Shown here: piece after piece, positions 1-64,000 of the stretch
How the letters are laid out: the number at the start of each line of letters is the position of its first letter
Position numbering within the stretch: position 1 is the stretch's first letter
Origin: a virus
Reading direction: 5' to 3' (one strand)
IMG/VR virus record: IMGVR_UViG_3300043539_000496
Coordinates: 3,601-67,600 of that record
Length of the DNA: 64,000 bases
Made by a program: the position numbers and the translations under genes
The notes under the pieces: model-generated
What the model was told of the DNA's origin: nothing
What the model saw: the letters and a program-made list of their open reading frames with translations, nothing else
Database searches by the model: none

Positions 1-2172
1 AAATTTCTTTCCTGTTAACCAATCTTCATAATTTTTTACAGCAGTCTCTACACTATTAACAATTTGTACATTTTTATTCAATGCATCTTTTTGTGTTGAC
101 CAAGGATTTCCTACATGTTCAGTAAATTTTACCATAGGTTCTAAACCTTTTGCAGGTCTCATTCCCCATACTGCTTTTCTTTGGTTATGTAATTCTTTAG
201 CCTTATCATACTTAGTAACATTAATTACTTTAGCAGATGGTTCAGTTTTAGTGCTTTTTTTAACAGTCTGTTTATCTTCTTTGGGTGCCGGTGTACCTAA
301 TTCAAAAACTTCTTTATTTATAGGAATTATATTCTGAGGTATCTCAAATCTTAAATAAGCATTCATACCTGAGAAATATGCAGCAGTTTCATCAGGATAT
401 TGTATGAGCATTTTATCTTTTATAAAATCAAAATAATTATCTGTTATTACTCCTATCTTACCATCTTTAACAAAATAATCAACATAGTCTTTGCCCATTA
501 AGTCGTCATTAAAATTTAAAGCTGCACTATATGTTTTTTTCTCAGTTCCTTTTTGTTTATTATATAAATCCCAATCTGTTTTTGCTACAAGTAAATGATC
601 GTAAATAAGTTTTTTACCTTCAGCAGTATACAAAATATCTTGAGATATGGGTTCTGCACCATCTATACTAACATTTAAAATAGCTTGACCTTCTTCATCA
701 ACACCTTCTTTTACAAGAATTTTATCAGGATTTGTATTAAAACCTTTTTCTGGTTTATTATTAATAAAGTTTTCAAAGAATACTCTTCTTTGTTTAGGAG
801 TTAGTTCTTTACCTAATAGTTTTGCTTTAGTAGTTAGTATGTCAGCAATATGTTCTGCTAATTCATTTGAAATGTTTGGTCTCTGTAATAGAAGTAATTG
901 TTCTACTGTTACACCTGGTTTTGTTCTTCTTATTGTTGCACCAAATCTTCCAGAAAAAGGATCTGTTGTAATTTTTTGAAACTTTAAATCTTCTATCTTT
1001 AATCCTGTTTGTGAGATAGGTATAAAGTTCATTGTTTCATTAACCATTCCAAAACTACCAGCTGTAATCTTTAATGTAACAGGTTGATTAGTTGCATTTA
1101 TTACTTCAGTAAGTCTAAGTAAATCATTAAAGAGTTTTGTCTGTTCATTTCTTACAGCTATTACTTTTTTAGAAATTTCTTCGTCACTAGGGTAGATTTT
1201 TTGTCTTCTTTTTTGTTTGACCCAAGTATCTACATAATCTTCTGCAGAAACTAAAGATGTTTTTTTACCATAGGCACCTGAGAAAAATAACTTACCATTT
1301 TCAACTAAGGGTGTTCTTGCCCATTGATAAACTCTACGTCCTCCACCTTCAAAATTAATACTACCATCTTCATTAAAGTATACAGGATTCCCATTAGTAT
1401 CTGTTACAACAGCAACAACAGTTGTTACATCAGGATTATCTTTTTGAAATTTCAGATCTGCTTCAGTAAACATAGATTTGTCAGCAGCTTTACGAGATAC
1501 TAATGTAAGTGCTAATGATACAGGATTTTCTTCTCCATATAATATTTCATCTGTATCATTTTTTCTTTGTCTTGCTATGTATACTATGTCTTTAATAACA
1601 TTATAAAACATTTCTTTCTCCGGATCTTTTTTATTTTTATCTTTATTAGATCCTGGATCTATTCTAAATGCAGCTTGCCCTGTAGTACCATTTGGAAAAA
1701 CTACTTTTGCTGAATATTCTGCATATGAATACTTCTTAGTTTCATCAGGATTTTCAGTTGTCTGTTCATCTAAGTTTTGTTCTATCTCTTTTTTAACAGT
1801 CTTTCTTGTCCTAATTTTAGGCTTAACCAATATCTCAATTTTACTTATATCAGAATATTCACTTGCAAGTGTTGGTATGTCTATGAAAAGTTGTGTATTT
1901 GTTTTAAGAATGTAATCTCTTGCTTTTGGTCTTGCCACTACCAGTCCCAGAATTTGTGGTATTGATTGAGCAAAATATAATGCTTTTTCTTTTTTATCCT
2001 CTTCTGACTCAAATCCATCATTAGGTAAACTATTAAGGTAATTATAAAAGTCTTTCATCATGACTTTTATGTCAAGAGGATTTTTATTTTTACCAGCTAT
2101 TCTATCTGATATTTCTCCATATACATAGCCGTATACAAACTCTACTGCTTTATTATTTAATTCACAAGCCAT
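1..2172 (-). CDS. Large putative virion cargo protein, N-terminal part (runs off the left edge; absent from the ORF track)
   Basis: ATG at 2172 lies 1 nt after the TAA of 2174..9577 and reads MACELNNKAVEFVYGYVYGEISDRIAG... I translated only the start by hand; continuation to the edge is assumed because the track lists no complete ORF here. The position fits the giant cargo/virion RNA polymerase genes of crAss-like phages, but I saw no catalytic motif. Confidence 0.75.
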   Translation of the reverse strand, partial: MACELNNKAVEFVYGYVYGEISDRIAGKNKNPLDIKVMMKDFYNYLNSLPNDGFESEEDKKEKALYFAQSIPQILGLVVARPKARDYILKTNTQLFIDIPTLASEYSDISKIEILVKPKIRTRKTVKKEIEQNLDEQTTENPDETKKYSYAEYSAKVVFPNGTTGQAAFRIDPGSNKDKNKKDPEKEMFYNVIKDIVYIARQRKNDTDEILYGEENPVSLALTLVSRKAADKSMFTEADLKFQKDNPDVTTVVAVVTDTNGNPVYFNEDGSINFEGGGRRVYQWARTPLVENGKLFFSGAYGKKTSLVSAEDYVDTWVKQKRRQKIYPSDEEISKKVIAVRNEQTKLFNDLLRLTEVINATNQPVTLKITAGSFGMVNETMNFIPISQTGLKIEDLKFQKITTDPFSGRFGATIRRTKPGVTVEQLLLLQRPNISNELAEHIADILTTKAKLLGKELTPKQRRVFFENFINNKPEKGFNTNPDKILVKEGVDEEGQAILNVSIDGAEPISQDILYTAEGKKLIYDHLLVAKTDWDLYNKQKGTEKKTYSAALNFNDDLMGKDYVDYFVKDGKIGVITDNYFDFIKDKMLIQYPDETAAYFSGMNAYLRFEIPQNIIPINKEVFELGTPAPKEDKQTVKKSTKTEPSAKVINVTKYDKAKELHNQRKAVWGMRPAKGLEPMVKFTEHVGNPWSTQKDALNKNVQIVNSVETAVKNYEDWLTGKKF

Positions 2173-2173
2173 T

Positions 2174-5100
2174 TTAACACTGATTAAAAATATTTTTTAT
2201 TTTATCCAATCTTTCTTCAGGAGAAAGATTTTCACTTTCTTCTTCAATTTGATCTAATACATCAGGATTTTTAGCTAAATCTGTTATATTAGATTCAGTA
2301 GATTTTATATTTTCTTTTATCTGAGGAGTTATAACTATTTCTTCAACAGCCTTTGGTTTATCTGAAGGTTTCATAAAATTAGTTTTGATTTCTTGTTCAG
2401 TAAAGGTATAACTTTTCTTTCTTATTGGACTGAATATTTCTACAGTTTGAGCTTGTTTATTTATACTTTTAACAACAAATGCTTCATTGATTTTTTTGAA
2501 TGTTTTAAAAGGTTCTATGTTAACTAATTCAGTACCTTCAGTAAGATTATCTAATGACATATCTTCTTCTAAGGAATCTAATTTATTTTTAAAAATTTCG
2601 TCTAACATATTTGTTAAAGGATAATTTAAACTATCCTCATTATAAATAAATTTAACTACAGCATCAAAATATATTTGTTTAATATTTTCTAATGTTGCAT
2701 TATCAAACATAGCATCCATTTGAGATTTTACAATCCATAATTCTTCTACATTAGGGGCCATTGGAGATTCCAGTACAGTAATAAAAGATGGACCAAATTG
2801 ATTTAATGCTTCTTCTTTAGTAAAAATACCAGCATTAATATTGTTGTCAAAGTCTGAATAATAATTAAGAATAACTTCATATCTACCATCAGGTAGTAGT
2901 ATTGCTAAATCTTTTTCAAACTCATTTAGTTTTATCCCTTGGATTTTCTTTCTAGACTCTTGGATAAGGTTCGTGAGTTCTTCTCCTGATACTGCTTGTC
3001 CAGGAACTCCTTCTGTTGCTGCTCTGGTAGACTTCTGAACAGGAGATACATTTGTCCTCTGCTGTACTTTTGTTCTTCTTTCAAATTCTTTCCTTGAGGC
3101 TTTTGTGATTTTTCCATTTTTGAAAAATTTAATTGATACTAAATTATTAAGTGTTTCATTAACTGCTTCTATAACATTATCTACAGGAACAGTAGATCTT
3201 CCTTCATTTGCAAGTCTACTTTGATATTCTTCAAGTTTTATAATTAACTCTACACCCCACTCTTCTATTTCTCTTTGTTTAGATGAGTTGAGATCATCAA
3301 TTTTTCCTGCCATAAAATTTTCAACATCTCTCGGCATTCCATGTGAATATAGAATAAAATCAATCTCTCTTGTAACAGACTCTGATTCAGATAGTTGTGC
3401 AATCATTTTAACTTGATCTTCTCTATCTGTAGGCTCACCTGAAGGAACTTGTTTTTGAAATCTATTAGGTAGTCTGTTTAATGCAAAGATTAAATCATCT
3501 GTGTTACCACCTCTACGTGTACGTTTCTTATTTTTATTTATAAGATCTGTCTTCTTACTAGTTAATCTATTTACTTCAAATATTTTAGCAGTAATATCAC
3601 GTTGTATATTTTTATTTCTAGTTTCTCTTTGTTCTTTCTGAAGTGAGTCTATTTCTCTACTTAAGGTATCTATTTCTTTCTGGGTCTCAGCTATTTCTTT
3701 ATCATTAGTATTATAACTTAATGAAACTATAGCACCTGTAGTATCTCTATTGATAGTATATGTAACACCATTTATTTCTGCAGTTTTTTCACTCTTGTCT
3801 AAGAATCTAGCATTGATAGTTTGTCCTGCTATTTGTGTTACTTGTCCTACAGATTCTGTTGCTGTAATAGGAGAAAGTCCGGCTTTAACTATATTTATAC
3901 CACCATCTTTAACATTAGTTCCAGAAACATTTACATCATATTGTACAATCTTATTACCATCAACAACTTCAACTGAAAAACCTCCCTCACTATTAGTTAC
4001 TAATTTTCCTAGTTTGCCTTGATAGATAACATCTTGATTAAGAAAATCATTTAATGTAGTTTTTTCTGGGTCACTTATTGGAATAGCTCCTGGTCTAATA
4101 GGAACTTCTTGTTCTCCCATTTGAGGTAATTCAACAGTGTCACTAGGTGGGGTTCTTTCAAATCCAAACCTTTGCATTGTTTCCTGATCAATTGGTTCTA
4201 GAATAATAAACATACCATTTTCACTAAGTTGGTTATTCTTAGTTAAATCGGCTGTTGGTTTACTTAATTTTTTAATATAACCATCCATTGTTACATCCAT
4301 CTCAATTGGATATAACAAAAGAGTAGCATCCAAACCACTCATAGTATATATACTATTTCCATATATACTTTGTTGTGCTCTAAAGTATGTTTTCTTATTT
4401 GAATTATTTTTTATAGGTTGTCCTTGATCATCTGTAAGTTGTTTACCAGTTTTTTTATCAAACCTAAATGGTATACCTAAATTATCCCAAGTATTTTTTT
4501 GAGCAGCTTTTATATCTACTACAGCTAGATTACCTTCAGTATCAATTAATAGTAAGTCTAATTCACCAGTTACCCCTCTACCACCTCTAGCATTTCTATC
4601 AAATACTTTTACATCATTTGTAAATAACTGATAACCACCATCAATCATGTTTCTTCTAAATCTTGTTGCACTACCTGTAACAGGATGAAACATAAAGTCA
4701 TATGCTTCTTTTGACATCATATCAGAAACTTTTTTCTGTGTTCCTCTGACATCAATAATAGAATCATAGTTTACTTTTACAAATCCTCCTCTAGGATCCA
4801 AAGTCAAAAACTGTCTGATTAAAGCATCCAGATTAATTCCTGAATCACTTGCTTCTTTAAATGAATATTTTTTAACGGTATTCTCTAAGTTTTCTATACT
4901 TTGATCAGCCATTAAACTTTCTTTGATACCAGCAATTTTTAAATCAGATTTAAATTGATCATAGTTTCTAAGACTTGCTAGAAATGCATCTACTCTTTCT
5001 TCTAAAGTTCCAATAGGATTATCAAGTACTACTTCTTTAAATAAGTTTTGAATACTATTATCCTTAAGTCTATTAAATAAAAAAGGTTCTTTTTCTTCAA

Positions 5101-8100
5101 TATCTTGCTCCATCAATGCTGCTACTTCAGTAGCTCTTTCAGGTCTAGGATCTTCAGGTTTAGAATCTCTAAATCTTCTACTTTCAAACCCTTCTTCATC
5201 AACAGATAGAACTAGTTCATTTTGTCTATTGAAAATAGTAGTTTCAAGTTTTTCAATTATTTCTTGTGCAATAGGTTTTAACTTAAATGCTTTTTCTTTA
5301 CTATCAATATATGCAGCAATTGCTTTCATATCTTCTTTGATAGCTTTGATATCATCAACTGTTAGTTTCTTAACAGACTTTCCATCCTCACTTTTTAATT
5401 CTTTTGTTCTAACAGCTTCTTCATATGTCATATAAAGATCTGTTATATTAGACAATGGAGTACCTGGTTCAATTACAGCATTACCAAATAATAATTTAGG
5501 GGGAGTTAATCCTATTCTAGCATTTTTAATTGCTTCTTGTTTGGTCTTATCATTAAATTTATTAAGAATATCTTGAGCAACAGGATCATTTTCCATCCAT
5601 CTTTCTCTCAAAGTATTGTATCTTGTAGGATCATCTTGTTTAAGAGTAGCAGGTTCATTTGTTTTTGTAACTAAAAAGTCATCAAATACACCATTAAGTT
5701 CTTCCTGTAGATCTTCAGGATAGTCTTCAAATTGATCTTCTATTGAATACTCTCTAACATCAGTAGGATTACCACCAGCTTCTACAAATTCTAACTTAGC
5801 TTCTTTTATTAACTCTTCATACTCAGTATTAATATCAGATAATTCTTTTTGATACTGAGCCCATTCAGGAGTTTGTTCAACATCAATAACATCAGCAACA
5901 ACAAAATTATCCACAACTGATTGTTGTTCTTTAATTAAATCATCAATTAATGGTTTAGTAGATAAATAAAAACCTGCATTTCTAATAGCATTATCAGCAT
6001 CCATTTCTGGATTTGCTTCCATAATTTTATTACGTAACTCAATAATTGTATCTGTTAAATCTGGATTATCAAATAGAGCATCTGTTGCATCAAGTAATTG
6101 TTGATTATCTATAAGATTAGCATTTACTAATCCTGCAGCAGCTTTTTCAATACCAGTTAATGATTCTAGATCTTTTAACCATTCATTGTATATACCAAGT
6201 TTATCTTCTTCAGCTGATAATTCTAATCTACCATTATCATCTGCATCAGCTGCTTGTTTTCTTAATTCTGCTTCTGTTGAATCATAATTATCTTTCAGAG
6301 CTTTATTAAATTTTTCTCTGGCAATGTCTATCTTTTTATCTCTGTCTTTAGTTATTTCATTAACTATCTCTTCTAACTTTTCAGAATCAGGTTGTGGTTC
6401 TCCTGCTGGTTTTACAGCACTTAGTTCAGATGCTTTCTCAAATAACTTATAGTAGTCATTATAAAGAAGACTGTTTCTAGTTATGTATGAGTTATTTTTT
6501 ACATCAATAAAATACTCAGGTTCATATGTAGGATTTTCAACCCACTTAGCAAATTCTTCTAAGTCAACAAAAATACCTTGATCTGCTAATGCATTTAGTA
6601 ATGCATTCCTTTCTATATTAGAAATCTCAGCATTTACTATGTCTTTAATAATGTCTTTTTTATTATGATACATATTTCTCATCCACTGAAAGTTTCTCAG
6701 TAAATGATCATAAAAATCATTTGGATTAGCAAGAAGATTAATTACAGGAGCAAGTCTATTTTTTTCATTTCTTAAAATATGAGTATCAAGTAATGAATCA
6801 AATAACCCATCAAATCCTTTTTCCATTCCTTCTATTTCTTGTTGAAGTTTTAATTTTTCTTCATCAGTTTTAGCTAAACCAAATAGTAAGTTTTTAAATG
6901 CATCTTTATATTCTGTAAACTCATTAGACTTACCTTCATCAAACTGTTGTATTAGTTTCTCAATTGAATTTAAGTTTAATTGTTCTTTTGTTAACTCTGG
7001 ATTTTCTTTTAAAATACGTTCACTAAGAGCTGAAAATTTTTCTTTAGTAATATAACTTGATACTAATGCATCTTGTTTCTCTTTAAACTTAGAATAAATT
7101 TCCAATAGGTTTCTTTTTCTTTCAAGATCTTCTGCTACTATAGGAACACCTGATTTCTCTAATGTTTCTATATCAGTTTTCATCATCTCAATTTCCCGTT
7201 GTAATCTTCCACTATCTGCAAAACCTGCAAAGTCTGCAAAGTTTGAATTTTTTATAGTAGACAAACTAGACAACTTACTATAGAGTGATTCAAGTCTTTT
7301 TGCACTATCATCAAATGCACCTTGTAAAAAGACATAGTTAAATATAGATTGAGAAACAGCACTGTTATAAATTTTTGCCATCTTGTATTTATAACTATCT
7401 TTTTCATAGTCATTAAGATCAAGCATGTATGAACCATAGTTTTGTTTTGCTTGATTCCATCTATATGAAATCTTCTTTGCATTCTCTATAGATTCATTAA
7501 AATTATCTAGTGCTTTTGCTCCTTGACCTGGTTTCAAATTCCAAGCTTGTTCTATATCTTCTGGAGTAGCTTGTTTATATTTTTCATAATGATTTAAGAA
7601 CATATCATAAGTACCTCGTTGTAATGAACTTAGTACTGCACTTTGAAATGCTGCAAATCTATCATCTTGTATTTCTTTAGTAGTTTTTTCTTCAGGATTA
7701 GCTACTGTATTATATAATAAAGATTGTGTTGCATAGTTATTTATTCTAGGATCAAATAGTAAATCACTATTATCCCACATAGTATTCATATGTTCTACAA
7801 CTTCATTAGCTGTAGCTTCTCTTTCCTCTATATACTCTCTATACTTTTCATTTTTATTAAAGTAATCATTATAGCCCATAGTCATGAAACTCTTCATTTT
7901 ACTAGGAGCTTGAAGAATACTACCCATTAAGAAACCAGACATAAATGTTTCAGCACCTTGAGCAGAAAATTGTTTCTTGATTGCATCACCCACTACACCA
8001 GTAGCATACATGAAGTTTCTTGATGACTGATTCTTATAAGTATCCGTATAATAGTTTTGAGTTGCATCCTGAAGAACATCTTGTAATGACTCTTGTAAAC

Positions 8101-9577
8101 CTTCAACTACATTAGCTTTAAAGTAATTTAATCCTACTTTACCATATGTAGCCGGTCTACCCAAAGACTTAATTGCATTTACTAAATTTATTTTTTCTTT
8201 AGAGAATGGTGACTTTAATACATTCTTTGCAGGGTTGAATACAAGTTGATATTCTTTATTAATATCACCTATCACTGTTCCAAATCCAAATTTAGGAGCA
8301 CCCTTTAAAAAACTTGCATTACTTAATGAAGGGAATACAAGTTTATTAGAGTAAAATATTAGTGCTGTATTGTTAAGAGTATTCCAGAAAGATGCTTTGG
8401 ATGCTTCTTTCATCATGTTTTCTTGCTCATCTAATGAAGGAGCCATACCTTCATGATCTTCTACATATTTGTTATATAGTTTATCATAAGTCTGATACTT
8501 TGTAAAACCTCCTTCAAGTTTACCTTCTGATAATGCTAAGTTCATTACCATCATATCATGCCACAATGCACCTGCTGTTTTAGATGCTCTTGCAAGATCT
8601 GCAATGTTATTAAGATTATGATCAAATAAAGCAGTTTTTGTATTTGCTAAGGGGTTTGCAAAGTTTCCAAAGTTTTTACCGGCAGATGCAAAAAGTTCTT
8701 TTGCTTTATAGATTTTAGTATAATCATTCATAGTCTCAGCAAGTTTCTTAACACCTTGACCTGTTTGATATATTGACTTAGGTAAAGAAGCCATTCTATT
8801 TACAAACTTACCTAGTCCAAATCCTGCAGCACCAGCAACTCCTCCACGTGCACCTGCTCCTACAACACCTTCAATAAGTACAGATTCTACAACACCTTCC
8901 ATTAATATACCCATGGAATAAGAGGCTGAGTTAAATAAGTTTACAGTAAATCCTCCAAGACCACCTTTACTTGACTGACCTATTGCATTATAGTATTCAT
9001 AGTCTCTTGCACTTTGTTCATCTGCATCAAAAAGACCATCTCCATTTATTATACTTTGATAAGACTTAATAGGATCCATAAATCCTTTTGTCAACATAGG
9101 CCATGCAGCATGATTCCAGAATCTTGATAAGTCATCTCCAAATGTTGTATTTTTATTATAGATTGCCTCATTATCTATTAGAGGATCAAAACCTATTTTA
9201 TTAAAGGTCTCTTGACCATAAGCTTTGTATCTATCTCTAAATGTTCCTTTAGGACTACTATCATAACCAAATGCATATCCATATCTGTTTCTATCCTGAA
9301 CACCATCTATTTTAGCAATTGATTGATCAAACAGTGCTCTACCTGCAGCAACAGGATTACTAATTACATTTGATCTAACTTGTGATGGATAATAGTTAGG
9401 TGAAACACCTGTTGAGTTATCTTTAATAGGATAGATAGGATTAACTACTGCACGTGGTTCATTAAAATTAAATACAGTAGGTGCACCTTGTTCAATCCTA
9501 GCAGGATTAAGATAATCACTTTTACTTAAAAAATCATTAAGTTCTTCAGGACTATTGTTTTGTGGAGTATCTGCCAT
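2174..9577 (-). CDS. Giant putative cargo/ejection protein (2467 aa) with an embedded RecB-like PD-(D/E)xK nuclease domain
   Basis: Motif GVTGELDLLLID...VVDIK...YFRAQQSIY; Gly/Ala-rich hydrophobic N-terminal segment; coiled-coil-like acidic regions; downstream of tail genes. Confidence 0.65.
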   Translation of the reverse strand: MADTPQNNSPEELNDFLSKSDYLNPARIEQGAPTVFNFNEPRAVVNPIYPIKDNSTGVSPNYYPSQVRSNVISNPVAAGRALFDQSIAKIDGVQDRNRYGYAFGYDSSPKGTFRDRYKAYGQETFNKIGFDPLIDNEAIYNKNTTFGDDLSRFWNHAAWPMLTKGFMDPIKSYQSIINGDGLFDADEQSARDYEYYNAIGQSSKGGLGGFTVNLFNSASYSMGILMEGVVESVLIEGVVGAGARGGVAGAAGFGLGKFVNRMASLPKSIYQTGQGVKKLAETMNDYTKIYKAKELFASAGKNFGNFANPLANTKTALFDHNLNNIADLARASKTAGALWHDMMVMNLALSEGKLEGGFTKYQTYDKLYNKYVEDHEGMAPSLDEQENMMKEASKASFWNTLNNTALIFYSNKLVFPSLSNASFLKGAPKFGFGTVIGDINKEYQLVFNPAKNVLKSPFSKEKINLVNAIKSLGRPATYGKVGLNYFKANVVEGLQESLQDVLQDATQNYYTDTYKNQSSRNFMYATGVVGDAIKKQFSAQGAETFMSGFLMGSILQAPSKMKSFMTMGYNDYFNKNEKYREYIEEREATANEVVEHMNTMWDNSDLLFDPRINNYATQSLLYNTVANPEEKTTKEIQDDRFAAFQSAVLSSLQRGTYDMFLNHYEKYKQATPEDIEQAWNLKPGQGAKALDNFNESIENAKKISYRWNQAKQNYGSYMLDLNDYEKDSYKYKMAKIYNSAVSQSIFNYVFLQGAFDDSAKRLESLYSKLSSLSTIKNSNFADFAGFADSGRLQREIEMMKTDIETLEKSGVPIVAEDLERKRNLLEIYSKFKEKQDALVSSYITKEKFSALSERILKENPELTKEQLNLNSIEKLIQQFDEGKSNEFTEYKDAFKNLLFGLAKTDEEKLKLQQEIEGMEKGFDGLFDSLLDTHILRNEKNRLAPVINLLANPNDFYDHLLRNFQWMRNMYHNKKDIIKDIVNAEISNIERNALLNALADQGIFVDLEEFAKWVENPTYEPEYFIDVKNNSYITRNSLLYNDYYKLFEKASELSAVKPAGEPQPDSEKLEEIVNEITKDRDKKIDIAREKFNKALKDNYDSTEAELRKQAADADDNGRLELSAEEDKLGIYNEWLKDLESLTGIEKAAAGLVNANLIDNQQLLDATDALFDNPDLTDTIIELRNKIMEANPEMDADNAIRNAGFYLSTKPLIDDLIKEQQSVVDNFVVADVIDVEQTPEWAQYQKELSDINTEYEELIKEAKLEFVEAGGNPTDVREYSIEDQFEDYPEDLQEELNGVFDDFLVTKTNEPATLKQDDPTRYNTLRERWMENDPVAQDILNKFNDKTKQEAIKNARIGLTPPKLLFGNAVIEPGTPLSNITDLYMTYEEAVRTKELKSEDGKSVKKLTVDDIKAIKEDMKAIAAYIDSKEKAFKLKPIAQEIIEKLETTIFNRQNELVLSVDEEGFESRRFRDSKPEDPRPERATEVAALMEQDIEEKEPFLFNRLKDNSIQNLFKEVVLDNPIGTLEERVDAFLASLRNYDQFKSDLKIAGIKESLMADQSIENLENTVKKYSFKEASDSGINLDALIRQFLTLDPRGGFVKVNYDSIIDVRGTQKKVSDMMSKEAYDFMFHPVTGSATRFRRNMIDGGYQLFTNDVKVFDRNARGGRGVTGELDLLLIDTEGNLAVVDIKAAQKNTWDNLGIPFRFDKKTGKQLTDDQGQPIKNNSNKKTYFRAQQSIYGNSIYTMSGLDATLLLYPIEMDVTMDGYIKKLSKPTADLTKNNQLSENGMFIILEPIDQETMQRFGFERTPPSDTVELPQMGEQEVPIRPGAIPISDPEKTTLNDFLNQDVIYQGKLGKLVTNSEGGFSVEVVDGNKIVQYDVNVSGTNVKDGGINIVKAGLSPITATESVGQVTQIAGQTINARFLDKSEKTAEINGVTYTINRDTTGAIVSLSYNTNDKEIAETQKEIDTLSREIDSLQKEQRETRNKNIQRDITAKIFEVNRLTSKKTDLINKNKKRTRRGGNTDDLIFALNRLPNRFQKQVPSGEPTDREDQVKMIAQLSESESVTREIDFILYSHGMPRDVENFMAGKIDDLNSSKQREIEEWGVELIIKLEEYQSRLANEGRSTVPVDNVIEAVNETLNNLVSIKFFKNGKITKASRKEFERRTKVQQRTNVSPVQKSTRAATEGVPGQAVSGEELTNLIQESRKKIQGIKLNEFEKDLAILLPDGRYEVILNYYSDFDNNINAGIFTKEEALNQFGPSFITVLESPMAPNVEELWIVKSQMDAMFDNATLENIKQIYFDAVVKFIYNEDSLNYPLTNMLDEIFKNKLDSLEEDMSLDNLTEGTELVNIEPFKTFKKINEAFVVKSINKQAQTVEIFSPIRKKSYTFTEQEIKTNFMKPSDKPKAVEEIVITPQIKENIKSTESNITDLAKNPDVLDQIEEESENLSPEERLDKIKNIFNQC

Positions 9578-9584
9578 AGTAATG

Positions 9585-12500
9585 TTATTTCCAGAATGGA
9601 TTATTTGGAGTTATACCAAGATTTTTATGTGTTTTATCTACTAACTCAGGATTGTTTATATTACGAAAATGTTTATACATTTCATTATTTAACATATCTT
9701 GTTTAGCAAGAAGTGAATGTGCTTCTACTTCTATATCTTCAATACCTTTACCAGCTCTTCCTCCAGGTTTTCTATGTACTAATTCAACAACACTACCATC
9801 TACATCTAAGATATTTGTTCTTATAATTGCTTCATAATCAATACCTGGAACTCCTGATACTTTATTTATTGTGTAACTTCCTGCATTATGTGGATGAGTA
9901 TAATTAATAGGTTTGTTATTTAATATAATTTCTGTAGCTGTAGGAGTTGATGTATTCCAAAGTTTATGTGTCCAATAATCATGTGGGGCTATTGCAGTAA
10001 TACCATTTTGTACTATACCATCTATAGTTTGTTTAAGTTGTTGTTCAGTAAAGTCTGCACCTTTTAAAGATTTAACTACCTCTTCTACTACTGACCTAGG
10101 GACATCAAATGTAGTAGATCCAAGTTTACTATTTTCTCTAGAAACTCTGGACGTTGATAATGTAAAGTCTCCTAGTTTTGGATCACCCATTCTATTATAC
10201 AATGTTCTTAGAATTGTTTTTGCTAAGTCATCATCTAAACCATCATCTTCTCCTTCTGCTGGTAAATTATTACTAAGTGCAAAATTATAATCTGCACCTG
10301 TAGGAAGTGCTAATGCATCTTGTATAGCTTGAGCTGCTGCTTGGAAACCAAAGTCTCCTGCATAATCAGAATCTACTTTTACAGTCTGAGTATCAGATGA
10401 TAAAGATACCATGTCATCTCCTCTTGATACTGTTTGTACAAAAGATTGTAATGCTTTGTCAGGATTCTTATCTGTTACAAGTTCAATATATGGTTTATTT
10501 AAAATGTCAGTAATCCATGAAGCAGCAACATTTTCTCTATTACCTGTTGCAGCATCATAGATTGATTCTGCTGTATATACAATTGGAGTATATTCCCACC
10601 AACTTCTATCTCTTCCTGATTTAGTATCTTTTACAAATGATGCACCCAATTCATTGTTGATCATTTTATCAAGATTTTCTGCATTGTTTCTTATTGCTTC
10701 CCAGTTGTAACCACTTGCAACATATTCACCCATTATTTTTTGTAATGCATTATTTACTTGTTGATCACTTACTTTATGTCCTTGTTCTCTAAGTTTATTT
10801 GCACTAAATGTAAGTTCTTCTTTAAATTTAGTTTGAAGTTTTTTAGCATTGTTTGCTTGAGTAATTGCTAATCCTTCATCATGTCTACCAAGTATTTCTA
10901 ATTCAAAAATACTTTTATCATTAGCATATTCTTGCATTAAAGTATTTCCATTATGGCTTATAGCATAATCTTTCATTATAGTATTTAAATGATAAACATT
11001 TCCATACTTAGTTAAATTTGTTACAAATTTGTCTTTATCACCTTTATCATATTCATTATAAATTTGATTCCAAATTTTTGTAGCATTAGCTAAATTTTTA
11101 TTACTTGGACTCTTAACATAGTCATTTATTATTTTATCTACTTCAGGATCATTTGATCTAAATTGATTAAGTACTTGTCCTAATTGACCACCGTTGAATT
11201 GACCAGTTTTAACTAACTCATTAATATAAGTCATCATTGATTGTACACCAGGTCCAGCTTTTTTATTTATAACTTCATCACGTACTTGACTATTCATCAC
11301 ATCAAATTGAGTTTTATCTCCTCCACTTTGACCAGATTGTTTTGATTTACCTTGGAATATTAACTCATATAATGATTCTTGAGGATTAAGTTCAATACTA
11401 CCATCTGCTTTGTAGTATGCACGTCCTGCAGTTACCATTGCTTTTTGGTAATCACTTATACGTTTAAGTTTTTCAGCCTGTTCATTTTCTTTAAGTCTCA
11501 TTTGATGACCAGTATGAAGTCTTTGATTTGCTTGTGCTTCCCTAAATTGTGCTATAGCAACGGCATCAGGTTTATATTCAACTTCATAGTTACTGTATGC
11601 ATAAGAACCTGCTGCCTCATTTATTTTTACACCTGCTTTATATGATGCAAATCCTGCATCAACTTTTAATCTAGCAAGTTCAATATTACCAAATAATTCA
11701 TCTTTATTAACCGGAGATGATGTAGTACCATTAACTTGATCACTTACTTCTGAAGTATATCTTTCTACCTCAGATACTATTCCCATTGCTTCTTCTAATT
11801 CTTGTTGATAGCTTTTTTGTAAAGGATTAACTTTTCCTCTAGCAATATTAGATTGTAAATTTGAATTTAAATTTTGAACAGTAGTAAGATTATCTTTTGC
11901 ATCTACATCAGCTTTTTTAGTAATATTTTTTAACCAATCATATTTTGCTTTAATGTATTCTTTTTCAGCTTCTAATTTACTTCCCCCAAATTTGTCTGCA
12001 TTCTGAGTTGCATAATCCATCCTCTCTACAAATGCTTCTTCTTTATACATGTTTTGTATGTCAGGTCTATTTCCATATTGTGCCCAAAAAATTTGTTGAA
12101 GACCAGGAAGTAATTGTTCACCATTCTTTTTCCTTATCATGTACATTCCACTAGGAGTTTGTGTTACCATCCCAATGTCATACTTTTTAGCAAAGTCCAT
12201 GTACTCTTTTACATCATCAACTTTATTTACATACTGAGCATCTCCAAAACTTAATGTTTCATCAAGAGTAGCATCTTTAAACATTTGTCTTCTATATTCT
12301 AAACCTTTCATACCAACATCCCAATATTTTGAAGACTGTTTAGGATCAGCAGAATTTGATAAAGCTTGTGCAGTAGTGTAAGTATTTTTAAAATTCTTTG
12401 TCCATGCCATATCTTTAATAAGATACTTATCTTCATAGAATGGTCTAAATACTTGTAGTGCTTGATTTACATTCTGCTCTAGGGAAAGATCAAGTCCGGA

Positions 12501-12734
12501 AACTCTTTTAAGATTGAAGTCAATCTGTCTTAATAATTCATCTTTCTTTTTTATATTTTGATCATGAGTAAGGTCTGCACCATACAATTGACCATATAAA
12601 TTATTTAACTGATTCCAGTTAGTATCATACTGAGTCTGCTTAGTCTGCATTAAATTTGCATAGAAATTTAAGTCAGGTTGAAACGGCTGATAATCTGGTA
12701 TATAATCTGTGACTCCTTGTAAATACGTTGCCAT
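9585..12734 (-). CDS. Putative virion cargo/ejection protein (1049 aa)
   Basis: Long ORF with Q/N/Y-rich N-terminus (YQPFQPDLNFY); position within the cargo block. Confidence 0.55.
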   Translation of the reverse strand: MATYLQGVTDYIPDYQPFQPDLNFYANLMQTKQTQYDTNWNQLNNLYGQLYGADLTHDQNIKKKDELLRQIDFNLKRVSGLDLSLEQNVNQALQVFRPFYEDKYLIKDMAWTKNFKNTYTTAQALSNSADPKQSSKYWDVGMKGLEYRRQMFKDATLDETLSFGDAQYVNKVDDVKEYMDFAKKYDIGMVTQTPSGMYMIRKKNGEQLLPGLQQIFWAQYGNRPDIQNMYKEEAFVERMDYATQNADKFGGSKLEAEKEYIKAKYDWLKNITKKADVDAKDNLTTVQNLNSNLQSNIARGKVNPLQKSYQQELEEAMGIVSEVERYTSEVSDQVNGTTSSPVNKDELFGNIELARLKVDAGFASYKAGVKINEAAGSYAYSNYEVEYKPDAVAIAQFREAQANQRLHTGHQMRLKENEQAEKLKRISDYQKAMVTAGRAYYKADGSIELNPQESLYELIFQGKSKQSGQSGGDKTQFDVMNSQVRDEVINKKAGPGVQSMMTYINELVKTGQFNGGQLGQVLNQFRSNDPEVDKIINDYVKSPSNKNLANATKIWNQIYNEYDKGDKDKFVTNLTKYGNVYHLNTIMKDYAISHNGNTLMQEYANDKSIFELEILGRHDEGLAITQANNAKKLQTKFKEELTFSANKLREQGHKVSDQQVNNALQKIMGEYVASGYNWEAIRNNAENLDKMINNELGASFVKDTKSGRDRSWWEYTPIVYTAESIYDAATGNRENVAASWITDILNKPYIELVTDKNPDKALQSFVQTVSRGDDMVSLSSDTQTVKVDSDYAGDFGFQAAAQAIQDALALPTGADYNFALSNNLPAEGEDDGLDDDLAKTILRTLYNRMGDPKLGDFTLSTSRVSRENSKLGSTTFDVPRSVVEEVVKSLKGADFTEQQLKQTIDGIVQNGITAIAPHDYWTHKLWNTSTPTATEIILNNKPINYTHPHNAGSYTINKVSGVPGIDYEAIIRTNILDVDGSVVELVHRKPGGRAGKGIEDIEVEAHSLLAKQDMLNNEMYKHFRNINNPELVDKTHKNLGITPNNPFWK

Positions 12735-12790
12735 AATCTATCTTTGTGTAAAACTATTAAAATTTTTTAAGTTTAATAAACATATTAAGT

Positions 12791-15700
12791 TTACAGTATA
12801 AAAGGGTTAATATAAATATATCCTGAAGGATTTACATTACCACCTTTCTTTTTAGTTCTTGTTTGACTTCCATACATTCCCATTCCAATATTTGCATTAG
12901 CTCCTGTGCTAGCAGTAGAACCTGCAGCAGCTGCTTTCTTAGCTTCTATACATGATTTTATAATTGCACTGTCTGCATTTGGATTAGCTTGAGTACATTC
13001 ATTTTTTGCTTTCTGCCAGTCAAATCCAGTACCACCACTACCTTGTCCTGTAAACTTTCTATTACCTGGTTGATAGAACATTCTACCACCTACTCCAGGA
13101 GAAACAGCATAGTTAGGATACATTTGGTTTAATGCATCTGTCTGCCATCTATTAGTAATAGCATTGGTATAATAGTTTCTTAAGTTGTTTCTCATTGCTA
13201 ATTTAGAATTATCAAACTGTTGGTTAGCAATAGTATTCTGATCATATAATTTTTGAGCAGATGCTTGTTTCAACATTGATTCTTGGTTAGCTATGTCAGT
13301 ACCTTTAAGTTCAAATTGATTTGCTATGTTAACATTAGCATTGTTGTACTTAGAAAGTATATCTGCAGCATTCTTAGCAGCTTGACCTTGTACACTAGAT
13401 GATCTTGCAGACAATGCTTGAGGTCCTGCAAACTGTGCCATACCTTGGGTTTGGATGTTTGCTTGTTCTGCATTAGCAGCAAGTTCTCTAGTAGGATCTA
13501 AGAATGTAGGTCTTGGTTGTTGTAGTTCAACTCCCGGTGCCCACGGCATATATTTCTTAATACCCATTAAGTCTCCAAATGCACCTGTAGTTTTAATAGT
13601 ATCTTGTAACCACCATTCAGCAGGAGGTCCTGGTACATCTACATCTACCTCAGTTTCACAAGGAGGACAGTTACCATTTGCATCTGGTGTTAAAGGAATT
13701 TTATTACCTTGAGTATCAAAACATGGACAAGGATCTTCTTCTGGTTTTGGACAAAGTGCAGGATCACATTTTCCTTGTGGATCTGCTGCACCATAGTTAG
13801 GACCTTTAGGATCAGTACATTGACATATTGTTTTAGGATCATCAAAAGTCATAGTTCTAATCCCAACACCTGGTACATGACCTATTGTTGAATTACCATG
13901 AGATGGTCTAGTTAGATCTCCAAAGTCATCAACTGGAGATATTCTAATTCCTTTGTTACTGGTATATATAGCAGACATTGATGATTCATCATCAACACCT
14001 CTTTGAAGATTACCGTATAAATTTCTTAATGCATATTGTGTATCAGGATCAAGTTTATCATAATCTTCAATAGTTCTTGCATAACCATGAAATGTTGCTT
14101 GTTGTAGTGCTCTTGTACTAGCATCATTTTCAAGTGGTTCTCCAATACCAGCAGATAGTTGTGTTACTGATAATTTTGGATCTGTAGCATCATCAACACC
14201 ACCATAAGTTTTTGCAAGATATCTTTTTGCTGCAAGAAAATCTGCTTCAGTTTTTATAGGTTGACCTGTTCCAGGATTTTTAATTACAATACCTTTATCT
14301 AGTGCAGCTTTGACACCACTCCAACTTCTAAATTCTCTTCCCCCATCACTAAATAATTCAGGATTAATTCCACGTCCTTGAATTTTAAGATTTCTTTCTT
14401 CATGCTGTAAAAATTGTTTTAATACTGTTGCTTTATCTGGTAAAGCATACCCTCTTTCTTCCCAAGTTGAACCTTGAACACCATGTTTATTTACATAAGA
14501 TCTTGTATCTTTTAATGCTTCTATTGTTTTATTATATATAGCATCTGCAACTTTTTCATCTTTTAAGTTTTGTTCTAATAAATAATATTGTGCAGCTGCA
14601 AATTTAGCATCATCACTATTAGAACCACCCCAATCATTTAAATCCATACCACCGGTGTCACTAGGTGCTACAGGATCAAATCCTTTAAGAGTTCTTGACT
14701 GACCTGATGCATCTATTACAGTAATAGGATCTGTAGTTTTATTTATTTGTTTATTTCTATATGCAGTATACACAGCTCTTTCATAATCTGCATCAGAAGC
14801 GTAGTCAGATCTTTTTATTATTATACCATTATTTGCTTTAGGTAGTGGAAACATTGGTCCTGATCCAGGAATAGGTTTTGGTCTACCTTGATAATTCTGA
14901 GACATACCAGATCCCATAGCCATACCATACTCTGCTTCAGGAATATCTTCTTCATCATAGTCTGGTTCATCATAAAACGGCATATCATAACCACCCATAG
15001 ACATACCATACATAGCCATAGGAGCTTGTTGTTGCATCTGTTGTTGCATCATCATGTCCTCTTCAGACATTTGTGGTTCTTCTTGACCACCTTCTAACTC
15101 TTGTATAGTTTGTTGTATAAGACCAACTGCTTCTTCTTGTGAAGCACCTAACTGCATAAATACTTCTACTATAGCTTCAGGAGGAAGTTGATTTTCTAAA
15201 AGACTTGCAACTATTTCTTGAGGATCTACACCTTGTTCTAGTGCAGCACTAACTTCTTGAACAATTTGCATCATGTCATCACCACCTTCTTCTTGTGGTT
15301 GCTCCATCATTTGTTGTTCCATACCTTCTTCTGCTCTTCTCAATCTCCTCATACCACCACCATACATCATCATTTCTTCTGGAGATGGTTGCTGCATTTG
15401 TTGTTCTTCAGGTTGTGCAACAGGTTGACCTTGATTCATTTGTTCTGCTGCAGCAATTTGATCTTCTGATTGCATTGTTTCTTCAGAACTCTTTTGTTGA
15501 GCATACTTAGACTCTAGTTGTTCTGTAAGTTGTTTAATCTCTTGTTTAGGTAATACTTGTTCATCAGTAATACCTTTTGCTTGCATACAAGGTCTAGCAA
15601 CAGCAGGAATACCTTGAGGGAATCCTTTCTTTGCTTCTTGTGCAAGTGCAAGACATCCAAGTTTAACAACAAACTTTTTAATCATTAACTCAGCTGTTGT

Positions 15701-16171
15701 TCTATCTAATTTATCTGAGTTAGGATCTTCTAGAATTTTTCTATATTTCTGTATGTCATATTGTTTAGCAAGTTCTGCAGGAGTATATGCTTTACTAGTT
15801 CCTGCTTTACCAAACATTTCAAGTATCTCAGGATCTTTAATTCTCATACCTCTAGTATCACTAAAGATAAAAGTATCATCAGGAAGATTTAAAGGTACAC
15901 CACCTGCATGGTGTCTTGGTCCTTTAATAATTTTGTGTTCTGGAAATCCATCACCATTGATATCACCATATACTGTTTCACCTCCTTCTGCCTCTAGATT
16001 TGCTTCTTCTCTAGGGACAGCGGTGATATATTTACTTTCCTTAAGTTTTGGTGCACCAATATATGCATTATAATCCCTACCTCCCATTGCAGGTACATCA
16101 TTAACTAATGCTCCTTGAACTTGATATCCAGTTCTTGCTGTTGGTAATTTTTTTATTTTAACTTTTATCAT
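12791..16171 (-). CDS. Putative virion cargo protein (1126 aa), modular
   Basis: N-terminal ANLEAEGGETV...GPRHHAGGV...FIFSD motif resembling phage ejection/cargo proteins; Q/M/E-rich linker; Cys-Pro cluster; A/N/Q-rich helical C-terminus. Confidence 0.6.
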   Translation of the reverse strand: MIKVKIKKLPTARTGYQVQGALVNDVPAMGGRDYNAYIGAPKLKESKYITAVPREEANLEAEGGETVYGDINGDGFPEHKIIKGPRHHAGGVPLNLPDDTFIFSDTRGMRIKDPEILEMFGKAGTSKAYTPAELAKQYDIQKYRKILEDPNSDKLDRTTAELMIKKFVVKLGCLALAQEAKKGFPQGIPAVARPCMQAKGITDEQVLPKQEIKQLTEQLESKYAQQKSSEETMQSEDQIAAAEQMNQGQPVAQPEEQQMQQPSPEEMMMYGGGMRRLRRAEEGMEQQMMEQPQEEGGDDMMQIVQEVSAALEQGVDPQEIVASLLENQLPPEAIVEVFMQLGASQEEAVGLIQQTIQELEGGQEEPQMSEEDMMMQQQMQQQAPMAMYGMSMGGYDMPFYDEPDYDEEDIPEAEYGMAMGSGMSQNYQGRPKPIPGSGPMFPLPKANNGIIIKRSDYASDADYERAVYTAYRNKQINKTTDPITVIDASGQSRTLKGFDPVAPSDTGGMDLNDWGGSNSDDAKFAAAQYYLLEQNLKDEKVADAIYNKTIEALKDTRSYVNKHGVQGSTWEERGYALPDKATVLKQFLQHEERNLKIQGRGINPELFSDGGREFRSWSGVKAALDKGIVIKNPGTGQPIKTEADFLAAKRYLAKTYGGVDDATDPKLSVTQLSAGIGEPLENDASTRALQQATFHGYARTIEDYDKLDPDTQYALRNLYGNLQRGVDDESSMSAIYTSNKGIRISPVDDFGDLTRPSHGNSTIGHVPGVGIRTMTFDDPKTICQCTDPKGPNYGAADPQGKCDPALCPKPEEDPCPCFDTQGNKIPLTPDANGNCPPCETEVDVDVPGPPAEWWLQDTIKTTGAFGDLMGIKKYMPWAPGVELQQPRPTFLDPTRELAANAEQANIQTQGMAQFAGPQALSARSSSVQGQAAKNAADILSKYNNANVNIANQFELKGTDIANQESMLKQASAQKLYDQNTIANQQFDNSKLAMRNNLRNYYTNAITNRWQTDALNQMYPNYAVSPGVGGRMFYQPGNRKFTGQGSGGTGFDWQKAKNECTQANPNADSAIIKSCIEAKKAAAAGSTASTGANANIGMGMYGSQTRTKKKGGNVNPSGYIYINPFIL

Positions 16172-16181
16172 TTTAGATATA

Positions 16182-16931
16182 TTAAATATAATCTACTTCT
16201 CCTCCTGCTTTTAAAAATGCTTCTAATTCTGGAATTGACATTGTAACTTCATCTCCTATGTTATAACTATTTACACCACCATCTTGTAAAAATCCTCCAA
16301 GTTGTGCACTGTTACCACCAAAGTCACCATAAGTAGAATAACTATTTCTATCAGATCCCATCTCATCAAAATTCTGTAATCCTGCTTTATGACCAAAGTC
16401 TGTCCATGCACCTCTATATTTATTATATTGAGTAGCAACAAAGTTTGCAGGATTAACAGTATTTAAAATCATTGCTTTTTCTCTCCCTCTATTTTGAAAA
16501 TTAGTTATTGCTCCTAACACACCTTTAGTAGCAGCATTAAATTTGTTTACCCCTTTTTCAAAATTTGTGTTTCTCATTTTTCTACTTTCAACAGCTACTA
16601 AATTAGATATTTTATTAGGTGCCTTTTCTTGTTCTAATAATTTAGGTTTTAAAGTAGGCATTTTATCTGGTGTATCTAAATTAAAAGGTACAATAGAACT
16701 AGAAGGTGCTGTATTACTATTGTAATCCATTATATTACGTACATGTTTATTGTAAGGATTTACAGAATTACTTTGAATATTATCAGGTACACCATTTTTA
16801 TCTGCATCATAAGGATCATTGATATTTCCTAAGTTCATATCAAAATTAAAATTTCCATCAGGAAAGTCCCATGAACCAGAATCATTAGCTCCACCAGGTA
16901 AAAATCTTCTTAATTGTTTTTTACTATACAT
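16182..16931 (-). CDS. Hypothetical virion-associated protein (249 aa)
   Basis: Tightly packed ORF; carries the LRRFLPGG tag and a C-terminal module related to those of neighbouring genes. Confidence 0.6.
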   Translation of the reverse strand: MYSKKQLRRFLPGGANDSGSWDFPDGNFNFDMNLGNINDPYDADKNGVPDNIQSNSVNPYNKHVRNIMDYNSNTAPSSSIVPFNLDTPDKMPTLKPKLLEQEKAPNKISNLVAVESRKMRNTNFEKGVNKFNAATKGVLGAITNFQNRGREKAMILNTVNPANFVATQYNKYRGAWTDFGHKAGLQNFDEMGSDRNSYSTYGDFGGNSAQLGGFLQDGGVNSYNIGDEVTMSIPELEAFLKAGGEVDYI

Positions 16932-16932
16932 A

Positions 16933-19900
16933 CTATTTCTTTTTAGTAAATGGTTTAATTATTTTTTTACCTAAACTTTTATAATAATCTATTGGTGCTC
17001 CAAATGCTTGATCAAATCCTTGATTCAATCTATACTTCATTGCAGCTGAACTAAATTTAACTTCTTTAGGTCCTGACTTCTTTTTTTCTTTTCTTTCTTG
17101 TTTTTTGTCAGAATCATTAGATTTATTTTCTGAAGTTGACTTACGACCTCTTCTACCACCATAGTAAGAATCAATTATTGTTTGTAGTTCTTCTTTTCCA
17201 TAAGATTTATTTGGATCATAAATTCTCAATGTAGGTGAAAACCAATTCTTTTTAAATTTAGCAACAGGTTTTCCTAAAGCAGTCAAATCTCCCATGTAAG
17301 GCATACCTGTATTTAAACCATAGGCTCTCAAGACTCTTTCATCCATAGATCTACCATTCCATAATCCTAATGTATTTAATAATCCTGGAGCCGATCTTAC
17401 CAGTCTTGGATTATATCTTATACTTGCAACAGGAACACATCTATTTAATTGTGCATTCCATATTGTACCAGGACCACATTCATTAGTTGTATTAGTATTA
17501 AGATTAAGATTTTGATTTGGATCATCTTGGGGTATGTCACGAGATTCTAAATACTGATTGTATAATTTAAATCTATTTACATCATTTGCTGATATTAAAA
17601 AATCTTGTATCCAATCATTATAATCTTGCTCTTCTTGTGGATCAGAACTAAATTGATGCATCATTTGCTGATCTTCTGGAAGACGTGGATCATAAGGAGT
17701 TGGATCATTAGTTTCATATGCTCCTGGCCAATTATCTGGACTTGTGTAGTCATCTAACCACTCTTCATAATTCATATATGGTACTTGTGGTTTATATTTT
17801 TCATTTAATTTTTTTATGTCTTCCGGAGTAAAAAAACCATATTTTGGAAAATTACCATTTTTTGCTTCAGGTAATGGATTATTTGATTCATAATAATCTT
17901 CATCACCACCATAAATAAATCTTGTAAGTGGATTTTCTACATCCATATTTACATAACCACCCATTTCACCAAACTGAGGTTGTTGCATCATTTGATTATC
18001 TTGAGGTTGTTCTTGTTTATTATCACCTATAAAGATATTCATAAGCTGAGGATCACCAGATTCTTGAACAAGTTTATACAAATCTTCTGTAGCTCTTTTA
18101 TCAGATTGCTGTTTAAGAGTACTGATAAAATTACTATATCTTTTAGAAACTTGACCATCATCCATCCTACTACCTTTTCCTAATGAAGTATCTTGTGCTT
18201 CTCCACCAGGTTCAAACATTTGTTGGACTCTTTTAATAAACTTCTTTTTATGAGCCCCACCATGTTTTTGTCCAGGTAAATCTCCAAACATACGACCATA
18301 ACCTTTATCATGTATAGTATCTCCACTAGGAGAAACATACATAGAGTCATCATATTTATTTTCTCTCCTTAAAGGAATATCAATCCCAAAACCTAATGTA
18401 TCAAATGATCTACCTGCTCCAAATTTATTCCATGTAGTATCTGCAGATGGTGTACGATTTTGAATCATACTTTTATCTCTCATAACATTATCTCCTGGAT
18501 CTTGATATAAATTATATCCTATAAGACCAGCACCTGTTAAAAATCCTGCTGTTCCTAAAAAGTTTCTACCAGTACGGAAGTTACGATCTTTAAGTAATTG
18601 ATAGTCTGCATACTGTGCACCAAATGGTTGATCTCCAAATGTCATTCCTCCTGGTACTTGTTCAGGTCCTATTTCTCTTTGTCTTCCTAAGAAATCTGCA
18701 GTAACCTTATCAGCATTAGGATAAAATTTACTTCTTGCTGCAAATCCAGGATATATAAAAGGATAGAAAGGAGTCATTAAAGACCCCCTACCTAAAGTAT
18801 TCCAATAGATTCTAGCTAAAGACATAGGATCTTTCTTTAACGGTTCTTCAGAAATTACAGTAGGATACTTTTCTAATTTTAAATTAGGGTACTTTTTAGT
18901 AAAAGGAAAGGCAAATGGTTGATTATACCAATTTAACTGATTACCAGTATAGTAACTTTTTTTAATTTGTTCTAATGGCATTCCTGTTGATACATCAAGT
19001 ATCTGTTTATTTTGTGGATCTATGTAAAACTCATCTTTTATTACTACAGCATCTTTATCATAACCTTTTAATTTAGTTTTAACATCAGTTACAATAGATG
19101 CTTTTATAAAACCAGAAGCATCTTTTTCTAATTTTATTCTAGTATTATTATCTTTAGTATGTAAACTTAAAAAGTTTAATTCTGGAATTTTAGATGCAGG
19201 TAATGCTAATTCAATAGGTTTTTTACTTTTACCAAAACCATAACTAGTTCCTACATTTAAAATTGCTTCTGATAATTCAGGTCCTATATTAAATGCTAAA
19301 CCAGAGTTATATGTACCATCTGTATTTTTCTTAAGAACTTGAGGTTCATACTCTGGATTCTTAATTAAATTCATTATATCAACAAGAGGCAGAGTGGATG
19401 TAGTAGATGGTGCTACTTTTTCTTTACCTTTTTTTGTCCAAGTTGTAAGATAATTTATTCCTTGACCCAGTGCTTCTACACCTGCACCCATCCATGATCT
19501 ATTACTTAATGGATTTTGTGTATAGTAAGCATTTTGTACTCTCTCTATAAAATTAGGATTTAATACAGATTGTTGTGCTTCTCTAACTACAGTAGGATTA
19601 AGATTCTCTGTTATCTTTGGAGTTGTTGGTTCTGTTTTATTTGTTTCTGTTGTAGTTGCAGCTGCTTTTTTTCTTTTACGTTTTCCTGGTCCTCCAGGTC
19701 CTCCATTTGCATACTGATCAAGTGCACCACCATACATTCCTTGTGACATAGGTAATAAGTCATCAGGAATAGAACCATCTGCTACACCTTGATAATCTTG
19801 TAAATACATATCTAAAGGAGCAAATCTAGATTTATCATATGGTGTAGTTCCAGGAGTTTGTAAGATCATGCTATCTAAATCTTGAGCAAACATTTCTTGA

Positions 19901-20880
19901 TCACTCAATTGACCAGGATTAACATACTGATTAACTACCATGTCTTCTGGAGATAGTGTACTTTCATATGAATTATAAAAATCCTCAGCTTCACCACCAT
20001 CATCAAAGTAACCACCATACTGCATCATCTGTTCTTGACCACCTTGTGATTGTTGTATAACAGATTGTATTATCTGTCCTACTTGTTCTTGAGACATTCC
20101 CAACTCAACAAATATTTGCATTATTGCTTCTGGTGGAATTTGACCTTGTAATAATTGTGTTATGATTTCTTCAGGTCTACCACCTTGTTGAAGTGCTTGA
20201 CCAACTTGTTGCATTATCTGTTGCATTTGATCTCCACCACCTTGTTGTTGTTGAGGTTGTTGTTGACCTTGTTGCATTCTCATCATCTCTTCTTCTGATG
20301 GTTGTTGCATTCCTTGTTGAGCTCGTTTAAGTTTCTTTGTATAAGGACCTCCATACTTACTTATTTCTTGTTGTTGTTCTTGTTCAACAGCTCTTGGTTC
20401 ATTCAAACGATTTAATGTACTTTCATCAGTTTCTTCATCTGCCATAGAGAGTGCTAGTTCTTCATCTTCACCTGGTGTACCTGATCCTTCATTTCCTGGT
20501 AATGCAATCGGTGCACTATTTTCATCTTCTCCTCCTAATGATTGATCTTGAGCTTGAGGTTGTTCTTCTTCAGAAGGTTCAGCATATCCACTTTGTTCTA
20601 ATTGAGTTTTAACAATGGCAATCATTTCTTTTGCCATCATAGGATCTATACCATAATTAGTAATCAATTTTGTTTCTACAAAGTTTTCATCAGCTCCATT
20701 TACAAGATCTGAATAAACATTACCAAGTACAACTTTTAATCTTTCTTCAGGATCATTATTAGGACCTACTTGCATTCCCATATTTGCTTTTACAAGACCA
20801 CCATATAGAAATTTTGCAGTTTTATTATAGTAACCTGGTTTCTCACCTGGAAGTGCTTTTCTTATTCTTACTGACTTCAT
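16933..20880 (-). CDS. Modular putative cargo protein (1315 aa)
   Basis: Long ORF; many xYGG/xxGG tags; Q-rich helical domain shared with 12791..16171; one TM-like segment (FLGTAGFLTGAGLIGY). Confidence 0.6.
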   Translation of the reverse strand: MKSVRIRKALPGEKPGYYNKTAKFLYGGLVKANMGMQVGPNNDPEERLKVVLGNVYSDLVNGADENFVETKLITNYGIDPMMAKEMIAIVKTQLEQSGYAEPSEEEQPQAQDQSLGGEDENSAPIALPGNEGSGTPGEDEELALSMADEETDESTLNRLNEPRAVEQEQQQEISKYGGPYTKKLKRAQQGMQQPSEEEMMRMQQGQQQPQQQQGGGDQMQQIMQQVGQALQQGGRPEEIITQLLQGQIPPEAIMQIFVELGMSQEQVGQIIQSVIQQSQGGQEQMMQYGGYFDDGGEAEDFYNSYESTLSPEDMVVNQYVNPGQLSDQEMFAQDLDSMILQTPGTTPYDKSRFAPLDMYLQDYQGVADGSIPDDLLPMSQGMYGGALDQYANGGPGGPGKRKRKKAAATTTETNKTEPTTPKITENLNPTVVREAQQSVLNPNFIERVQNAYYTQNPLSNRSWMGAGVEALGQGINYLTTWTKKGKEKVAPSTTSTLPLVDIMNLIKNPEYEPQVLKKNTDGTYNSGLAFNIGPELSEAILNVGTSYGFGKSKKPIELALPASKIPELNFLSLHTKDNNTRIKLEKDASGFIKASIVTDVKTKLKGYDKDAVVIKDEFYIDPQNKQILDVSTGMPLEQIKKSYYTGNQLNWYNQPFAFPFTKKYPNLKLEKYPTVISEEPLKKDPMSLARIYWNTLGRGSLMTPFYPFIYPGFAARSKFYPNADKVTADFLGRQREIGPEQVPGGMTFGDQPFGAQYADYQLLKDRNFRTGRNFLGTAGFLTGAGLIGYNLYQDPGDNVMRDKSMIQNRTPSADTTWNKFGAGRSFDTLGFGIDIPLRRENKYDDSMYVSPSGDTIHDKGYGRMFGDLPGQKHGGAHKKKFIKRVQQMFEPGGEAQDTSLGKGSRMDDGQVSKRYSNFISTLKQQSDKRATEDLYKLVQESGDPQLMNIFIGDNKQEQPQDNQMMQQPQFGEMGGYVNMDVENPLTRFIYGGDEDYYESNNPLPEAKNGNFPKYGFFTPEDIKKLNEKYKPQVPYMNYEEWLDDYTSPDNWPGAYETNDPTPYDPRLPEDQQMMHQFSSDPQEEQDYNDWIQDFLISANDVNRFKLYNQYLESRDIPQDDPNQNLNLNTNTTNECGPGTIWNAQLNRCVPVASIRYNPRLVRSAPGLLNTLGLWNGRSMDERVLRAYGLNTGMPYMGDLTALGKPVAKFKKNWFSPTLRIYDPNKSYGKEELQTIIDSYYGGRRGRKSTSENKSNDSDKKQERKEKKKSGPKEVKFSSAAMKYRLNQGFDQAFGAPIDYYKSLGKKIIKPFTKKK

Positions 20881-20898
20881 AATAACATGTTATATATA

Positions 20899-20910
20899 AA
20901 TATACTAAAA
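20899..20910 (-). promoter_or_regulatory. Conserved intergenic WGTATATT element, putative promoter
   Basis: TTTTAGTATATT on the minus strand upstream of ATG 20880; the same core occurs in five other intergenic gaps. Confidence 0.5.
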
Positions 20911-20938
20911 TTTAATTTAATCAATAAACTTATAAAGT

Positions 20939-23900
20939 TTATTCTTCTTCTACAATGTATCCTCCTTGAACATATTTGTCTATTTCCTTTTTAGTAAGTT
21001 TCATAGCAATACCTCCATTTTTATTTTTCCAACCTGGTTGAGAGGTTATTTGATTCCAAGCATCTCTGCCTTTGAACGGTTTACCTTTATTTATATCTTT
21101 CATCAAATCTTGTTTAAACATTTGATGTCTTTTTTCTATTAGTGCATCCTGTAAAGCTTGTGCTTCTACACGGGACAAACCATAAACAGTACGTGATAAT
21201 GTATTAGAAATACTTTTATTTATTATATCATCAGCCCACGGTAGTCCTCGTAAACTTTCAATATAAGTAAATGGATTTTGTCTTCTTAACCAATCCTTAT
21301 CAAAAGCATTAAATTTTTGAGCACTTGGAAATAGAGAATCAAATTTAATATCTGGTTCTCCTAACACTGAAGCTTTAAATGATGAATAGTATTCACCAAC
21401 TGTTTTAGGAAAAGGTTTACCTTTTGCAAGAGCACTTAAAGCTCCAGTACCTAAAGGATCAATCATTGTATATCCAAAACCAAGTGTATCATTTATTAAT
21501 TTTCTTTGTGCTTGATTGCTATAAAATTTACCCTTTGGAAATTTAAATTCATCTGTAAATATTTCAGCCAAATGTGGATATTTTTTAATAAATCCAGGAA
21601 CATCATCAACAGAAAGAAAATCCATAAATTCATTTTGATGTTCATCAAATTGTTTTCCTAATTCTACAGATTTATTTAAATCAGCATCAGTCCAAAAGTC
21701 AGATTTAGATAATGTTTTTTGTGGTCCATCAAATGCATTCATCATAAACCTCCTTGCTTCCCAACCATCTGAAAAATCTTGAAATCTAAAATCTCCTAAT
21801 TTATTTAAATCAATACTAATATCAGAGCCCTTAACATTATTTACATTCTTTTCTAATTCAGGAAAATTTGTTTTTGTTTCTTTAGTTTGATAATCTAAAA
21901 AATCAAGTATACCTTGTTGTTGCCAATTTGCAGCATTACCATAATCTAAAGGATCAACATTATATATTGCTTCACCAAGTTTATTTTTATCATATGGAAT
22001 ACCTTCAAAATTAATTGGATATTCTCTTTTAACATTGCCATAGGTAGATATTCTTTCTGTAGGAGTAAAAACATTTCCAGCTTTTATTCCTGTGTTAAAA
22101 ATAGTACTACTTGGTCTATATACATCTCTACCAAAAACTGTTGGAGTTTTTCTTCTAAGTCTAAAACTTCCAGGAGGCCATCCCATTTTTGCTTGAGGAA
22201 GATCTCCACCTTCTTTTCTTAATCTTAATGGTTCTTTAGGATTTAATCCAGTAGCATTTAATCCAGAACGATTAAAATATTGTTGATTAAACAATGCAGG
22301 ATCCATTTCAAAATTATATTTATCATTTAATAATCTTGTACCAGCAGGTAAATAATTTGGTGCTCCACGTAGTAAGTCTTTACCAAATCCTAAAGCAGTT
22401 TTTCCACCATGTAAACCTATCATTCCTGCCATACCTAAACCAAATAAATTTTCTTTTACTTTATCTGAATCCAAATGTGCTAAGAAATCTAATGATGATG
22501 ATGAAGGTAAAGAGCTTGATATGTGTGCTTTTTCTTTTGCTTTTTGTATTTCATTCCATATATTTTGACCAGCTTCAACTCCAAACCCTTGTATTTCTCT
22601 ACCTGTGTATGGATCTATTTCTCCAGTTGGCATAAATGCATCTTTAACAAACAGACCAGTTAATCCGGCACCAGGTGTTACTAAATTTCTAGTAGCATTA
22701 TATAATGCATTTTTTGCTAACCCTCTTGCCCCTACTTTAGATAAAGTCTTTACACCAGGTAATAGTTTTGTAGCAGATGCTGCTCGTAATACTTTTGATA
22801 CAGGTAAAACAGAAAATGCTGTATTTAATAAAACATCTCCAACTTCTTGTTCTGGATCTCCTTCATATAAATTACGTAGACCAATACCAACATTTGAAGC
22901 AAAATGTGCAGGGTTAAATAAATTAGCTATTTGAGTTCCAAAATCACTATTTAAATTATTATATCTATCTAAAAATAATCTTGACCCACCTGGACCAAGA
23001 TTTGCTTCCCATGCTCCTATGTTTCGTGATGTAGGTGCATCAGGCATAAGACCAATCATAGGATCTGCTGCATTTCCTGATGCCCATTGATTTAAAGTAT
23101 AAACAGGTTGATTAGCTAAACTACTTATTTGTTGACCAGCCTTTTCTAAAAAATTAGATAAGGTAGGTTTTTTCCATAATGAATTTTCATCTTGGTAGTC
23201 TTGCCATTTTTTTTCTGCACGGTTCTTTTCTACATCATATATCTTTTCACCATACTTAGGATCTTTATTATAATTTGCTATAAACTCTTGTGCTTCAGGA
23301 GTTTGTTTCCATACATCAAAAGGCAATGTTTCATATTCTTCTTCTCCTGTGTACTTTGATCCATCATAACCTTTATAATTAAGACTTTCTGAACCAGGAT
23401 TTATTTTATTTGTATAAGCATATCTAAGAAGTTCTTCTGCTGCATTATTTCTTGCATCACCCATAGCTTTTTTAAGATCACCTGAGTTTTTATATGCTTC
23501 TGCATTTCTGGTACCTTTATAGTCTAAATAAACAACAGAAGCTTTGTCACCATAATTACCAAGTTGTGAAACATCTAATTTTTTATCATGATAACTTTTT
23601 ACACTACCATCAGCATTATATTCTTTAGGAACTTTTGCTATATAACTACTATTAAATGTTTTAGCTTTTGTAAAAAAGTCATTTAATATTTTTGCTCTTT
23701 TAGCAACATCATCTTGTGAGTTTCCTTCAATAGAATTTATTTGTTGAGCAGCTTTGTTAAACTCATTTGCATAATCATTATGAACACCATATACAGGAGT
23801 TATGGGTGCTATTTTAGTACCAGTATTATTATAAACAGCATCATACAGCATATTATTCATTTCAGTATACCTTTCTTGCTGCTGATCTACTTCAGAATCT

Positions 23901-25177
23901 TTTATTTGTTTTTCTGTATCTGTGTAATATTTATTTGTGTCACTTTTGTATTGAGATAATATATTAGCTTCATTTTTATCACCAGCTCTATTACCAAAAC
24001 CATAACCATAGTAAGTTGTATTTTTACCATTTACATTTATATTTCCTTGAGCATCTGTTTTAACTTTTTTAGAATCTACTTTTTCCCAATTAAAAGGATT
24101 AATATATTCTTTACCACTTTCTTTATCTTTACTAAATGGACTTTCAGATTCTTTTGTTTCAGTTCCTTTAATTAAACTAAAATCATCATTGGCATATTCA
24201 TTAGTATACTTGTATACATTTCCATACTTATCTTTCTTATACAATACACCACTGTAATCTACAAAATAATTATCAGCATTATTTTGAAAATCAAGATCAT
24301 TGGCAATTCCAGTAAATTGAGTAACACCTTGTTTTGAATTATAACCTGTTTTAACTAATTGTCTTTTAGCATCTTCAGCTGAATAACCTTGCTTAGTTAA
24401 ATTATTAATCATTTCAGCACCTTGTTTAATATGAAATTTATCAAGGGCTCCTAAGTAATCTCCAAATTCTGTTTGAAGTTGTTGAGCATTTAGTCCATGA
24501 TGTTTTTCAAATTCACCAGGTTTCATACCTGCCTGAGACATCATGTGTGCTATTCCTTCTTTAGGGTAAAGATTAAATTCATAATTACCATCACCCAAGT
24601 CTTTCTTTTCTACATAGTAATTTGCTCTATCAGGATCTTCAGTATTGTTATACCAAGCTTCAAAATTTGGATTAGATTCTACTTGTTCTTTAGATAAACT
24701 ATAATATGGTTTAAGAGTTTCTTTTTTATATTTATTACCTTTGTCTACAGCTTTTTGTATACCAGATATATAAGATTGATATTTATCTTTATCTTCTTGT
24801 TCTCTTCTGTTTTTGTTATATATATAATCACCTAACATCTTTGAAGCAAGTTCAGGATTTTCAAATGTACTATATGATTTATTTAATTTTGCTAATCTTC
24901 TATCAAAATTCTTTTGTGTCATTTCTGTATTTCTAGCTTCTAGAATACTAAGAATTTCATCTTCAGTTAAACAATTTCCTTCAAAATTTTCTCTTCCAGG
25001 AGGGCACTCTATACCTTGCACAACATCACTAGACATTTGATTCCAGTAAGAAGGTTGATCAACACCTTGGACTTCTACCATAGGTTGATCTTCATATGTT
25101 TTCTTTTTTCTTTTTGACCTATCAGTCTCTCCTCCTGGTGCATATTGTGGAATGCTTGTTATTCTATACTTTGCCAT
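20939..25177 (-). CDS. Modular putative cargo protein (1412 aa)
   Basis: Long ORF; N-terminal IPQYAPGG; Gly/Ala hydrophobic segments; C-terminal KNGG...EIDKYVQGGYIVEEE module. Confidence 0.6.
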   Translation of the reverse strand: MAKYRITSIPQYAPGGETDRSKRKKKTYEDQPMVEVQGVDQPSYWNQMSSDVVQGIECPPGRENFEGNCLTEDEILSILEARNTEMTQKNFDRRLAKLNKSYSTFENPELASKMLGDYIYNKNRREQEDKDKYQSYISGIQKAVDKGNKYKKETLKPYYSLSKEQVESNPNFEAWYNNTEDPDRANYYVEKKDLGDGNYEFNLYPKEGIAHMMSQAGMKPGEFEKHHGLNAQQLQTEFGDYLGALDKFHIKQGAEMINNLTKQGYSAEDAKRQLVKTGYNSKQGVTQFTGIANDLDFQNNADNYFVDYSGVLYKKDKYGNVYKYTNEYANDDFSLIKGTETKESESPFSKDKESGKEYINPFNWEKVDSKKVKTDAQGNINVNGKNTTYYGYGFGNRAGDKNEANILSQYKSDTNKYYTDTEKQIKDSEVDQQQERYTEMNNMLYDAVYNNTGTKIAPITPVYGVHNDYANEFNKAAQQINSIEGNSQDDVAKRAKILNDFFTKAKTFNSSYIAKVPKEYNADGSVKSYHDKKLDVSQLGNYGDKASVVYLDYKGTRNAEAYKNSGDLKKAMGDARNNAAEELLRYAYTNKINPGSESLNYKGYDGSKYTGEEEYETLPFDVWKQTPEAQEFIANYNKDPKYGEKIYDVEKNRAEKKWQDYQDENSLWKKPTLSNFLEKAGQQISSLANQPVYTLNQWASGNAADPMIGLMPDAPTSRNIGAWEANLGPGGSRLFLDRYNNLNSDFGTQIANLFNPAHFASNVGIGLRNLYEGDPEQEVGDVLLNTAFSVLPVSKVLRAASATKLLPGVKTLSKVGARGLAKNALYNATRNLVTPGAGLTGLFVKDAFMPTGEIDPYTGREIQGFGVEAGQNIWNEIQKAKEKAHISSSLPSSSSLDFLAHLDSDKVKENLFGLGMAGMIGLHGGKTALGFGKDLLRGAPNYLPAGTRLLNDKYNFEMDPALFNQQYFNRSGLNATGLNPKEPLRLRKEGGDLPQAKMGWPPGSFRLRRKTPTVFGRDVYRPSSTIFNTGIKAGNVFTPTERISTYGNVKREYPINFEGIPYDKNKLGEAIYNVDPLDYGNAANWQQQGILDFLDYQTKETKTNFPELEKNVNNVKGSDISIDLNKLGDFRFQDFSDGWEARRFMMNAFDGPQKTLSKSDFWTDADLNKSVELGKQFDEHQNEFMDFLSVDDVPGFIKKYPHLAEIFTDEFKFPKGKFYSNQAQRKLINDTLGFGYTMIDPLGTGALSALAKGKPFPKTVGEYYSSFKASVLGEPDIKFDSLFPSAQKFNAFDKDWLRRQNPFTYIESLRGLPWADDIINKSISNTLSRTVYGLSRVEAQALQDALIEKRHQMFKQDLMKDINKGKPFKGRDAWNQITSQPGWKNKNGGIAMKLTKKEIDKYVQGGYIVEEE

Positions 25178-28100
25178 TATTTTATTTTTTCAAATGTATA
25201 ACCTAATTTTTTTAGTTTTTCCATAGTAGCTTTATTTATCTCATCACCTAGTTGGTAATCAGGTGTACCACCATATTGAGCTTGTTGAGGTGCATACTCA
25301 TCTATTGATCTTGATTCATTCTTTGCCATCTTATTAAGAAGCATTTTTAAATCTTGAGGACTATTTATAAATCTTTGAAAATCAATTAAAGCAGGAACAA
25401 ATGCATCTGAATTAGGATCAGTCCATCCTTTAGTTTTAGCTTTCTGATAAAAGTTTTTTAGATCATCATCTGTAATTTCTTGATCTGGTTTAAATCCAGC
25501 AAGTCTTCTTAATTCCATAATTCTCTTACTGATCTCCTCACCATAATTACCTGAGATGTAATCATAAAACTTTCCTTCTTCTTTTGATACTTTATTTTTA
25601 GGAACTAATGCTTGATTAACTAAACCTGTTTCATACTCTCTTAGTTTGTGTACAGGATGATTTTTCATTTTTTTATATGTATCCATTTCAGGATCTAGCA
25701 TAGAAGGAGACGTAAGGTAATGACCTTTTTCATGAAACAAAACTTCATCTCTAATAAAAGGAGACGTTATCTGTGAAGAATTTAAAGATATTTTTCCTGT
25801 CATAGGATTATACATACCTGAAGAATCACCTAATCCTTTAGTATCATAATCTATTTCAGGAAACTTTTCTGTTCTTTTTAATAGTTTCGGTCTTGCTTCA
25901 TTTAATAATTTTTGACCTTCTACATCTTGTATAACTCTATTAGTATACCAGTTCTTATACCATTCTTCAGCAGGTGTTTGTTCTGCAGATACATCTAAAA
26001 CACACTCACCGGTAGCAGTACTTCTAATATATCCTTCTGGACATGGTTCACCACCTTCAGCATATTGATTATCTTCTAAATTACTTTCTGCACTAAATGG
26101 ATTACCTAATAAAGCAGCTGTACCAGCACCTATTACATATGGAGCAAATGATGGAAGTTCATTCATTGTGTTAGACAATAAACCAAAGTTCTTAGGTTTA
26201 TTTGTCATTATATCAAAAATTCTAAGTGGAAACTTATCTTCTTTTTTTAAGTAATCCTTATAGTAATCTTTTATCATTTTAGAATTTACTTTTTGATAAG
26301 GATGTTTTATAATATTGTCTTGTAACATATTTTCTCTTAACTCAGCTAAAAAAGGACTTCTTTCAAAACCTCCATTAAGATTATAATAAGATATAGCCTT
26401 TTGTAAATAATTACCATCTTTATTTAAATGTTTATAAAAAATATTATTATTAGATGCATTAGACAAATCAAAATCTAATTGATTTTTTAAATCTAAACCA
26501 CCAAGTTTTTCATCTATTGATGTACGTCCTACTCCACGTTTAACACCTGGTAAATGAATTATCTCATGCATACCTACACTAGGTAATTCTTCATTAGTAA
26601 AAAATTTAGGATTTATAACAAAAGCATTTTGATTTCTATCATAGAAAGCACCACCTTGTGTATTAGAATCTTCTAATAATTTAGCATAAGTTTCTTCAGC
26701 TGTTTTGAGTTGATTATCTAAAGTTACTGAAGTATTAAAATAATCATTGTCACTTATTAAATTTTGCTCATGATATGAATCAATTTTATTTTGTTCAGCT
26801 ATTATATCATTTATAGTTTTTGTATAAGTAATAGCCTCTTGATTTAGATTTCTTGTATTTGCTAAATCAGAAACCATATCTTTTGAATCAAAAAATAAAT
26901 TAGCTTTTAAAGCAGGAGTAGTATTAATTAAATTTTGTAATCTTCTTTGACCTTCAGCTGAATTCCATAAATTAACAGTTCTATCTTGTACTGCCTTTAT
27001 AGTTTGAGCTGCTGACAAATTTGTTGCACGATCTTTTGAATTACCAATTGTTATTTTATTTATTCTATGTTCAGGTTCAGGTAGTTTACGAGACTTACGT
27101 AATCCTTTAGGGGGCCAACCTCCTGGTGCATAACTATCCAATTGTCCACCATATTTATCACTAACTAAAGTTGATTCTTGTCTTAGTTTTTCATCATAAG
27201 CTTTTCTCTGCATTAATTCTTCAAGTTGTGTATTGTATTCTTCTTTAGCAACTCTATTTCTTTCACGTAATTTAGGAAGTTCATTTTTAACATAGTTCTT
27301 CCAATCTTTTTTATATTCTCTTCTTGCCCTGTAATCATCCCAACTTGCAATTGGTACACCTCTAAAACTTGGAAATTTTACATTTTCTGCATTCTCTAAA
27401 TCTTGGTGCATCTTACTAGTTGCATCAATATATCTTTCATTCCAACCTTTACGTGATTTATACAATTCAGGAGTTCCCTTTTCTCTATCATACCCAGTTA
27501 TAAATCTTAGTAAAGGATCTTCTTTTTTATTTACAATTTTTGAAGATTTTCTTATTAAAGGTTGTGTATCATATCTTTGATTTAAAAATAACTTATATGT
27601 ATTCTTTCTTTTTGGATGTGATTTACCTTCTGGAAATTCATATCTAGAAATACCCAATCCCTCTAACTCTAATTCAGGTGTTTCATATGTAGGTATTTTT
27701 CTATCAAGAGACGGATCAGCATATGTATATTGTTTTTCAAAATCAATATTTTGTGCATCTTCATAACCATCAGCATCCTTTTTAAAAATTACATCAGGAT
27801 ATTCTTTAGTTACTAAAGATAAATTCATATTTTCTCTAACATAGTCATCTCCAATATCATAAGTTGAACCATGATAAAGTGAACATTCAGGACATGGTTT
27901 AGCTTCTATGTTACCTTTTTTTCTTTTCTTTTGATAATCATTAAATAATTGATTCTTGATATTATCTGGTATATATTCAGGATCTTCATATAATTTTTTA
28001 AAGGCATTAATTTCTTTACTCATCCTTTTAGTAAAGTCACTATTTGGATCTTGGTCTGCTATATCACCAGAAAAAGTTGAAAACTTATATTCAGAATCTG

Positions 28101-30153
28101 GATTATAAGTTTGTGTCTCTCCAATCTTAGTTTTTAAACCAGCTTTTTGTATTTTATCAAGATTTTCTTTTTCTTCTTGTTTAAGTATTTGCCATTGTCT
28201 GTACTTTTCATACTGATGTGAATCTTTAGAATTTACATAGTATGTATTACTAGACTTGTCATAACCTTCTTTTTTATTAGGATCAACTTCAACTTTATAA
28301 TTAAGATCAGGATAAAAAGGTACAGATGTTAAATACTCATTATTATCAGAATATATAGTGTATGATCCTGCTGGTTGAATATAGATATCACCATACTCAT
28401 CATCAAATTCAGTACGTGTGAGGTTTAAATCTTGTGGCCAGTCCGTATACTTTCTTTCAAGTTTACTTCTATCAATTACTTTTTTATTTTCATCAAGTAC
28501 ACCTGGTATAACTTTATAACCAATAGATTTGCATTTTCCTGTCTCAGGATCTTTTACATAACCATCAGGACATTTATCACCATATCCTTCACACCATCCA
28601 GTTTCTGGATTATATGTATATCCATCAGGACATCTAGGTTCTCCATTTTCATCCATCATTGGTTTTACAGCACCACCTGGTGCATACTGATTTAATTCAG
28701 GTACAGAAATATCATCTTCTACTATATAACCACCGTCAACATATTTTTGTATTTCATCTTCTGTAAGATTAATACTTATACCTCCATTTTTATTTTGGCT
28801 ACCAAAGGTTGTAGTTTTTACGTTATTATTAGAAGGTATAAATGGATCATTTTTAATTTTTTCATTAATTTCTTTCTGTGCTTTTTTTTGTTTGTATTGA
28901 TTTAGTGGAAACTTCATCCCTGCATTAGCAGAAAAACTTCCAGGCAGCATTAGACTTTGGTTATAGTTTACATTACCATAGAAATAACCAGGAAAATTCT
29001 TAGGCATAAATTTAGGTAAACCTTCTACACCTGCATTTAGATTAAAACCAAAATGTGGTCTTGTACCTATACCAGCTGTTACACTAGGGTTTACATTCCA
29101 TTTATAACTACCCGGTCTATAATTTTTTGAGTGATATTTATCACCTCCATAAAACTCAAGACCACCTTTTAATCCTAAACCAATATTGTTACTTGGATCC
29201 CAATCTAATTTTATTTCTCCTTCACCAGCTGCTTTGTAACCATGAGGTTGTTTAAATTTATCATAACGGTAATTAGCTGATAAACCTCCTACAACAGGAC
29301 TTTTTTCTACAGCTTTTCCAAAACCTTTTAAAAATTTACCAACACTTTCTTTAGGTTTTTCTTTTTCAGGATCCCATTTATCTGGACCTTCCCTATATGC
29401 TGAACCAGTCATCTCACCTGCATTGTACATAGCAAGATCATCATAATATCTTTCCCAGGCTCCCTCATATTGATCCTTACCCATTTTTTGTATTGCCTGT
29501 CCTGCAGCTTGACCCAAAGATGAATCATAAGGTTTTCCTAAATAACCTTTTAATGCCCAACCACTATCTTTGTTTTTTGATATATCTCTAGTCAATCCTG
29601 TAGTAAAGTTTACCCCATAAGAAGGATTTGACATTCCTATAGCTTTTGTGCCTTCTCCCAACAAACTTTTTCCAGAGGTAAAATCAGTAAGATTTTGTTT
29701 CATACCTATAGGATAAGCCTGTTCATTTGTCATATAAGGACTTATTCCTACTTCAGTATTCTGAATAGCTTTAACCATTCCTTTTGGCATCCATTTTGGA
29801 AGTATTCTTTTAGAATCACCATAATTTTTTTTCTTTGATCCTGGTGGCTCATCAGAATATCCTCCTGGTGCATATTGTATTAAACCACCTTCAGCATAAT
29901 ATTGAGCTCTTGGATCAAAGATTTTATTCTTTTTAGATTTAGGTTTCTTAAATAGAGGATGTTGTGCAAACAACCTATTTGTTGCTTCAAAACTTCTTGA
30001 GTATGATTTAGGACTTTTACCTTTTGGTAGACTAGGTCTTTTATTAGATCCACCCCTCTTAAAATTATTATCTAAGCCATTATTAGTATTAGTAGAATTC
30101 TTAGTTTTACTAAGATTTCTAACAGCGTCAATAAGTACTTTTTTATTATACAT
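25177..30153 (-). CDS. Modular putative cargo protein (1658 aa) with two zincin-like HExxH domains
   Basis: HEIIH and HEKGH, each followed by an E...ELR segment; CPxGY..C repeats; three YAPGG and two YAEGG tags. Confidence 0.65.
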   Translation of the reverse strand: MYNKKVLIDAVRNLSKTKNSTNTNNGLDNNFKRGGSNKRPSLPKGKSPKSYSRSFEATNRLFAQHPLFKKPKSKKNKIFDPRAQYYAEGGLIQYAPGGYSDEPPGSKKKNYGDSKRILPKWMPKGMVKAIQNTEVGISPYMTNEQAYPIGMKQNLTDFTSGKSLLGEGTKAIGMSNPSYGVNFTTGLTRDISKNKDSGWALKGYLGKPYDSSLGQAAGQAIQKMGKDQYEGAWERYYDDLAMYNAGEMTGSAYREGPDKWDPEKEKPKESVGKFLKGFGKAVEKSPVVGGLSANYRYDKFKQPHGYKAAGEGEIKLDWDPSNNIGLGLKGGLEFYGGDKYHSKNYRPGSYKWNVNPSVTAGIGTRPHFGFNLNAGVEGLPKFMPKNFPGYFYGNVNYNQSLMLPGSFSANAGMKFPLNQYKQKKAQKEINEKIKNDPFIPSNNNVKTTTFGSQNKNGGISINLTEDEIQKYVDGGYIVEDDISVPELNQYAPGGAVKPMMDENGEPRCPDGYTYNPETGWCEGYGDKCPDGYVKDPETGKCKSIGYKVIPGVLDENKKVIDRSKLERKYTDWPQDLNLTRTEFDDEYGDIYIQPAGSYTIYSDNNEYLTSVPFYPDLNYKVEVDPNKKEGYDKSSNTYYVNSKDSHQYEKYRQWQILKQEEKENLDKIQKAGLKTKIGETQTYNPDSEYKFSTFSGDIADQDPNSDFTKRMSKEINAFKKLYEDPEYIPDNIKNQLFNDYQKKRKKGNIEAKPCPECSLYHGSTYDIGDDYVRENMNLSLVTKEYPDVIFKKDADGYEDAQNIDFEKQYTYADPSLDRKIPTYETPELELEGLGISRYEFPEGKSHPKRKNTYKLFLNQRYDTQPLIRKSSKIVNKKEDPLLRFITGYDREKGTPELYKSRKGWNERYIDATSKMHQDLENAENVKFPSFRGVPIASWDDYRARREYKKDWKNYVKNELPKLRERNRVAKEEYNTQLEELMQRKAYDEKLRQESTLVSDKYGGQLDSYAPGGWPPKGLRKSRKLPEPEHRINKITIGNSKDRATNLSAAQTIKAVQDRTVNLWNSAEGQRRLQNLINTTPALKANLFFDSKDMVSDLANTRNLNQEAITYTKTINDIIAEQNKIDSYHEQNLISDNDYFNTSVTLDNQLKTAEETYAKLLEDSNTQGGAFYDRNQNAFVINPKFFTNEELPSVGMHEIIHLPGVKRGVGRTSIDEKLGGLDLKNQLDFDLSNASNNNIFYKHLNKDGNYLQKAISYYNLNGGFERSPFLAELRENMLQDNIIKHPYQKVNSKMIKDYYKDYLKKEDKFPLRIFDIMTNKPKNFGLLSNTMNELPSFAPYVIGAGTAALLGNPFSAESNLEDNQYAEGGEPCPEGYIRSTATGECVLDVSAEQTPAEEWYKNWYTNRVIQDVEGQKLLNEARPKLLKRTEKFPEIDYDTKGLGDSSGMYNPMTGKISLNSSQITSPFIRDEVLFHEKGHYLTSPSMLDPEMDTYKKMKNHPVHKLREYETGLVNQALVPKNKVSKEEGKFYDYISGNYGEEISKRIMELRRLAGFKPDQEITDDDLKNFYQKAKTKGWTDPNSDAFVPALIDFQRFINSPQDLKMLLNKMAKNESRSIDEYAPQQAQYGGTPDYQLGDEINKATMEKLKKLGYTFEKIK

Positions 30154-33100
30154 TACCTAGGAGAATATTGATTTTTACTATTACTAAGTTTTAATATCAT
30201 ATTGACATTATCACATTGTTTCTTTCTCAAACTTAAGAAATTTAAATAATGTCTGAACTTTTTTCTTTGTAATTCTGGTTTTCCATAATTCATATTGTTC
30301 GGATTAAGCACCCTAGTGTAACCATCTACAGAAGTTATCCATGTATTTTCTGAAGAGTAATTACCTTGTAGAATTGTAGTACCTGGAATAAGAGCTCCTG
30401 TTGGAGGATAATTTGATCCTATTGGAAATTCATCTCTATTTCTTGTTATATCCCAGAATTGGTTAAACCTATATTTGTTTTCTTCTTTAGAGAAAAGGAT
30501 GTCATACGAGAATTGATTGGCTCCTAACTTAGGGTATTGTAATGATAAGTTTACATCATTTTTAGGATACAGGTTTAGATTAAGATATCCGGAAACTTGT
30601 TCTGTGTTATATACAACTGCTTGATCAAAATTATAATCAAGTACATGATGTTGATCAATACAACTTTCTCCATTTCGTCTGTAACATTCTAATGCATACT
30701 CCATAGATCTAGTAGTCATTACAGTTTGTCCAGTTACAATTGGAAACTCTAATTCAAACCCGTGTTGTTCACCATAGTAATTACAGAAGCTGTTACATAC
30801 ATAATTATGTTTCCATAAAGTATTATTTTTTACACTTATAAATATATCTTTTGTAGGTAATAGTGAATCTGGATGCCAGTCATGAAAACTAATCCAATAC
30901 TGTGCTTTAGGGTCATAACTTAATGTCCATGAAGCATCTTCAAATAATCTTGGATCACCTAGTAAGTATCTTATATTTTGTTGATTATCTACTATAAAAT
31001 AATCACCAGTACCATTAGATCTTAATGGTACATATGTCACACGATTTTTAAATTCATCTTTTAATCCGTAATCTTTCTTACAAAAATAAAGTACAGTACT
31101 AGAGCTATCATAGGTTGCTTGACAACCAATACCTGATACAGGATTATCTTGCCATGGGTAATCAGGAAAATCTTCAGTAAGTTTATATGGCATATATAAA
31201 ATAAACCACCATTTCATTCCATTCTGTGATATTTCTTTTAATCCTTCACCATAAGCAAATACTCTTCCTTGGTTTTGTGACATATAATAAAGTCCAGCTG
31301 GAGTAGAAATAACAGATCTCCTATTTTGAGAAGATCCATATTCATATGCTTTATCAGAGTTACTTACTGATTGTTGAGGTTGAGAAAATAATCCACCATC
31401 ACCAATAGTAATCTTAGTTCCTAAATCAGTTTGTAGTGTATCTACACCTTGATACATTAGTGGACTATCATTTTTAAATGTAATAAAAATACCACTTTTG
31501 TTAATTGCTTTTACACCACTAATTTGTGATTTAAATTCTTTATAGTTATTGACTAGATATATAAACCAACTATCTTTAACTGCTTCAGCTTGTTGAGGTA
31601 GAGAATATATTATTCTATCAGGGTAGTAAGTGTAACATAACTTTGCTACTTCAGGATCATAATATCTTGATTGAAGACTACCCGCAGAAAAATATTGGTT
31701 ATAAAGTTTTGATACACTTAAACTGTAATCATATATGTACTCACTTAATCTACCCATGACAGCTGGATCCATATCAAACATTGCTTGATAATCTGTATAT
31801 CTATATGGGTCATAATGTTTACCTCCTTCTCTTTCACTATTTTTTCTAAAGTCAACAAGTACTTCAGACTCAACAAAAAAATCTCTTATACCTGAATTAG
31901 CTAAATAAAAATATGCATTTTTTACTGACCAAATACCAGCATAGTATTGAATCCAAAAGAATGGTGGAAACGGAACAACTGTAAAAAATCCATTTCTTGT
32001 ATCATTTGTATAATCATAAAATGCTGTTTGTCCTATTGCATTTTGTCTCCAATAGTCTAGTCTATAAGATGCACTTGGTCTTGCACCTACACCTGGTATT
32101 GCAGGTGTTCCTGGAATAAAAGCTTCAGCTAAATTATTTATATCATACAGTTGACTATTTACTTTAAATCTAGCTTGAGGTATCATGCTATGTAAATAGT
32201 AGTTGTACTCAAATCCATCAGGTTGATCATATAACCAATCATAAAAGAACATCATATTGTTCTTTTCTGTATATCTATTTATATAAGTATCTCCACCAAA
32301 TAATACAGGAGTTCTTTGTATAGTTTTAAAGTTATATGTTTTATTATCTGTTGGACATATCCAATTTGTAGGAATTAAATTATAATCTTTTAATTTTTGC
32401 TCACATGTTGTAATTACAATTTGATACTCACTTCCTAGTTGACCATACTGATTTCTAACTCTACCTTTTAAACCACCATAATGACTAGCAATAGTTTGTC
32501 TAAAACCAACATCTTTATCATCTTCATTAAAATTAGGTGTAAATGTAGATGGAGTAGCTTGAGATTGTACCAAGCTTCCTAATGTAACTAATGATTTATC
32601 TTGAACACCTGATGTAATTAAATGAGGTCCAATGTTTGCACCATCAGGAACTCCTGGAATATAGTCAGGTCCTGAAGTAGTTCTTATTGTTACGGCATCA
32701 GATCTTTTTAAATTATTTATTTTATAACCATATGTTATAGCAGGAAATATATTGTCTTGATACTTAGAAACATTTTGTATATTATCTCTTAAATAAAAAC
32801 TATCTCTTATTCTAAATCTTAATAGTTCATTATTTGAAATTTTTCTCATGTTAGAATAATAACCATGACTTATAGATTGTAATCCATATTGTCTAAAAGG
32901 TACTATTGCATAAAATATTTTTAATGTAACATCTGCACCTTCTGAAAAATAAAACACAACTTGATTTAATGCACCTAATGATCTTGTAACAGGATCTAGA
33001 TATGCCCATCTAGGAAACTCAATTGTTCCAGCAAGTGATAATAAACCTGGTATACCAGCATCATCTGCATTAGTATTTATAACACCAATTAAACTATTTA

Positions 33101-35723
33101 TTTCTGTTGCATATTGTGTATTACTATATCCTGCTGCAATAGCTGTAAATACATCACTATATGCAGTACCACTTGAATAATACGTGTTAATAAAAGGATT
33201 GTATCCAGTAAGTAGATTAGTTAATGCATTATCAATATTCCCTAAAGCATTGTTTTGTGCAAGTGCATCGTCAATTTGACCACCAGTTCCAGGTGTACTA
33301 TTACCTCCAACAAATGTTCCTGAACCAGTTGGACCAAAACTAAGATTGATTGGATTAATTCCTCCTGTTCCTCTAACTTGTTCTGTATATGAATTTATAA
33401 TTGGTTCATTTACTGTTCTCTTACCTAACATAGATATGATAGCTTCAGCTACACCAGCAACTATCATTGGTAGAATTACATCATCACTTAATAGTTTCCA
33501 TTTTGGATGACCATTAGGTTCTTGAAAATTTATATCGGCATAACCACTTAATGTTCCATATAATTTAAACTCTGTGGTAGAGAGAAATGGAGTACGGAAC
33601 ATTGTATCCGGGGAATGAAATGTAAATATATCATTAGGTATATTTTGATCTAAATCATTTCCTGCAGCATCTTGATTTCTAATATATGGATCATTATACA
33701 AGTAATTATGATCACCTGGTGTATTAGAATTATTTAATGGAAGAATAGTATTATAAGGATAGTTTGGATAAAGTCCAATTACATCAGAAGGAATATTATT
33801 TCTTATTTTATAACTTCTAAAATTATTAACCATTCCTTTGGCAATAATAGTTTTATTACCTTCTCTAGAACCTCTAAGAATTTCATAACCAACTATACCA
33901 GGAATATCATTTCCATTTTGATCTTTTGGAAGCATTATGTTTTCAAAATAAACTCCCATTAATCTAATAAAATATTCATCAGCACCAGCACTTGTTGTAT
34001 TTGAATTTGGTCTAAAATGTAATGCTTGTGTAGCAGGACTGTTATTTATAAAATTTTCAGGAAACTTATGATGTCTTATTGGTAAACCACACAAATCATA
34101 ATTACCGACACTCTGTCCTGGTAGTAGTTGAGCAGCAGGTCCTGTCCAACAATATCTACTTGGATTCCAAATATCAGGTCTGTTATCTGGATATATTTCT
34201 TCTGATTCCCAATAACCCATTTCTCCAATTGCAACTACAGTACCTCCATCATCAGTTGTTGTACCTACAACAGGACCCGGTGCTATATTTATTGTAGCTG
34301 TATTATAAACTTCAAATACTTGATCATCTGTTGCTAATATATTTTTATCAGGATTTAATAAAAAATCAGATGTTTCATTTAATGCAGGTCCTCCTGGAAT
34401 TTGAAATTGTCTTGGAGCACGTCCTGGAATATGATATGAAGAAGACTTATCTCCTGTATCATAAATCCATCTAATGTAGAAAGTATAAACTTCATCTCTA
34501 AGATAATTTGTTTTATTACCTCCCTTCATGTAATAATCAGCAGGATACTCAACACTTGCCCATCTTGTGCTAATCATATTAGCAAGTGGTTGATAATTAA
34601 AATCAAATTTAGATCTAGGACCTACTCGTAATAAATAATCATTTACTTCTGCTATTTGATCAGATGTTTCAAATACAGGAGTTTGAATTGGTAATTGTTC
34701 TAAAGGAACTTTTATAAGACTAGGATTAATTTGATCAATTGCAATTCTATTTGTATTAGTAGAATAGATTCCCATTTGACTAGCTACAGTTTGTTGATTT
34801 GTAGCTTCTACAATTACCAAAATAAATTCATCAAAGTTTTCTGAATCAACTTCTACATCTAATATTAACGAACCCTCTAGATCATTTACAGTATAGATAA
34901 ACTGAAAGTTACTTTGTGAAAACCAATCTGTTACTCTTTGTCCTTTAATACTATATGCAATAACTGCAAAATAAGTTCCATTGGCTAATGTTCCACCTGA
35001 TTGACCTAGTGTTAAATTAAGACATGGTGTCTCCATTAATCTAGCAAGTCTGGTATCATCACAATTAAGTGAGTTTATATATGTTGTAAATTCACATGGT
35101 TGTGCTGGAGTTACTTTTTCATACCAAGGAACACCTGGCCAAAGAAAATTTACAACAGTACCATTAGAATAATAGTTCATATTTAAACCACCTAACCATT
35201 GATAATCAGATGTTGGCCATGTTTGAGGATCTCCAATATTTAAATATCTATCTGGATTAAATCCATCTGCCCAATACACTTGCCAAGAACAATCTTCTTT
35301 TTCTCTAGATGCTCCAGATATAAGATATCTTTTATCAAAGTTTAAACATGGGTCTTGTACAATTTCTCTGTATCTACAAGAGTCCTCTTCATACAACCCT
35401 ATTTCAGAAGTTATTCTTTGTCCTTGTGAATTATGTCCTGCAGTAAATATTACCCATTTATCTGAATAAAGATATATAGCACCTACTATATGTTTGTCTG
35501 TTGCTGTAGCTGGCATTGATAGTCCAGTAACACCACATGGTTCATTTCCTATTTCATTAGATAATGTATTAACATCTCCTTCAATAGTATTGTTAACTAC
35601 ATTAATTGCATGAGTCCACATTCCTTCAGATACAAATGAAGGATCAGAATCTTTATTTAATCCTTTTGAAAAAGAATTAGTAAATACTTTAGACGTATCT
35701 TGTATACCCTGTTTCTTTGCCAT
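30153..35723 (-). CDS. Tail stabilization/muzzle-like protein (1856 aa)
   Basis: N-terminal FSKGLNKD, late WTLSY...WISFHDW, beta-rich composition; follows the tail ring genes as in crAss-like phages. Confidence 0.7.
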   Translation of the reverse strand: MAKKQGIQDTSKVFTNSFSKGLNKDSDPSFVSEGMWTHAINVVNNTIEGDVNTLSNEIGNEPCGVTGLSMPATATDKHIVGAIYLYSDKWVIFTAGHNSQGQRITSEIGLYEEDSCRYREIVQDPCLNFDKRYLISGASREKEDCSWQVYWADGFNPDRYLNIGDPQTWPTSDYQWLGGLNMNYYSNGTVVNFLWPGVPWYEKVTPAQPCEFTTYINSLNCDDTRLARLMETPCLNLTLGQSGGTLANGTYFAVIAYSIKGQRVTDWFSQSNFQFIYTVNDLEGSLILDVEVDSENFDEFILVIVEATNQQTVASQMGIYSTNTNRIAIDQINPSLIKVPLEQLPIQTPVFETSDQIAEVNDYLLRVGPRSKFDFNYQPLANMISTRWASVEYPADYYMKGGNKTNYLRDEVYTFYIRWIYDTGDKSSSYHIPGRAPRQFQIPGGPALNETSDFLLNPDKNILATDDQVFEVYNTATINIAPGPVVGTTTDDGGTVVAIGEMGYWESEEIYPDNRPDIWNPSRYCWTGPAAQLLPGQSVGNYDLCGLPIRHHKFPENFINNSPATQALHFRPNSNTTSAGADEYFIRLMGVYFENIMLPKDQNGNDIPGIVGYEILRGSREGNKTIIAKGMVNNFRSYKIRNNIPSDVIGLYPNYPYNTILPLNNSNTPGDHNYLYNDPYIRNQDAAGNDLDQNIPNDIFTFHSPDTMFRTPFLSTTEFKLYGTLSGYADINFQEPNGHPKWKLLSDDVILPMIVAGVAEAIISMLGKRTVNEPIINSYTEQVRGTGGINPINLSFGPTGSGTFVGGNSTPGTGGQIDDALAQNNALGNIDNALTNLLTGYNPFINTYYSSGTAYSDVFTAIAAGYSNTQYATEINSLIGVINTNADDAGIPGLLSLAGTIEFPRWAYLDPVTRSLGALNQVVFYFSEGADVTLKIFYAIVPFRQYGLQSISHGYYSNMRKISNNELLRFRIRDSFYLRDNIQNVSKYQDNIFPAITYGYKINNLKRSDAVTIRTTSGPDYIPGVPDGANIGPHLITSGVQDKSLVTLGSLVQSQATPSTFTPNFNEDDKDVGFRQTIASHYGGLKGRVRNQYGQLGSEYQIVITTCEQKLKDYNLIPTNWICPTDNKTYNFKTIQRTPVLFGGDTYINRYTEKNNMMFFYDWLYDQPDGFEYNYYLHSMIPQARFKVNSQLYDINNLAEAFIPGTPAIPGVGARPSASYRLDYWRQNAIGQTAFYDYTNDTRNGFFTVVPFPPFFWIQYYAGIWSVKNAYFYLANSGIRDFFVESEVLVDFRKNSEREGGKHYDPYRYTDYQAMFDMDPAVMGRLSEYIYDYSLSVSKLYNQYFSAGSLQSRYYDPEVAKLCYTYYPDRIIYSLPQQAEAVKDSWFIYLVNNYKEFKSQISGVKAINKSGIFITFKNDSPLMYQGVDTLQTDLGTKITIGDGGLFSQPQQSVSNSDKAYEYGSSQNRRSVISTPAGLYYMSQNQGRVFAYGEGLKEISQNGMKWWFILYMPYKLTEDFPDYPWQDNPVSGIGCQATYDSSSTVLYFCKKDYGLKDEFKNRVTYVPLRSNGTGDYFIVDNQQNIRYLLGDPRLFEDASWTLSYDPKAQYWISFHDWHPDSLLPTKDIFISVKNNTLWKHNYVCNSFCNYYGEQHGFELEFPIVTGQTVMTTRSMEYALECYRRNGESCIDQHHVLDYNFDQAVVYNTEQVSGYLNLNLYPKNDVNLSLQYPKLGANQFSYDILFSKEENKYRFNQFWDITRNRDEFPIGSNYPPTGALIPGTTILQGNYSSENTWITSVDGYTRVLNPNNMNYGKPELQRKKFRHYLNFLSLRKKQCDNVNMILKLSNSKNQYSPR

Positions 35724-35725
35724 AA

Positions 35726-36781
35726 CTAAATAACTCTACTATTTGTGTTTCTTCTATAGTAAGGATTGTTAGGTGAGTGACTCATAAACATATAGTAGTA
35801 TTTACCATACTGAGCTTTTCTATTTGCCCACCAAAGTTTTTCCATTTCTCTAAAGTTTGGAGTATTAACTAGATTGAGTGCTTGATTTCTTGCAACTCTT
35901 AGTCTTTGTTCTATAAGTTGCATTCTTTGAGCAACATCTTCTCCATTAATATAAAGATTCTCTAGTATTCTTGCTTTTAATGCATACTCATAATATTCAT
36001 TAAGAAGGTCATGATCGGGAACCATTAGATTACCATTATCATCAAGTAGTTCACCTTGGTAATTTAAATAAACTTTTTCACTTTCAAAAGTTGTAAATAA
36101 AAACCCATCTTTTATCCAACCCTCATTTGGTGTATTATAATATAAGTTTGGACAGTCGCATTCAATTTCTTGACTTGACTTCATTCGTAGTGGTAAAAGT
36201 TTTGAATAGGTTCTTGTTGTTCCTGTATTTAAAACTTGTATTAGTTCATACTTCTCACCTTTACAGTTCATAAATACTCTTGGTCTAATACAGGTATCAC
36301 CATATGGATTAAGTGGATCAACAGAATCAGGAATTACTACAGGAGCACATGTAGGAGGATTTGTATTACTAGAACATGCTGCAGTATTATTACAAGGATT
36401 TGAACCACACGTAGAACAATTAATTGTTGGTGCTGCACACTGATTTACAGTAGATGGAACTTCTTTATAAGGTACTTCTTGTATGTTGGTACCACCAGCA
36501 GGATATCCATAACCTACAAAATCTTTATATTCTCCACAAACAAATGCAAAATTAAATGTATAAAAGTCATCAGGTAATTTTACTTTATTATGACATACTT
36601 CAAGTATTGTTTCTTTCTGCTGATTAATTCTTAAACCTAAATCATAATTAATCTTTTTTACAAGTTTAATTAATTGTTGAGGCTCAATCATATTTTCCAA
36701 TGCAAATGTATGCATGTCAATAGTAACATCTTCCAACAACTGGTCAAATGTTCTGTATTTTAGTGTGTAGTTAAAATCCAT
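35726..36781 (-). CDS. Tail tubular/ring protein with a Cys-rich insertion
   Basis: KVKLPDDF and YLNYQG...DDNGNLMVPD...YYEY motifs; immediately upstream of the muzzle-like gene. Confidence 0.6.
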   Translation of the reverse strand: MDFNYTLKYRTFDQLLEDVTIDMHTFALENMIEPQQLIKLVKKINYDLGLRINQQKETILEVCHNKVKLPDDFYTFNFAFVCGEYKDFVGYGYPAGGTNIQEVPYKEVPSTVNQCAAPTINCSTCGSNPCNNTAACSSNTNPPTCAPVVIPDSVDPLNPYGDTCIRPRVFMNCKGEKYELIQVLNTGTTRTYSKLLPLRMKSSQEIECDCPNLYYNTPNEGWIKDGFLFTTFESEKVYLNYQGELLDDNGNLMVPDHDLLNEYYEYALKARILENLYINGEDVAQRMQLIEQRLRVARNQALNLVNTPNFREMEKLWWANRKAQYGKYYYMFMSHSPNNPYYRRNTNSRVI

Positions 36782-37449
36782 TATCTTAATGCATTTTGAC
36801 CATCATCAGGCCCATCAGTTGGAACCTGCATAGCCATGGTTAATTCTTTTATAACAAACTGCTCTATTTCAGAAAATAAATATTCTGGAAAAGGTAATGG
36901 ATCATTCTGTCTAATAAGACAAGGATCTGTATTACAATTATACTCTGCAGTACTTCCTTCAAATACAGCTTCAATTCTTATTGCTTCCCAGTCTATATTG
37001 GGACAATATAAGTAACCGTTAAGATACCAGAAGTAAGGTCTCTTATTATATTTAAATGTTGTTGACTTAGTTATAGAAACCCAAGTACCAGGATCTGTTC
37101 TGAACATTTCTATTGATCCATCTATAGAAGATACAGTACGAATAATAGGACCCATTGCTCCATCAAAAATTGTAGGTAGTTTATCTTTTGTTCTTTTAAA
37201 ATAACATCCTGAATATACACCAATACATCCTGCTTCAACTCTATCAACATCAATAAGTTCAACATAAGAAAGAACATTGAAGATAGAACTTATCTTCATT
37301 AATCTAAATTGATTATCTTCTCTCTTTAAAAGAGTTTGCCCATACTTTGTTATTGCAGAATATATAACTCTGTCAGTAAGAAAAGGATCTTCCTTTACAG
37401 CTTTTAATGTATTTCTTACTCGTGATACGGCATCTCCAATTGTTGTCAT
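36781..37449 (-). CDS. Tail ring/adaptor structural protein
   Basis: Gene order; YFWYLNGYLY...IEAVFE...PFPEYL pattern. Confidence 0.55.
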   Translation of the reverse strand: MTTIGDAVSRVRNTLKAVKEDPFLTDRVIYSAITKYGQTLLKREDNQFRLMKISSIFNVLSYVELIDVDRVEAGCIGVYSGCYFKRTKDKLPTIFDGAMGPIIRTVSSIDGSIEMFRTDPGTWVSITKSTTFKYNKRPYFWYLNGYLYCPNIDWEAIRIEAVFEGSTAEYNCNTDPCLIRQNDPLPFPEYLFSEIEQFVIKELTMAMQVPTDGPDDGQNALR

Positions 37450-38027
37450 AACTCAAATTCGTTATATGTTTTTAAAGTTGTTTTCTCAACTTTATTTAAA
37501 TAATCTTTATACATAATACTATTGTAAACTTTATCTATTTTTGCCTTAGATAGAACAGGTACATATATATTCCAATTTTCAGGATATGTTTTAGCTACTG
37601 ATCTTTTAAATTCTCTACATGCAGTAAACCCCCAAAATTCTCTATTCTTCATTTTGTGTTTTGGTGCATAGTTTGTAAAAAATATCTTAGCTAGTTTTCC
37701 ATCTGTTTCCCAATTATTGTTTGTTACCTTAACACCATACTTTTTAGATTTTGCATAATCAATATTGTCTTTCTTACTACGTTGACATGTTCCAATAAAT
37801 AACCAACCTAATTGCTCCGGCAATTGCACACCATCTCTTGTATCAATTACTGTCTGATAAACTATTTGATTAAATCGTTTAATGATTTTTCTTAATAGTT
37901 TATTATCCAAGTTTTTATACTTAGGATATGCTTTTTTAAAGTTTTCAAAGAACTCTTTATTTAAGAGAGTTATTACTTCTGGTCTATACCTTGAAGCTTT
38001 TACATTTGGTTTCTTAAACTCCTTCAT
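37446..38027 (-). CDS. IHF/HU-like DNA-binding protein (crAss-type)
   Basis: Basic protein with GVQLPEQLGWLFI HU-like strand; IHF-like genes sit next to tail ring genes in crAss-like phages. Confidence 0.55.
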   Translation of the reverse strand: MKEFKKPNVKASRYRPEVITLLNKEFFENFKKAYPKYKNLDNKLLRKIIKRFNQIVYQTVIDTRDGVQLPEQLGWLFIGTCQRSKKDNIDYAKSKKYGVKVTNNNWETDGKLAKIFFTNYAPKHKMKNREFWGFTACREFKRSVAKTYPENWNIYVPVLSKAKIDKVYNSIMYKDYLNKVEKTTLKTYNEFEL

Positions 38028-38030
38028 ATT

Positions 38031-38042
38031 AATATACTAAAA
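38031..38042 (-). promoter_or_regulatory. WGTATATT element, putative promoter
   Basis: TTTTAGTATATT 3 nt upstream of ATG 38027, just after a terminator. Confidence 0.5.
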
Positions 38043-38067
38043 ATATTTGACATTAACAAATGTAACT

Positions 38068-38100
38068 AAAAAACAAAACCCCCACAAGTGTGAGGGTATT
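38068..38100 (-). terminator. Rho-independent terminator
   Basis: ACCCTCAC-ACTT-GTGGGGGT stem-loop followed by TTTGTTTTTT. Confidence 0.8.
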
Positions 38101-38135
38101 GCCTTGTTGTCACAGAAACCAACAACCTGTAACTT
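38068..38135 (-). ncRNA. Candidate 3'UTR-derived structured RNA (seed hairpin plus terminator)
   Basis: Stem GUUACAG/CUGUGAC (G-U pair possible only on the minus strand) with loop GUUGUUGGUUU complementary to AAACCAACAA leader motifs. Confidence 0.4.
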
Positions 38136-38143
38136 CTTTATAG

Positions 38144-39727
38144 TTATCCAACTCGTCTTATTGACCAGTCTATATTATCTCCAATTACGGGTACATAATT
38201 AATATCTGTAAAGTTCAAAACTTTAAAAATCAATTGTGTACCTGCATTTAATACAGCACCTTGTAATGTTCCTGTTAAATATGCTGTCTTTAAGAACACT
38301 CCTTTTCTAATCATAATAATATCAGCAAAGTATATTATAGCTGTTCCTGTAGTATCAGTAACACCTATTTGTATATTTCCATCATTTGAATCTCCCCAAC
38401 CAGTAGTACCTGCAGGAGCAGTAAGATATAAGTTACAATTAATATCATATCTACCTGTTTGAGGACATGTCCAAACTCCTGTACCAGCATTATATTGTGA
38501 CGTTGTTACTCCATTAACAATTTGATACTGAACAGTAGGAATAATAGTTTGACCTGTTCCAACAAATGAGTTTAAATAACTTTTAACTTGAACATTAATA
38601 GTTGGAGGAGGTGATATTATTGCTCTAAATGCAGTACCAAATAAACCGGCTGTTTGTTCAATTACATCACCAGTACCATTAGTTAATAGATTAAATGTAG
38701 GAGTTCCTGCAAATGTACCTATACCATATCTATTAAGTTTTAACTGCCCATTTCCTGATATCTCTAATTTAGTATCAGGTGTTGCAGAACCATTGTCTTT
38801 TGTAGTAATAAAAAATTTAGCTACATTTAAAAGTGGTAATGCACTATTTGTAGTAGATGTATAACCTATTCTTCCCGATGATAATTCTGTTCCTAAAGTT
38901 GTTTGATAAGTAAAATTAATTGCTGCACCTATACCTGCAAGTGCGGGTGCTGCAGTAGATGCATACAATTTAAGAACATTAACTGTAACATTACCTAATG
39001 TAGGTTCTTCAGCAACTGCATATAATGCAGGATTAGTAGGAGCATTATTTGTTGTTACAAGCAAACCTTGTCCTAAACCACCTCCAAATTCAGCAGCTTT
39101 TGATGTAGCATCTGTAATAAGATTTCTAATTGTAAGACCAATTGTATTTGCATCAACACCACTTGTTACAATTGTCATAGCTGATGATCCTGCAATAGGA
39201 GTTGCTGTAAAGGTAGTTGTGTATCCTGCTTGAGTTATAGTAGTATCTTGTATTAATGTTCCTCCCCATTGTACATTTGTTATTGTACTCATAGTAAGAC
39301 CATTATCAGCTGTAATTGGTACTAGTGTAGAAATAGCAGTACAAAAATAATTTACTATAGCTTCAAATGCTTCTATAATACTAGAATCAGCATCTACAAC
39401 AATATCTGTATCACATGTTATTTCAGGAATAGTTGGATTAAATGCACAAAAATATCTTACAATATCTTCTAATGCATTCATTATAGATGTATCTGGAACA
39501 ACTACTGTGTCATCATTACAAGTAATACCAGGTCCAGAATATATAACACAATTAGCATCTAATACTTCTGAACATGCAGGAGGATCGGGACATCCTGCTG
39601 GTGTAGGGCATGGTGGTGGGGTAGTTAAAAAACTATCCTTGCAACCACACTTTGGACATTTAGTATTGCAACCACTACAAGTTGTATTACAACTAGTACA
39701 TGTTATATTTGTATTTGAACAAGCCAT
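38144..39727 (-). CDS. Tail/head fibre-like protein with Cys-rich N-terminus and C1q-like C-terminal domain
   Basis: YNAGTGVWTCPQTGRYDINCNL resembles the C1q signature; T/G/A-rich beta region. Confidence 0.55.
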   Translation of the reverse strand: MACSNTNITCTSCNTTCSGCNTKCPKCGCKDSFLTTPPPCPTPAGCPDPPACSEVLDANCVIYSGPGITCNDDTVVVPDTSIMNALEDIVRYFCAFNPTIPEITCDTDIVVDADSSIIEAFEAIVNYFCTAISTLVPITADNGLTMSTITNVQWGGTLIQDTTITQAGYTTTFTATPIAGSSAMTIVTSGVDANTIGLTIRNLITDATSKAAEFGGGLGQGLLVTTNNAPTNPALYAVAEEPTLGNVTVNVLKLYASTAAPALAGIGAAINFTYQTTLGTELSSGRIGYTSTTNSALPLLNVAKFFITTKDNGSATPDTKLEISGNGQLKLNRYGIGTFAGTPTFNLLTNGTGDVIEQTAGLFGTAFRAIISPPPTINVQVKSYLNSFVGTGQTIIPTVQYQIVNGVTTSQYNAGTGVWTCPQTGRYDINCNLYLTAPAGTTGWGDSNDGNIQIGVTDTTGTAIIYFADIIMIRKGVFLKTAYLTGTLQGAVLNAGTQLIFKVLNFTDINYVPVIGDNIDWSIRRVG

Positions 39728-39738
39728 TATTTAATATT

Positions 39739-41445
39739 TTAAGGACAAGAATAATTTTTAATATCTGTGTTACATGGATCAAGATAAGCTATTAAACCAT
39801 CTAAATCTATCCAACCAAATCCACCCAAATTAGTTTCATCATTAGCATCACAATCAAATTCATATCTTAATGTAGAATCATAATCTAATTCAACAGGTTG
39901 TACACCTGAAACAGGTGAACTTGCCATTACACTTGATGCACTTTGATATTTTGGTACAAATTCATTATTTCTTACATGTGATATTAAATTGTTTAAAAGT
40001 GAAGTACTGTGTGGATTACCTGGTGTTCCTCCAGTACCAGCCGTTTCTTCAATATCTTTTACTAATTGTAATACTAATCTTTTATCTGCTGTAATTGATG
40101 GTCTTAATAAAGTTGATAAAGTTCCACTGTATGTAGGTGAAGTATCAATACGAATAAATCTAAGTGCTATTTTAAAACCCATAGAATATGTATTATCAAA
40201 ATTTAAAGCATTAGCAACTACAGATGTTGGTATAACTGACAAACCTTGATTAAATGTAATAGAACCACCAGAATTTAATACTACAGATCCAGGACCCGTT
40301 GTTGATGGTGTTACTGTTGAATTTCCAAAATAAGTATCTGTTAATGGAGAAGATCCTTTATAATCCCACTCTAATGGTTGATTACCAGGAGGTTCTTGTA
40401 AAGGAATCATTAATATACCTCTAAAATGTACTTGATTACCAATTCTTCTACATTGAGGAACTCTTGTAGCACTATTTACCCCATACCATAAAAATCCATT
40501 TAAATCTACCCATCCTGTATCTACAATGTTTGCTGTTAATACTCCTGAAGTATAATCAAGATCTATAGTGTTTGTATCTTGAACAGTTAAAGTTAATGTT
40601 GATACATATGTGTATATATCACAAAGTGCTATCCATAAATTATTTAGTGCATCAGCTGCAGTAATAGGATTGTTTTGCCAAGTTCCTGCTCCTGTATAAG
40701 GACCATATGCTGTTTGCATGTCTTGTCCAGGATTAGCAAGTGATGGTGAACCATTAAGAATACATTGAGATAATACTGCTGAAGTTATTTCTGCTGGTAA
40801 TCCTGTTGATGCAAGTAATTCACAATATGAAATTAAAGGATCATTTACCAATGCATTTACTACAAGATCAATTGTTGCTGAAGGATTTCCAATTGCACTT
40901 GCAAAACAATTTGTTGATATAGAAGGTAATGTATATGTACTACCTTGATTAACTATTATTTCTAATGAATTTACCTGAAGTTGTAAGTTATCAATTTGAG
41001 TTTGTATATCAGCTACTTGATCTACTAGATTACAAACTCTTATACCTATTGCAATAACATATTCAGTTAATGTCATTACTGTAATTCCATTTACTATAAA
41101 ACAAGGTGCTACTGTGATAAATGGATCACTTTTTATTTCATCAGGATTATTACTTGATTGTCCTCCAACAATATTATTTAGATTACATACTTGATCAATT
41201 AAAAATTGTAAGAATGCTTGATAGGTATCAGGTTTACAACCTACTAAATCAAAACATGAAAGATCATAGTTTGATATATTTAATTGATCCATTATTGTAC
41301 AAAGTTCAGTAGCTAGTTTAGCAACTACATCAGATACAGTATCTCCTGTACATAATTTAATACAATCTAAATTAGGTCCTTGCCATATAACACAATTACT
41401 TGATATAGGACTACAAGGAGAATTATCAAAATTTAGTGGTTTCAT
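39739..41445 (-). CDS. Fibre-like structural protein
   Basis: CVIWQGP N-terminal motif shared with 38144..39727; short coiled coil; DTGW...CRRIGNQVHFRG fibre-tip-like motif. Confidence 0.55.
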   Translation of the reverse strand: MKPLNFDNSPCSPISSNCVIWQGPNLDCIKLCTGDTVSDVVAKLATELCTIMDQLNISNYDLSCFDLVGCKPDTYQAFLQFLIDQVCNLNNIVGGQSSNNPDEIKSDPFITVAPCFIVNGITVMTLTEYVIAIGIRVCNLVDQVADIQTQIDNLQLQVNSLEIIVNQGSTYTLPSISTNCFASAIGNPSATIDLVVNALVNDPLISYCELLASTGLPAEITSAVLSQCILNGSPSLANPGQDMQTAYGPYTGAGTWQNNPITAADALNNLWIALCDIYTYVSTLTLTVQDTNTIDLDYTSGVLTANIVDTGWVDLNGFLWYGVNSATRVPQCRRIGNQVHFRGILMIPLQEPPGNQPLEWDYKGSSPLTDTYFGNSTVTPSTTGPGSVVLNSGGSITFNQGLSVIPTSVVANALNFDNTYSMGFKIALRFIRIDTSPTYSGTLSTLLRPSITADKRLVLQLVKDIEETAGTGGTPGNPHSTSLLNNLISHVRNNEFVPKYQSASSVMASSPVSGVQPVELDYDSTLRYEFDCDANDETNLGGFGWIDLDGLIAYLDPCNTDIKNYSCP

Positions 41446-41462
41446 ATTTTTTCTATTAATAT

Positions 41463-41469
41463 AATATAC
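41463..41469 (-). promoter_or_regulatory. GTATATT element
   Basis: Same core in the gap upstream of ATG 41445. Confidence 0.4.
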
Positions 41470-41484
41470 ATAATTTTATTGAGA

Positions 41485-42747
41485 TTAACAAGGGTTATTT
41501 AGATAAGTTAATCCAACCTGCCAATATTTTCTAGCACTACAGTCTATATATTTATTAGAACTTCCGTTAGGAGTTGTAATATATTCAATTGATGTAGGGT
41601 CTACATATTTTACATTGTGTGTACCATCCCATGCCTTGATTCCCATTTCTATTGCAGTGTTATCTATTCTATTTGCATAACCAAATATAAAATCACTTCC
41701 TACTTTAGTTCCTGCAAATACATGTCCTACAATCTTTCTTACCCCATTAAAATCTGCAATTAATGCAGAACCTGAATCTCCACTATATACGGGATTAGGA
41801 CATGTAGGAGATAAGGCAGGATCTGTTGCAGGATCTGTTTTTACATATGTAATCTGATCTGTAAATACTACTGGGGAAAATCCTCCTTGTTTTGCATACA
41901 AGATTGGAAATGCAGTAAAGATAGAAAAAATTCTAAGTGGACATAAAGGTCCTCCTTTTGGGCCTGTAGTTCTACCAGAACTATATATCATAGGATTAGT
42001 AATAAGCAAATCATCTATCTCATCAGAAGTAGCAAATGGTAAAGGATCACTATATGTTTCTCCACTTTGCATAACTGACTTAGATATAATAGATTGTTCT
42101 ATATCTGATTTTTGTAATGAAAATATAGCACAGTCTACTCTATTATCTGAGTTTGCTGATACAGGTACATACCTTAATGATAAACCTATATTATAATTTG
42201 ATGGTGGAATAAATCCACTTTCTCCATCTTGATAAACTGTATTTACTGGAGTATATTCATTTCTTATTAAACCTAACAAGTTTCTTTCAGAAGTTAAAAA
42301 TGAATCTTGTATAATAACGTGATTATTTGTTACTCCAACTAATGCATTTGTTTCTTCATGTACTGCAATAAATCCAAATGTACCTACTGAAAATACAGTG
42401 TTTGTAGAAGATATTGAAAGTCCACCTACTAAGGGTCTTGTTAAAGTTCTGTTTGCTGCAGAGTTAGGTCCTGCTACTTGTCCACAAAAAGCATTACATA
42501 CAAGTAATTCTGGCATAGGAGCTTCAAACACATCTGTTTTTATATCATCTGCACCAACAGATATTGTTCTAGGAATAATTTCTTCAGTAGATAGTTCAGC
42601 TAATGATTTCTTTTTTGCTACACCATATAGTATTGCTAACTCATTTGTTTGTATACCATTTATAAATTTATAACCATATGATATACTTGTAACATTTGGT
42701 AATGACATTGAAGCTAATTCTTTTATCTTTTCTTTAATGTGTTTCAT
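41485..42747 (-). CDS. Trypsin/chymotrypsin-like serine protease
   Basis: GTFG...VTNNHV (His), VDCA (Asp), SGRTTG, GDSGS (Ser), VGHVFAG. Confidence 0.85.
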   Translation of the reverse strand: MKHIKEKIKELASMSLPNVTSISYGYKFINGIQTNELAILYGVAKKKSLAELSTEEIIPRTISVGADDIKTDVFEAPMPELLVCNAFCGQVAGPNSAANRTLTRPLVGGLSISSTNTVFSVGTFGFIAVHEETNALVGVTNNHVIIQDSFLTSERNLLGLIRNEYTPVNTVYQDGESGFIPPSNYNIGLSLRYVPVSANSDNRVDCAIFSLQKSDIEQSIISKSVMQSGETYSDPLPFATSDEIDDLLITNPMIYSSGRTTGPKGGPLCPLRIFSIFTAFPILYAKQGGFSPVVFTDQITYVKTDPATDPALSPTCPNPVYSGDSGSALIADFNGVRKIVGHVFAGTKVGSDFIFGYANRIDNTAIEMGIKAWDGTHNVKYVDPTSIEYITTPNGSSNKYIDCSARKYWQVGLTYLNNPC

Positions 42748-42748
42748 T

Positions 42749-45268
42749 TTAGATAGCTTTAAATGTTGTATATACTGTACTAATAAGTGGTGGAGGAGGT
42801 ACAGGAGTTATTTTTGCAGGTGGTATCAATGCTTGTAAATCAACCAATTCTTTTTGGATAATATACTTTTCATCATCATCACCACAACAGTTTGAAATAC
42901 CATATCTTAATTCCATAACTTTTCTGTACATAGCTTCTGCTGCTCTACAAGATATTTCTTCATACTTCCAAGTCTCACAAGCTGGTGTATTATATCCAGG
43001 TCTTACAGATTTTTTAGTATGTTTTCTAGGAGGGCATATACCATTAACACAGTCTCCAAAATATTCAATTGTATTTTGACATTCTTTAGTTGTAATAACT
43101 GTAGTTACTTGCGTAGGAATACTTGATGATTGATGCCATGTACCAACTGGGCAATTTAAATTTACTACAGATTCTAAATAATAATTATTTGATACTGTTT
43201 CTAATATCCATTTTGTACCATCATAATATATTATACTGTCATTAAAAGTCCAAACAGGTTTATTATTTTGATATTCTCCAGATGGATATATAACAACATT
43301 TTGTGTAATTGTTCCATTAGTTTCAGTAAGAACTAAACAGTTACAACTTTCTGGTACTAACCATTTTATTACACATATCCTTTCACTTTTTTGTCCAGGT
43401 GCAAGTGTAACAGTTTGTAACTGACCATAGCAATTAATATAACTATAGGTTTGTATTACAGCATCATAATTTTTAATTGTACTACAAATACATTTTGCAT
43501 CTGTAATACAATCAATACATTCCTCATATGAATTTTGTATATCAGATACAATACCTGCATTTTCAGTTTCTGTTGTAGTAGTTACTTTCCAACATGTATC
43601 TGGACACCATTCTAATTTAATATACTGATCTAAGTATGCTGATAGATCCGTATAAGTAATTATAGTATTTAAAGGATTATAACAATCTGTAAGTAGATAA
43701 TGTATTCTTTCACATTCATCACAATTTGTAAATCCTTGTACAACCTCTATTGGTGTATTAGTTGGAATAGGTGTATTTATTTCAGTTACAATCCAACAAC
43801 CACCACAGTCTTTTCTTATAATAGTTTGATCAATATAAAGTGAAAGATCCGATGATGTATAAATAAATACATTTGGATTTAAACAACTAGTTAACTTGTA
43901 ATTAGTATCTCCTTTACATACTCTACAACAACTACTTACAGTTAAAACAGTTACATTAATTGGACACTCACAATCTATAGGTGATTCTTTTACTTCCCAA
44001 CATTCTGTAAAACCATCAATTGTTATTATCTGATTATTTAATACAATCTGTTCTAAAGCTGCAGTTGTACTGTATATGATATTAGTAGGATTATCACACT
44101 CTGTAAGTTGATAACATTTAACTGGACATACCCATTCAACATTTTCTTCACAAGTTATAGGATCTAACACCTGTTGCTGAACACAATCACCACTATTTGT
44201 AATAACTATTGTTTCATCAATTGGTGCATCAACTAATGGATATGCTCTTGCACAAAATTGATTATAAGTTGCTGGATTTAAAACCTGTACAAAATTACCT
44301 TCACAATCTATATAATTTATAGATGTTGCATTACCAATTACTGTATAACATGCACAATCACAATCACAATATATTACTGGATCTATAGTAATATCAATAG
44401 GATCTGTACATGTAGTATTTGCTAGTTCTTCTACAAAAACACAAAGACTAGTTATGTTATCTGCTGGATCAACACTAGTTACAACTATATTTAATCCTAC
44501 ATAAGCTGACAGATCTACATTTGTAGTAAATACAGGAATAGATCCATCACATGACCATAATGCATAACATGATGTATTACATGTAGGACATTCACTAATA
44601 AATGCAGCACAATTATCATTTATATAAGAACGGTAATTATAAGTACTAGGATTATCTGGTGGAGCTAATTGTAAATTATTATATTCAGCTGTTGATGTAA
44701 TAAATGATGTTGGACCTACTGCAGAAGATGTTATACTATAACATGTATTAGTAATTAATCCTGGAGGCATAGACATTCCAGCTCCATCTGTTGCTGGATA
44801 ATTTGGACCAATATATAATGCTACTCCTGTAGAAGGAATTACACCCGGATAGTTTCCATTTATATCAGTGACTCTAAAATATAAAGAAGGACCACCACAA
44901 CATGGACTATATATTAAAAATCTAGGTGTCCAGGTGTTGTCTGGTTGAGCAGTACAAGCATCAATACAATTTTGAGTAGCACAATTTTTTGGATTTGCTA
45001 CATTTAATGCAAAATTTCCAATTACTAATGGGGTACTTGTAACTGCAACAAAAGTACTTGTTATTGGTGCACTACCTCTAGAAAAAATATAACATTGTGG
45101 AGTAAGCAAAGTATCATACAAAGGTGTTCCTGTTGACGTACCTATTACAGGAGGCCCATTATAAATATAAACATTGTTATTAGTAAGACCTGGAATATCA
45201 CCTTCAAAAGTAAGACTGCTTCCTGGACTACAACAAGGAGTAAATATTATAATTGTTTTAACTGCCAT
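42749..45268 (-). CDS. Cys-rich repeat structural protein (839 aa)
   Basis: Four Y-x-L-x-x-C...DLSxY...CW-x-V-type repeats, two YI[DN]CxG repeats, two PCC repeats. Confidence 0.6.
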   Translation of the reverse strand: MAVKTIIIFTPCCSPGSSLTFEGDIPGLTNNNVYIYNGPPVIGTSTGTPLYDTLLTPQCYIFSRGSAPITSTFVAVTSTPLVIGNFALNVANPKNCATQNCIDACTAQPDNTWTPRFLIYSPCCGGPSLYFRVTDINGNYPGVIPSTGVALYIGPNYPATDGAGMSMPPGLITNTCYSITSSAVGPTSFITSTAEYNNLQLAPPDNPSTYNYRSYINDNCAAFISECPTCNTSCYALWSCDGSIPVFTTNVDLSAYVGLNIVVTSVDPADNITSLCVFVEELANTTCTDPIDITIDPVIYCDCDCACYTVIGNATSINYIDCEGNFVQVLNPATYNQFCARAYPLVDAPIDETIVITNSGDCVQQQVLDPITCEENVEWVCPVKCYQLTECDNPTNIIYSTTAALEQIVLNNQIITIDGFTECWEVKESPIDCECPINVTVLTVSSCCRVCKGDTNYKLTSCLNPNVFIYTSSDLSLYIDQTIIRKDCGGCWIVTEINTPIPTNTPIEVVQGFTNCDECERIHYLLTDCYNPLNTIITYTDLSAYLDQYIKLEWCPDTCWKVTTTTETENAGIVSDIQNSYEECIDCITDAKCICSTIKNYDAVIQTYSYINCYGQLQTVTLAPGQKSERICVIKWLVPESCNCLVLTETNGTITQNVVIYPSGEYQNNKPVWTFNDSIIYYDGTKWILETVSNNYYLESVVNLNCPVGTWHQSSSIPTQVTTVITTKECQNTIEYFGDCVNGICPPRKHTKKSVRPGYNTPACETWKYEEISCRAAEAMYRKVMELRYGISNCCGDDDEKYIIQKELVDLQALIPPAKITPVPPPPLISTVYTTFKAI

Positions 45269-45269
45269 T

Positions 45270-45479
45270 TTATTTAATAAATTTTTTCAAGTTCAGATAT
45301 CTATTTGGTCCCCAAACATTTTTATTTACATTAGGTTGATTAGAAGATTTAGCTGTAGTTGGTTCTGGTTTTTTCTCAGCTTTACTAGCACAACTACTAC
45401 ATCCTTGTTTTCCATTGGGAAGTGTTCTTTTCTGACATCCACAACTTAATTTGGCTCCACAATTAGGACAACTACTCAT
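45270..45479 (-). CDS. Small Cys-rich metal-binding protein
   Basis: CPNC...CGC...CSSC in 69 aa; AAACCAACAA leader. Confidence 0.6.
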   Translation of the reverse strand: MSSCPNCGAKLSCGCQKRTLPNGKQGCSSCASKAEKKPEPTTAKSSNQPNVNKNVWGPNRYLNLKKFIK

Positions 45480-45498
45480 TTTTTGTTGGTTTTAAAGT

Positions 45499-46056
45499 TT
45501 AACAATTTACACAATCCATTTTCTTTAATAATTTCAAAGCATAGTTATAAAGACTCATTCCTTTCTGAGGCTCGTGACAAAACTCTACTTTTGATTTTGC
45601 AGCATCAAGATACATCTTAATCATTCTCAGCATTTCTAATTTTTGTTTAACTTTTGCTGGTGGATCACAATCTGCTACATCTACTCTACAAAGAATATTA
45701 TAATATCTATTTAATGCTTGTGTGATTCTCATATGATTATACTCTACATATACTACATCATTTGGAGATACACTATATTTAATAATATATACTCCATCAG
45801 GTAGATCAGCACATGTAGTTCCACAATTTACAGTTTGAACACCAAGATCACAAGCACTTATATTTTCTAAAAATCCAGAACATCCAGCACATGCATCAAC
45901 ATCTAATTGTACTGAATAAGAAAAACCAGGTAATGTAATATTTAATGTTTCACATACCACTGGAATTGCTTCTGAATATATACTAGTATCAAAGACAGTA
46001 AGAATACATGCATTCATTACAGTTGGTACTTCTAAACTTAAAATATGATTTGCCAT
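45499..46056 (-). CDS. Hypothetical structural protein (possible fibre attachment/hub)
   Basis: LPDGVYIIKYSV motif; position in the structural block. Confidence 0.5.
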   Translation of the reverse strand: MANHILSLEVPTVMNACILTVFDTSIYSEAIPVVCETLNITLPGFSYSVQLDVDACAGCSGFLENISACDLGVQTVNCGTTCADLPDGVYIIKYSVSPNDVVYVEYNHMRITQALNRYYNILCRVDVADCDPPAKVKQKLEMLRMIKMYLDAAKSKVEFCHEPQKGMSLYNYALKLLKKMDCVNC

Positions 46057-46068
46057 GGTTTTTATAAT

Positions 46069-46103
46069 AAAAAAGGGGAGGAGTTTGAAACTCTTCTCCC
46101 CTT
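46069..46103 (-). terminator. Rho-independent terminator
   Basis: AAGGGGAG...CTCCCCTT stem followed by a T-run, after 46129..47706. Confidence 0.8.
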
Positions 46104-46128
46104 ATTGTTTATACTAATACTAGAAAGA

Positions 46129-47706
46129 CTAAGGAGTCTGACAAATTACTGTTACGTTAGGAGTGAAATTAGTTGTTAAAACTGGGAAGTTATAAACTGG
46201 TTCACAAACCGGTTCAACACATCCTTCAATTTCCATACCTGTACACTGAGAACACTCTTCTAACCATGCATCAACAAAAGTTTCAAATGCAGCAATACGA
46301 TCACAAGTGATAACTTCTAACAAGTATTGATCATTATCAAATGTACTGGTTGGGTTATTGAAACGTGGAACATTGTGTTGCAAGAAATATCTTGTATACA
46401 AAGTATTTCTATTGATAAAATCAAACACACTGTAACCTTGAGTAATCTCACGGATACGGAAGTCTGAATGGAAGAAGTTTTGTCTGTATTGTTCAGATAA
46501 AATTATATCTCTTGCAACTGACTCACCTAATCCCATTGCTTGTCTTCCTTCACATTCTGTAACAACACATACTCCATCAAACAAACATGGATCACCATTT
46601 AAGTCTACTTCAGAAGCATACAATCTTACTGGCTCTAATTCATAGAAGTCAGAGATTTGGAATGTACAGTTTTGGAATTTAGTATCTACATAAGCTCCAT
46701 TAAGAACTAATCCAGCACAACCATCAGGAGTGTGTCCTGGAGATACATAATGATCCCAAGTATCAACACCATTAGCAGCTAAGAAAGAAGCACTTGTTCC
46801 TGGTGCATACCAAGGAGTACCTGTCTCATCAACTAAGATGATTTGCATAAATGGAGAGATAACTGGATATCTTGTAATAGCCTCAGCCCATTGTTTGAAG
46901 ATTAATGTAGAGTCAATTACTACTGGAGCAATTGCACCATCAGGACAACATCCACCATATGCAGAAGCAATGATGTAAGAGTTGTGGTTAAGTAATCTTA
47001 ATGCAGGAGAACCTTTAACATCAACACGTAATGTATAAGTCTCACCACAGAAAAATTCTTTACAACAGTTAGCACCAACACCAGCTGTTACAACAAATAT
47101 AGGTTGTGTACCATCACCATCTTCAGGAATAAGTTCATCACTAGTTGTAGCTGTATCAGCTGTTGTCCAATCTGAACCACCATTTACAATTTCTACAAAA
47201 GTAACTACACCACCTACTACAGTGATATTAACTACTAATCCAGTGCCTGCACCAGATAATGGAATGTCTGTATACACACCATCAACTAAGTTAACACCTG
47301 GATCACCAGCACCAGCCGTAGATAATGATAATGCAACACTATCAGTCCAAGCTGTGTTACCAATATGGATAACATTATTTTGTGGTAAACATGGATCTAC
47401 ACGGTAGAACTTGTTTACATATCTTGGATTAATTTCCTTAGACTTGTTAGATTCTAAGTATCCTCCGTGGAAAGGACCAATTTTATCATTTTGATAAATT
47501 GAACCTGCAGCAAGAATAAGGTTACAACAACCAACCGTAACAGCATTATAAATTGTTGGAACTACAGTCCAGTTTCTAGGATTAACAAATCCAAATTGAC
47601 CACCTTCAAAAATATTTCCAGTAGTACCAAGTTGACCACCATTAAGATCAGTATAACCTTCTGTTCCCACAAAGGTTTTTCTAAAGGCATGATTAAAATA
47701 ACTCAT
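46129..47706 (-). CDS. Abundant structural protein (crAss gene-74/auxiliary capsid-like) with an inserted Gly/Val/Thr beta domain
   Basis: Has its own promoter-like motif and terminator; gene order; insertion GTGLVVNITVVGGVVTFVEIVNGGSDW. Confidence 0.5.
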   Translation of the reverse strand: MSYFNHAFRKTFVGTEGYTDLNGGQLGTTGNIFEGGQFGFVNPRNWTVVPTIYNAVTVGCCNLILAAGSIYQNDKIGPFHGGYLESNKSKEINPRYVNKFYRVDPCLPQNNVIHIGNTAWTDSVALSLSTAGAGDPGVNLVDGVYTDIPLSGAGTGLVVNITVVGGVVTFVEIVNGGSDWTTADTATTSDELIPEDGDGTQPIFVVTAGVGANCCKEFFCGETYTLRVDVKGSPALRLLNHNSYIIASAYGGCCPDGAIAPVVIDSTLIFKQWAEAITRYPVISPFMQIILVDETGTPWYAPGTSASFLAANGVDTWDHYVSPGHTPDGCAGLVLNGAYVDTKFQNCTFQISDFYELEPVRLYASEVDLNGDPCLFDGVCVVTECEGRQAMGLGESVARDIILSEQYRQNFFHSDFRIREITQGYSVFDFINRNTLYTRYFLQHNVPRFNNPTSTFDNDQYLLEVITCDRIAAFETFVDAWLEECSQCTGMEIEGCVEPVCEPVYNFPVLTTNFTPNVTVICQTP

Positions 47707-47739
47707 TGTTTTTTGTTTTAGTTAATAAATATATACTAT

Positions 47740-47751
47740 AATATACTAAAA
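47740..47751 (-). promoter_or_regulatory. WGTATATT element, putative promoter
   Basis: TTTTAGTATATT upstream of ATG 47706. Confidence 0.5.
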
Positions 47752-47782
47752 GTTTTTGAAATATCAAAACTTTTAAAAAAAT

Positions 47783-48397
47783 TTATCCGGCCATTTCATT
47801 ATCAAGTAATCTAAGAGCAATCTTATCTGTACCAAAAGCTTCAAGTTTATCCATCCAAGTTTGAGTTTTATCATGTTCTTCCACTTGTTCTTTTAGATAA
47901 GCAAGACATAATTCATACAACATATGATCACCATCAGACAATGCATGATTAGCCATTTCTTTTATTTGTTTAGATACTTCTATTTCATGTTCAAATGACA
48001 TCTTAATAATTTCAGGAAGACCTGAAAAAGTTTGTTTAGGTTGATCTAATCTAGGTGTAGCCGGTTGGATACCAAATGACAACATATACTTTCTTGCTAT
48101 ATCAGCATGTTTCATTTCTTCATCTGAGTATGTTCTCCATAATGCTGCTGCACCCATGTAACCTTCATTGTTTAACCACATAGACATTGATAGATATATT
48201 CTTGCTGAATATTCTTCTTGTTGTATTCTATAGTTAAGATAACTAGCACATGAATCATCTAGTAGAGGATTCTTTGTTTTAGTTGTAGGAACTTCTGTTG
48301 TAGTACCTTCACTAGGTTTAGAAATATCCATATGTTTATTTTCTAATCCCACAACTGTATTAGTTGGTCTTTTTAAAGATCTTGGTTTTGCTTCCAT
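47783..48397 (-). CDS. ftnA: Non-heme ferritin with N-terminal extension
   Basis: LNYRIQQEEYSARIYLSMSMW, EEMKHA, EHEIEV, EQVEE: ferroxidase-centre pattern of bacterial ferritins. Confidence 0.85.
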   Translation of the reverse strand: MEAKPRSLKRPTNTVVGLENKHMDISKPSEGTTTEVPTTKTKNPLLDDSCASYLNYRIQQEEYSARIYLSMSMWLNNEGYMGAAALWRTYSDEEMKHADIARKYMLSFGIQPATPRLDQPKQTFSGLPEIIKMSFEHEIEVSKQIKEMANHALSDGDHMLYELCLAYLKEQVEEHDKTQTWMDKLEAFGTDKIALRLLDNEMAG

Positions 48398-48399
48398 AA

Positions 48400-49098
48400 T
48401 TAGTTACTTCTTTCTGCAGATTCTTGTGTTCTAGAGAACTGATTTCCAGATTCTATATCTCCAGCTAAGATACTTACTGCTTCGTCTATTATTAATTCTA
48501 TTATATCATCTTTGAATTCTGATTGTACTTCTGTAGTAGAAATGATTCCCGTGTAGGGATCTGAACACCCGTTTATTTGTATCTTAATAGGTTGTCTATA
48601 ATAAGTAAGTTGTGCATCAGATACATCAAACTCATTGTTTGTATAAACGTGTACTGTATCATTAATCAAAGTAGCAAATGTTTCTGCCCAATCAAAACTT
48701 GGTTGCTTTAATTTATCTCTTAGAAGTTGATTTAAATTACCTTCTTCTGCAAGATAAACATTCATTCTTCTTTTATCACAACATTCTTTTTTAGCATAGA
48801 CATCTACTCTTTTCCACTGTAAATAATCTTGAGGAATGTTTCCCTCATAGTATTGATCTTTTTTTATTGTGGAAAACGGTTCTTTTATTAATAACTTTTG
48901 TAAGTCATCTTTTCTACGAGTAGATTGTTCATCACCTTCTTTAACTATATTAAGACCATGAAGTTGTCTTCTAACCCATTCTACCTGAGCTTTATTAAAA
49001 GACTCAACAATTTGCCAGCAGTTTATATTATCATAATCCTGACTGTCAAGCTTGTTAAGCCTCTGTTTCATCTTTATGGTAATAGTACTATTAAGCAT
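48400..49098 (-). CDS. Ring/head-tail structural protein (crAss gene-73-like)
   Basis: LNKLDS...FNKAQ...YYRQP...IIDEAV pattern; gene order. Confidence 0.55.
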   Translation of the reverse strand: MLNSTITIKMKQRLNKLDSQDYDNINCWQIVESFNKAQVEWVRRQLHGLNIVKEGDEQSTRRKDDLQKLLIKEPFSTIKKDQYYEGNIPQDYLQWKRVDVYAKKECCDKRRMNVYLAEEGNLNQLLRDKLKQPSFDWAETFATLINDTVHVYTNNEFDVSDAQLTYYRQPIKIQINGCSDPYTGIISTTEVQSEFKDDIIELIIDEAVSILAGDIESGNQFSRTQESAERSN

Positions 49099-49101
49099 GT
49101 C

Positions 49102-49584
49102 TTACTTCTTTTTTCTTTTTATAGCTCCACCTTTTTTTCTAATCAAAGGAGTTGTATGACCAAGAGTAGTATTTCCAAAACCTCCTCCTTTTATAGGACC
49201 CAAATCAGGAGGAACTAAATCTCTCATTCTTACACTATCTGGTGGAGTTGTATTTTGGCTTCCATAACCTCTTAATGGTATATGACCAGGAGTAGTATTT
49301 CCATAAGGTCCACCAGGTACTGGTTTAGAAGGTTTTGGTGTACTAACTGGTGCAGATGATGTATTTATCAGTGCATCAAATGCTGCATCATCTGCTGCCA
49401 TTCTACCCATACCAGATCCACCACCATTATCTTTTCTTGGCAATGGTGCATTTTTAGGAACATTATATCCTCCATTTTTAAACATTGCTTTTATTTTTTC
49501 TCCACCTTCTCTAAAGAATTTAAGTGGATTACCTAGTGGAGCTCCAGTAGGACTTTTCTTAACTTGTGTTTTTTTAGTTGCCAT
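49102..49584 (-). CDS. Small basic G/P-rich protein
   Basis: Ends RKKGGAIKRKKK; internal GNTTxGH repeat. Confidence 0.65.
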   Translation of the reverse strand: MATKKTQVKKSPTGAPLGNPLKFFREGGEKIKAMFKNGGYNVPKNAPLPRKDNGGGSGMGRMAADDAAFDALINTSSAPVSTPKPSKPVPGGPYGNTTPGHIPLRGYGSQNTTPPDSVRMRDLVPPDLGPIKGGGFGNTTLGHTTPLIRKKGGAIKRKKK

Positions 49585-49586
49585 GA

Positions 49587-49733
49587 TTATTTATTTTTAG
49601 CCATTTTTTTAAAAGTTCTTGCAAGAGCTGCTCTCTTAGGAGTACAAGTAGGTTTAGACATTGGAGTACAGTAACCTTTATGTTTAGGGTTAACTGCTTT
49701 TTGTATCCATTTCTTATCCTTCTTTTCAGCCAT
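49587..49733 (-). CDS. Lys-rich microprotein (48 aa; not in ORF track)
   Basis: MAEKKDKKWIQKAVNPKHKGYCTPMSKPTCTPKRAALARTFKKMAKNK; fills the gap with 2-nt spacers. Confidence 0.75.
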   Translation of the reverse strand: MAEKKDKKWIQKAVNPKHKGYCTPMSKPTCTPKRAALARTFKKMAKNK

Positions 49734-49735
49734 GA

Positions 49736-50074
49736 TTATTTCTTTTTAGTAGTTTTTTTAATAACACCTCTACCGATCAAAATATCTTTTTTTGTAATCT
49801 TACCATCTCCTGATAAGTCTTTAAATCCACCTGATTTAAATTTTCTTTTACCACAACTACCATCTGGCATTCTTACATCACCACCTTTACAAACAGGAAG
49901 TGAAGCAGAACCCCCATTTTTTAAACTACGACCACTATAGACTCTAGGATTATTATCATATAAAGGAATCATTTTTCCAGCAGCACCACCAGCTGCCATC
50001 TTTTTTATTTTGGCAACTTTAGCACCACCATTTGACATCATCTTACCTCCACAGCCTGACATACACTTTTTCAT
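49736..50074 (-). CDS. Lys-rich small protein with EF-hand-like loop
   Basis: Several xxGG tags; DLSGDGKITKKD. Confidence 0.7.
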   Translation of the reverse strand: MKKCMSGCGGKMMSNGGAKVAKIKKMAAGGAAGKMIPLYDNNPRVYSGRSLKNGGSASLPVCKGGDVRMPDGSCGKRKFKSGGFKDLSGDGKITKKDILIGRGVIKKTTKKK

Positions 50075-50379
50075 TTTTTCTTAGTTTTAGATTTTACACT
50101 TCCACCTCTTTTTGCTTCTGGTGTAGGATTGTTAATTGTATATCGTGATGCTTTTATTGCTTCCTTTTTTTTCAGGTTAGGATCAGCTTTTCTAAGTTCT
50201 TTTGCACCCTGTACAACAGCTCTTCTTTTTTTAATTGCATCACTAAGCATCTTAGTTCCAACACCTATTGCACCAGAAATTGTAGTTGCAAGACCAGCAA
50301 TTCTACCACCTTTACCAGGATCTTTTTGTCCACCATTAGACATTTTTTTCATTTTTGTAGTTTTAATTGTTTTTTTCAT
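50071..50379 (-). CDS. Lys-rich small protein
   Basis: KMSNGG...AKRGGSVKSKTKKK; 4-nt ATGA overlap with the next gene. Confidence 0.7.
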   Translation of the reverse strand: MKKTIKTTKMKKMSNGGQKDPGKGGRIAGLATTISGAIGVGTKMLSDAIKKRRAVVQGAKELRKADPNLKKKEAIKASRYTINNPTPEAKRGGSVKSKTKKK

Positions 50380-50391
50380 TGTATATATAAT

Positions 50392-50673
50392 TTAACAGTT
50401 CCATTTTCTTAAAGACTTATTGATCCTTGAATCAGGATCATTAGCTGTCTTAGAGCTTGTTAGTTTTTTCTTCATCCCACTCATCCTAGCACAGAAACTT
50501 TTTCTTCTCTTAGCAGACTTACTGTCTGGATCAAGTTTAGAAGGTTTAGTAGTTACAGCTGTCTTAAGTTTACTACCAGGATTAGCTCTTCTATAACTAG
50601 CTACCCCTTTAGAATTAAGACCACCTTCTGGATTCTTACCTTCTTTTCTTTGCCATGCTGGAGACTTTCCCAT
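50392..50673 (-). CDS. Small basic phage protein (DUF6321-like); start reassigned to MGKSPAW
   Basis: GGLNSKG...RRKSFCARM...DPDSRINKSLRKWNC; family assignment from memory. Confidence 0.7.
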   Translation of the reverse strand: MGKSPAWQRKEGKNPEGGLNSKGVASYRRANPGSKLKTAVTTKPSKLDPDSKSAKRRKSFCARMSGMKKKLTSSKTANDPDSRINKSLRKWNC

Positions 50674-50926
50674 TTCCTTTACCTTTATATTTATAGTCAG
50701 GATTATCTTTGTGCCACTTCTTAGTTGCAGCAACACCTTGTTTAACTGTTTTTGCTCTACCTTTTTTAGTTAAGTCTATAGTATCCCACTGTCCTTTATC
50801 TTTGGTAGGATGGTTGACCATTATGTGACCAACCTTTCCTTCACCTTTTTTTGTAGTCTTTTTATATACTACATGTTTCTCACCACCGGCAGTAACTTTT
50901 ACCTTCTTAGTTTTTGCCTGTGCCAT
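50636..50926 (-). CDS. Lys-rich small protein
   Basis: 96-aa ORF packed in the array. Confidence 0.7.
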   Translation of the reverse strand: MAQAKTKKVKVTAGGEKHVVYKKTTKKGEGKVGHIMVNHPTKDKGQWDTIDLTKKGRAKTVKQGVAATKKWHKDNPDYKYKGKGNGKVSSMAKKRR

Positions 50927-50928
50927 AA

Positions 50929-51159
50929 TTACTTACTAAAGTTTTTTAAAACATTCATTTGTTCTTTAGCAAGATTTGCAATATCAGTCATCATCTTTTT
51001 ATCCTTACGGATATCCTCTGCTCTTTTTAAAGTACTTAATGCAGATTCTACTTCCCATTTTCTCATCTCAGCTTTATTACTACCAAGTCCAATTGATATA
51101 CTTGTTGTACTTGCTTTTTTAGCTGGTGCTTTTTTAGTTGTTGTTTTTTTAACAGCCAT
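50929..51159 (-). CDS. Lys-rich small protein
   Basis: KKAPAKKA histone-H1-like N-terminus. Confidence 0.7.
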   Translation of the reverse strand: MAVKKTTTKKAPAKKASTTSISIGLGSNKAEMRKWEVESALSTLKRAEDIRKDKKMMTDIANLAKEQMNVLKNFSK

Positions 51160-51371
51160 TACTTCTTCTTTTTAGATTTTACACTACCACCTTTTTTAGC
51201 TAAAGTTGTTCTTCCTTTTGGAGGTTTTCTATTTATCATTTTAATCATACCAGGTCTACCCTTTTCTTTTTCCCAATCTTTATAAAATTCAGATGGTGTT
51301 ATGCATTTTTCTTTACCAGTTACTGGGTCTGCATACAACATATATCCTTTTGGACATTTTCCTTTTTCCAT
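51159..51371 (-). CDS. Lys-rich small protein with CPxGY..C motif
   Basis: CPKGY...EKC; ends AKKGGSVKSKKKK. Confidence 0.7.
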   Translation of the reverse strand: MEKGKCPKGYMLYADPVTGKEKCITPSEFYKDWEKEKGRPGMIKMINRKPPKGRTTLAKKGGSVKSKKKK

Positions 51372-51526
51372 TACTTTTTCTTTTTATTAGTTGCTTTAAT
51401 TTTCTTTTCCTGTTGCAGCATCTGTTTAGTAGGTTTCTTACCAGAACCTTTATTAGCACGGATGTTATCCCAGAGACCTCTCTGGGAATAACTACCGTCT
51501 TTTCTTTTTATCATATCTTTACCCAT
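51371..51526 (-). CDS. Lys-rich microprotein (51 aa; not in ORF track)
   Basis: MGKDMIKRKDGSYSQRGLWDNIRANKGSGKKPTKQMLQQEKKIKATNKKKK; TAATG coupling to the next gene. Confidence 0.75.
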   Translation of the reverse strand: MGKDMIKRKDGSYSQRGLWDNIRANKGSGKKPTKQMLQQEKKIKATNKKKK

Positions 51527-51531
51527 TGTTC

Positions 51532-51702
51532 TTAACAAGAAGGTTTAGCTTTTTTAGGAGCTTTAGATATACCACCAACTTTTCCTTTTGGTTTAGTTGT
51601 TGATTTCAAATTAGGATTAGTTCCTCCTACTTTTCCACCTGGTGTTTTATCAGCACCTGTAATTTTCTTTGACTTTGTTTTAGTCACGTTAGCAGCTTTC
51701 AT
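51532..51702 (-). CDS. Lys-rich microprotein (56 aa; not in ORF track)
   Basis: MKAANVTKTKSKKITGADKTPGGKVGGTNPNLKSTTKPKGKVGGISKAPKKAKPSC; GKVGG occurs twice. Confidence 0.7.
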   Translation of the reverse strand: MKAANVTKTKSKKITGADKTPGGKVGGTNPNLKSTTKPKGKVGGISKAPKKAKPSC

Positions 51703-51714
51703 ATTTATTGTATT

Positions 51715-52737
51715 TTATGTATTCCAATATTTCTCACAAGCTAGGTTAAGATCTTTTAAAATATCCTCATTTAAAGGATTTTTTAAGTGTTCAATAACAT
51801 CAGGTACATTTCTTCCAAGTAAGGCATTTGTCTTAGAATGGTAAATATATCCATCGGGCTTATTAATAATATACTTAAAAAAAACGGAATCACGTACAAT
51901 TGATTTAATTTTTAATGATTCCATATCCATATTTACTGCATCAGTAAATGTTTTTGCTGCTCTTTCTTTGTTATTTTCAGCACCATCACCAGAAATATAT
52001 CTATCCATGTTTTCATAAAGAACATCTAATGGAGTTGATTTTCTGTATTGAGTACTATTAGCATCCACAACTTTTGCAATATAAAATAATTTTGTACTGT
52101 TTTTATCATATAGTTTTTGTAATTCTGAGTAAGCTTTGTTACGGAGTTTTTTGTACTCTGTTCTTACCATTACAGTTTCTTCTTCCTTATCTAGATAAAA
52201 CTTAGGGGGAACTGCTTTTGATCTTGCATCATCAAAACTTTTTGCAATCATTGCAAAGGCACCTGCTTCAATAGCATGTATTTTAATTCTATCAAAAGGT
52301 TTTGTTGGATCTAAATAAACAGGTTCATTACCACATGACATGTCTATCTTATTCCAAAACTCTCTATTATCAGGTTTAAGAAGTTTTACTTGATTCCAAA
52401 AATCTTTATCCTCTGGATCAATAACATTTGCAGCCAACTCTCTTTCTAATTCAGCTACTGAACTTCTTATTTCTTTAATTCTTGCTTCTCTTTCTTCTAT
52501 TTGTAGTAATTTAATTTCAGGAGCAAACTCATTTAATCCTGTAATATATCTTACTACACCATTATTTTCTAGACAAGCTAGTTGTTCATTATGAGTTACT
52601 CCGTCAAATAAACTCATTCCGTACTCTTCTAATCCCATGTTAGAAGCTTTTTTGTCAAAGTAAGGTCTAACAGCAATTGATGTTTTTTTAATACTGCCTA
52701 CCTCTACTTCAACTTTTGTAAAATTTGTTGTTTCCAT
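51715..52737 (-). CDS. Conserved protein downstream of the MCP (crAss gene-75-like)
   Basis: Position; YITGL, FW...LDP..P.D motifs. Confidence 0.6.
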   Translation of the reverse strand: METTNFTKVEVEVGSIKKTSIAVRPYFDKKASNMGLEEYGMSLFDGVTHNEQLACLENNGVVRYITGLNEFAPEIKLLQIEEREARIKEIRSSVAELERELAANVIDPEDKDFWNQVKLLKPDNREFWNKIDMSCGNEPVYLDPTKPFDRIKIHAIEAGAFAMIAKSFDDARSKAVPPKFYLDKEEETVMVRTEYKKLRNKAYSELQKLYDKNSTKLFYIAKVVDANSTQYRKSTPLDVLYENMDRYISGDGAENNKERAAKTFTDAVNMDMESLKIKSIVRDSVFFKYIINKPDGYIYHSKTNALLGRNVPDVIEHLKNPLNEDILKDLNLACEKYWNT

Positions 52738-52741
52738 TTTT

Positions 52742-52767
52742 TTGTTGGTTTTTGTTTTTGTTGGTTT
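52742..52767 (-). promoter_or_regulatory. Tandem AAACCAACAA leader motifs
   Basis: Copies at 52742-52751 and 52758-52767, just upstream of ATG 52737. Confidence 0.5.
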
Positions 52768-52775
52768 TAAAATTT

Positions 52776-52804
52776 AAAAAAAGGGAGGAGTTCCCCCCTC
52801 CCTT
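52776..52804 (-). terminator. Rho-independent terminator after the MCP
   Basis: AAGGGAGG...CCTCCCTT stem plus T-run. Confidence 0.8.
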
Positions 52805-52819
52805 GTATATAGATTCTGA

Positions 52820-54439
52820 TTAGAATGATCCACCAGTGATTGGGTTTCTCATAACAATCTTCAATACCTTAGTTGGATCTTTAACCCAAATTGCAGGCAT
52901 AGTTTGAGACATCATTACACGGTATCCATTGAACTGACCAGAAGACTGGAATCCTTGAGTACGACCCATGTAATCCATTGTACCATTTTGATACCACCAT
53001 TTCAATTGATTATCCCAAGACAATTTCAATAAGTAGATATTGTCATTAGTATTATCAGTGATATCAAAGATAATGAATGAGTAAGAAGATAATGGGAAAC
53101 CATCAATGATTGGGTTCTCAATATCATTTGTATGGATGTTGTCAAATGCTGGGTTAAGAACAAACTTAACATTTGCCAAGAATGGAATTACATATGAAGT
53201 ATAAGCAAATCCAAAGTTCAAGTCCATACCTTTACCAGTGATTGCACCAATATCAGCAGCCTGAATAAGTAAACCTGATGCAACAGCTTCTCTTCTGATA
53301 GCTTCATTTACCATTCTCATACCACCCATACCTGTTTGTACAACTAAGCTACGTTTTGGATCTGGACCTTGGAATTCAACTTTACCATTGAAGAAGTTGT
53401 AGATCTCTCCACGGAATAAATCCAATGTAAAGTTATTTTTGTTGTATACTCTTTTGAATGAGTTATCCAACTGTCTCCAAAGACCCACAGATAATCTAAT
53501 ATCATCTGGACCATCTTGACGTACTCTACCTCCTTGTCCCCACATTAAGTAAGTCTCAATGTCAGTAGCAATCTTAGTCAAGTGAGCAGCTTCCATTCCA
53601 GTTAAGAATGTTCTAGATAAATCTCCGTTGTCAAATGCACGTTTAACTTTATCTTTACCCATTACTTTAACCATATCTTCTAATGAAGTAATAGAAGGAT
53701 CTTGAGTGTTTTTGTCAAATGTTCTCCAGATTTCAGTTACAGGAACTGTACCATCTGCATTCATACCACCTTTGATCATCAAATCTGCACGAGATGAAAT
53801 AGAATAATGTACGTGAGCTTCAGCACCACCAACAAAGTTATAGAATTCACGGAATCCTGTTCTTGTTGTAATGTCTGAGAATCTTTCACCATATTCTCCA
53901 CGAGCAGAACCTTTACGGAATACTTTAGTACCATTTGCCAAGTACTTGTTATCCAAGTATTTGAAGTTGTCATTGTTTACCAACTGTACAGTATAGATAT
54001 AAGCATCTCCTAAAGGAAGAATATCTTCATCAGTAATGTACATCTCAACTCCGTTATATTTGTCATAAGTGATGATATCACCATGTCCAAACTCACGTCT
54101 GTTGATTTTGATACGGAATGTTGTTCCTTCAATACCTTTAAAATTATTTTCTGGTTCAATATCCTCAAGGATGTAAGGTAGATCTACAGACACTGGAGTC
54201 TGCCATCTATACTCTCCACGAGCATTATCAACCATGATTACATTTTTACCACCAAAGCTAGACATTTGATAAAGAGGCATCTCTACTTTCTGTGCCATAG
54301 CCCAAAGGTCTACTGGGCCCAGATCCATAGGTTCTGCATCCTTCAACATGTTAACCAAGTGGTAAGAGTCTACGTGTGAACTAGCTTGGTAGTTGGTATC
54401 CCGTAGAAATATACCATTGTTTAAAACTGGAGTTGCCAT
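52820..54439 (-). CDS. Major capsid protein (crAss-like)
   Basis: 539 aa; portal-scaffold-MCP order; YLMWG, VGLWRQL, TGMGG motifs; terminator downstream. Confidence 0.85.
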   Translation of the reverse strand: MATPVLNNGIFLRDTNYQASSHVDSYHLVNMLKDAEPMDLGPVDLWAMAQKVEMPLYQMSSFGGKNVIMVDNARGEYRWQTPVSVDLPYILEDIEPENNFKGIEGTTFRIKINRREFGHGDIITYDKYNGVEMYITDEDILPLGDAYIYTVQLVNNDNFKYLDNKYLANGTKVFRKGSARGEYGERFSDITTRTGFREFYNFVGGAEAHVHYSISSRADLMIKGGMNADGTVPVTEIWRTFDKNTQDPSITSLEDMVKVMGKDKVKRAFDNGDLSRTFLTGMEAAHLTKIATDIETYLMWGQGGRVRQDGPDDIRLSVGLWRQLDNSFKRVYNKNNFTLDLFRGEIYNFFNGKVEFQGPDPKRSLVVQTGMGGMRMVNEAIRREAVASGLLIQAADIGAITGKGMDLNFGFAYTSYVIPFLANVKFVLNPAFDNIHTNDIENPIIDGFPLSSYSFIIFDITDNTNDNIYLLKLSWDNQLKWWYQNGTMDYMGRTQGFQSSGQFNGYRVMMSQTMPAIWVKDPTKVLKIVMRNPITGGSF

Positions 54440-54467
54440 TTTATATTTGTTTTTGTTTGTTACTTAA

Positions 54468-55748
54468 TTAAAATCTTCTAAACATTGTGTTTTTAGAAAG
54501 CTTCCTTGGTTCAGATCTAGAAGTAGTATTTCTTCTTGGTTCATCATCATACTGATTATTTATAGAAGATGCAATCTTTCTAGACTGTTCCGTTTTCAAT
54601 TGTCTTACTACTTTTTCTGTAGCTTGTTTTCCACCTTGTTCTTTTATCTTACTTTTATATCCATTTGGATCTGCAAGTAACCAAAGAGCTTCGGCAATTA
54701 AATCATGTCTTGGTTCTACAAACTGATACTTCTCTAGTAAGTGACCAAGTAGGTTGGTTGGTTTTCCTGAAATAGAAGGGTAGTTTGGTTGTACTAATCC
54801 GGAGAATAATAAACTCTGAATTTTTCTATCTAGTTTAACACCACCAATTGTTCCTGTTGCAAGAGTATTATAAACATTTTCTTGATATGCTTTTGCTTGT
54901 TCTGCTTGCAATTGTTTTTTCTCTTCCTGTTCTGCAAGTTCTCTTCCAATAATTTCTTCTTGCATTGCATCCAATTTAGGTTTAAATTGATTAGCTTTTT
55001 GTTCTAATCTATTTAAATCTTTCCAATCTTGGATCTCAGATTCTATTTCTTCTGGAGTTCCAAATCCTGTAGCATATAAATACTGTCTTGCAATTTCAGC
55101 TTGATCATACTCATCAGATGGATCAAGTTGTCTCATTTCTTCTACATGAGCAAGAGTTCTAAATAAACCTTTAAGATCTTCACCACCATCAGCTACATAT
55201 TTAGCTGCAATCTGAAGTTCTTCAGGAAGTGCTTCAAAAAATTCTCTTGGAGTATTTCTTCTAATTTCATTTTCTCTTTCTGCAAAGTTTGCTTCAAATA
55301 ACTCTCTAAAATCTTTAGTAGTATACTCTTCTAAAGTTTTATCATCATCAAATGGAATAAGACTACCTTCCTCAATCATTTTTTGTGCTAAATCATAAAG
55401 ACCAGATTTATCTACTTTAGGTCTTCCTTTATTTCCAGCATCTTCTTCTTGAGTAATTAAATCATTTAGTTCATTGATAGTCTCTTCAATTTCACCAGAT
55501 TTAAGTTCAGGCTCATTCTTGTCATCAGTTTTTTCTTTTGCAGAACTAGCAGGTTTTTCAAAGAACGATGTGTCTACACTGTTTTCTTTTGAAAACATAG
55601 ACTTAGGTTTATCTTCTTCTGCACCTGATGGAAGCATGACATTTTCTGCTCCCGGCATTCCAAAGATTTCATCAATATTTACATCTACTTGTTCTACCGC
55701 TGTAGAATCTTGTACCTGATCTTCAGGTTTTTTGTTGGTTGTTTCCAT
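54468..55748 (-). CDS. Acidic putative scaffolding protein (crAss gene-77-like)
   Basis: Highly acidic and helical; between portal and MCP. Confidence 0.6.
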   Translation of the reverse strand: METTNKKPEDQVQDSTAVEQVDVNIDEIFGMPGAENVMLPSGAEEDKPKSMFSKENSVDTSFFEKPASSAKEKTDDKNEPELKSGEIEETINELNDLITQEEDAGNKGRPKVDKSGLYDLAQKMIEEGSLIPFDDDKTLEEYTTKDFRELFEANFAERENEIRRNTPREFFEALPEELQIAAKYVADGGEDLKGLFRTLAHVEEMRQLDPSDEYDQAEIARQYLYATGFGTPEEIESEIQDWKDLNRLEQKANQFKPKLDAMQEEIIGRELAEQEEKKQLQAEQAKAYQENVYNTLATGTIGGVKLDRKIQSLLFSGLVQPNYPSISGKPTNLLGHLLEKYQFVEPRHDLIAEALWLLADPNGYKSKIKEQGGKQATEKVVRQLKTEQSRKIASSINNQYDDEPRRNTTSRSEPRKLSKNTMFRRF

Positions 55749-55782
55749 GTTGTTGGTTTTGTTTATAGTTTAATATACAAAA
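55749..55782 (-). promoter_or_regulatory. WGTATATT element (55772-55782) and AAACCAACAAC leader (55749-55759)
   Basis: Both motifs lie upstream of ATG 55748. Confidence 0.5.
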
Positions 55783-55836
55783 TAAATTTTAAAAATTTAA
55801 AAGGTGTAGAAAAAAAAATTGTAATATATAGCTAAG

Positions 55837-58581
55837 TTACTTTTCCTTACTTGGTTTAATATCATATTTGTTTTTGTTTTCCTGTGCAATCTGTAATTGT
55901 TTCTCAGCAATATCTTTCTCAGTTTGTAGTTTTTCACGTTCAAGTTGGTTCTTTTGATTTTCAATAACCATCCTGTTTGTTTCCTTTTCTCTTTGCAATC
56001 CTGTTTGTTCTTGATACTGTTCTGTTTCTCTTATCTCTTTCATTGCATCAGCATAGTCAGACATTTGATTTTGGTTAACATCTGCAGGAGCACCATAACC
56101 AGCAGCTCTAATTTCTGCAACCAAGATATCTCTTTGTCTATCTTTCTCTTTCTCAGCCATAGTAGCATCAATCTTCATTTGTTCAATCTCTTGTTGTTTT
56201 TGAAGTTGTTCTTGTTGCATTTGTTGTTGCTGTTGCATTTCTTGTTGTTTTTGTTGCTCTTGTTTTTGTTCAGAAGCTTTAAGAACAGAATTAAGAGATG
56301 CAATAGATTCTGATTGAACAACTTTACCAAGATCATAAATACTTGCACCAGTAGTATTATTCTGAAGAGCCATTTGTTTTAACTGTTCTAGAATAGCTCT
56401 ATGGTTTGCATTTGTACTAACTGCAATATTTAAATCTCTAAGTAAAAGATCTGTACCATTAATTTCAAAGTTTACCTTTTCATCAGCTGATGTAATATAT
56501 GTTAATCTTGAAGATGGTTTAGTAGAATGATAATACTGTGCTAGATCAGTTCTCATTTGATGAACTCTTGGCATTAAATAATCACAGTGTTGAATGAAGT
56601 ATATTTCTGTTTGTGCATATGATGCATTCATTGCTTGTTCTACTCCAGTAGCAGTTTGTTGTGATATTTGTTGTCCCATCCTTTGAGGATTAACACCAAT
56701 TACTTCATATGCTTGTTGTTTAAAGTAGTTAGCTAATTGTATTCTTGACATCAACCTATTAGTTTGTTCAAGATCAAGTTTCTGGAAATGATTAAAGTTT
56801 AATGCATTCTCAGTGTTTGTAATAGAAGTATCCAATGGTAACATCTGGAAATTCTTCATTGCAACATAAGCTTTAGCTAAGTTACCTTTCCCCCAGTCTT
56901 CTCCTAATGAGTGTCTAGGTAATGAATTTTGGTCAAGCATAATTACTGTACCAAGTTCATCTACTAGTATATCTGCTATTTGATTATTAACAATGTTATA
57001 TCCAATCTGGTATGGTTTCATTAAGTCAATAAGAGCAGTAGACTTAGTATTTCTGTCTGAGAATACAGATCCTTCTACAGGAAGTTTAGATCCATATAAA
57101 CTTGAGTCACCTTTAAATTGAAACTTAAGTGGACCAATATGGTTTTTATCTATACCTAAATAGATTGGAGAAAATCCACCAGGGTTATTCATACCCCAGA
57201 ATGAAGGAATGTTTGGTCCAATCTTTACACCTCCCCAAACTTCATTAATCCAGATCCAATCTATATGTTCACCAAAAAGTAAATTATCTTTATTTTTATT
57301 TTTAAAGAGTCTTGTATCATAAATTGCTTTATCTGTAATCTGATAATCTTCAGTAACTATATCATTTGTTACTTCTCCTTCTTCAGTAATCTTAGTAAGA
57401 TGTCCTACTTTTCTTTGTGATTTCCAATAACAGGTACTTACTCTAAGTAGATAAGCTGTACCTTGATCATAATAGTCTTCTCCTTCTGCTAATATCTGAG
57501 TAATTATATCTGATCCATCTAATACATTACCTGCCATAAAAGATGTATACTGTCTATAACTTAATGAAGGCATACTTGTATTCCAGTCATGAGATCTAAC
57601 ACCATCATAAAAACTACCATCATTTTGAAGACCTCCAATTGTATAACCGGCAGATCTAATTGGATAAACTGATTCAAGAGCTTTGTGTTGTTCTTCAGTT
57701 AAAACATGTCCAAACTTATCTATAACATCCGATACAGTAAACATATCAGTTTTACCTACCCAGTTAGATTGTGATATATATCTTATATCTGGTGACTTAT
57801 GATAGAATGTAAGAACAGGATTCCAAAGTTCTACTTCATAATCATCTTCCATCATACGGAAATGCCAGAACTCTCTATCTGTAATTAACATGTCACGGAA
57901 ACCTCTTTCCTCTAACTCATCCATTCTAAATCTTTCTACATCCACTTTATGTTGATGTTCAGCCCATTGTTCTACCATAGAACGATAATCTTTCTTAAAG
58001 AACTGTTCTATTTCAGGTAATGATTTTAAACTTTCAGGTTGTAGTTGTTGTTTTGCTTCTTCAGAATTTGGATCCAATCCTTGTTCTAACATTGCTGCTA
58101 ACATTTTAGTTGCAGCATCTGCCATTAAAGTTTGTTCAACCATTCCTCTTTTTTGTTCTAACATCTCATTATATGAAAAGTCATCAACAGCTCTATAAGT
58201 TAATCTTGTAGATCTTTTTGCAAATTCAGCTACTAGAACATTAACTACATTAGGAATAATTGGATAGAATTTTAATTCAAGTGCAGATACATCTTCTTTA
58301 GTAAGAGTTTCTACAACATCTCTATATTCATTATCATCTTCAATTATATAGTCTGTTCTATCAATAATACCTTTTGCTAGTTTATAATTTTTCATTAATC
58401 TTCTAGCATTTCTACGGATTTGTTTAAGACCTTGCCACTCTAACCAGTCTAGATTCCAAGCTGCCCACTCATCTGTTTTATCTTTTTTAGGTAAGAACTG
58501 CAGAGGTTGGGTAATACTACCTAACCTATTCTGTGAAGTCTTAGCACCTTTCTTAGCCTGTAATGCGTTATATATTTGCAT
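55837..58581 (-). CDS. Portal protein
   Basis: 914 aa after TerL; YPIIP..V..L..E, LMKPYQ..YN, GVNPQRMG motifs; Q-rich C-terminal coiled coil. Confidence 0.85.
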   Translation of the reverse strand: MQIYNALQAKKGAKTSQNRLGSITQPLQFLPKKDKTDEWAAWNLDWLEWQGLKQIRRNARRLMKNYKLAKGIIDRTDYIIEDDNEYRDVVETLTKEDVSALELKFYPIIPNVVNVLVAEFAKRSTRLTYRAVDDFSYNEMLEQKRGMVEQTLMADAATKMLAAMLEQGLDPNSEEAKQQLQPESLKSLPEIEQFFKKDYRSMVEQWAEHQHKVDVERFRMDELEERGFRDMLITDREFWHFRMMEDDYEVELWNPVLTFYHKSPDIRYISQSNWVGKTDMFTVSDVIDKFGHVLTEEQHKALESVYPIRSAGYTIGGLQNDGSFYDGVRSHDWNTSMPSLSYRQYTSFMAGNVLDGSDIITQILAEGEDYYDQGTAYLLRVSTCYWKSQRKVGHLTKITEEGEVTNDIVTEDYQITDKAIYDTRLFKNKNKDNLLFGEHIDWIWINEVWGGVKIGPNIPSFWGMNNPGGFSPIYLGIDKNHIGPLKFQFKGDSSLYGSKLPVEGSVFSDRNTKSTALIDLMKPYQIGYNIVNNQIADILVDELGTVIMLDQNSLPRHSLGEDWGKGNLAKAYVAMKNFQMLPLDTSITNTENALNFNHFQKLDLEQTNRLMSRIQLANYFKQQAYEVIGVNPQRMGQQISQQTATGVEQAMNASYAQTEIYFIQHCDYLMPRVHQMRTDLAQYYHSTKPSSRLTYITSADEKVNFEINGTDLLLRDLNIAVSTNANHRAILEQLKQMALQNNTTGASIYDLGKVVQSESIASLNSVLKASEQKQEQQKQQEMQQQQQMQQEQLQKQQEIEQMKIDATMAEKEKDRQRDILVAEIRAAGYGAPADVNQNQMSDYADAMKEIRETEQYQEQTGLQREKETNRMVIENQKNQLEREKLQTEKDIAEKQLQIAQENKNKYDIKPSKEK

Positions 58582-58587
58582 AACTTT

Positions 58588-60795
58588 CTATTTAATATTT
58601 TTAAATGCAGATTTTTTAAATCCTCTATTCATAGTAGATGTTTTATGACCCATGTGTTTAAATGGACTCTTATTTAATTTAAACAAATTTTCTGACTTTT
58701 GCAAGTTTTTAGCTGCATCATCCATGATTGTTCTTGTTGCAACACCTCTATTTGATTCTTGAATCCTCATGAATGCAACAAGAGCAGCAAAAGAAACTAG
58801 TCTATCCACATTGACTCCATCTGCATATTCTCTCATTTCTTTGATTAACATAGGATCAGGAATCCTCTCTATACCATAGGTAGTTCTAACTACTGTACCA
58901 TCTGGTTTTAATTCTTGATCTAATTCTTCTTTAGTAAATTCTATGGCATAACTAAGAAGATGTGCTTTAAAAAGAGTACCTGTATTTTTCCAACCATATT
59001 CTTGATACACATTATTATTAGAACCTAAATCTTTTAAAAACATAATCTGTCCTTTTGGTACAAGATATTTTTGTTTACGTCTTGCAATCATGTGTTGAAT
59101 AAAATAAGATATGTTATTTTCTACAAGTGCCCATGCATTATACCATTCAATAATAAGTTCTAGTTGTTTATGTGTTTGATTTATATCATCATATCTACCA
59201 CACCAAGCAGCCACTATCTTACCTTGTTCTATGTAAGTCTCTACTTCAGTACCCGTAACTTTTTGCACTCTTATTGGAGCTTTCATTATGTAGATTGAAC
59301 ATAATGATTCTGATGTTGTAGTTTTACCTTCACCTACGGGGTCAATAGATGCATAATATGTTTTACCAAACTCAGGATTTGGAATTGGTCTTTCCCATAC
59401 AACAATACATCCTGTTTTATCTTCAGTCTTTTTGTTTATTGGAAATTGCATTATTGGACTTTTATTACTTTTAGTAACTACAGGCCTTCCCTCTATATCA
59501 GTTGATATATCTAAATATTCATATGCATAGTCTTTTTCTTCAATTCTTCTTTCTTGTGCTGCAAGTAAATGAGGAGGAAATACAGATACTGTTCTGTATG
59601 CAAATGCTTCTTTTATATTTCTAGGATGCTGAGATATACGAAGCTGGTAGTCTTCTGGAGATAACTCATCTTTCCATTGTTTAAACTGTTTTTTTAATGC
59701 TTCTATTGCTTCTTCTACTAATGAATTACCATAATCATCTATGTAAGGAGGCATAGACCATTGTTCAGGAATAAATAAACCTGACATACCTGTAGTACCT
59801 TTATCATCTATTAAATCTGTTTGTACAGCATATATATCTTTAGACAAAGGATTTAATATCATATCCTTTAAAGGATTACACTGAGATAAATCTCCTACAG
59901 ATCCTGCAGCAATAAACATCCCTGTAGTAATTAAACCAGATCTCATTGCCGGTCTCATGTACTCATATGTCTGATCCATCTTAGGAGCAATTCCTGCCTC
60001 CTCATGGAAGAAGTATTTAACTGGACCCCCTACACCATTTGTTGGATCTTTCTCAAATGACATACCTTGTATAGTACCTTTAAGACCAACTTCATTCTTT
60101 CTATCTCCTTTTCTTACCTCAATCTTTTGCTGCCACATCATTACTTTATCCGGTGACATAGGTCTATACCATGCTGTATGTTCATTTAAGAATGCAGCAT
60201 ATTCTTGTAAGAACTTCCAGGATCCTTTCTCATTAATGTAGTCTTTAAGACTTGCACCCATTTTTAAAGTAACCCCTGCCTCAAACCATTGCTGATTTAT
60301 AAACTTACCCATGTGGTAGTAAGAAGATGCAATCTGACGTTTTTTTAATATAGCTGCATGTTTATAGTTAAGTTCTGCAAGAAGTTCATAGAGTGCCAAA
60401 TGATACTGTGCATCTCTGATTTTAGCAAAACCAAAGTTCTGTTCTTCCTTATCAAAAATTGGTAGAAAGTTTAACCACATGTAGTACTCTCTACAAACAA
60501 ACCAGGTTAAATCACCATCTTTAACTATAATACCTTTTCTACATTTAGTCTTTTGGTCATCCCAATAACTTATGTAGTCTTTTGATTTAAAGGGAGCTGT
60601 ACAATATACTCTATCTTTTTTAAATTTTGTTGACTCAGATATGAAAATCTTATTGGTAGTTTCATTAAATTTATATTCTCCTGGTTCTTTAAATACTCCA
60701 AAGATAAACTTAGTGAAGTCCTCTCTGGAATCAAAACTTGTAATTGTCCAGTTTCCATTTTCATAGGTTGGTATATCTTGATAAATTTCACTCAT
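58588..60795 (-). CDS. terL: Terminase large subunit
   Basis: Walker A-like KKRQIASS, Walker B FFHEEAG, nuclease YYASIDP, LVENN, NVDR. Confidence 0.9.
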   Translation of the reverse strand: MSEIYQDIPTYENGNWTITSFDSREDFTKFIFGVFKEPGEYKFNETTNKIFISESTKFKKDRVYCTAPFKSKDYISYWDDQKTKCRKGIIVKDGDLTWFVCREYYMWLNFLPIFDKEEQNFGFAKIRDAQYHLALYELLAELNYKHAAILKKRQIASSYYHMGKFINQQWFEAGVTLKMGASLKDYINEKGSWKFLQEYAAFLNEHTAWYRPMSPDKVMMWQQKIEVRKGDRKNEVGLKGTIQGMSFEKDPTNGVGGPVKYFFHEEAGIAPKMDQTYEYMRPAMRSGLITTGMFIAAGSVGDLSQCNPLKDMILNPLSKDIYAVQTDLIDDKGTTGMSGLFIPEQWSMPPYIDDYGNSLVEEAIEALKKQFKQWKDELSPEDYQLRISQHPRNIKEAFAYRTVSVFPPHLLAAQERRIEEKDYAYEYLDISTDIEGRPVVTKSNKSPIMQFPINKKTEDKTGCIVVWERPIPNPEFGKTYYASIDPVGEGKTTTSESLCSIYIMKAPIRVQKVTGTEVETYIEQGKIVAAWCGRYDDINQTHKQLELIIEWYNAWALVENNISYFIQHMIARRKQKYLVPKGQIMFLKDLGSNNNVYQEYGWKNTGTLFKAHLLSYAIEFTKEELDQELKPDGTVVRTTYGIERIPDPMLIKEMREYADGVNVDRLVSFAALVAFMRIQESNRGVATRTIMDDAAKNLQKSENLFKLNKSPFKHMGHKTSTMNRGFKKSAFKNIK

Positions 60796-61313
60796 TACAT
60801 GTCATATGCTAGTCCTTGTCCACCTCTTACTTTACTTTGTTGTTCCTCTTGAAGATCTTTATAGGCTCCTTTGAAAGACTGTCTAATTGCATCATAGTTT
60901 TTAGCTGCAGCAATCAAAGAGTTAAAGTTACCATCTCTACCTGTAGTAATCTGACTAGTTTCCATATATCTTCCTAATCTATCTAGCATAGATGCAATAC
61001 CTTTGTATGCTCTGGATGTAGGTGTTTCATACATTCTTTCACAGAATCTAAGTGCTGCAAAAATTGTGTCATCTTCAGTAGAGAAATCCCCGTCAATTTG
61101 TTCTAGAATCAATGATTCCTTATCTATGTCTGGTGTAAAGAAAAAGGGATTTAAATCCGGATTTGGACAACACATATAGAATAGATAAAGATATATCTTA
61201 AGATGTTCTTCTGGATATTCATCCATCACATCTTTCAGAGCCTTCAGTGTGTAGCAATGTTCAGTAGGAATAACTACTCCGTTCTGTACATCAAACAATT
61301 TTGTAAAACTCAT
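60795..61313 (-). CDS. Conserved protein upstream of TerL (possible terminase small subunit)
   Basis: Translationally coupled to terL; helical; C-terminal KVRGG. Confidence 0.45.
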   Translation of the reverse strand: MSFTKLFDVQNGVVIPTEHCYTLKALKDVMDEYPEEHLKIYLYLFYMCCPNPDLNPFFFTPDIDKESLILEQIDGDFSTEDDTIFAALRFCERMYETPTSRAYKGIASMLDRLGRYMETSQITTGRDGNFNSLIAAAKNYDAIRQSFKGAYKDLQEEQQSKVRGGQGLAYDM

Positions 61314-62140
61314 TTCTTTTTAATTTTATTTCTGTTATCACTAAGGTAGTGAATAATTGCCAATACCTCATCTACTAAATAAGGTATTGAAATTGGTGTA
61401 ACTTCTTTTACAATAGGTTCTCCATTTTCATCTAACTTACTTATAGGATATCCCCAATTATCTTCTTTTTCTACTTCAAATGTAATATGATGAACAAATA
61501 TTCTTCCTGGTTTTAATTTTGGATTATGCTTCAGTATAATATACATATAAATACTAAGTTGTAATGCATAATGATAAAAATGACAATCATCTAGTGAGTC
61601 TACAGGAAATCCCATTTTTTCAGATTTACCTTCCCAATCTACGTATGATTGCATATCTATTTTTTTATTAGTCTTATAGTCAATGATATTTACTTTACCA
61701 TTGACTACTTCAACTAAATCTGATTGACCACAGATACCGGCTGATCTTAAATAGACCATATGTTCTGGATACACGCCTGGTTCTAGTTTTTGATTAGGTG
61801 CTACTTTAATACCTTCTTTAACTTCAGAAGGTTTAAATACAGGTACAGTAACACCTTCTCTTTCCATAGATGCTAATGAACATAAGTCAACTTCTCTTTG
61901 ATTATGATACCATGTTCCAAGAGTAGTTGATCTGTCACCCTCATTAGTCCAAATCTGTTGTATTAATACAGGATCAATACCAAACCATTTTGAGTTCTTA
62001 TTCTTAGTAACTTTCTCTGCAATTTTCTTTGCATTAAATGGTTTTTTAAAATGGGAAACAAGTGTTGTTACACTTATCCAATCAATGTTACTGTCATCAA
62101 TACTTCTGTAACTATGATCATCTGCATTAAATACAATCAT
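61310..62140 (-). CDS. PD-(D/E)xK (RecB/Cas4-like) nuclease
   Basis: SVTT, GTWYH, GQSDLV, IIDYKT, LQLSIY motifs. Confidence 0.85.
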   Translation of the reverse strand: MIVFNADDHSYRSIDDSNIDWISVTTLVSHFKKPFNAKKIAEKVTKNKNSKWFGIDPVLIQQIWTNEGDRSTTLGTWYHNQREVDLCSLASMEREGVTVPVFKPSEVKEGIKVAPNQKLEPGVYPEHMVYLRSAGICGQSDLVEVVNGKVNIIDYKTNKKIDMQSYVDWEGKSEKMGFPVDSLDDCHFYHYALQLSIYMYIILKHNPKLKPGRIFVHHITFEVEKEDNWGYPISKLDENGEPIVKEVTPISIPYLVDEVLAIIHYLSDNRNKIKKK

Positions 62141-62144
62141 ATTA

Positions 62145-62444
62145 TTAATCTTTAAGGTTATCTAATGCATCTTCTTCTTCTACTGTAGCAATGGCATCCC
62201 ATTTACCAACTGGACAAGAAGAAGCAAGAGATCTAGTTTTAAAATTAAGTGAACATCCACATTCATTACAACATGGAGCAGTACCTTTTACAGCACATTT
62301 TTTTCCTTTATGTTCACATTCATCACAAATAGAATATCTAAGTCTTGCTATTTCTTCTACTGTTTCATCTCTAATTATACTATTAGTTATTCCTTCAACT
62401 ATCTGTTTCCGGTTCTGCCAAATTATCTTGAGAGTATTTTTCAT
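62145..62444 (-). CDS. Small Cys-rich Zn-binding protein (DUF6171-like)
   Basis: R..ICDEC...CNECGC...CPVGKW. Confidence 0.65.
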   Translation of the reverse strand: MKNTLKIIWQNRKQIVEGITNSIIRDETVEEIARLRYSICDECEHKGKKCAVKGTAPCCNECGCSLNFKTRSLASSCPVGKWDAIATVEEEDALDNLKD

Positions 62445-62790
62445 TTTTAAATGTTTTACGTTTTAATAATTCTTCTTCAATTTGCACATGAATTTTTTTT
62501 AAAAGTTCTAATTTTTCTTCTACATTCTTTTTATTATGATAAGCACCAAAAGTAGATGTATCATGATTATTTAAAACTTTTTCATAATGAGGTATTGCCT
62601 TCTTTACCTTTTGTATTTTAATAACAAAGTGACCTAAACCATCTACATTAATTCTTAAGTCACTGATACTACTCATTTTTTTTCTTAATGTTTTATAGTA
62701 GCTTTCTACTAAAGTTTCTACTAAATCTTCAGAAACATCAAACTCTTCTGTTACTTCTTTATATAAACTATTAGCTCTCTTGGGTTTCAT
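62395..62790 (-). CDS. HU/IHF-like DNA-binding protein
   Basis: Two N-terminal helices followed by RINVDGLGHF. Confidence 0.6.
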   Translation of the reverse strand: MKPKRANSLYKEVTEEFDVSEDLVETLVESYYKTLRKKMSSISDLRINVDGLGHFVIKIQKVKKAIPHYEKVLNNHDTSTFGAYHNKKNVEEKLELLKKIHVQIEEELLKRKTFKNEKYSQDNLAEPETDS

Positions 62791-63148
62791 TACCTAAAAA
62801 TTTATAGTCTAATAAAATAGTTCCTTCTGTTTGAATTTTTAAATCTGGATTTAACATAACCAACTTTTTGTTAGTTGGGTCTTTAACCACAAGTCCAGTT
62901 TTCTCAGCTTTATTTACACTATTTCTAACTGTTTGTGGAGTTTTAAATATCCATTCTTCTTCTGAAGATGCATCAAGACAAAAATTACTTAGTTCAATTG
63001 GTTGATTAAAACTTAATAATGTAAGACAGTCTAGATCAGACTCACTCATTGTTATACGATTAATATAACAATGAGTTAAAATCTGAAATTTTACAACATC
63101 CCATTTGGGCATTCTTACCCTCTTTTGTACTTGATTTACAAGTGCCAT
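62771..63148 (-). CDS. Winged-HTH-like protein
   Basis: PQTVRNSVNKAEKTGLV helix-wing pattern. Confidence 0.5.
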   Translation of the reverse strand: MALVNQVQKRVRMPKWDVVKFQILTHCYINRITMSESDLDCLTLLSFNQPIELSNFCLDASSEEEWIFKTPQTVRNSVNKAEKTGLVVKDPTNKKLVMLNPDLKIQTEGTILLDYKFLGNETQES

Positions 63149-63465
63149 TAACCTCTTCTTAGTTTCTTACCTGCAGTTGGTGCTTTTACTGTAGGTTTTG
63201 GTTCTGATACAGAGTCTTCTCTAGATGCATATTCTCTTTCTAGTTCTTCTTCAGAATCTGGAAGATTTGCAGCCATCATGTTGGCATACTGAAACTGCAT
63301 AGTTGCTCTTTGATATCTAGCTTGTTCTACTTCAGTAAGTAATTTTTCATACTTAGCTTGTGCTTCAAGATAAGGAAGAGATTTCTCATAAAATTCTTTC
63401 ATTTCATCTCTTCTTGCTTCTAATTGTTCAGGAGTTAAATCCTCAGTCATTTGTTGGTTTTCCAT
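63148..63465 (-). CDS. Hypothetical coiled-coil protein (alternative start at 63450)
   Basis: 105-aa ORF; AAACCAACAA directly precedes Met6. Confidence 0.65.
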   Translation of the reverse strand: MENQQMTEDLTPEQLEARRDEMKEFYEKSLPYLEAQAKYEKLLTEVEQARYQRATMQFQYANMMAANLPDSEEELEREYASREDSVSEPKPTVKAPTAGKKLRRG

Positions 63466-63486
63466 TTTATATATTTTAAAAGTTTA

Positions 63487-63500
63487 GACAAATATACAAT
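63487..63500 (-). promoter_or_regulatory. Bacteroidota-type -7 promoter element (TAnnTTTG)
   Basis: ATTGTATATTTGTC contains TATATTTG; follows a terminator and precedes the packaging operon. Confidence 0.6.
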
Positions 63501-63528
63501 AAAAGTTTAAACTGGAAATATTTAAAAT

Positions 63529-63559
63529 AAAAAATCCAGGCATACAAAGTACCTGGATT
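63529..63559 (-). terminator. Rho-independent terminator
   Basis: AATCCAGGTA...TGCCTGGATT stem plus T-run. Confidence 0.8.
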
Positions 63560-63577
63560 ACAGTAGTTAGTATATCT

Positions 63578-63736
63578 TTATCTATTCTTAATAGTAAAGT
63601 TCAGAATAGTAAATAAATAAAACTCTCTTGAGATATCTATTTCTAGTGAGAATATATCTAAACTGGATACTCTCAATCTTATCATCAACTTATCCCACTG
63701 CTTTTTTGATGTATTCCAGTTGTTTCTTAGTTTCAT
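63578..63736 (-). CDS. Small protein (52 aa) after the endolysin (not in ORF track)
   Basis: MKLRNNWNTSKKQWDKLMIRLRVSSLDIFSLEIDISREFYLFTILNFTIKNR; starts 1 nt after the amidase stop. Confidence 0.6.
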   Translation of the reverse strand: MKLRNNWNTSKKQWDKLMIRLRVSSLDIFSLEIDISREFYLFTILNFTIKNR

Positions 63737-63737
63737 A

Positions 63738-64000
63738 TCACAAGCTTAATAACATATCAATTAACTCTTGCTGCGGGAACATGTCTACTTTACCTCTTAG
63801 TACATTAGTATGAGAATACATTCCTGGTGTAGAATTAGCTCTAGCCAAATCTAGCACATCAAATCCATCAGCACCTTTAGCTTTAATATATTCTACTAAA
63901 CCTACTCTAGGATCAATATTATATCTTTCAGCTACAAATAGTATCCATTGTTTTAATGTAGTTATTTGAGCATCTGAGTATTTATGCCAAAACTGAAAAC
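63738..64000 (-). CDS. N-acetylmuramoyl-L-alanine amidase (endolysin), C-terminal part
   Basis: Hand translation ...HKYSDAQITTLK...GMYSHTNVLRGKVDMFPQQELIDMLLSL*; the Y..AQ...L and SH....K.D.P motifs resemble Amidase_2. Confidence 0.75.
   Translation of the reverse strand, partial: FQFWHKYSDAQITTLKQWILFVAERYNIDPRVGLVEYIKAKGADGFDVLDLARANSTPGMYSHTNVLRGKVDMFPQQELIDMLLSL

What the first reader, a model, noticed from the sequence alone, without database searches (positions are those of the whole stretch)
12791..30153. A repeated GG tag punctuates five adjacent cargo-block proteins: polyprotein cleavage site or packaging signal
Seen: IPQYAPGG, LIQYAPGG, LNQYAPGG, LDSYAPGG, LDQYANGG, YYAEGG, NQYAEGG, LRRFLPGG, QMFEPGG, LTRFIYGG. 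Short forms include KYGG, QYGG, MYGG, KNGG, KHGG, KEGG and KKGG. A variant L-x-x-A-x-x-G also recurs (LPKANNG, LPEAKNG, LPQAKMG, LRRAEEG, LKRAQQG, LVKANMG). Tags fall at boundaries between unrelated-looking modules, often as a short/long pair (KYGG-QLDSYAPGG; MYGG-ALDQYANGG). Two copies share 18 identical nt (starting 25131 and 29861). Established: adenovirus and ASFV proteases cut virion precursors after GG, and T4 internal proteins use a short capsid-targeting peptide. Inference: these genes are cassette polyproteins whose payloads are tagged for head loading or release, and the tag may also serve as a recombination joint.
Basis: partly seen in the sequence, partly recalled or inferred. Interest (0 to 1): 0.8.

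Follow-up and report, generated by a model that had tools for sequence, protein, structure and literature searches.

The report
Seam peptides in crAss-like phage cargo
Five large proteins that this uncultured crAss-like phage probably carries in its particle and injects are strings of swappable modules that begin, end and join at the same short glycine-ending peptides, which look more like loading or docking handles than protease cut sites.

Summary
YA[PNE]GG occurs 7 times in the five proteins after the muzzle gene, against 0.03 expected, and never in 29 other ORFs. The companion motif L-x-x-A-x-x-G is equally specific. Related phages carry the same peptides. In 160 related loci, L[PT][KQR]A[QKRN].G occurs 160 times in cargo-block ORFs and 0 times elsewhere.

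The peptides mark module edges. Homology to relatives breaks off within 5 residues of a GG at 261 of 653 endpoints, against 76 expected. A metallopeptidase-like cassette of protein E is preceded by GG in 28 of 28 well-aligned distant proteins. AlphaFold puts the tags in low-confidence linkers flush with confident domains.

Internal joints look like a chain-end cap fused to the next chain's basic start peptide.

Cleavage is unsupported. I found no GG-type or prohead protease in the window or in 5 near-complete relatives. The one comparable joint in the solved crAss001 particle is built uncut.

Loading or docking is my preferred reading, but it is untested.

This scan noted the same pattern on at least 16 other DNAs. 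My literature searches found no description of it.

The parts
30153..35723 (-). Muzzle protein gene (gp44-like), the upstream anchor of the cargo block; not itself tagged
   Evidence: Pfam PF25731 crAss_MUZ, E 4.1e-29. Its C-terminal part is 64-83% identical in the 80 loci kept, out of 383 IMG/VR matches.
25177..30153 (-). Cargo protein E (1658 aa), a string of cassettes
   Evidence: ORF. Homology to relatives is mosaic, with steps at residues ~33, 91, 451, 492 and 1361-1374, each within 7 residues of a GG.
29860..29904 (-). E residues 84-98, a double tag (YYAEGG then LIQYAPGG)
   Evidence: Coverage by relatives falls from 52 to 6 loci here. In locus L013 the same first tag is followed directly by the cassette that lies at E 1369 onward.
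28672..28791 (-). E residues 455-494, a full internal junction tag (cap-like mini-module followed by a leader-like piece ending QYAPGG)
   Evidence: Aligned with 22 tags from relatives; Y21, G24, G25 and E29 are invariant. Similar to the C-terminus of D, 45% identity over 65 aa, E 3e-8.
27118..27156 (-). E residues 1000-1012, a short/long tag pair (KYGG, then LDSYAPGG)
   Evidence: Followed by a basic stretch and then cassette 1.
26071..27117 (-). E residues 1013-1361, cassette 1 with an HExxH motif and a hydrophobic Gly/Ala-rich end
   Evidence: HEIIH seen. Weak Pfam DUF6782 hit, E 0.0036, below the cut-off. Found at many different positions in large proteins of the 1.84-billion-protein library. 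In 57 of 75 matches a GG follows within about 40 residues.
26050..26070 (-). E residues 1362-1368, tag NQYAEGG between the two HExxH cassettes
   Evidence: pLDDT is below 50 at model residues 1-26, and the confident domain starts right after the tag.
25279..26049 (-). E residues 1369-1625, cassette 2, a zincin-like HExxH module
   Evidence: HEKGH. The AlphaFold domain is confident at model residues 30-272. Only weak Foldseek resemblance to small zincins, IrrE/PprI, SPRTN and ArdC (best E 0.16, probability 0.84). Preceded by GG in 28 of 28 distant proteins whose alignment reaches the boundary, and followed by GG in 28 of 29.
25180..25278 (-). E residues 1626-1658, QYGG plus the C-terminal cap mini-module
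   Evidence: aligned with the same cap at the ends of 10 or more library proteins. The linker at model residues 275-296 has pLDDT below 50; helix at 302-310.
20939..25177 (-). Cargo protein D (1412 aa)
   Evidence: ORF. Relatives share only residues ~1-250 and ~980-1412.
25130..25177 (-). D residues 1-16, a basic N-terminal leader ending QYAPGG
   Evidence: The same leader family starts cargo genes in at least 12 relatives.
22181..22216 (-). D residues 988-999, tag pair (KEGG then LPQAKMG)
   Evidence: Homology to relatives resumes at ~981.
20942..21025 (-). D residues 1385-1412, C-terminal cap ending GGYIVEEE
   Evidence: An identical type of ORF end is seen in L009, L012, L092 and L156.
16933..20880 (-). 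Cargo protein C (1315 aa). Its N-terminal ~200 aa are paralogous to part of A.
   Evidence: BLASTP A 204-365 against C 79-284, 33% identity, E 4e-27.
20776..20880 (-). C residues 1-35, basic leader with FLYGG then LVKANMG
19690..19740 (-). C residues 381-397, tag pair (MYGG, LDQYANGG, then PGG) followed by a Lys/Arg run
   Evidence: Coverage by relatives falls from 12 to 3 loci at ~386.
17854..18270 (-). C residues 871-1009, a widely shared short cassette bounded by KHGG / MFEPGG and by FIYGG / LPEAKNG
   Evidence: Coverage by relatives rises from 6 to 35 loci at ~867 and falls at ~968-1005.
16182..16931 (-). Cargo protein B (249 aa), with leader LRRFLPGG (residues 7-14) and a C-terminal cap ending GGEVDYI
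   Evidence: The cap family is seen in many relatives.
12791..16171 (-). Cargo protein A (1126 aa), the best candidate for the C1 (gp45) counterpart
   Evidence: It is the last gene before the conserved 1049-aa gene. Its N-terminal region is conserved in more than 100 loci.
16079..16171 (-). A residues 1-31, basic leader ending PAMGG
   Evidence: pLDDT 47-56.
15539..16042 (-). A residues 44-211, a confidently folded domain resembling the portal-bound domain of crAss001 gp45
   Evidence: pLDDT about 90-96. VIA-align match to 7qog_M residues 425-552: Z 4.8, rmsd 5.4, 99 aligned, 22% identity. This is a weak match.
15323..15370 (-). A residues 268-283, tag pair (MYGGG then LRRAEEG) in a disordered Q/E/M-rich linker
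   Evidence: pLDDT below 50. Coverage by relatives falls from 69 to 30 loci at ~267.
15089..15283 (-). A residues 297-361, a four-helix mini-domain bounded on both sides by GG
   Evidence: pLDDT about 95 for 297-361, with GG at 296-297 and 361-362. Only generic helical matches, Z 6.3 or less.
14825..14845 (-). A residues 443-449, LPKANNG, immediately before the next confident domain
   Evidence: pLDDT rises from 60 (residues 441-450) to about 90 from residue 451.
12794..12853 (-). A residues 1107-1126, the second type of C-terminal end (KKGG, then an aromatic/Pro tail)
   Evidence: The same end type closes many A-type proteins of relatives and some library proteins.

Best explanation
The five genes are an expanded, mosaic version of the single cargo gene (C1/gp45) that crAss001 has between its muzzle gene and its C2/RNA-polymerase genes.

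Each polypeptide is built from three kinds of piece:
- a basic N-terminal leader that ends in x-x-G-G or L-P-K-A-x-x-G;
- one or more exchangeable cassettes, here two HExxH zincin-like modules, small helical domains and a portal-binding-like domain;
- an acidic C-terminal cap, a roughly 25-residue strand-helix-strand mini-module containing G-G or G-Y.

An internal junction tag is a cap fused in frame to the next leader. Split and fused gene arrangements are therefore interchangeable.

I propose that these peptides stay uncut and act as cargo-specific handles. They would mark a chain for incorporation into the particle. They would also hold the largely unfolded chain at repeating sites inside the portal and tail barrel, with the glycines giving the bend between handle and payload. 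The seams then appear as recombination joints simply because any cassette flanked by intact handles is still loaded.

Shown here: the motif, its specificity, its position at domain edges and chain ends, and its conservation at protein level but not DNA level.

Inferred: presence in the virion, binding to virion parts, and absence of cleavage.
For: 1. Context. Pfam finds the major capsid protein, ring proteins 1 and 2 and the muzzle in crassvirus order, so the block sits where crAss001 has gp45 (PMC10172136 passages).

2. Specificity in the window.
- YA[PNE]GG: 7 in the five proteins against 0.03 expected, and 0 in the 29 other ORFs.
- L[PKRV][KQER]A..G: 6 in the five proteins against 0.10 expected, and 0 in the other ORFs.

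3. Specificity in 160 related loci.
- L[PT][KQR]A[QKRN].G: 160 in 381,679 aa of cargo-block ORFs against 0 in 572,385 aa of other ORFs.
- [YF][AVLI].GG: 335 against 106.

4. The tags are kept at free chain ends, which a passive linker would not need.
- A GG lies in the last 34 residues of 213 of 233 distinct cargo C-termini, against 60 of 466 others.
- A GG lies within the first 40 residues of 129 of 242 cargo N-termini, against 17 of 460 others.
- The first 15 residues of cargo N-termini carry a mean charge of +3.47, against +0.03 for others. The last 15 residues carry -1.21, against +0.34.

5. Junction equals cap plus leader. Of 26 distinct full junction tags, 5 end the ORF 2-3 residues after GGY-x-x-E-E. 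The next genes start with the leader that follows in the fused forms.

6. Module edges.
- Homology to relatives breaks off within 5 aa of a GG at 261 of 653 endpoints. The circular-shift null mean is 75.6, and 0 of 1000 shifts reached the observed count.
- E cassette 2 is preceded by GG in 28 of 28 library proteins aligned to the boundary (32 of 40 of all rows) and followed by GG in 28 of 29.
- The AlphaFold models place the tags in pLDDT<50 linkers flush with confident domains: A 45-205, A 297-361, A 451 onward, and E 1369-1611.

7. Selection acts on the peptide and not on the DNA. The median longest shared exact run is 11 nt in tag DNA, against 17-20 nt in the ring-2 gene of the same phages.

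8. Precedent for docking. [quoted passage not shown]
- gp45 carries related peptides just before residue 214, at 423-428 and just after 552.
- Residues 425-428 (A-F-G-G) are part of the built chain, so that joint is uncut.

9. No candidate protease.
- Pfam found none in the window ORFs.
- 0 of 5 near-complete relatives match C39, S78, C5, C48 or S77.
- Any HExxH motif occurs in the cargo ORFs of only 45 of 151 loci, while tags occur in 136 of 151.
Against: - No binding has been shown.
- Virion presence of these five proteins is inferred from synteny and from one weak fold match (Z 4.8).
- Neither BLASTP of A against gp45 nor a profile of A against PDB sequences links A to gp45.
- hhalign of the junction tag against gp45 is insignificant (probability 0.24).
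- The uncut joint in crAss001 is a single site of the short F-G-G form in a distant phage. Other sites could still be cut.
- Trimming at GG near both chain ends is exactly the layout of adenovirus precursor proteins (from my own knowledge), so the end-tag pattern fits cleavage equally well.
- The protease searches cover known families only. Two of them (C5, S77) had no positive control.
- Counts across relatives are inflated by shared ancestry.
- ORFs were taken stop-to-stop on one strand, and the cargo class of loci anchored only on the downstream gene may include a few non-cargo ORFs.
Confidence: 0.45

Rival explanations
1. The tags are protease cleavage sites. The chains would be polyprotein precursors cut after G-G (and perhaps after A-x-x-G), in the procapsid or after injection. 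Cutting would release the cassettes and trim a short leader and cap from every chain, as adenain does with adenovirus core and cement precursors.
For: - The motif ends in G-G with a conserved aromatic or aliphatic residue 4-5 positions before it, and sits in exposed linkers at domain edges.
- It lies near both ends of nearly every chain, so cutting would remove short peptides.
- Split and fused forms are interchangeable.
- E carries two HExxH modules.
- Self-processing by embedded zincin-like peptidases is the published expectation for polyvalent proteins (PMC5512222 passages). The phi14:2 preprint calls fused RNA-polymerase polyproteins 'likely cleaved'.
- Three small Lys-rich proteins next to the capsid gene also carry K-x-G-G. 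This recalls adenovirus core proteins (my own knowledge).
Against: - No C39, C5, C48, S78 or S77 peptidase in 5 near-complete relatives, and none by Pfam in the window.
- HExxH motifs occur in the cargo ORFs of only 45 of 151 loci, while tags are near-universal. E's own cassettes are found in at most 7 related loci.
- The gp45 joint at residues 425-428 is built as a continuous chain in 7QOG.
- crAss001 virion gels show bands near 150, 270 and above 300 kDa, close to the full sizes of gp49, gp47 and gp50. The text I could read does not say which band is gp45.
- One of the two GGs of the cap is replaceable by L-G-Y in homologous caps, so it looks like a structural turn.
Confidence: 0.25
2. The tags are passive hinges. 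They would be flexible, easily unfolded spacers between independently folding cassettes, with no specific partner. They would be conserved because they descend from one ancestral linker that spreads along with the cassettes.
For: - Low pLDDT at all tags.
- Glycine-rich tags set in Q/E/M/P-rich linkers.
- Cargo must pass a narrow channel partly unfolded (PMC10172136).
Against: - A spacer needs no conserved aromatic, Leu-Pro-Lys-Ala or charged pattern. These are kept across proteins that share no other similarity and across clusters of the library at 50% identity or less.
- The peptides are retained at free N- and C-termini, where nothing needs spacing.
- Conservation is at protein level and not DNA level.
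- L[PT][KQR]A[QKRN].G is absent from 572,385 aa of other proteins of the same phages.
Confidence: 0.2
3. The tags act in the host after injection. One possibility is an amphipathic helix plus G-G that imitates the double-glycine leaders of Bacteroidota peptides, which host C39-peptidase transporters recognise. Another is a set of membrane- or envelope-targeting signals that sort each cassette.
For: - The 13-residue core (hydrophobic, S/T, x, x, E, hydrophobic, x, x, Y/F, A/V, x, G, G) resembles the double-glycine leader consensus, with one extra residue. That consensus is recalled and comes from no call.
- The likely hosts are Bacteroidota. This is inferred from the muzzle protein's nearest cultured relatives, Cellulophaga and Flavobacterium phages, at 24-27% identity.
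- Some chain ends resemble outer-membrane beta-signals.
Against: - There is no direct evidence.
- Leaders of that kind are N-terminal and single, whereas here they are internal and repeated.
- The resemblance is a short pattern only.
Confidence: 0.07

Closest known systems
Cargo protein C1 (gp45) of Bacteroides phage crAss001 (Bayfield et al. 2023, PMC10172136; PDB 7QOG chain M)
   Same: - Same genome position, after the muzzle gene and before the C2/RNA-polymerase genes.
- Basic N-terminus with a GG at residue 20.
- Peptides of the form aromatic-x-x-G-G flank the two segments seen bound in the virion.
- Lys-rich C-terminus with GG.
- A weak fold match of A 44-211 to the portal-bound domain.
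   Different: - One 842-aa gene there, against five genes totalling 5,760 aa here.
- No significant sequence similarity.
- The strict motifs, the cap mini-module and the L-P-K-A-x-x-G piece are not found in gp45.
- No enzyme cassettes are reported in gp45.
Polyvalent proteins of phages and conjugative elements (Iyer, Burroughs, Anand, de Souza, Aravind 2017, PMC5512222)
   Same: - Very large, mosaic, multi-domain proteins thought to travel with the DNA.
- Zincin-like HExxH modules as frequent components.
- A relative (L017) carries the family-defining ART-PolyVal domain, E 6.6e-13. SET domains occur in 4 of 5 relatives' first cargo genes tested.
   Different: - The passages I read (the term 'linker' has 0 occurrences in that paper) describe no conserved junction, leader or cap peptide.
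- That paper expects release by embedded peptidases, which is not supported here.
Adenovirus protease (adenain) sites in virion precursor proteins; ASFV pS273R polyprotein sites
   Different: - No adenain-like or Ulp1-like peptidase found.
- The residue four before the cut site would often be Ala or Gln instead of Met/Leu/Ile.
- No cleavage is shown.
Capsid-targeting sequence of phage T4 internal proteins
   Same: A short N-terminal peptide shared by otherwise unrelated proteins that are packed into the head and injected (my own knowledge). Compare the shared basic leaders here.
   Different: - T4's peptide is removed by the prohead protease gp21. No such protease was found here (which had no positive control).
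- Here there is also a C-terminal cap and there are internal copies.

Membership tests
Crassvirus cargo protein C1 (gp45-like) | Gene lies directly after the muzzle gene and before the C2 / virion RNA-polymerase genes | tested here: met
   Muzzle at 30153-35723 (PF25731), followed by the five ORFs and then ORFs of 1049 and 2467 aa. The crAss001 gene order is shown. That the 1049-aa protein is the C2 counterpart is judged by eye only.
Crassvirus cargo protein C1 (gp45-like) | Portal-binding domain of the gp45 425-552 type | tested here: inconclusive
   VIA-align: model residues 44-211 against 7qog_M 425-552, Z 4.8, rmsd 5.4, 99 aligned, 22% identity, rank 35. Foldseek found nothing at E<=0.001.
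Crassvirus cargo protein C1 (gp45-like) | Detectable sequence similarity to gp45 | tested here: not met
   BLASTP best E 1.2. A profile of 67 A-type N-termini against PDB sequences hit only poly-Q stretches. No Pfam family for A-E at E<=0.01 except a sub-threshold DUF6782 hit.
Crassvirus cargo protein C1 (gp45-like) | Protein present inside the virion | not testable with these tools
   The phage is uncultured (an IMG/VR record) and no proteome exists for it.
Polyvalent proteins (Iyer et al. 2017) | Two or more unrelated domains in one polypeptide, with mosaic distribution | tested here: met
   E cassettes 1 and 2 occur separately, at different positions, in proteins of 150-3,200 aa. Confident, separate domains in A and E. 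Mosaic homology.
Polyvalent proteins (Iyer et al. 2017) | Zincin-like metallopeptidase domain | tested here: inconclusive
   Two HExxH motifs in E. Foldseek best hits are small zincins, IrrE/PprI, SPRTN and ArdC, but at E 0.16-0.7. Pfam DUF6782 scores 17 bits against a cut-off of 27.
Polyvalent proteins (Iyer et al. 2017) | Domains of families defined on polyvalent proteins | tested here: inconclusive
   None in the window's five proteins. ART-PolyVal (PF18760, E 6.6e-13) occurs in the first cargo gene of relative L017.
Virion polyprotein system with a GG-specific protease (adenain, Ulp1-like, C39 double-glycine) | A peptidase of such a family encoded by the phage | tested here: not met
   0 of 5 near-complete relatives for PF03412, PF00770 and PF02902. 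The PF00770 search had no positive control. No peptidase family by Pfam in 33 window proteins of 34 ORFs listed; the 121-aa plus-strand ORF was also scanned.
Virion polyprotein system with a GG-specific protease (adenain, Ulp1-like, C39 double-glycine) | Chains are cut after G-G | not testable with these tools
   The only indirect datum is that the gp45 joint A-F-G-G (425-428) is part of the built chain in 7QOG.
T4-type capsid-targeting sequence | A short shared N-terminal peptide on unrelated internal proteins | tested here: met
   Shared basic leaders: 138 of 193 distinct cargo N-termini have a net charge of +3 or more in 15 aa, against 37 of 317 others. Leader families are listed.
T4-type capsid-targeting sequence | Removal by a gp21-type prohead protease | tested here: inconclusive
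   PF03420 matched 0 of 5 relatives, but the search had no positive control. PF04586 matched 0 of 5, with controls ringing.
T4-type capsid-targeting sequence | The peptide is sufficient to load a foreign protein into the head | not testable with these tools
   This needs an experiment.

The most novel reading that the evidence does not exclude
The cap and the leader form a handshake. [quoted passage not shown] The junction peptide would be a general, transferable address label for loading any protein into a crassvirus particle and delivering it into Bacteroidota cells.
Probability: 0.15. Interest if true: 0.85.

Novelty: new variant of a known kind. Interest (0 to 1): 0.6.

Why it matters
Crassviruses are among the most abundant phages in the gut and in aquatic habitats. 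How they choose, pack and eject several megadaltons of protein is unknown.

A conserved, cargo-exclusive peptide code that delimits every cassette gives three things:
- a simple rule for annotating cargo genes and their domain boundaries in thousands of uncultured genomes;
- a catalogue of injected effectors, with HExxH peptidase-like, SET, ADP-ribosyltransferase and lysozyme-like cassettes seen here and in relatives;
- a concrete, testable candidate for the loading, docking or processing signal.

If the signal is transferable, it would be a tool for delivering proteins with phage particles.

The finding is not unique to this window, since the scan has met it repeatedly. Its weight lies in how general it is. 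It does not lie in this particular locus.

Tried and rejected
- **Co-folding the tag with the rings.** I folded the junction tag (53 aa, alignment of 23) with ring proteins 1 and 2 (alignments of 46 each). The verdict was 'no answer': score 0.00 against a mark of 0.32, and the controls were not run. This counts neither for nor against binding. It used the only job, so the cap-leader pairing could not be tested.
- **Close relatives of E.** None in INPHARED by megablast or tblastn and none in IMG/VR by peptide patterns. The cargo proteins diverge much faster than the muzzle.
- **PHROGs.** No family for A-E.
- **Strict motifs in distant cultured relatives.** They are not enriched in phi17:2, Fpv1 or crAss001 outside gp45. 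Only looser x-x-G-G forms occur there.
- **hhalign of the tag profile against gp45.** Probability 0.24.
- **Foldseek searches.** A 1-470 against the PDB gave nothing at E<=0.001. E 1340-1658 gave only weak zincin-like rows.
- **First alignment for folding E 1001-1658 (A5).** It superposed the two HExxH cassettes and was discarded. Only E 1340-1658 was folded, so cassette 1 has no model.
- **Tag DNA as a recombination signal.** Rejected: the shared exact runs are shorter than in a conserved gene, and the 19-nt repeat is explained by identical residues.
- **E's HExxH cassettes as the general tag protease.** Rejected as too sporadic.
- **Timed-out script.** timed out and was rerun with 200 shuffles.
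- **Literature.** No paper describing these peptides turned up.


Full report
**What the window is**

The window is 64 kb of a 67.6-kb IMG/VR virus record estimated to be 57% complete. It has about 31% G+C, and almost all genes lie on the minus strand.

Pfam identifies the following genes:
- a crassvirus major capsid protein at 52820-54439;
- tail ring proteins 1 and 2 at 35726-37449;
- the muzzle protein at 30153-35723.

In crAss001 the muzzle gene gp44 is followed by cargo protein C1 (gp45), then C2 (gp46), then the RNA-polymerase-associated proteins (PMC10172136 passages).

Here the muzzle gene is followed by five ORFs, which I call E, D, C, B and A. They have 1658, 1412, 1315, 249 and 1126 aa. 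ORFs of 1049 and 2467 aa come next. Virion presence is inferred and not shown.

**The observation**

The table gives the counts in the window, against 200 residue shuffles of each protein.

| Motif | Five cargo proteins (5,760 aa) | Shuffle mean | 29 other ORFs (14,613 aa) |
|---|---|---|---|
| YA[PNE]GG | 7 | 0.03 | 0 |
| [YF][AVLI].GG | 12 | 0.84 | 0 |
| L[PKRV][KQER]A..G | 6 | 0.10 | 0 |
| plain GG | 60 | 41.9 | 80 (shuffle mean 63.6) |

Plain GG is barely enriched. These patterns were written after seeing the data, so I tested them on other DNA.

The muzzle C-terminus found 383 IMG/VR relatives, of which 80 loci were kept, at 64-83% identity. The N-terminus of the 1049-aa protein gave 98 relatives, of which 80 loci were kept. 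By contrast, protein E has no close relative at all. The block therefore evolves far faster than its neighbours.

In the 160 related loci:
- L[PT][KQR]A[QKRN].G occurs 160 times in 381,679 aa of cargo-block ORFs and 0 times in 572,385 aa of other ORFs.
- [YF][AVLI].GG occurs 335 times against 106.
- 136 of 151 loci with cargo ORFs carry at least one tag.

Two caveats apply to these counts. They are inflated by common descent. ORFs were taken stop-to-stop, and the cargo class may include a few non-cargo ORFs in loci anchored on one side only.

The 18-nt repeat is a 19-nt exact match starting at 25130 and 29860, encoding the same six residues.

**Anatomy of the tags**

Listing the instances shows three elements.

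1. *An N-terminal leader.* It is strongly basic. The mean net charge of the first 15 residues is +3.47 in 193 distinct cargo N-termini, against +0.03 in 317 others. It ends in x-x-G-G or L-P-K-A-x-x-G. A GG lies within the first 40 residues in 129 of 242 cargo N-termini, against 17 of 460 others. All five window proteins have one, at residues 13-35.

2. *A C-terminal cap.* A GG lies in the last 34 residues of 213 of 233 distinct cargo C-termini, against 60 of 466 others. Most caps are a mini-module of about 25 residues: a short strand, a helix of the form L-[TS]-x-x-E-I-x-x-[YF], a G-G or L-G turn, and a strand ending the chain. Proteins D, B and E end this way. A-type proteins end in a second form, K-K-G-G plus an aromatic/Pro tail.

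3. *Internal junction tags.* These are a cap followed in frame by a leader-like piece. Of 26 distinct full junction tags, 5 stop 2-3 residues after the cap strand, and the next gene then starts with the leader. Split and fused arrangements therefore differ by little more than a stop and a start codon. I confirm this here.

**Tags sit at module edges**

Three independent lines support this.

(a) *Homology breakpoints.* I ran BLASTP of the five proteins against all ORFs of the 160 loci. Of 653 internal alignment endpoints where the subject protein continues, 261 lie within 5 aa of a GG. The circular-shift null gives 75.6 ± 31, and 0 of 1000 shifts reached the observed count. Within 10 aa the count is 364, against a null mean of 138. 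Protein B is an exception, with 0 of 43 endpoints near a GG.

(b) *Distant proteins.* A full HMMER scan of 1.84 billion representative proteins with E 1001-1658 gave 326 hits at E<=0.001. The two HExxH cassettes occur separately, at many positions, in proteins of about 150 to 3,200 aa.
- Cassette 2 is preceded by x-x-G-G in all 28 rows whose alignment reaches the boundary, and in 32 of 40 rows overall.
- Cassette 2 is followed by Y-G-G or a tag pair in 28 of 29 rows.
- Cassette 1 is followed by a GG within about 40 residues in 57 of 75 rows.
- What precedes the joint varies. It can be a junction tag, an N-terminal leader or another tag, so the cassette is plugged in exactly after the G-G.
- One example comes from the related loci, not from this library. 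In locus L013 the first tag of E is followed directly by cassette 2, whereas in E it is followed by a different cassette.

(c) *Predicted structure.*
- A 1-470 (alignment of 67, mean pLDDT 73) has confident domains at 45-205, 297-361 and from 451. The leader (1-43) and the linkers holding the tags (233-295, 362-450) are below about 55. The 297-361 helical mini-domain is bounded by GG on both sides. The domain starting at 451 follows L-P-K-A-N-N-G directly.
- The GGs at A 63 and A 90 are inside the first domain and are not tags.
- E 1340-1658 (alignment of 23, mean pLDDT 78) has one confident domain, E 1369-1611. Both flanking tags lie in stretches below pLDDT 50.

**What the cassettes are**

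- *E cassette 2.* It has an HExxH motif. It resembles minimal zincins, IrrE/PprI, SPRTN and ArdC only weakly (best E 0.16).
- *E cassette 1.* It has a second HExxH and a sub-threshold DUF6782 hit. It has no model.
- *A 44-211.* It matches the portal-bound domain of crAss001 gp45 weakly: 7qog_M, Z 4.8, 99 residues aligned, 22% identity. Sequence searches do not link the two.
- *Relatives' first cargo genes.* They carry SET domains in 4 of 5 tested, a lysozyme-like stretch, and in L017 the ART-PolyVal ADP-ribosyltransferase domain at E 6.6e-13.

This repertoire places the block among the 'polyvalent proteins' of Iyer et al. 2017 (PMC5512222, passages read).

**Cut, dock or hinge?**

*Against a pure hinge:*
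- The peptides are conserved in sequence across proteins that share nothing else.
- They are kept at free chain ends.
- They are exclusive to cargo.
- They are conserved as protein and not as DNA. The median longest shared exact run is 11 nt in tag DNA, against 17-20 nt in the ring-2 gene.

That last result also argues against the tag acting as a DNA-homology recombination site.

*Against cleavage:*
- Pfam finds no peptidase in the window's ORFs.
- Five relatives that are 96-100% complete have no C39, S78, C5, C48 or S77 peptidase. The C5 and S77 searches had no positive control.
- HExxH motifs occur in the cargo ORFs of only 45 of 151 loci.
- In crAss001, gp45 has related peptides at residues 205-210, 258-265, 423-428 and 557-563. 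These flank the barrel-bound segment 214-245 and the portal-bound domain 425-552. The solved chain runs from 425, that is through A-F-G-G, so that joint is uncut.
- The 2018 gel of crAss001 virions shows bands near the full sizes of the largest cargo proteins. The text does not assign gp45 to a band.

*For cleavage:*
- The layout, with G-G sites near both ends of each chain and at each joint, is what a processed precursor would look like.
- The phi14:2 preprint speculates that fused polymerase polyproteins are cleaved.
- An unrecognised protease cannot be excluded.

*For docking:*
- crAss001 shows that short cargo segments are held on the portal, on rings 1 and 2 and on the muzzle.
- The end of the barrel-bound gp45 segment (Q-R-L-T-S-L-P) resembles the start of the D-type leader (K-Y-R-I-T-S-I-P). 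This is by eye and not significant.

My one co-folding job gave no verdict and is reported only under Tried and rejected.

**Verdict**

Cleavage is not supported, and loading or docking is plausible but untested.

My odds are:

| Reading | Odds |
|---|---|
| Uncut cargo handles | 0.45 |
| Cleavage sites | 0.25 |
| Passive hinges | 0.20 |
| Signals that act in the host | 0.07 |

The same pattern was already noted by this scan on at least 16 other DNAs. Six literature searches and the passages read show no published description of the peptides.

What this report adds:
- the reading of the junction as a cap plus a leader, with end statistics and charge asymmetry;
- the library-wide test of cassette boundaries;
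- the result that conservation is at protein level and not DNA level;
- the protease-family searches in complete relatives.

Noticed in passing
window 49102-50379, minus strand (three ORFs: 49102-49584, 49736-50074, 50071-50379): Three small (102-160 aa), Gly- and Lys-rich proteins lie between the capsid region and the tail genes. They carry several K-x-G-G peptides and end in Lys runs after a GG. Pfam finds nothing. They may be internal, DNA-associated proteins using the same code.
   Followed up: partly
window 47783-48397, minus strand: A ferritin-like protein (PF00210, E 1.6e-24) is encoded inside the structural gene block. This is an unusual place for such a gene.
   Followed up: no
window about 28900-29850, minus strand (E residues ~100-420): The cassette between the first tags and the junction tag of E is rich in Gly, Tyr and Asn, with alternating patterns that look like beta-barrel strands. 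It has almost no relatives among the 160 loci. Not tested here.
   Followed up: no
L006, L017, L018, L032 (first gene after the muzzle); L017 residues 1226-1376: Relatives carry SET-domain cassettes (E 2.6e-9 to 7e-7) and, in L017, an ART-PolyVal ADP-ribosyltransferase cassette (E 6.6e-13) in the first cargo gene. The window's own E has neither.
   Followed up: partly
window 12791-16171 and 16933-20880 (A 204-365, C 79-284): A and C share a paralogous stretch of about 200 residues (33% identity, E 4e-27). It includes the GG-bounded four-helix mini-domain and Q/E/M-rich linkers. The mini-domain has only generic helical fold matches.
   Followed up: partly
window 50392-50736, minus strand: A small protein with DUF6321 (E 6.4e-21), next to the Gly/Lys-rich proteins.
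   Followed up: no
window 9585-12734, minus strand: The N-terminus of the 1049-aa protein after the block resembles, by eye, the N-terminus of crAss001 gp46 (C2). It has no tags and is 36-56% identical in the 80 related loci kept. It is thus less diverged than the five tagged proteins: E has no close relative at all.
   Followed up: no

What the first reader, a model, noticed from the sequence alone, without database searches (positions are those of the whole stretch)
38068..38135. Candidate phage small RNA whose loop is antisense to the translation-start motif of capsid-module genes
Seen: the minus-strand RNA after gene 38144..39727 folds into GUUACAG-[GUUGUUGGUUU]-CUGUGAC, followed by a terminator hairpin. 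Both stems need a G-U pair available only on the minus strand. The 11-nt loop (38116-38126) is the exact reverse complement of AAACCAACAAC abutting the scaffold AUG (55749-55759). It also pairs over 10 nt with AAACCAACAA at 52742-52751 and 52758-52767 (gene after the MCP), 45483-45492, and 63451-63460 (directly before Met6 of 63148..63465). Inference: a 3'UTR-derived trans-acting RNA that occludes initiation sites to time or dose head-assembly proteins, i.e. a phage-internal antisense regulon in a host phylum that largely lacks Shine-Dalgarno initiation.
Basis: partly seen in the sequence, partly recalled or inferred. Interest (0 to 1): 0.85.

Follow-up and report, generated by a model that had tools for sequence, protein, structure and literature searches.

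The report
Phage RNA hairpin complementary to gene leaders
An uncultured crAss-like phage carries, just after a tail-fibre-like gene, a deeply conserved RNA hairpin whose unchanging loop is the exact complement of a short motif placed right before the start codons of a fixed set of its own genes, so it is probably a small regulatory RNA that controls their translation.

Summary
The minus-strand RNA at 38068-38133 folds as a 7-8 bp hairpin with an 11-nt loop, followed by an intrinsic terminator.

- **Motif:** AAACCAACAA, the loop's complement, occurs 6 times in the window against 0.3 expected. It is the top-enriched 10-mer upstream of 415 ORF starts in four related genomes.
- **Loop conservation:** 117 of 118 related loci keep the core UUGUUGGUU; the one miss is cut by a contig end. 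The stem covaries, G-U intermediates included.
- **Outgroups:** two sampled clades, whose adjacent protein is 45% and about 30% identical, have different stems and terminators but the same loop core. Both keep the leader motif.
- **Target set:** the motif is gene-specific. The scaffold gene, the gene after the major capsid protein (MCP) and a small Cys-rich gene carry it. The MCP gene lacks it in 25 of 25 relatives.

My best reading (about 0.5) is a trans-acting anti-leader RNA embedded in a 3'UTR, in a phage that initiates translation as Bacteroidota do. No RNA data exist, so expression, processing and the direction of regulation are all inferred.

The main rivals are that the loop binds a protein or host factor, or that the motif is a DNA site for the adjacent HU/IHF-like protein. 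No Rfam family matches. I class it as a new variant of phage antisense regulators.

The parts
38109..38133 (-). Seed hairpin: 7-bp stem GUUACAG/CUGUGAC (8 bp with a closing G-U) that presents the loop GUUGUUGGUUU (38116-38126).
38098..38108 (-). Variable spacer between the hairpin and the terminator (AACAAGGCAAU).
   Evidence: mean major-allele frequency 0.80, with indels.
38068..38097 (-). Intrinsic terminator: hairpin ACCCUCAC-ACUU-GUGGGGGU plus a U-rich tail.
   Evidence: Compensatory changes in relatives.
38144..39727 (-). Upstream 527-aa gene whose 3'UTR carries the hairpin. Its C-terminus differs among relatives, so it looks like a tail-fibre or receptor-binding cassette. It matched no family.
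55749..55759 (-). Target site 1: AAACCAACAAC abutting the AUG of the 426-aa scaffold-position gene (54468..55748). It is an 11-nt complement of the loop. A second, 9-nt copy lies in codons 3-6 (55732-55740).
   Evidence: (duplex -15.1 kcal/mol).
52742..52767 (-). Target sites 2 and 3: two AAACCAACAA copies in the leader of the 340-aa gene that follows the MCP terminator (51715..52737).
45483..45492 (-). Target site 4: AAACCAACAA 3 nt before the AUG (45479) of a 69-aa Cys-rich gene (45270..45479).
63451..63460 (-). Target site 5: AAACCAACAA in codons 2-5 of ORF 63148..63465, directly before its second in-frame AUG.
37446..38027 (-). Downstream 193-aa gene (p193). It is always linked to the hairpin, and its predicted fold is weakly HU/IHF-like. 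A promoter-like box, TTTTAGTATATTAA, lies at 38029-38042.

Best explanation
This is a regulatory RNA module embedded in the 3'UTR of the last tail-fibre-like gene. Every transcript that ends at the 38068-38097 terminator carries a stable hairpin just upstream of its 3' end. That hairpin displays the single-stranded seed (G/U)UUGUUGGUU(U).

The seed can pair over 8-11 nt with the motif AAACCAACA(A)(C/A). The motif sits at about -12 to -1, or in the first codons, of a fixed set of phage mRNAs: the scaffold-position gene, the 340-aa gene after the MCP, a small Cys-rich protein and a few others. In a host that initiates on unstructured A-rich leaders without Shine-Dalgarno pairing, a duplex there should block 30S binding. 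The RNA would then lower translation of those genes as late transcripts accumulate.

Shown: the structure, the strand specificity, the covariation, the invariance of the loop, the enrichment and gene-specific conservation of the motif, and their co-conservation across clades.

Inferred: that the two RNAs pair in vivo, that the effect is repression, and that a short processed RNA rather than the whole mRNA 3' end is the active form.
For: 1. **Structure.** The minus-strand fold has z = -3.65 against -1.07 for the plus strand. On 31 distinct sequences, 98.8% of cells are paired, against 41-62% when the partner columns are slid. Helix 1 has 2 pairs changed on both sides and 3 changed on one side through G-U. 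None of 500 shuffles reaches the covariation score. All 45 distinct hairpin variants fold so that the stem encloses the core, 41 of them with all 9 core nt unpaired.
2. **Loop invariance.** UUGUUGGUU is present in 82 of 82 loci and in 35 of 36 further loci, the miss being cut by a contig end. Among 85 distinct regions, 9 of 11 loop columns are invariant and the mean major-allele frequency is 0.981. Compare stems 0.87, spacer 0.80, promoter-like box 0.957 and codon position 3 of the next gene 0.672.
3. **Complement is the top leader word.** AAACCAACAA ranks first of all 10-mers in -30..-1 of 415 ORF starts. It has 17 hits in 16 genes, out of 28 occurrences genome-wide on both strands. In all, 17 of 415 translation-start regions have at least 10 nt of Watson-Crick match to the loop, against 1 of 225 internal windows. 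Permuted loops average 1.5 at the 9-nt threshold.
4. **Gene-specific and conserved targets.**
   - Scaffold leader: AAACCAACA in 24 of 25 relatives, by my reading.
   - 340-aa gene leader: AACCAACA in 28 of 28 and the 10-mer in 25 of 28, although the upstream terminators and flanks differ.
   - Cys-rich gene: 9-mer in 13 of 28. A further 8 carry AAACCAAUA, which keeps pairing through G-U.
   - MCP leader: lacks the motif in 25 of 25, with median duplex energy -5.1 against -11.8 kcal/mol for the scaffold leader.
5. **Outgroups.**
   - G048 clade (p193 45% identical, MCP 82%): hairpin GUCAUG-AUUUGUUGGUUCAA-CAUGAC with a different terminator. AACCAACA occurs 17 times, against 2 and 0 for the controls. 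It lies before the AUGs of the same three gene positions (the scaffold, MCP-following and Cys-rich genes). There is one intergenic antisense copy, which is the loop.
   - P0120 clade (29-31% identical): hairpin GUCAUG-AUUUGUUGGUUAAA-CAUGGC, and the Cys-rich gene leader is AAACCAACAAAAAACCAACC-AUG.
   - Lbo-JY46 (portal 34% identical) has neither the enrichment nor the loop.
6. **Context.** The position profile shows A at 0.57-0.71 at -13..-11 and 0.63 at -3. SD-like 4-mers occur in 10 of 414 upstream windows against 43 of 414 internal windows. This matches the F. johnsoniae pattern (PMC6847099, passages read).
Against: - There is no transcript evidence of any kind. No RNA run was listed, and I found no cultured member of the clade.
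- The loop never varies, so a true seed-target covariation test could not be made. The one variable loop position (G or U at the 5' edge) does not track the nucleotide after the scaffold motif.
- The duplex is short and AU-rich, at -11.5 to -15.1 kcal/mol. Pairing all 10-11 nt inside a closed 9-11-nt loop is sterically demanding.
- G/U-rich loops have a raised background of matches to A/C-rich leaders. Permuted loops average 5.4 regions with at least 8 nt matched.
- Regulator and targets appear to belong to the same late transcription programme, so the benefit of the circuit is unclear.
- The Cys-rich gene has lost the motif in 2 of 28 relatives.
- Only 2 of the many outgroup clusters could be sampled.
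Confidence: 0.5

Rival explanations
1. The hairpin is a structured 3'-end element whose loop is the binding site for a protein or a host RNA other than the leaders. Examples would be a stability, processing or termination factor, or the adjacent HU/IHF-like protein acting on RNA. The complementarity to the leader motif would then be incidental.
For: - The element sits between a stop codon and a terminator, where stabilising or processing hairpins are common.
- It is always linked to the p193 gene, across three clades.
- The p193 model (pLDDT 87.5) has weak HU/IHF-like matches: TM-score about 0.5 on the target, probability up to 0.85, E about 0.1.
- A source names one cluster of the family 'nucleoid DNA-binding protein'.
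- From recall, not tested here: HU is reported to bind structured RNA.
Against: This needs a coincidence. The invariant 9-10-nt loop would have to be, by chance, the exact complement of the single most enriched leader word. Only 0.3 copies of that 10-mer are expected in 64 kb on both strands. The coincidence would also have to persist in two outgroup clades. This reading leaves the gene-specific conservation of the motif unexplained.
Confidence: 0.2
2. AAACCAACA is a double-stranded DNA site for a sequence-specific phage protein, plausibly the HU/IHF-like p193 encoded next door. That protein would regulate transcription of the marked genes. The copy upstream of p193, in inverted orientation, would be its autoregulatory site.
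For: - A candidate DNA-binding gene lies directly downstream of the inverted copy.
- Regulators often have a site upstream of their own gene.
- At the scaffold gene the motif follows a conserved promoter-like box.
Against: - The flanking arms conserve pairing, not sequence. The stem variants GUUACAG/CUGUGAC, GUUGCAG/CUGUAAC, GUCGCAG/CUGUGGC and GUCAUG/CAUGAC include G-U intermediates that work on one strand only. A duplex DNA site does not explain this.
- The leader copies are tied to the AUG (0-8 nt), not to a promoter. They are always in sense orientation, occur at intra-operon junctions and sometimes lie inside the first codons.
- The inverted copy lies upstream of a terminator, about 90 nt from the p193 start.
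Confidence: 0.15
3. The two features are unrelated. The motif is simply an optimal unstructured A/C-rich leader, and the hairpin is an ordinary terminator-proximal stem-loop kept similar among relatives by recent recombination at a tail-fibre cassette boundary.
For: - The upstream gene is exchanged among relatives, and the conserved block begins at the hairpin.
- A-rich leaders are expected in this host type.
- G/U loops match A/C leaders more often than random sequence does.
Against: - Recent recombination cannot explain a loop that is invariant while the stem, spacer and terminator diverge or are replaced.
- The MCP leader, the gene one would expect to be most highly expressed, never carries the motif.
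- The motif is conserved while its flanks vary.
Confidence: 0.07
4. The loop mimics a segment of host 16S rRNA that the leader motif normally pairs with, so it would compete for an SD-like enhancer contact.
For: None beyond the logic that leader motifs can pair with rRNA.
Against: In 82 full-length Bacteroidota 16S stretches, 66 share only a 6-mer with the loop, 8 a 7-mer, 5 an 8-mer and 3 a 9-mer. The shared words lie at different positions. Permuted loops do about as well. The host is unknown, so this is not exhaustive.
Confidence: 0.02

Closest known systems
c4 antisense RNA of phages P1/P7 and CI RNA of P4. I saw Citron and Schuster 1990 only as a reference entry in PMC12197685; the mechanism is recalled.
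   Same: A phage-encoded small structured RNA, made from a longer phage transcript. Its exposed loop sequences pair in trans with short repeated sites at or near ribosome-binding regions of the phage's own genes.
   Different: - Those RNAs control immunity or lysogeny genes in temperate enterobacterial phages, and they are processed from the 5' part of the operon they regulate.
- This element sits in a 3'UTR of a structural-module gene in a crAss-like phage.
- It has one seed.
- The target set is several structural and other genes in a host-type without SD.
- No Rfam family, C4 included, matched.
3'UTR-derived base-pairing sRNAs of bacteria, such as CpxQ or SroC in enterobacteria (recalled).
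   Same: The seed lies upstream of the parental mRNA's own intrinsic terminator, and no conserved independent promoter is present.
   Different: Those depend on Hfq and RNase E, and their seeds are usually linear rather than in a loop. Here the host type lacks Hfq (established knowledge, not tested), and processing is unknown.
Bacteroides sRNAs such as GibS (PMC7366714; only the search listing and the start of the abstract were seen).
   Same: Trans-acting RNAs in Bacteroidota that are reported to pair with the translation-start regions of target mRNAs.
   Different: Those are chromosomal, with their own promoters, and have metabolic targets. There is no sequence or family relation.
Ordinary intrinsic terminator with an upstream stabilising hairpin.
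   Same: A G+C-rich stem and U-tract at 38068-38097, and the position right after a stop codon.
   Different: Terminator-proximal hairpins do not normally keep a 9-11-nt loop invariant while the stem is replaced. Nor do they match the genome's top leader motif.

Membership tests
Trans-acting base-pairing small RNA (generic kind) | An accessible seed complementary to several mRNA targets at functional sites | tested here: met
   Loop unpaired in the MFE fold. Matches of 10-11 nt at 5 start regions in the window, and in 17 of 415 in four genomes.
Trans-acting base-pairing small RNA (generic kind) | The seed is more conserved than the rest of the RNA, and the structure is kept by covariation | tested here: met
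   and outgroups.
Trans-acting base-pairing small RNA (generic kind) | A discrete stable transcript is detected | not testable with these tools
   No RNA run was listed. No cultured relative was found.
Trans-acting base-pairing small RNA (generic kind) | Target expression changes with the RNA, and compensatory mutations rescue it | not testable with these tools
   This needs experiments.
3'UTR-derived sRNA | Lies between the stop codon and the mRNA's own terminator, on the same strand | tested here: met
   The hairpin starts 10 nt after the TAA of 38144..39727 and ends 11 nt before the terminator. In relatives it starts 1-12 nt after diverse stop codons.
3'UTR-derived sRNA | Released by processing, or made from an internal promoter | not testable with these tools
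   No conserved sequence upstream of the hairpin could serve as a shared promoter. Processing is unknown.
Rfam families, including the phage C4 antisense RNA family (name recalled) | A score at or above the family's gathering threshold | tested here: not met
   0 matches at gathering score in the whole window. At E up to 10, only sub-threshold leader/terminator-type models appear: best rnk_pseudo, 25.5 bits against a gathering score of 55.
Intrinsic (Rho-independent) terminator | A G+C-rich stem-loop followed by a U run on the transcribed strand | tested here: met
   The stem keeps pairing through compensatory changes.
HU/IHF-like DNA-binding protein (for the neighbouring 193-aa protein) | HU/IHF fold or family profile | tested here: inconclusive
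   No Pfam or PHROG hit and no PDB sequence hit. The AF2 model has pLDDT 87.5. The Foldseek top hits are all HU/IHF or histone-like, but at E about 0.1, with TM-score about 0.3 on the query and about 0.5 on the target.

The most novel reading that the evidence does not exclude
A lineage of environmental crAss-like phages runs a private code for translational control. A fixed leader word, AAACCAACA, marks a regulon: the scaffold gene, the MCP-adjacent protein, a small Cys-rich protein and others. A single anti-leader RNA seed, carried on the 3' end of the tail-fibre transcript, reads that word in trans. The seed and the leader word have stayed fixed together while stems, terminators and neighbouring proteins diverged to about 30% identity. 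In a host without Shine-Dalgarno control, this would be the first phage-internal sRNA regulon of structural genes, and the first regulatory RNA described for crAss-like phages.
Probability: 0.45. Interest if true: 0.85.

Novelty: new variant of a known kind. Interest (0 to 1): 0.75.

Why it matters
- **A gap in crAss-like phage biology.** These phages are abundant, yet their post-transcriptional regulation is essentially uncharted. My searches listed no paper on a regulatory RNA in them. A 2025 review of phage sRNAs never uses the word 'capsid'.
- **What it would show if real.** It would show how a virulent phage tunes the amounts of structural proteins in a host that ignores Shine-Dalgarno sequences. 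It would also add a compact, portable pair (a 10-nt leader tag and a roughly 70-nt RNA) for translational control in Bacteroidota.
- **A clean case of selection.** It would illustrate multi-target constraint freezing a seed. The loop is more conserved than any neighbouring coding or promoter-like sequence.
- **Usable signature.** Hairpin, terminator and p193 gene together are easy to search for. The signature could define a new RNA family across hundreds of metagenomic phage genomes.

Tried and rejected
**Leads that gave nothing or were rejected**
- **RNA evidence.** No RNA holder was listed for window:36000-45900.
- **Rfam.** No match at gathering score. Only sub-threshold leader-like models appear at E up to 10.
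- **Close GenBank relatives.** None by DNA or by the 193-aa protein. Outgroup representatives hit only very distant gut crAss-like records. Those 3.3-kb loci show neither the loop word nor the motif, and there the homologous domain lies inside a longer reading frame.
- **Upstream 527-aa protein as anchor.** No relative was confirmed.
- **Pseudoknot between loop UUGUU and the AACAA after the stem.** Rejected. In many relatives that AACAA overlaps the 3' arm of the stem. It would also explain only 5 of the 9-10 invariant nt.
- **16S rRNA mimicry.** Rejected.
- **Covariation at the seed edge.** Loop G/U against the base after the scaffold motif: none seen.
- **Loop variants with the same stem.** Only the loops UUUGUUGGUUU (25 loci) and GUUGUUGGUUU (18 loci) were found; 39 of these 43 have a terminator-like sequence downstream. 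The other 79 stem matches in that scan are unrelated chance matches with no terminator.
- **First fold of p193 with 14 sequences.** pLDDT 39.5, unusable. The second fold, with 94 sequences, worked.
- **Pfam, PHROGs and PDB sequence searches of p193 and the target proteins.** No family, apart from portal and MCP.
- **Lbo-JY46.** Generic A-rich leaders, no motif enrichment and no loop.
- **A paper on Lbo-JY46.** None in the library.
- **Supplementary files of papers.** Not opened. The supplementary figures of Baez 2019 may refine the comparison of start-region profiles.
Full report
**1. What is in the sequence**

All long ORFs of the window lie on the minus strand. The window is bases 3601-67600 of a 67.6-kb IMG/VR virus record judged about 57% complete. 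Portal and MCP profiles place it among crAss-like phages.

Ten nucleotides after the stop codon of gene 38144..39727, the minus strand reads GTTACAG-GTTGTTGGTTT-CTGTGAC (38133-38109). An 11-nt spacer follows, then ACCCTCAC-ACTT-GTGGGGGT and TTTGTTTTTT (38097-38068).

As RNA, the minus strand folds into exactly these two hairpins at -27.6 kcal/mol, with z = -3.65 and 0 of 200 shuffles as stable. The plus strand does not stand out, with z = -1.07. Each stem has a U-G pair that would be an A-C mismatch on the other strand.

**2. The complementary word**

AAACCAACAA occurs 6 times in the window against 0.30 expected, and 0 of 100 shuffles reach 6. The single plus-strand copy is the loop. The five sense copies are:
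- abutting the AUG of the 426-aa gene in the scaffold position (an 11-nt match);
- twice in the leader of the 340-aa gene after the MCP terminator;
- 3 nt before the AUG of a 69-aa Cys-rich gene;
- in codons 2-5 of ORF 63148..63465, just before a second AUG.

I then asked without prior choice which words are enriched in the 30 nt upstream of 415 crude ORF calls. The four genomes were the window's own record and three complete relatives fetched. AAACCAACAA ranked first of all 10-mers, with 17 hits in 16 genes out of 28 occurrences on both strands genome-wide. Each genome has exactly one copy that is antisense to local transcription and intergenic, and that copy is the hairpin loop.

In total, 17 of 415 start regions have at least 10 nt of contiguous Watson-Crick match to the loop, against 1 of 225 internal sense windows. 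Permuted G/U loops average 1.5 regions with at least 9 nt matched. One or more permutations regenerate the same core and reach 18. Predicted duplexes are -15.1 kcal/mol for the scaffold leader and -11.5 kcal/mol for the 10-nt sites.

**3. Conservation of the hairpin**

The exact 25-mer is present in 19 IMG/VR contigs. There the upstream gene ends in at least five unrelated ways, while everything from the hairpin onward is nearly identical.

To sample without fixing the hairpin, I anchored on the downstream 193-aa protein (p193). This gave 23, then 59, then 36 further loci at 59-84% identity to the query used.
- The 9-nt core TTGTTGGTT is present in 82 of 82 and in 35 of 36 loci. The one miss has only 91 nt of upstream sequence.
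- The stem takes many forms: GUUACAG/CUGUGAC, GUUGCAG/CUGUAAC, GUUACGG/CUGUAAC, GUCGCAG/CUGUGGC, GUUGCAG/CUGUAGC, and two rearranged stems.
- On 31 distinct sequences, 98.8% of pair cells are standard pairs, against 41-62% with slid partners. Helix 1 has two pairs with changes on both sides and three that vary through G-U. The terminator also shows compensatory changes. None of 500 shuffles reaches the observed covariation score.
- All 45 distinct hairpin variants fold with the core enclosed by the stem, 41 of them with all nine core bases unpaired.
- Among 85 distinct regions, the loop has 9 of 11 invariant columns and a mean major-allele frequency of 0.981. It is the most conserved segment. 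Compare stems 0.87, spacer 0.80, terminator 0.87, promoter-like box 0.957, and codon positions 1/2/3 of p193 at 0.83/0.885/0.67.
- With the stem held fixed, only the loops UUUGUUGGUUU and GUUGUUGGUUU were found (43 loci), 39 of them followed by a terminator-like sequence.

**4. Conservation and specificity of the leader word**

I examined 30 further relatives (scaffold 67-83% identical).
- **Scaffold leader.** It keeps AAACCAACA in 24 of the 25 relatives that have the gene on the contig, by my reading. The 1-4 nt between the word and the AUG vary.
- **340-aa gene.** It keeps AACCAACA in 28 of 28 and the 10-mer in 25 of 28, often with a second upstream copy. The MCP terminator in front of it and the flanking leader sequence differ from genome to genome.
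- **Cys-rich gene.** This is looser. The 9-mer is present in 13 of 28. Eight have AAACCAAUA, which would still pair through G-U. A few have 8-nt versions, and two have lost it.
- **MCP leader.** It is A/C-rich but lacks the word in 25 of 25. The median duplex energy is -5.1 against -11.8 kcal/mol for the scaffold leader (window leader).

So the word is not a generic mark of high expression. It labels a particular gene set. In complete relatives it also precedes a few genes on the other genome arm, so the set is wider than the capsid module.

**5. Outgroups**

A profile search showed that the p193 family is large: 627 clusters at 50% identity with E up to 0.001.

- **Clade 1.** p193 is 45% identical, MCP 82%, portal 69% and scaffold 50%.
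  - Eleven nt after a stop codon, the sequence reads GTCATG-ATTTGTTGGTTCAA-CATGAC, followed by an unrelated terminator, CCCCGG...CTGGGG.
  - In the complete 122-kb genome, AACCAACA occurs 17 times, against 2 and 0 for the reversed control.
  - It lies directly before the AUGs of the scaffold-position gene, the gene after the MCP (two copies again), the Cys-rich gene and others.
  - The only intergenic antisense copy is the loop.
- **Clade 2.** p193 is 29-31% identical and GC is 39%.
  - Three nt after a stop codon, the sequence reads GTCATG-ATTTGTTGGTTAAA-CATGGC, then the terminator GCCCTGG...CCAGGGT.
  - The Cys-rich gene 4.7 kb upstream has the leader AAACCAACAAAAAACCAACC-ATG.
  - The rest of that record could not be reached.
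- **Lbo-JY46.** This is the closest GenBank phage by portal (34% identical). It has only generic A-rich leaders, no enrichment of the word and no such loop.

Loop and word therefore occur together in three clades and are both absent in one. The sample is small, and the loop never changes. A true seed-target covariation test is still missing. The one variable edge position does not covary.

**6. Host type**

Across 414 ORF starts, A reaches 0.57-0.71 at -13..-11 and 0.63 at -3. SD-like 4-mers are depleted, at 10 against 43 in internal controls. This is the pattern reported for Flavobacterium johnsoniae: A at -3, -6 and -11 to -14, with no SD (PMC6847099, passages read). The host itself is unknown.

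**7. Mechanism and rivals**

The most economical reading is RNA-RNA pairing. A seed is displayed in a stable hairpin at the 3' end of every transcript that stops at this terminator. It is complementary to about -12..-1 of a marked set of mRNAs. Pairing would occlude 30S binding in a system that depends on unstructured leaders. Multi-target constraint would explain why the loop is frozen while the stem drifts. Direction (repression), timing and processing are inferred.

- **Rival 1, another partner for the loop.** This needs a coincidence that recurs in the outgroups.
- **Rival 2, a DNA site for the neighbouring protein.** It gains some weight from p193. Its 94-sequence AF2 model (pLDDT 87.5) has only HU/IHF or histone-like proteins among its top Foldseek hits, though weakly (E about 0.1). 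One source names a cluster 'nucleoid DNA-binding protein'. Uncharacterised crAss-like proteins share the fold. However, a duplex site does not explain arms that conserve pairing rather than sequence, one-strand G-U pairs, or leader copies tied to the AUG in sense orientation.
- **Rejected.** rRNA mimicry and an internal pseudoknot.

**8. Comparison with known systems and novelty**

No Rfam family matches. By recall, it works most like the c4 RNA of P1/P7 and the CI RNA of P4, which are phage antisense RNAs whose loops pair with repeated sites near ribosome-binding regions. By position it resembles 3'UTR-derived sRNAs. It is a member of neither.

Three searches listed no paper on a regulatory RNA in crAss-like phages. 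The passages I searched in a 2025 review of phage sRNAs mention no capsid targets. That is a limited search of an open-access library, not proof of absence. I class the element as a new variant of a known kind.

**9. Verdict**

Confidence in the anti-leader RNA model is about 0.5, and interest is 0.75.

Noticed in passing
window 37446-38027 (-): The 193-aa protein directly downstream of the hairpin belongs to a very large family with no Pfam or PHROG model: 627 clusters at 50% identity. Its AF2 model (pLDDT 87.5) weakly resembles HU/IHF. One source calls a cluster 'nucleoid DNA-binding protein'. It is linked to the hairpin in all three clades examined.
   Followed up: partly
window 20897-20910, 38029-38042, 47738-47751, 55770-55783 (all minus strand): A promoter-like box, TTTTWGTATATTAA, recurs 4 times against 0.75 expected, upstream of gene starts. 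At the 193-aa gene it abuts the ATG, which suggests a leaderless mRNA or a box that contains the start site. Some relatives have a 12-nt insert there.
   Followed up: partly
relatives G013, G009 and G014 (L026-L045); absent from the window: A second strongly enriched upstream word, TTAACCTTTAAATCAGAATAGA, occurs before 8-11 genes. It may be an early or middle promoter or leader element of the other genome arm.
   Followed up: no
window 38144-39727 (-) and loci L007-L025: The gene upstream of the hairpin ends in at least five unrelated C-terminal sequences among phages that share an identical hairpin. The cassette exchange boundary falls at the stop codon or the hairpin.
   Followed up: partly
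L231 (Leptolyngbya phage Lbo-JY46, PP438436.1): This phage is recorded on a cyanobacterial host. It shows TAnnTTTG-type boxes (TATCTTTG, TATATTTG) and A-rich leaders without SD upstream of several genes. I recall these as typical of Bacteroidota promoters. The host assignment may deserve a check.
   Followed up: no
L068 1201-1819: In one relative the 193-aa gene is split into two overlapping frames (1201..1491 and 1433..1819). This is a frameshift or an assembly error.
   Followed up: no
window 52777-52804 (-) and loci L298-L326: The strong terminator after the MCP gene is replaced by different stem sequences in almost every relative. The leader word behind it stays, and often a second, degenerate copy (AACCAAUAA or UAACCAACAA) lies 12-20 nt upstream.
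   Followed up: partly
window 38005-38011 (-), codons 5-8 of the 193-aa gene: The conserved N-terminal K-K-P of p193 is encoded by AAGAAACCAAAT. This holds a 7-nt complement (AAACCAA) of the loop inside the ribosome footprint of p193 itself. It may be chance.
   Followed up: no
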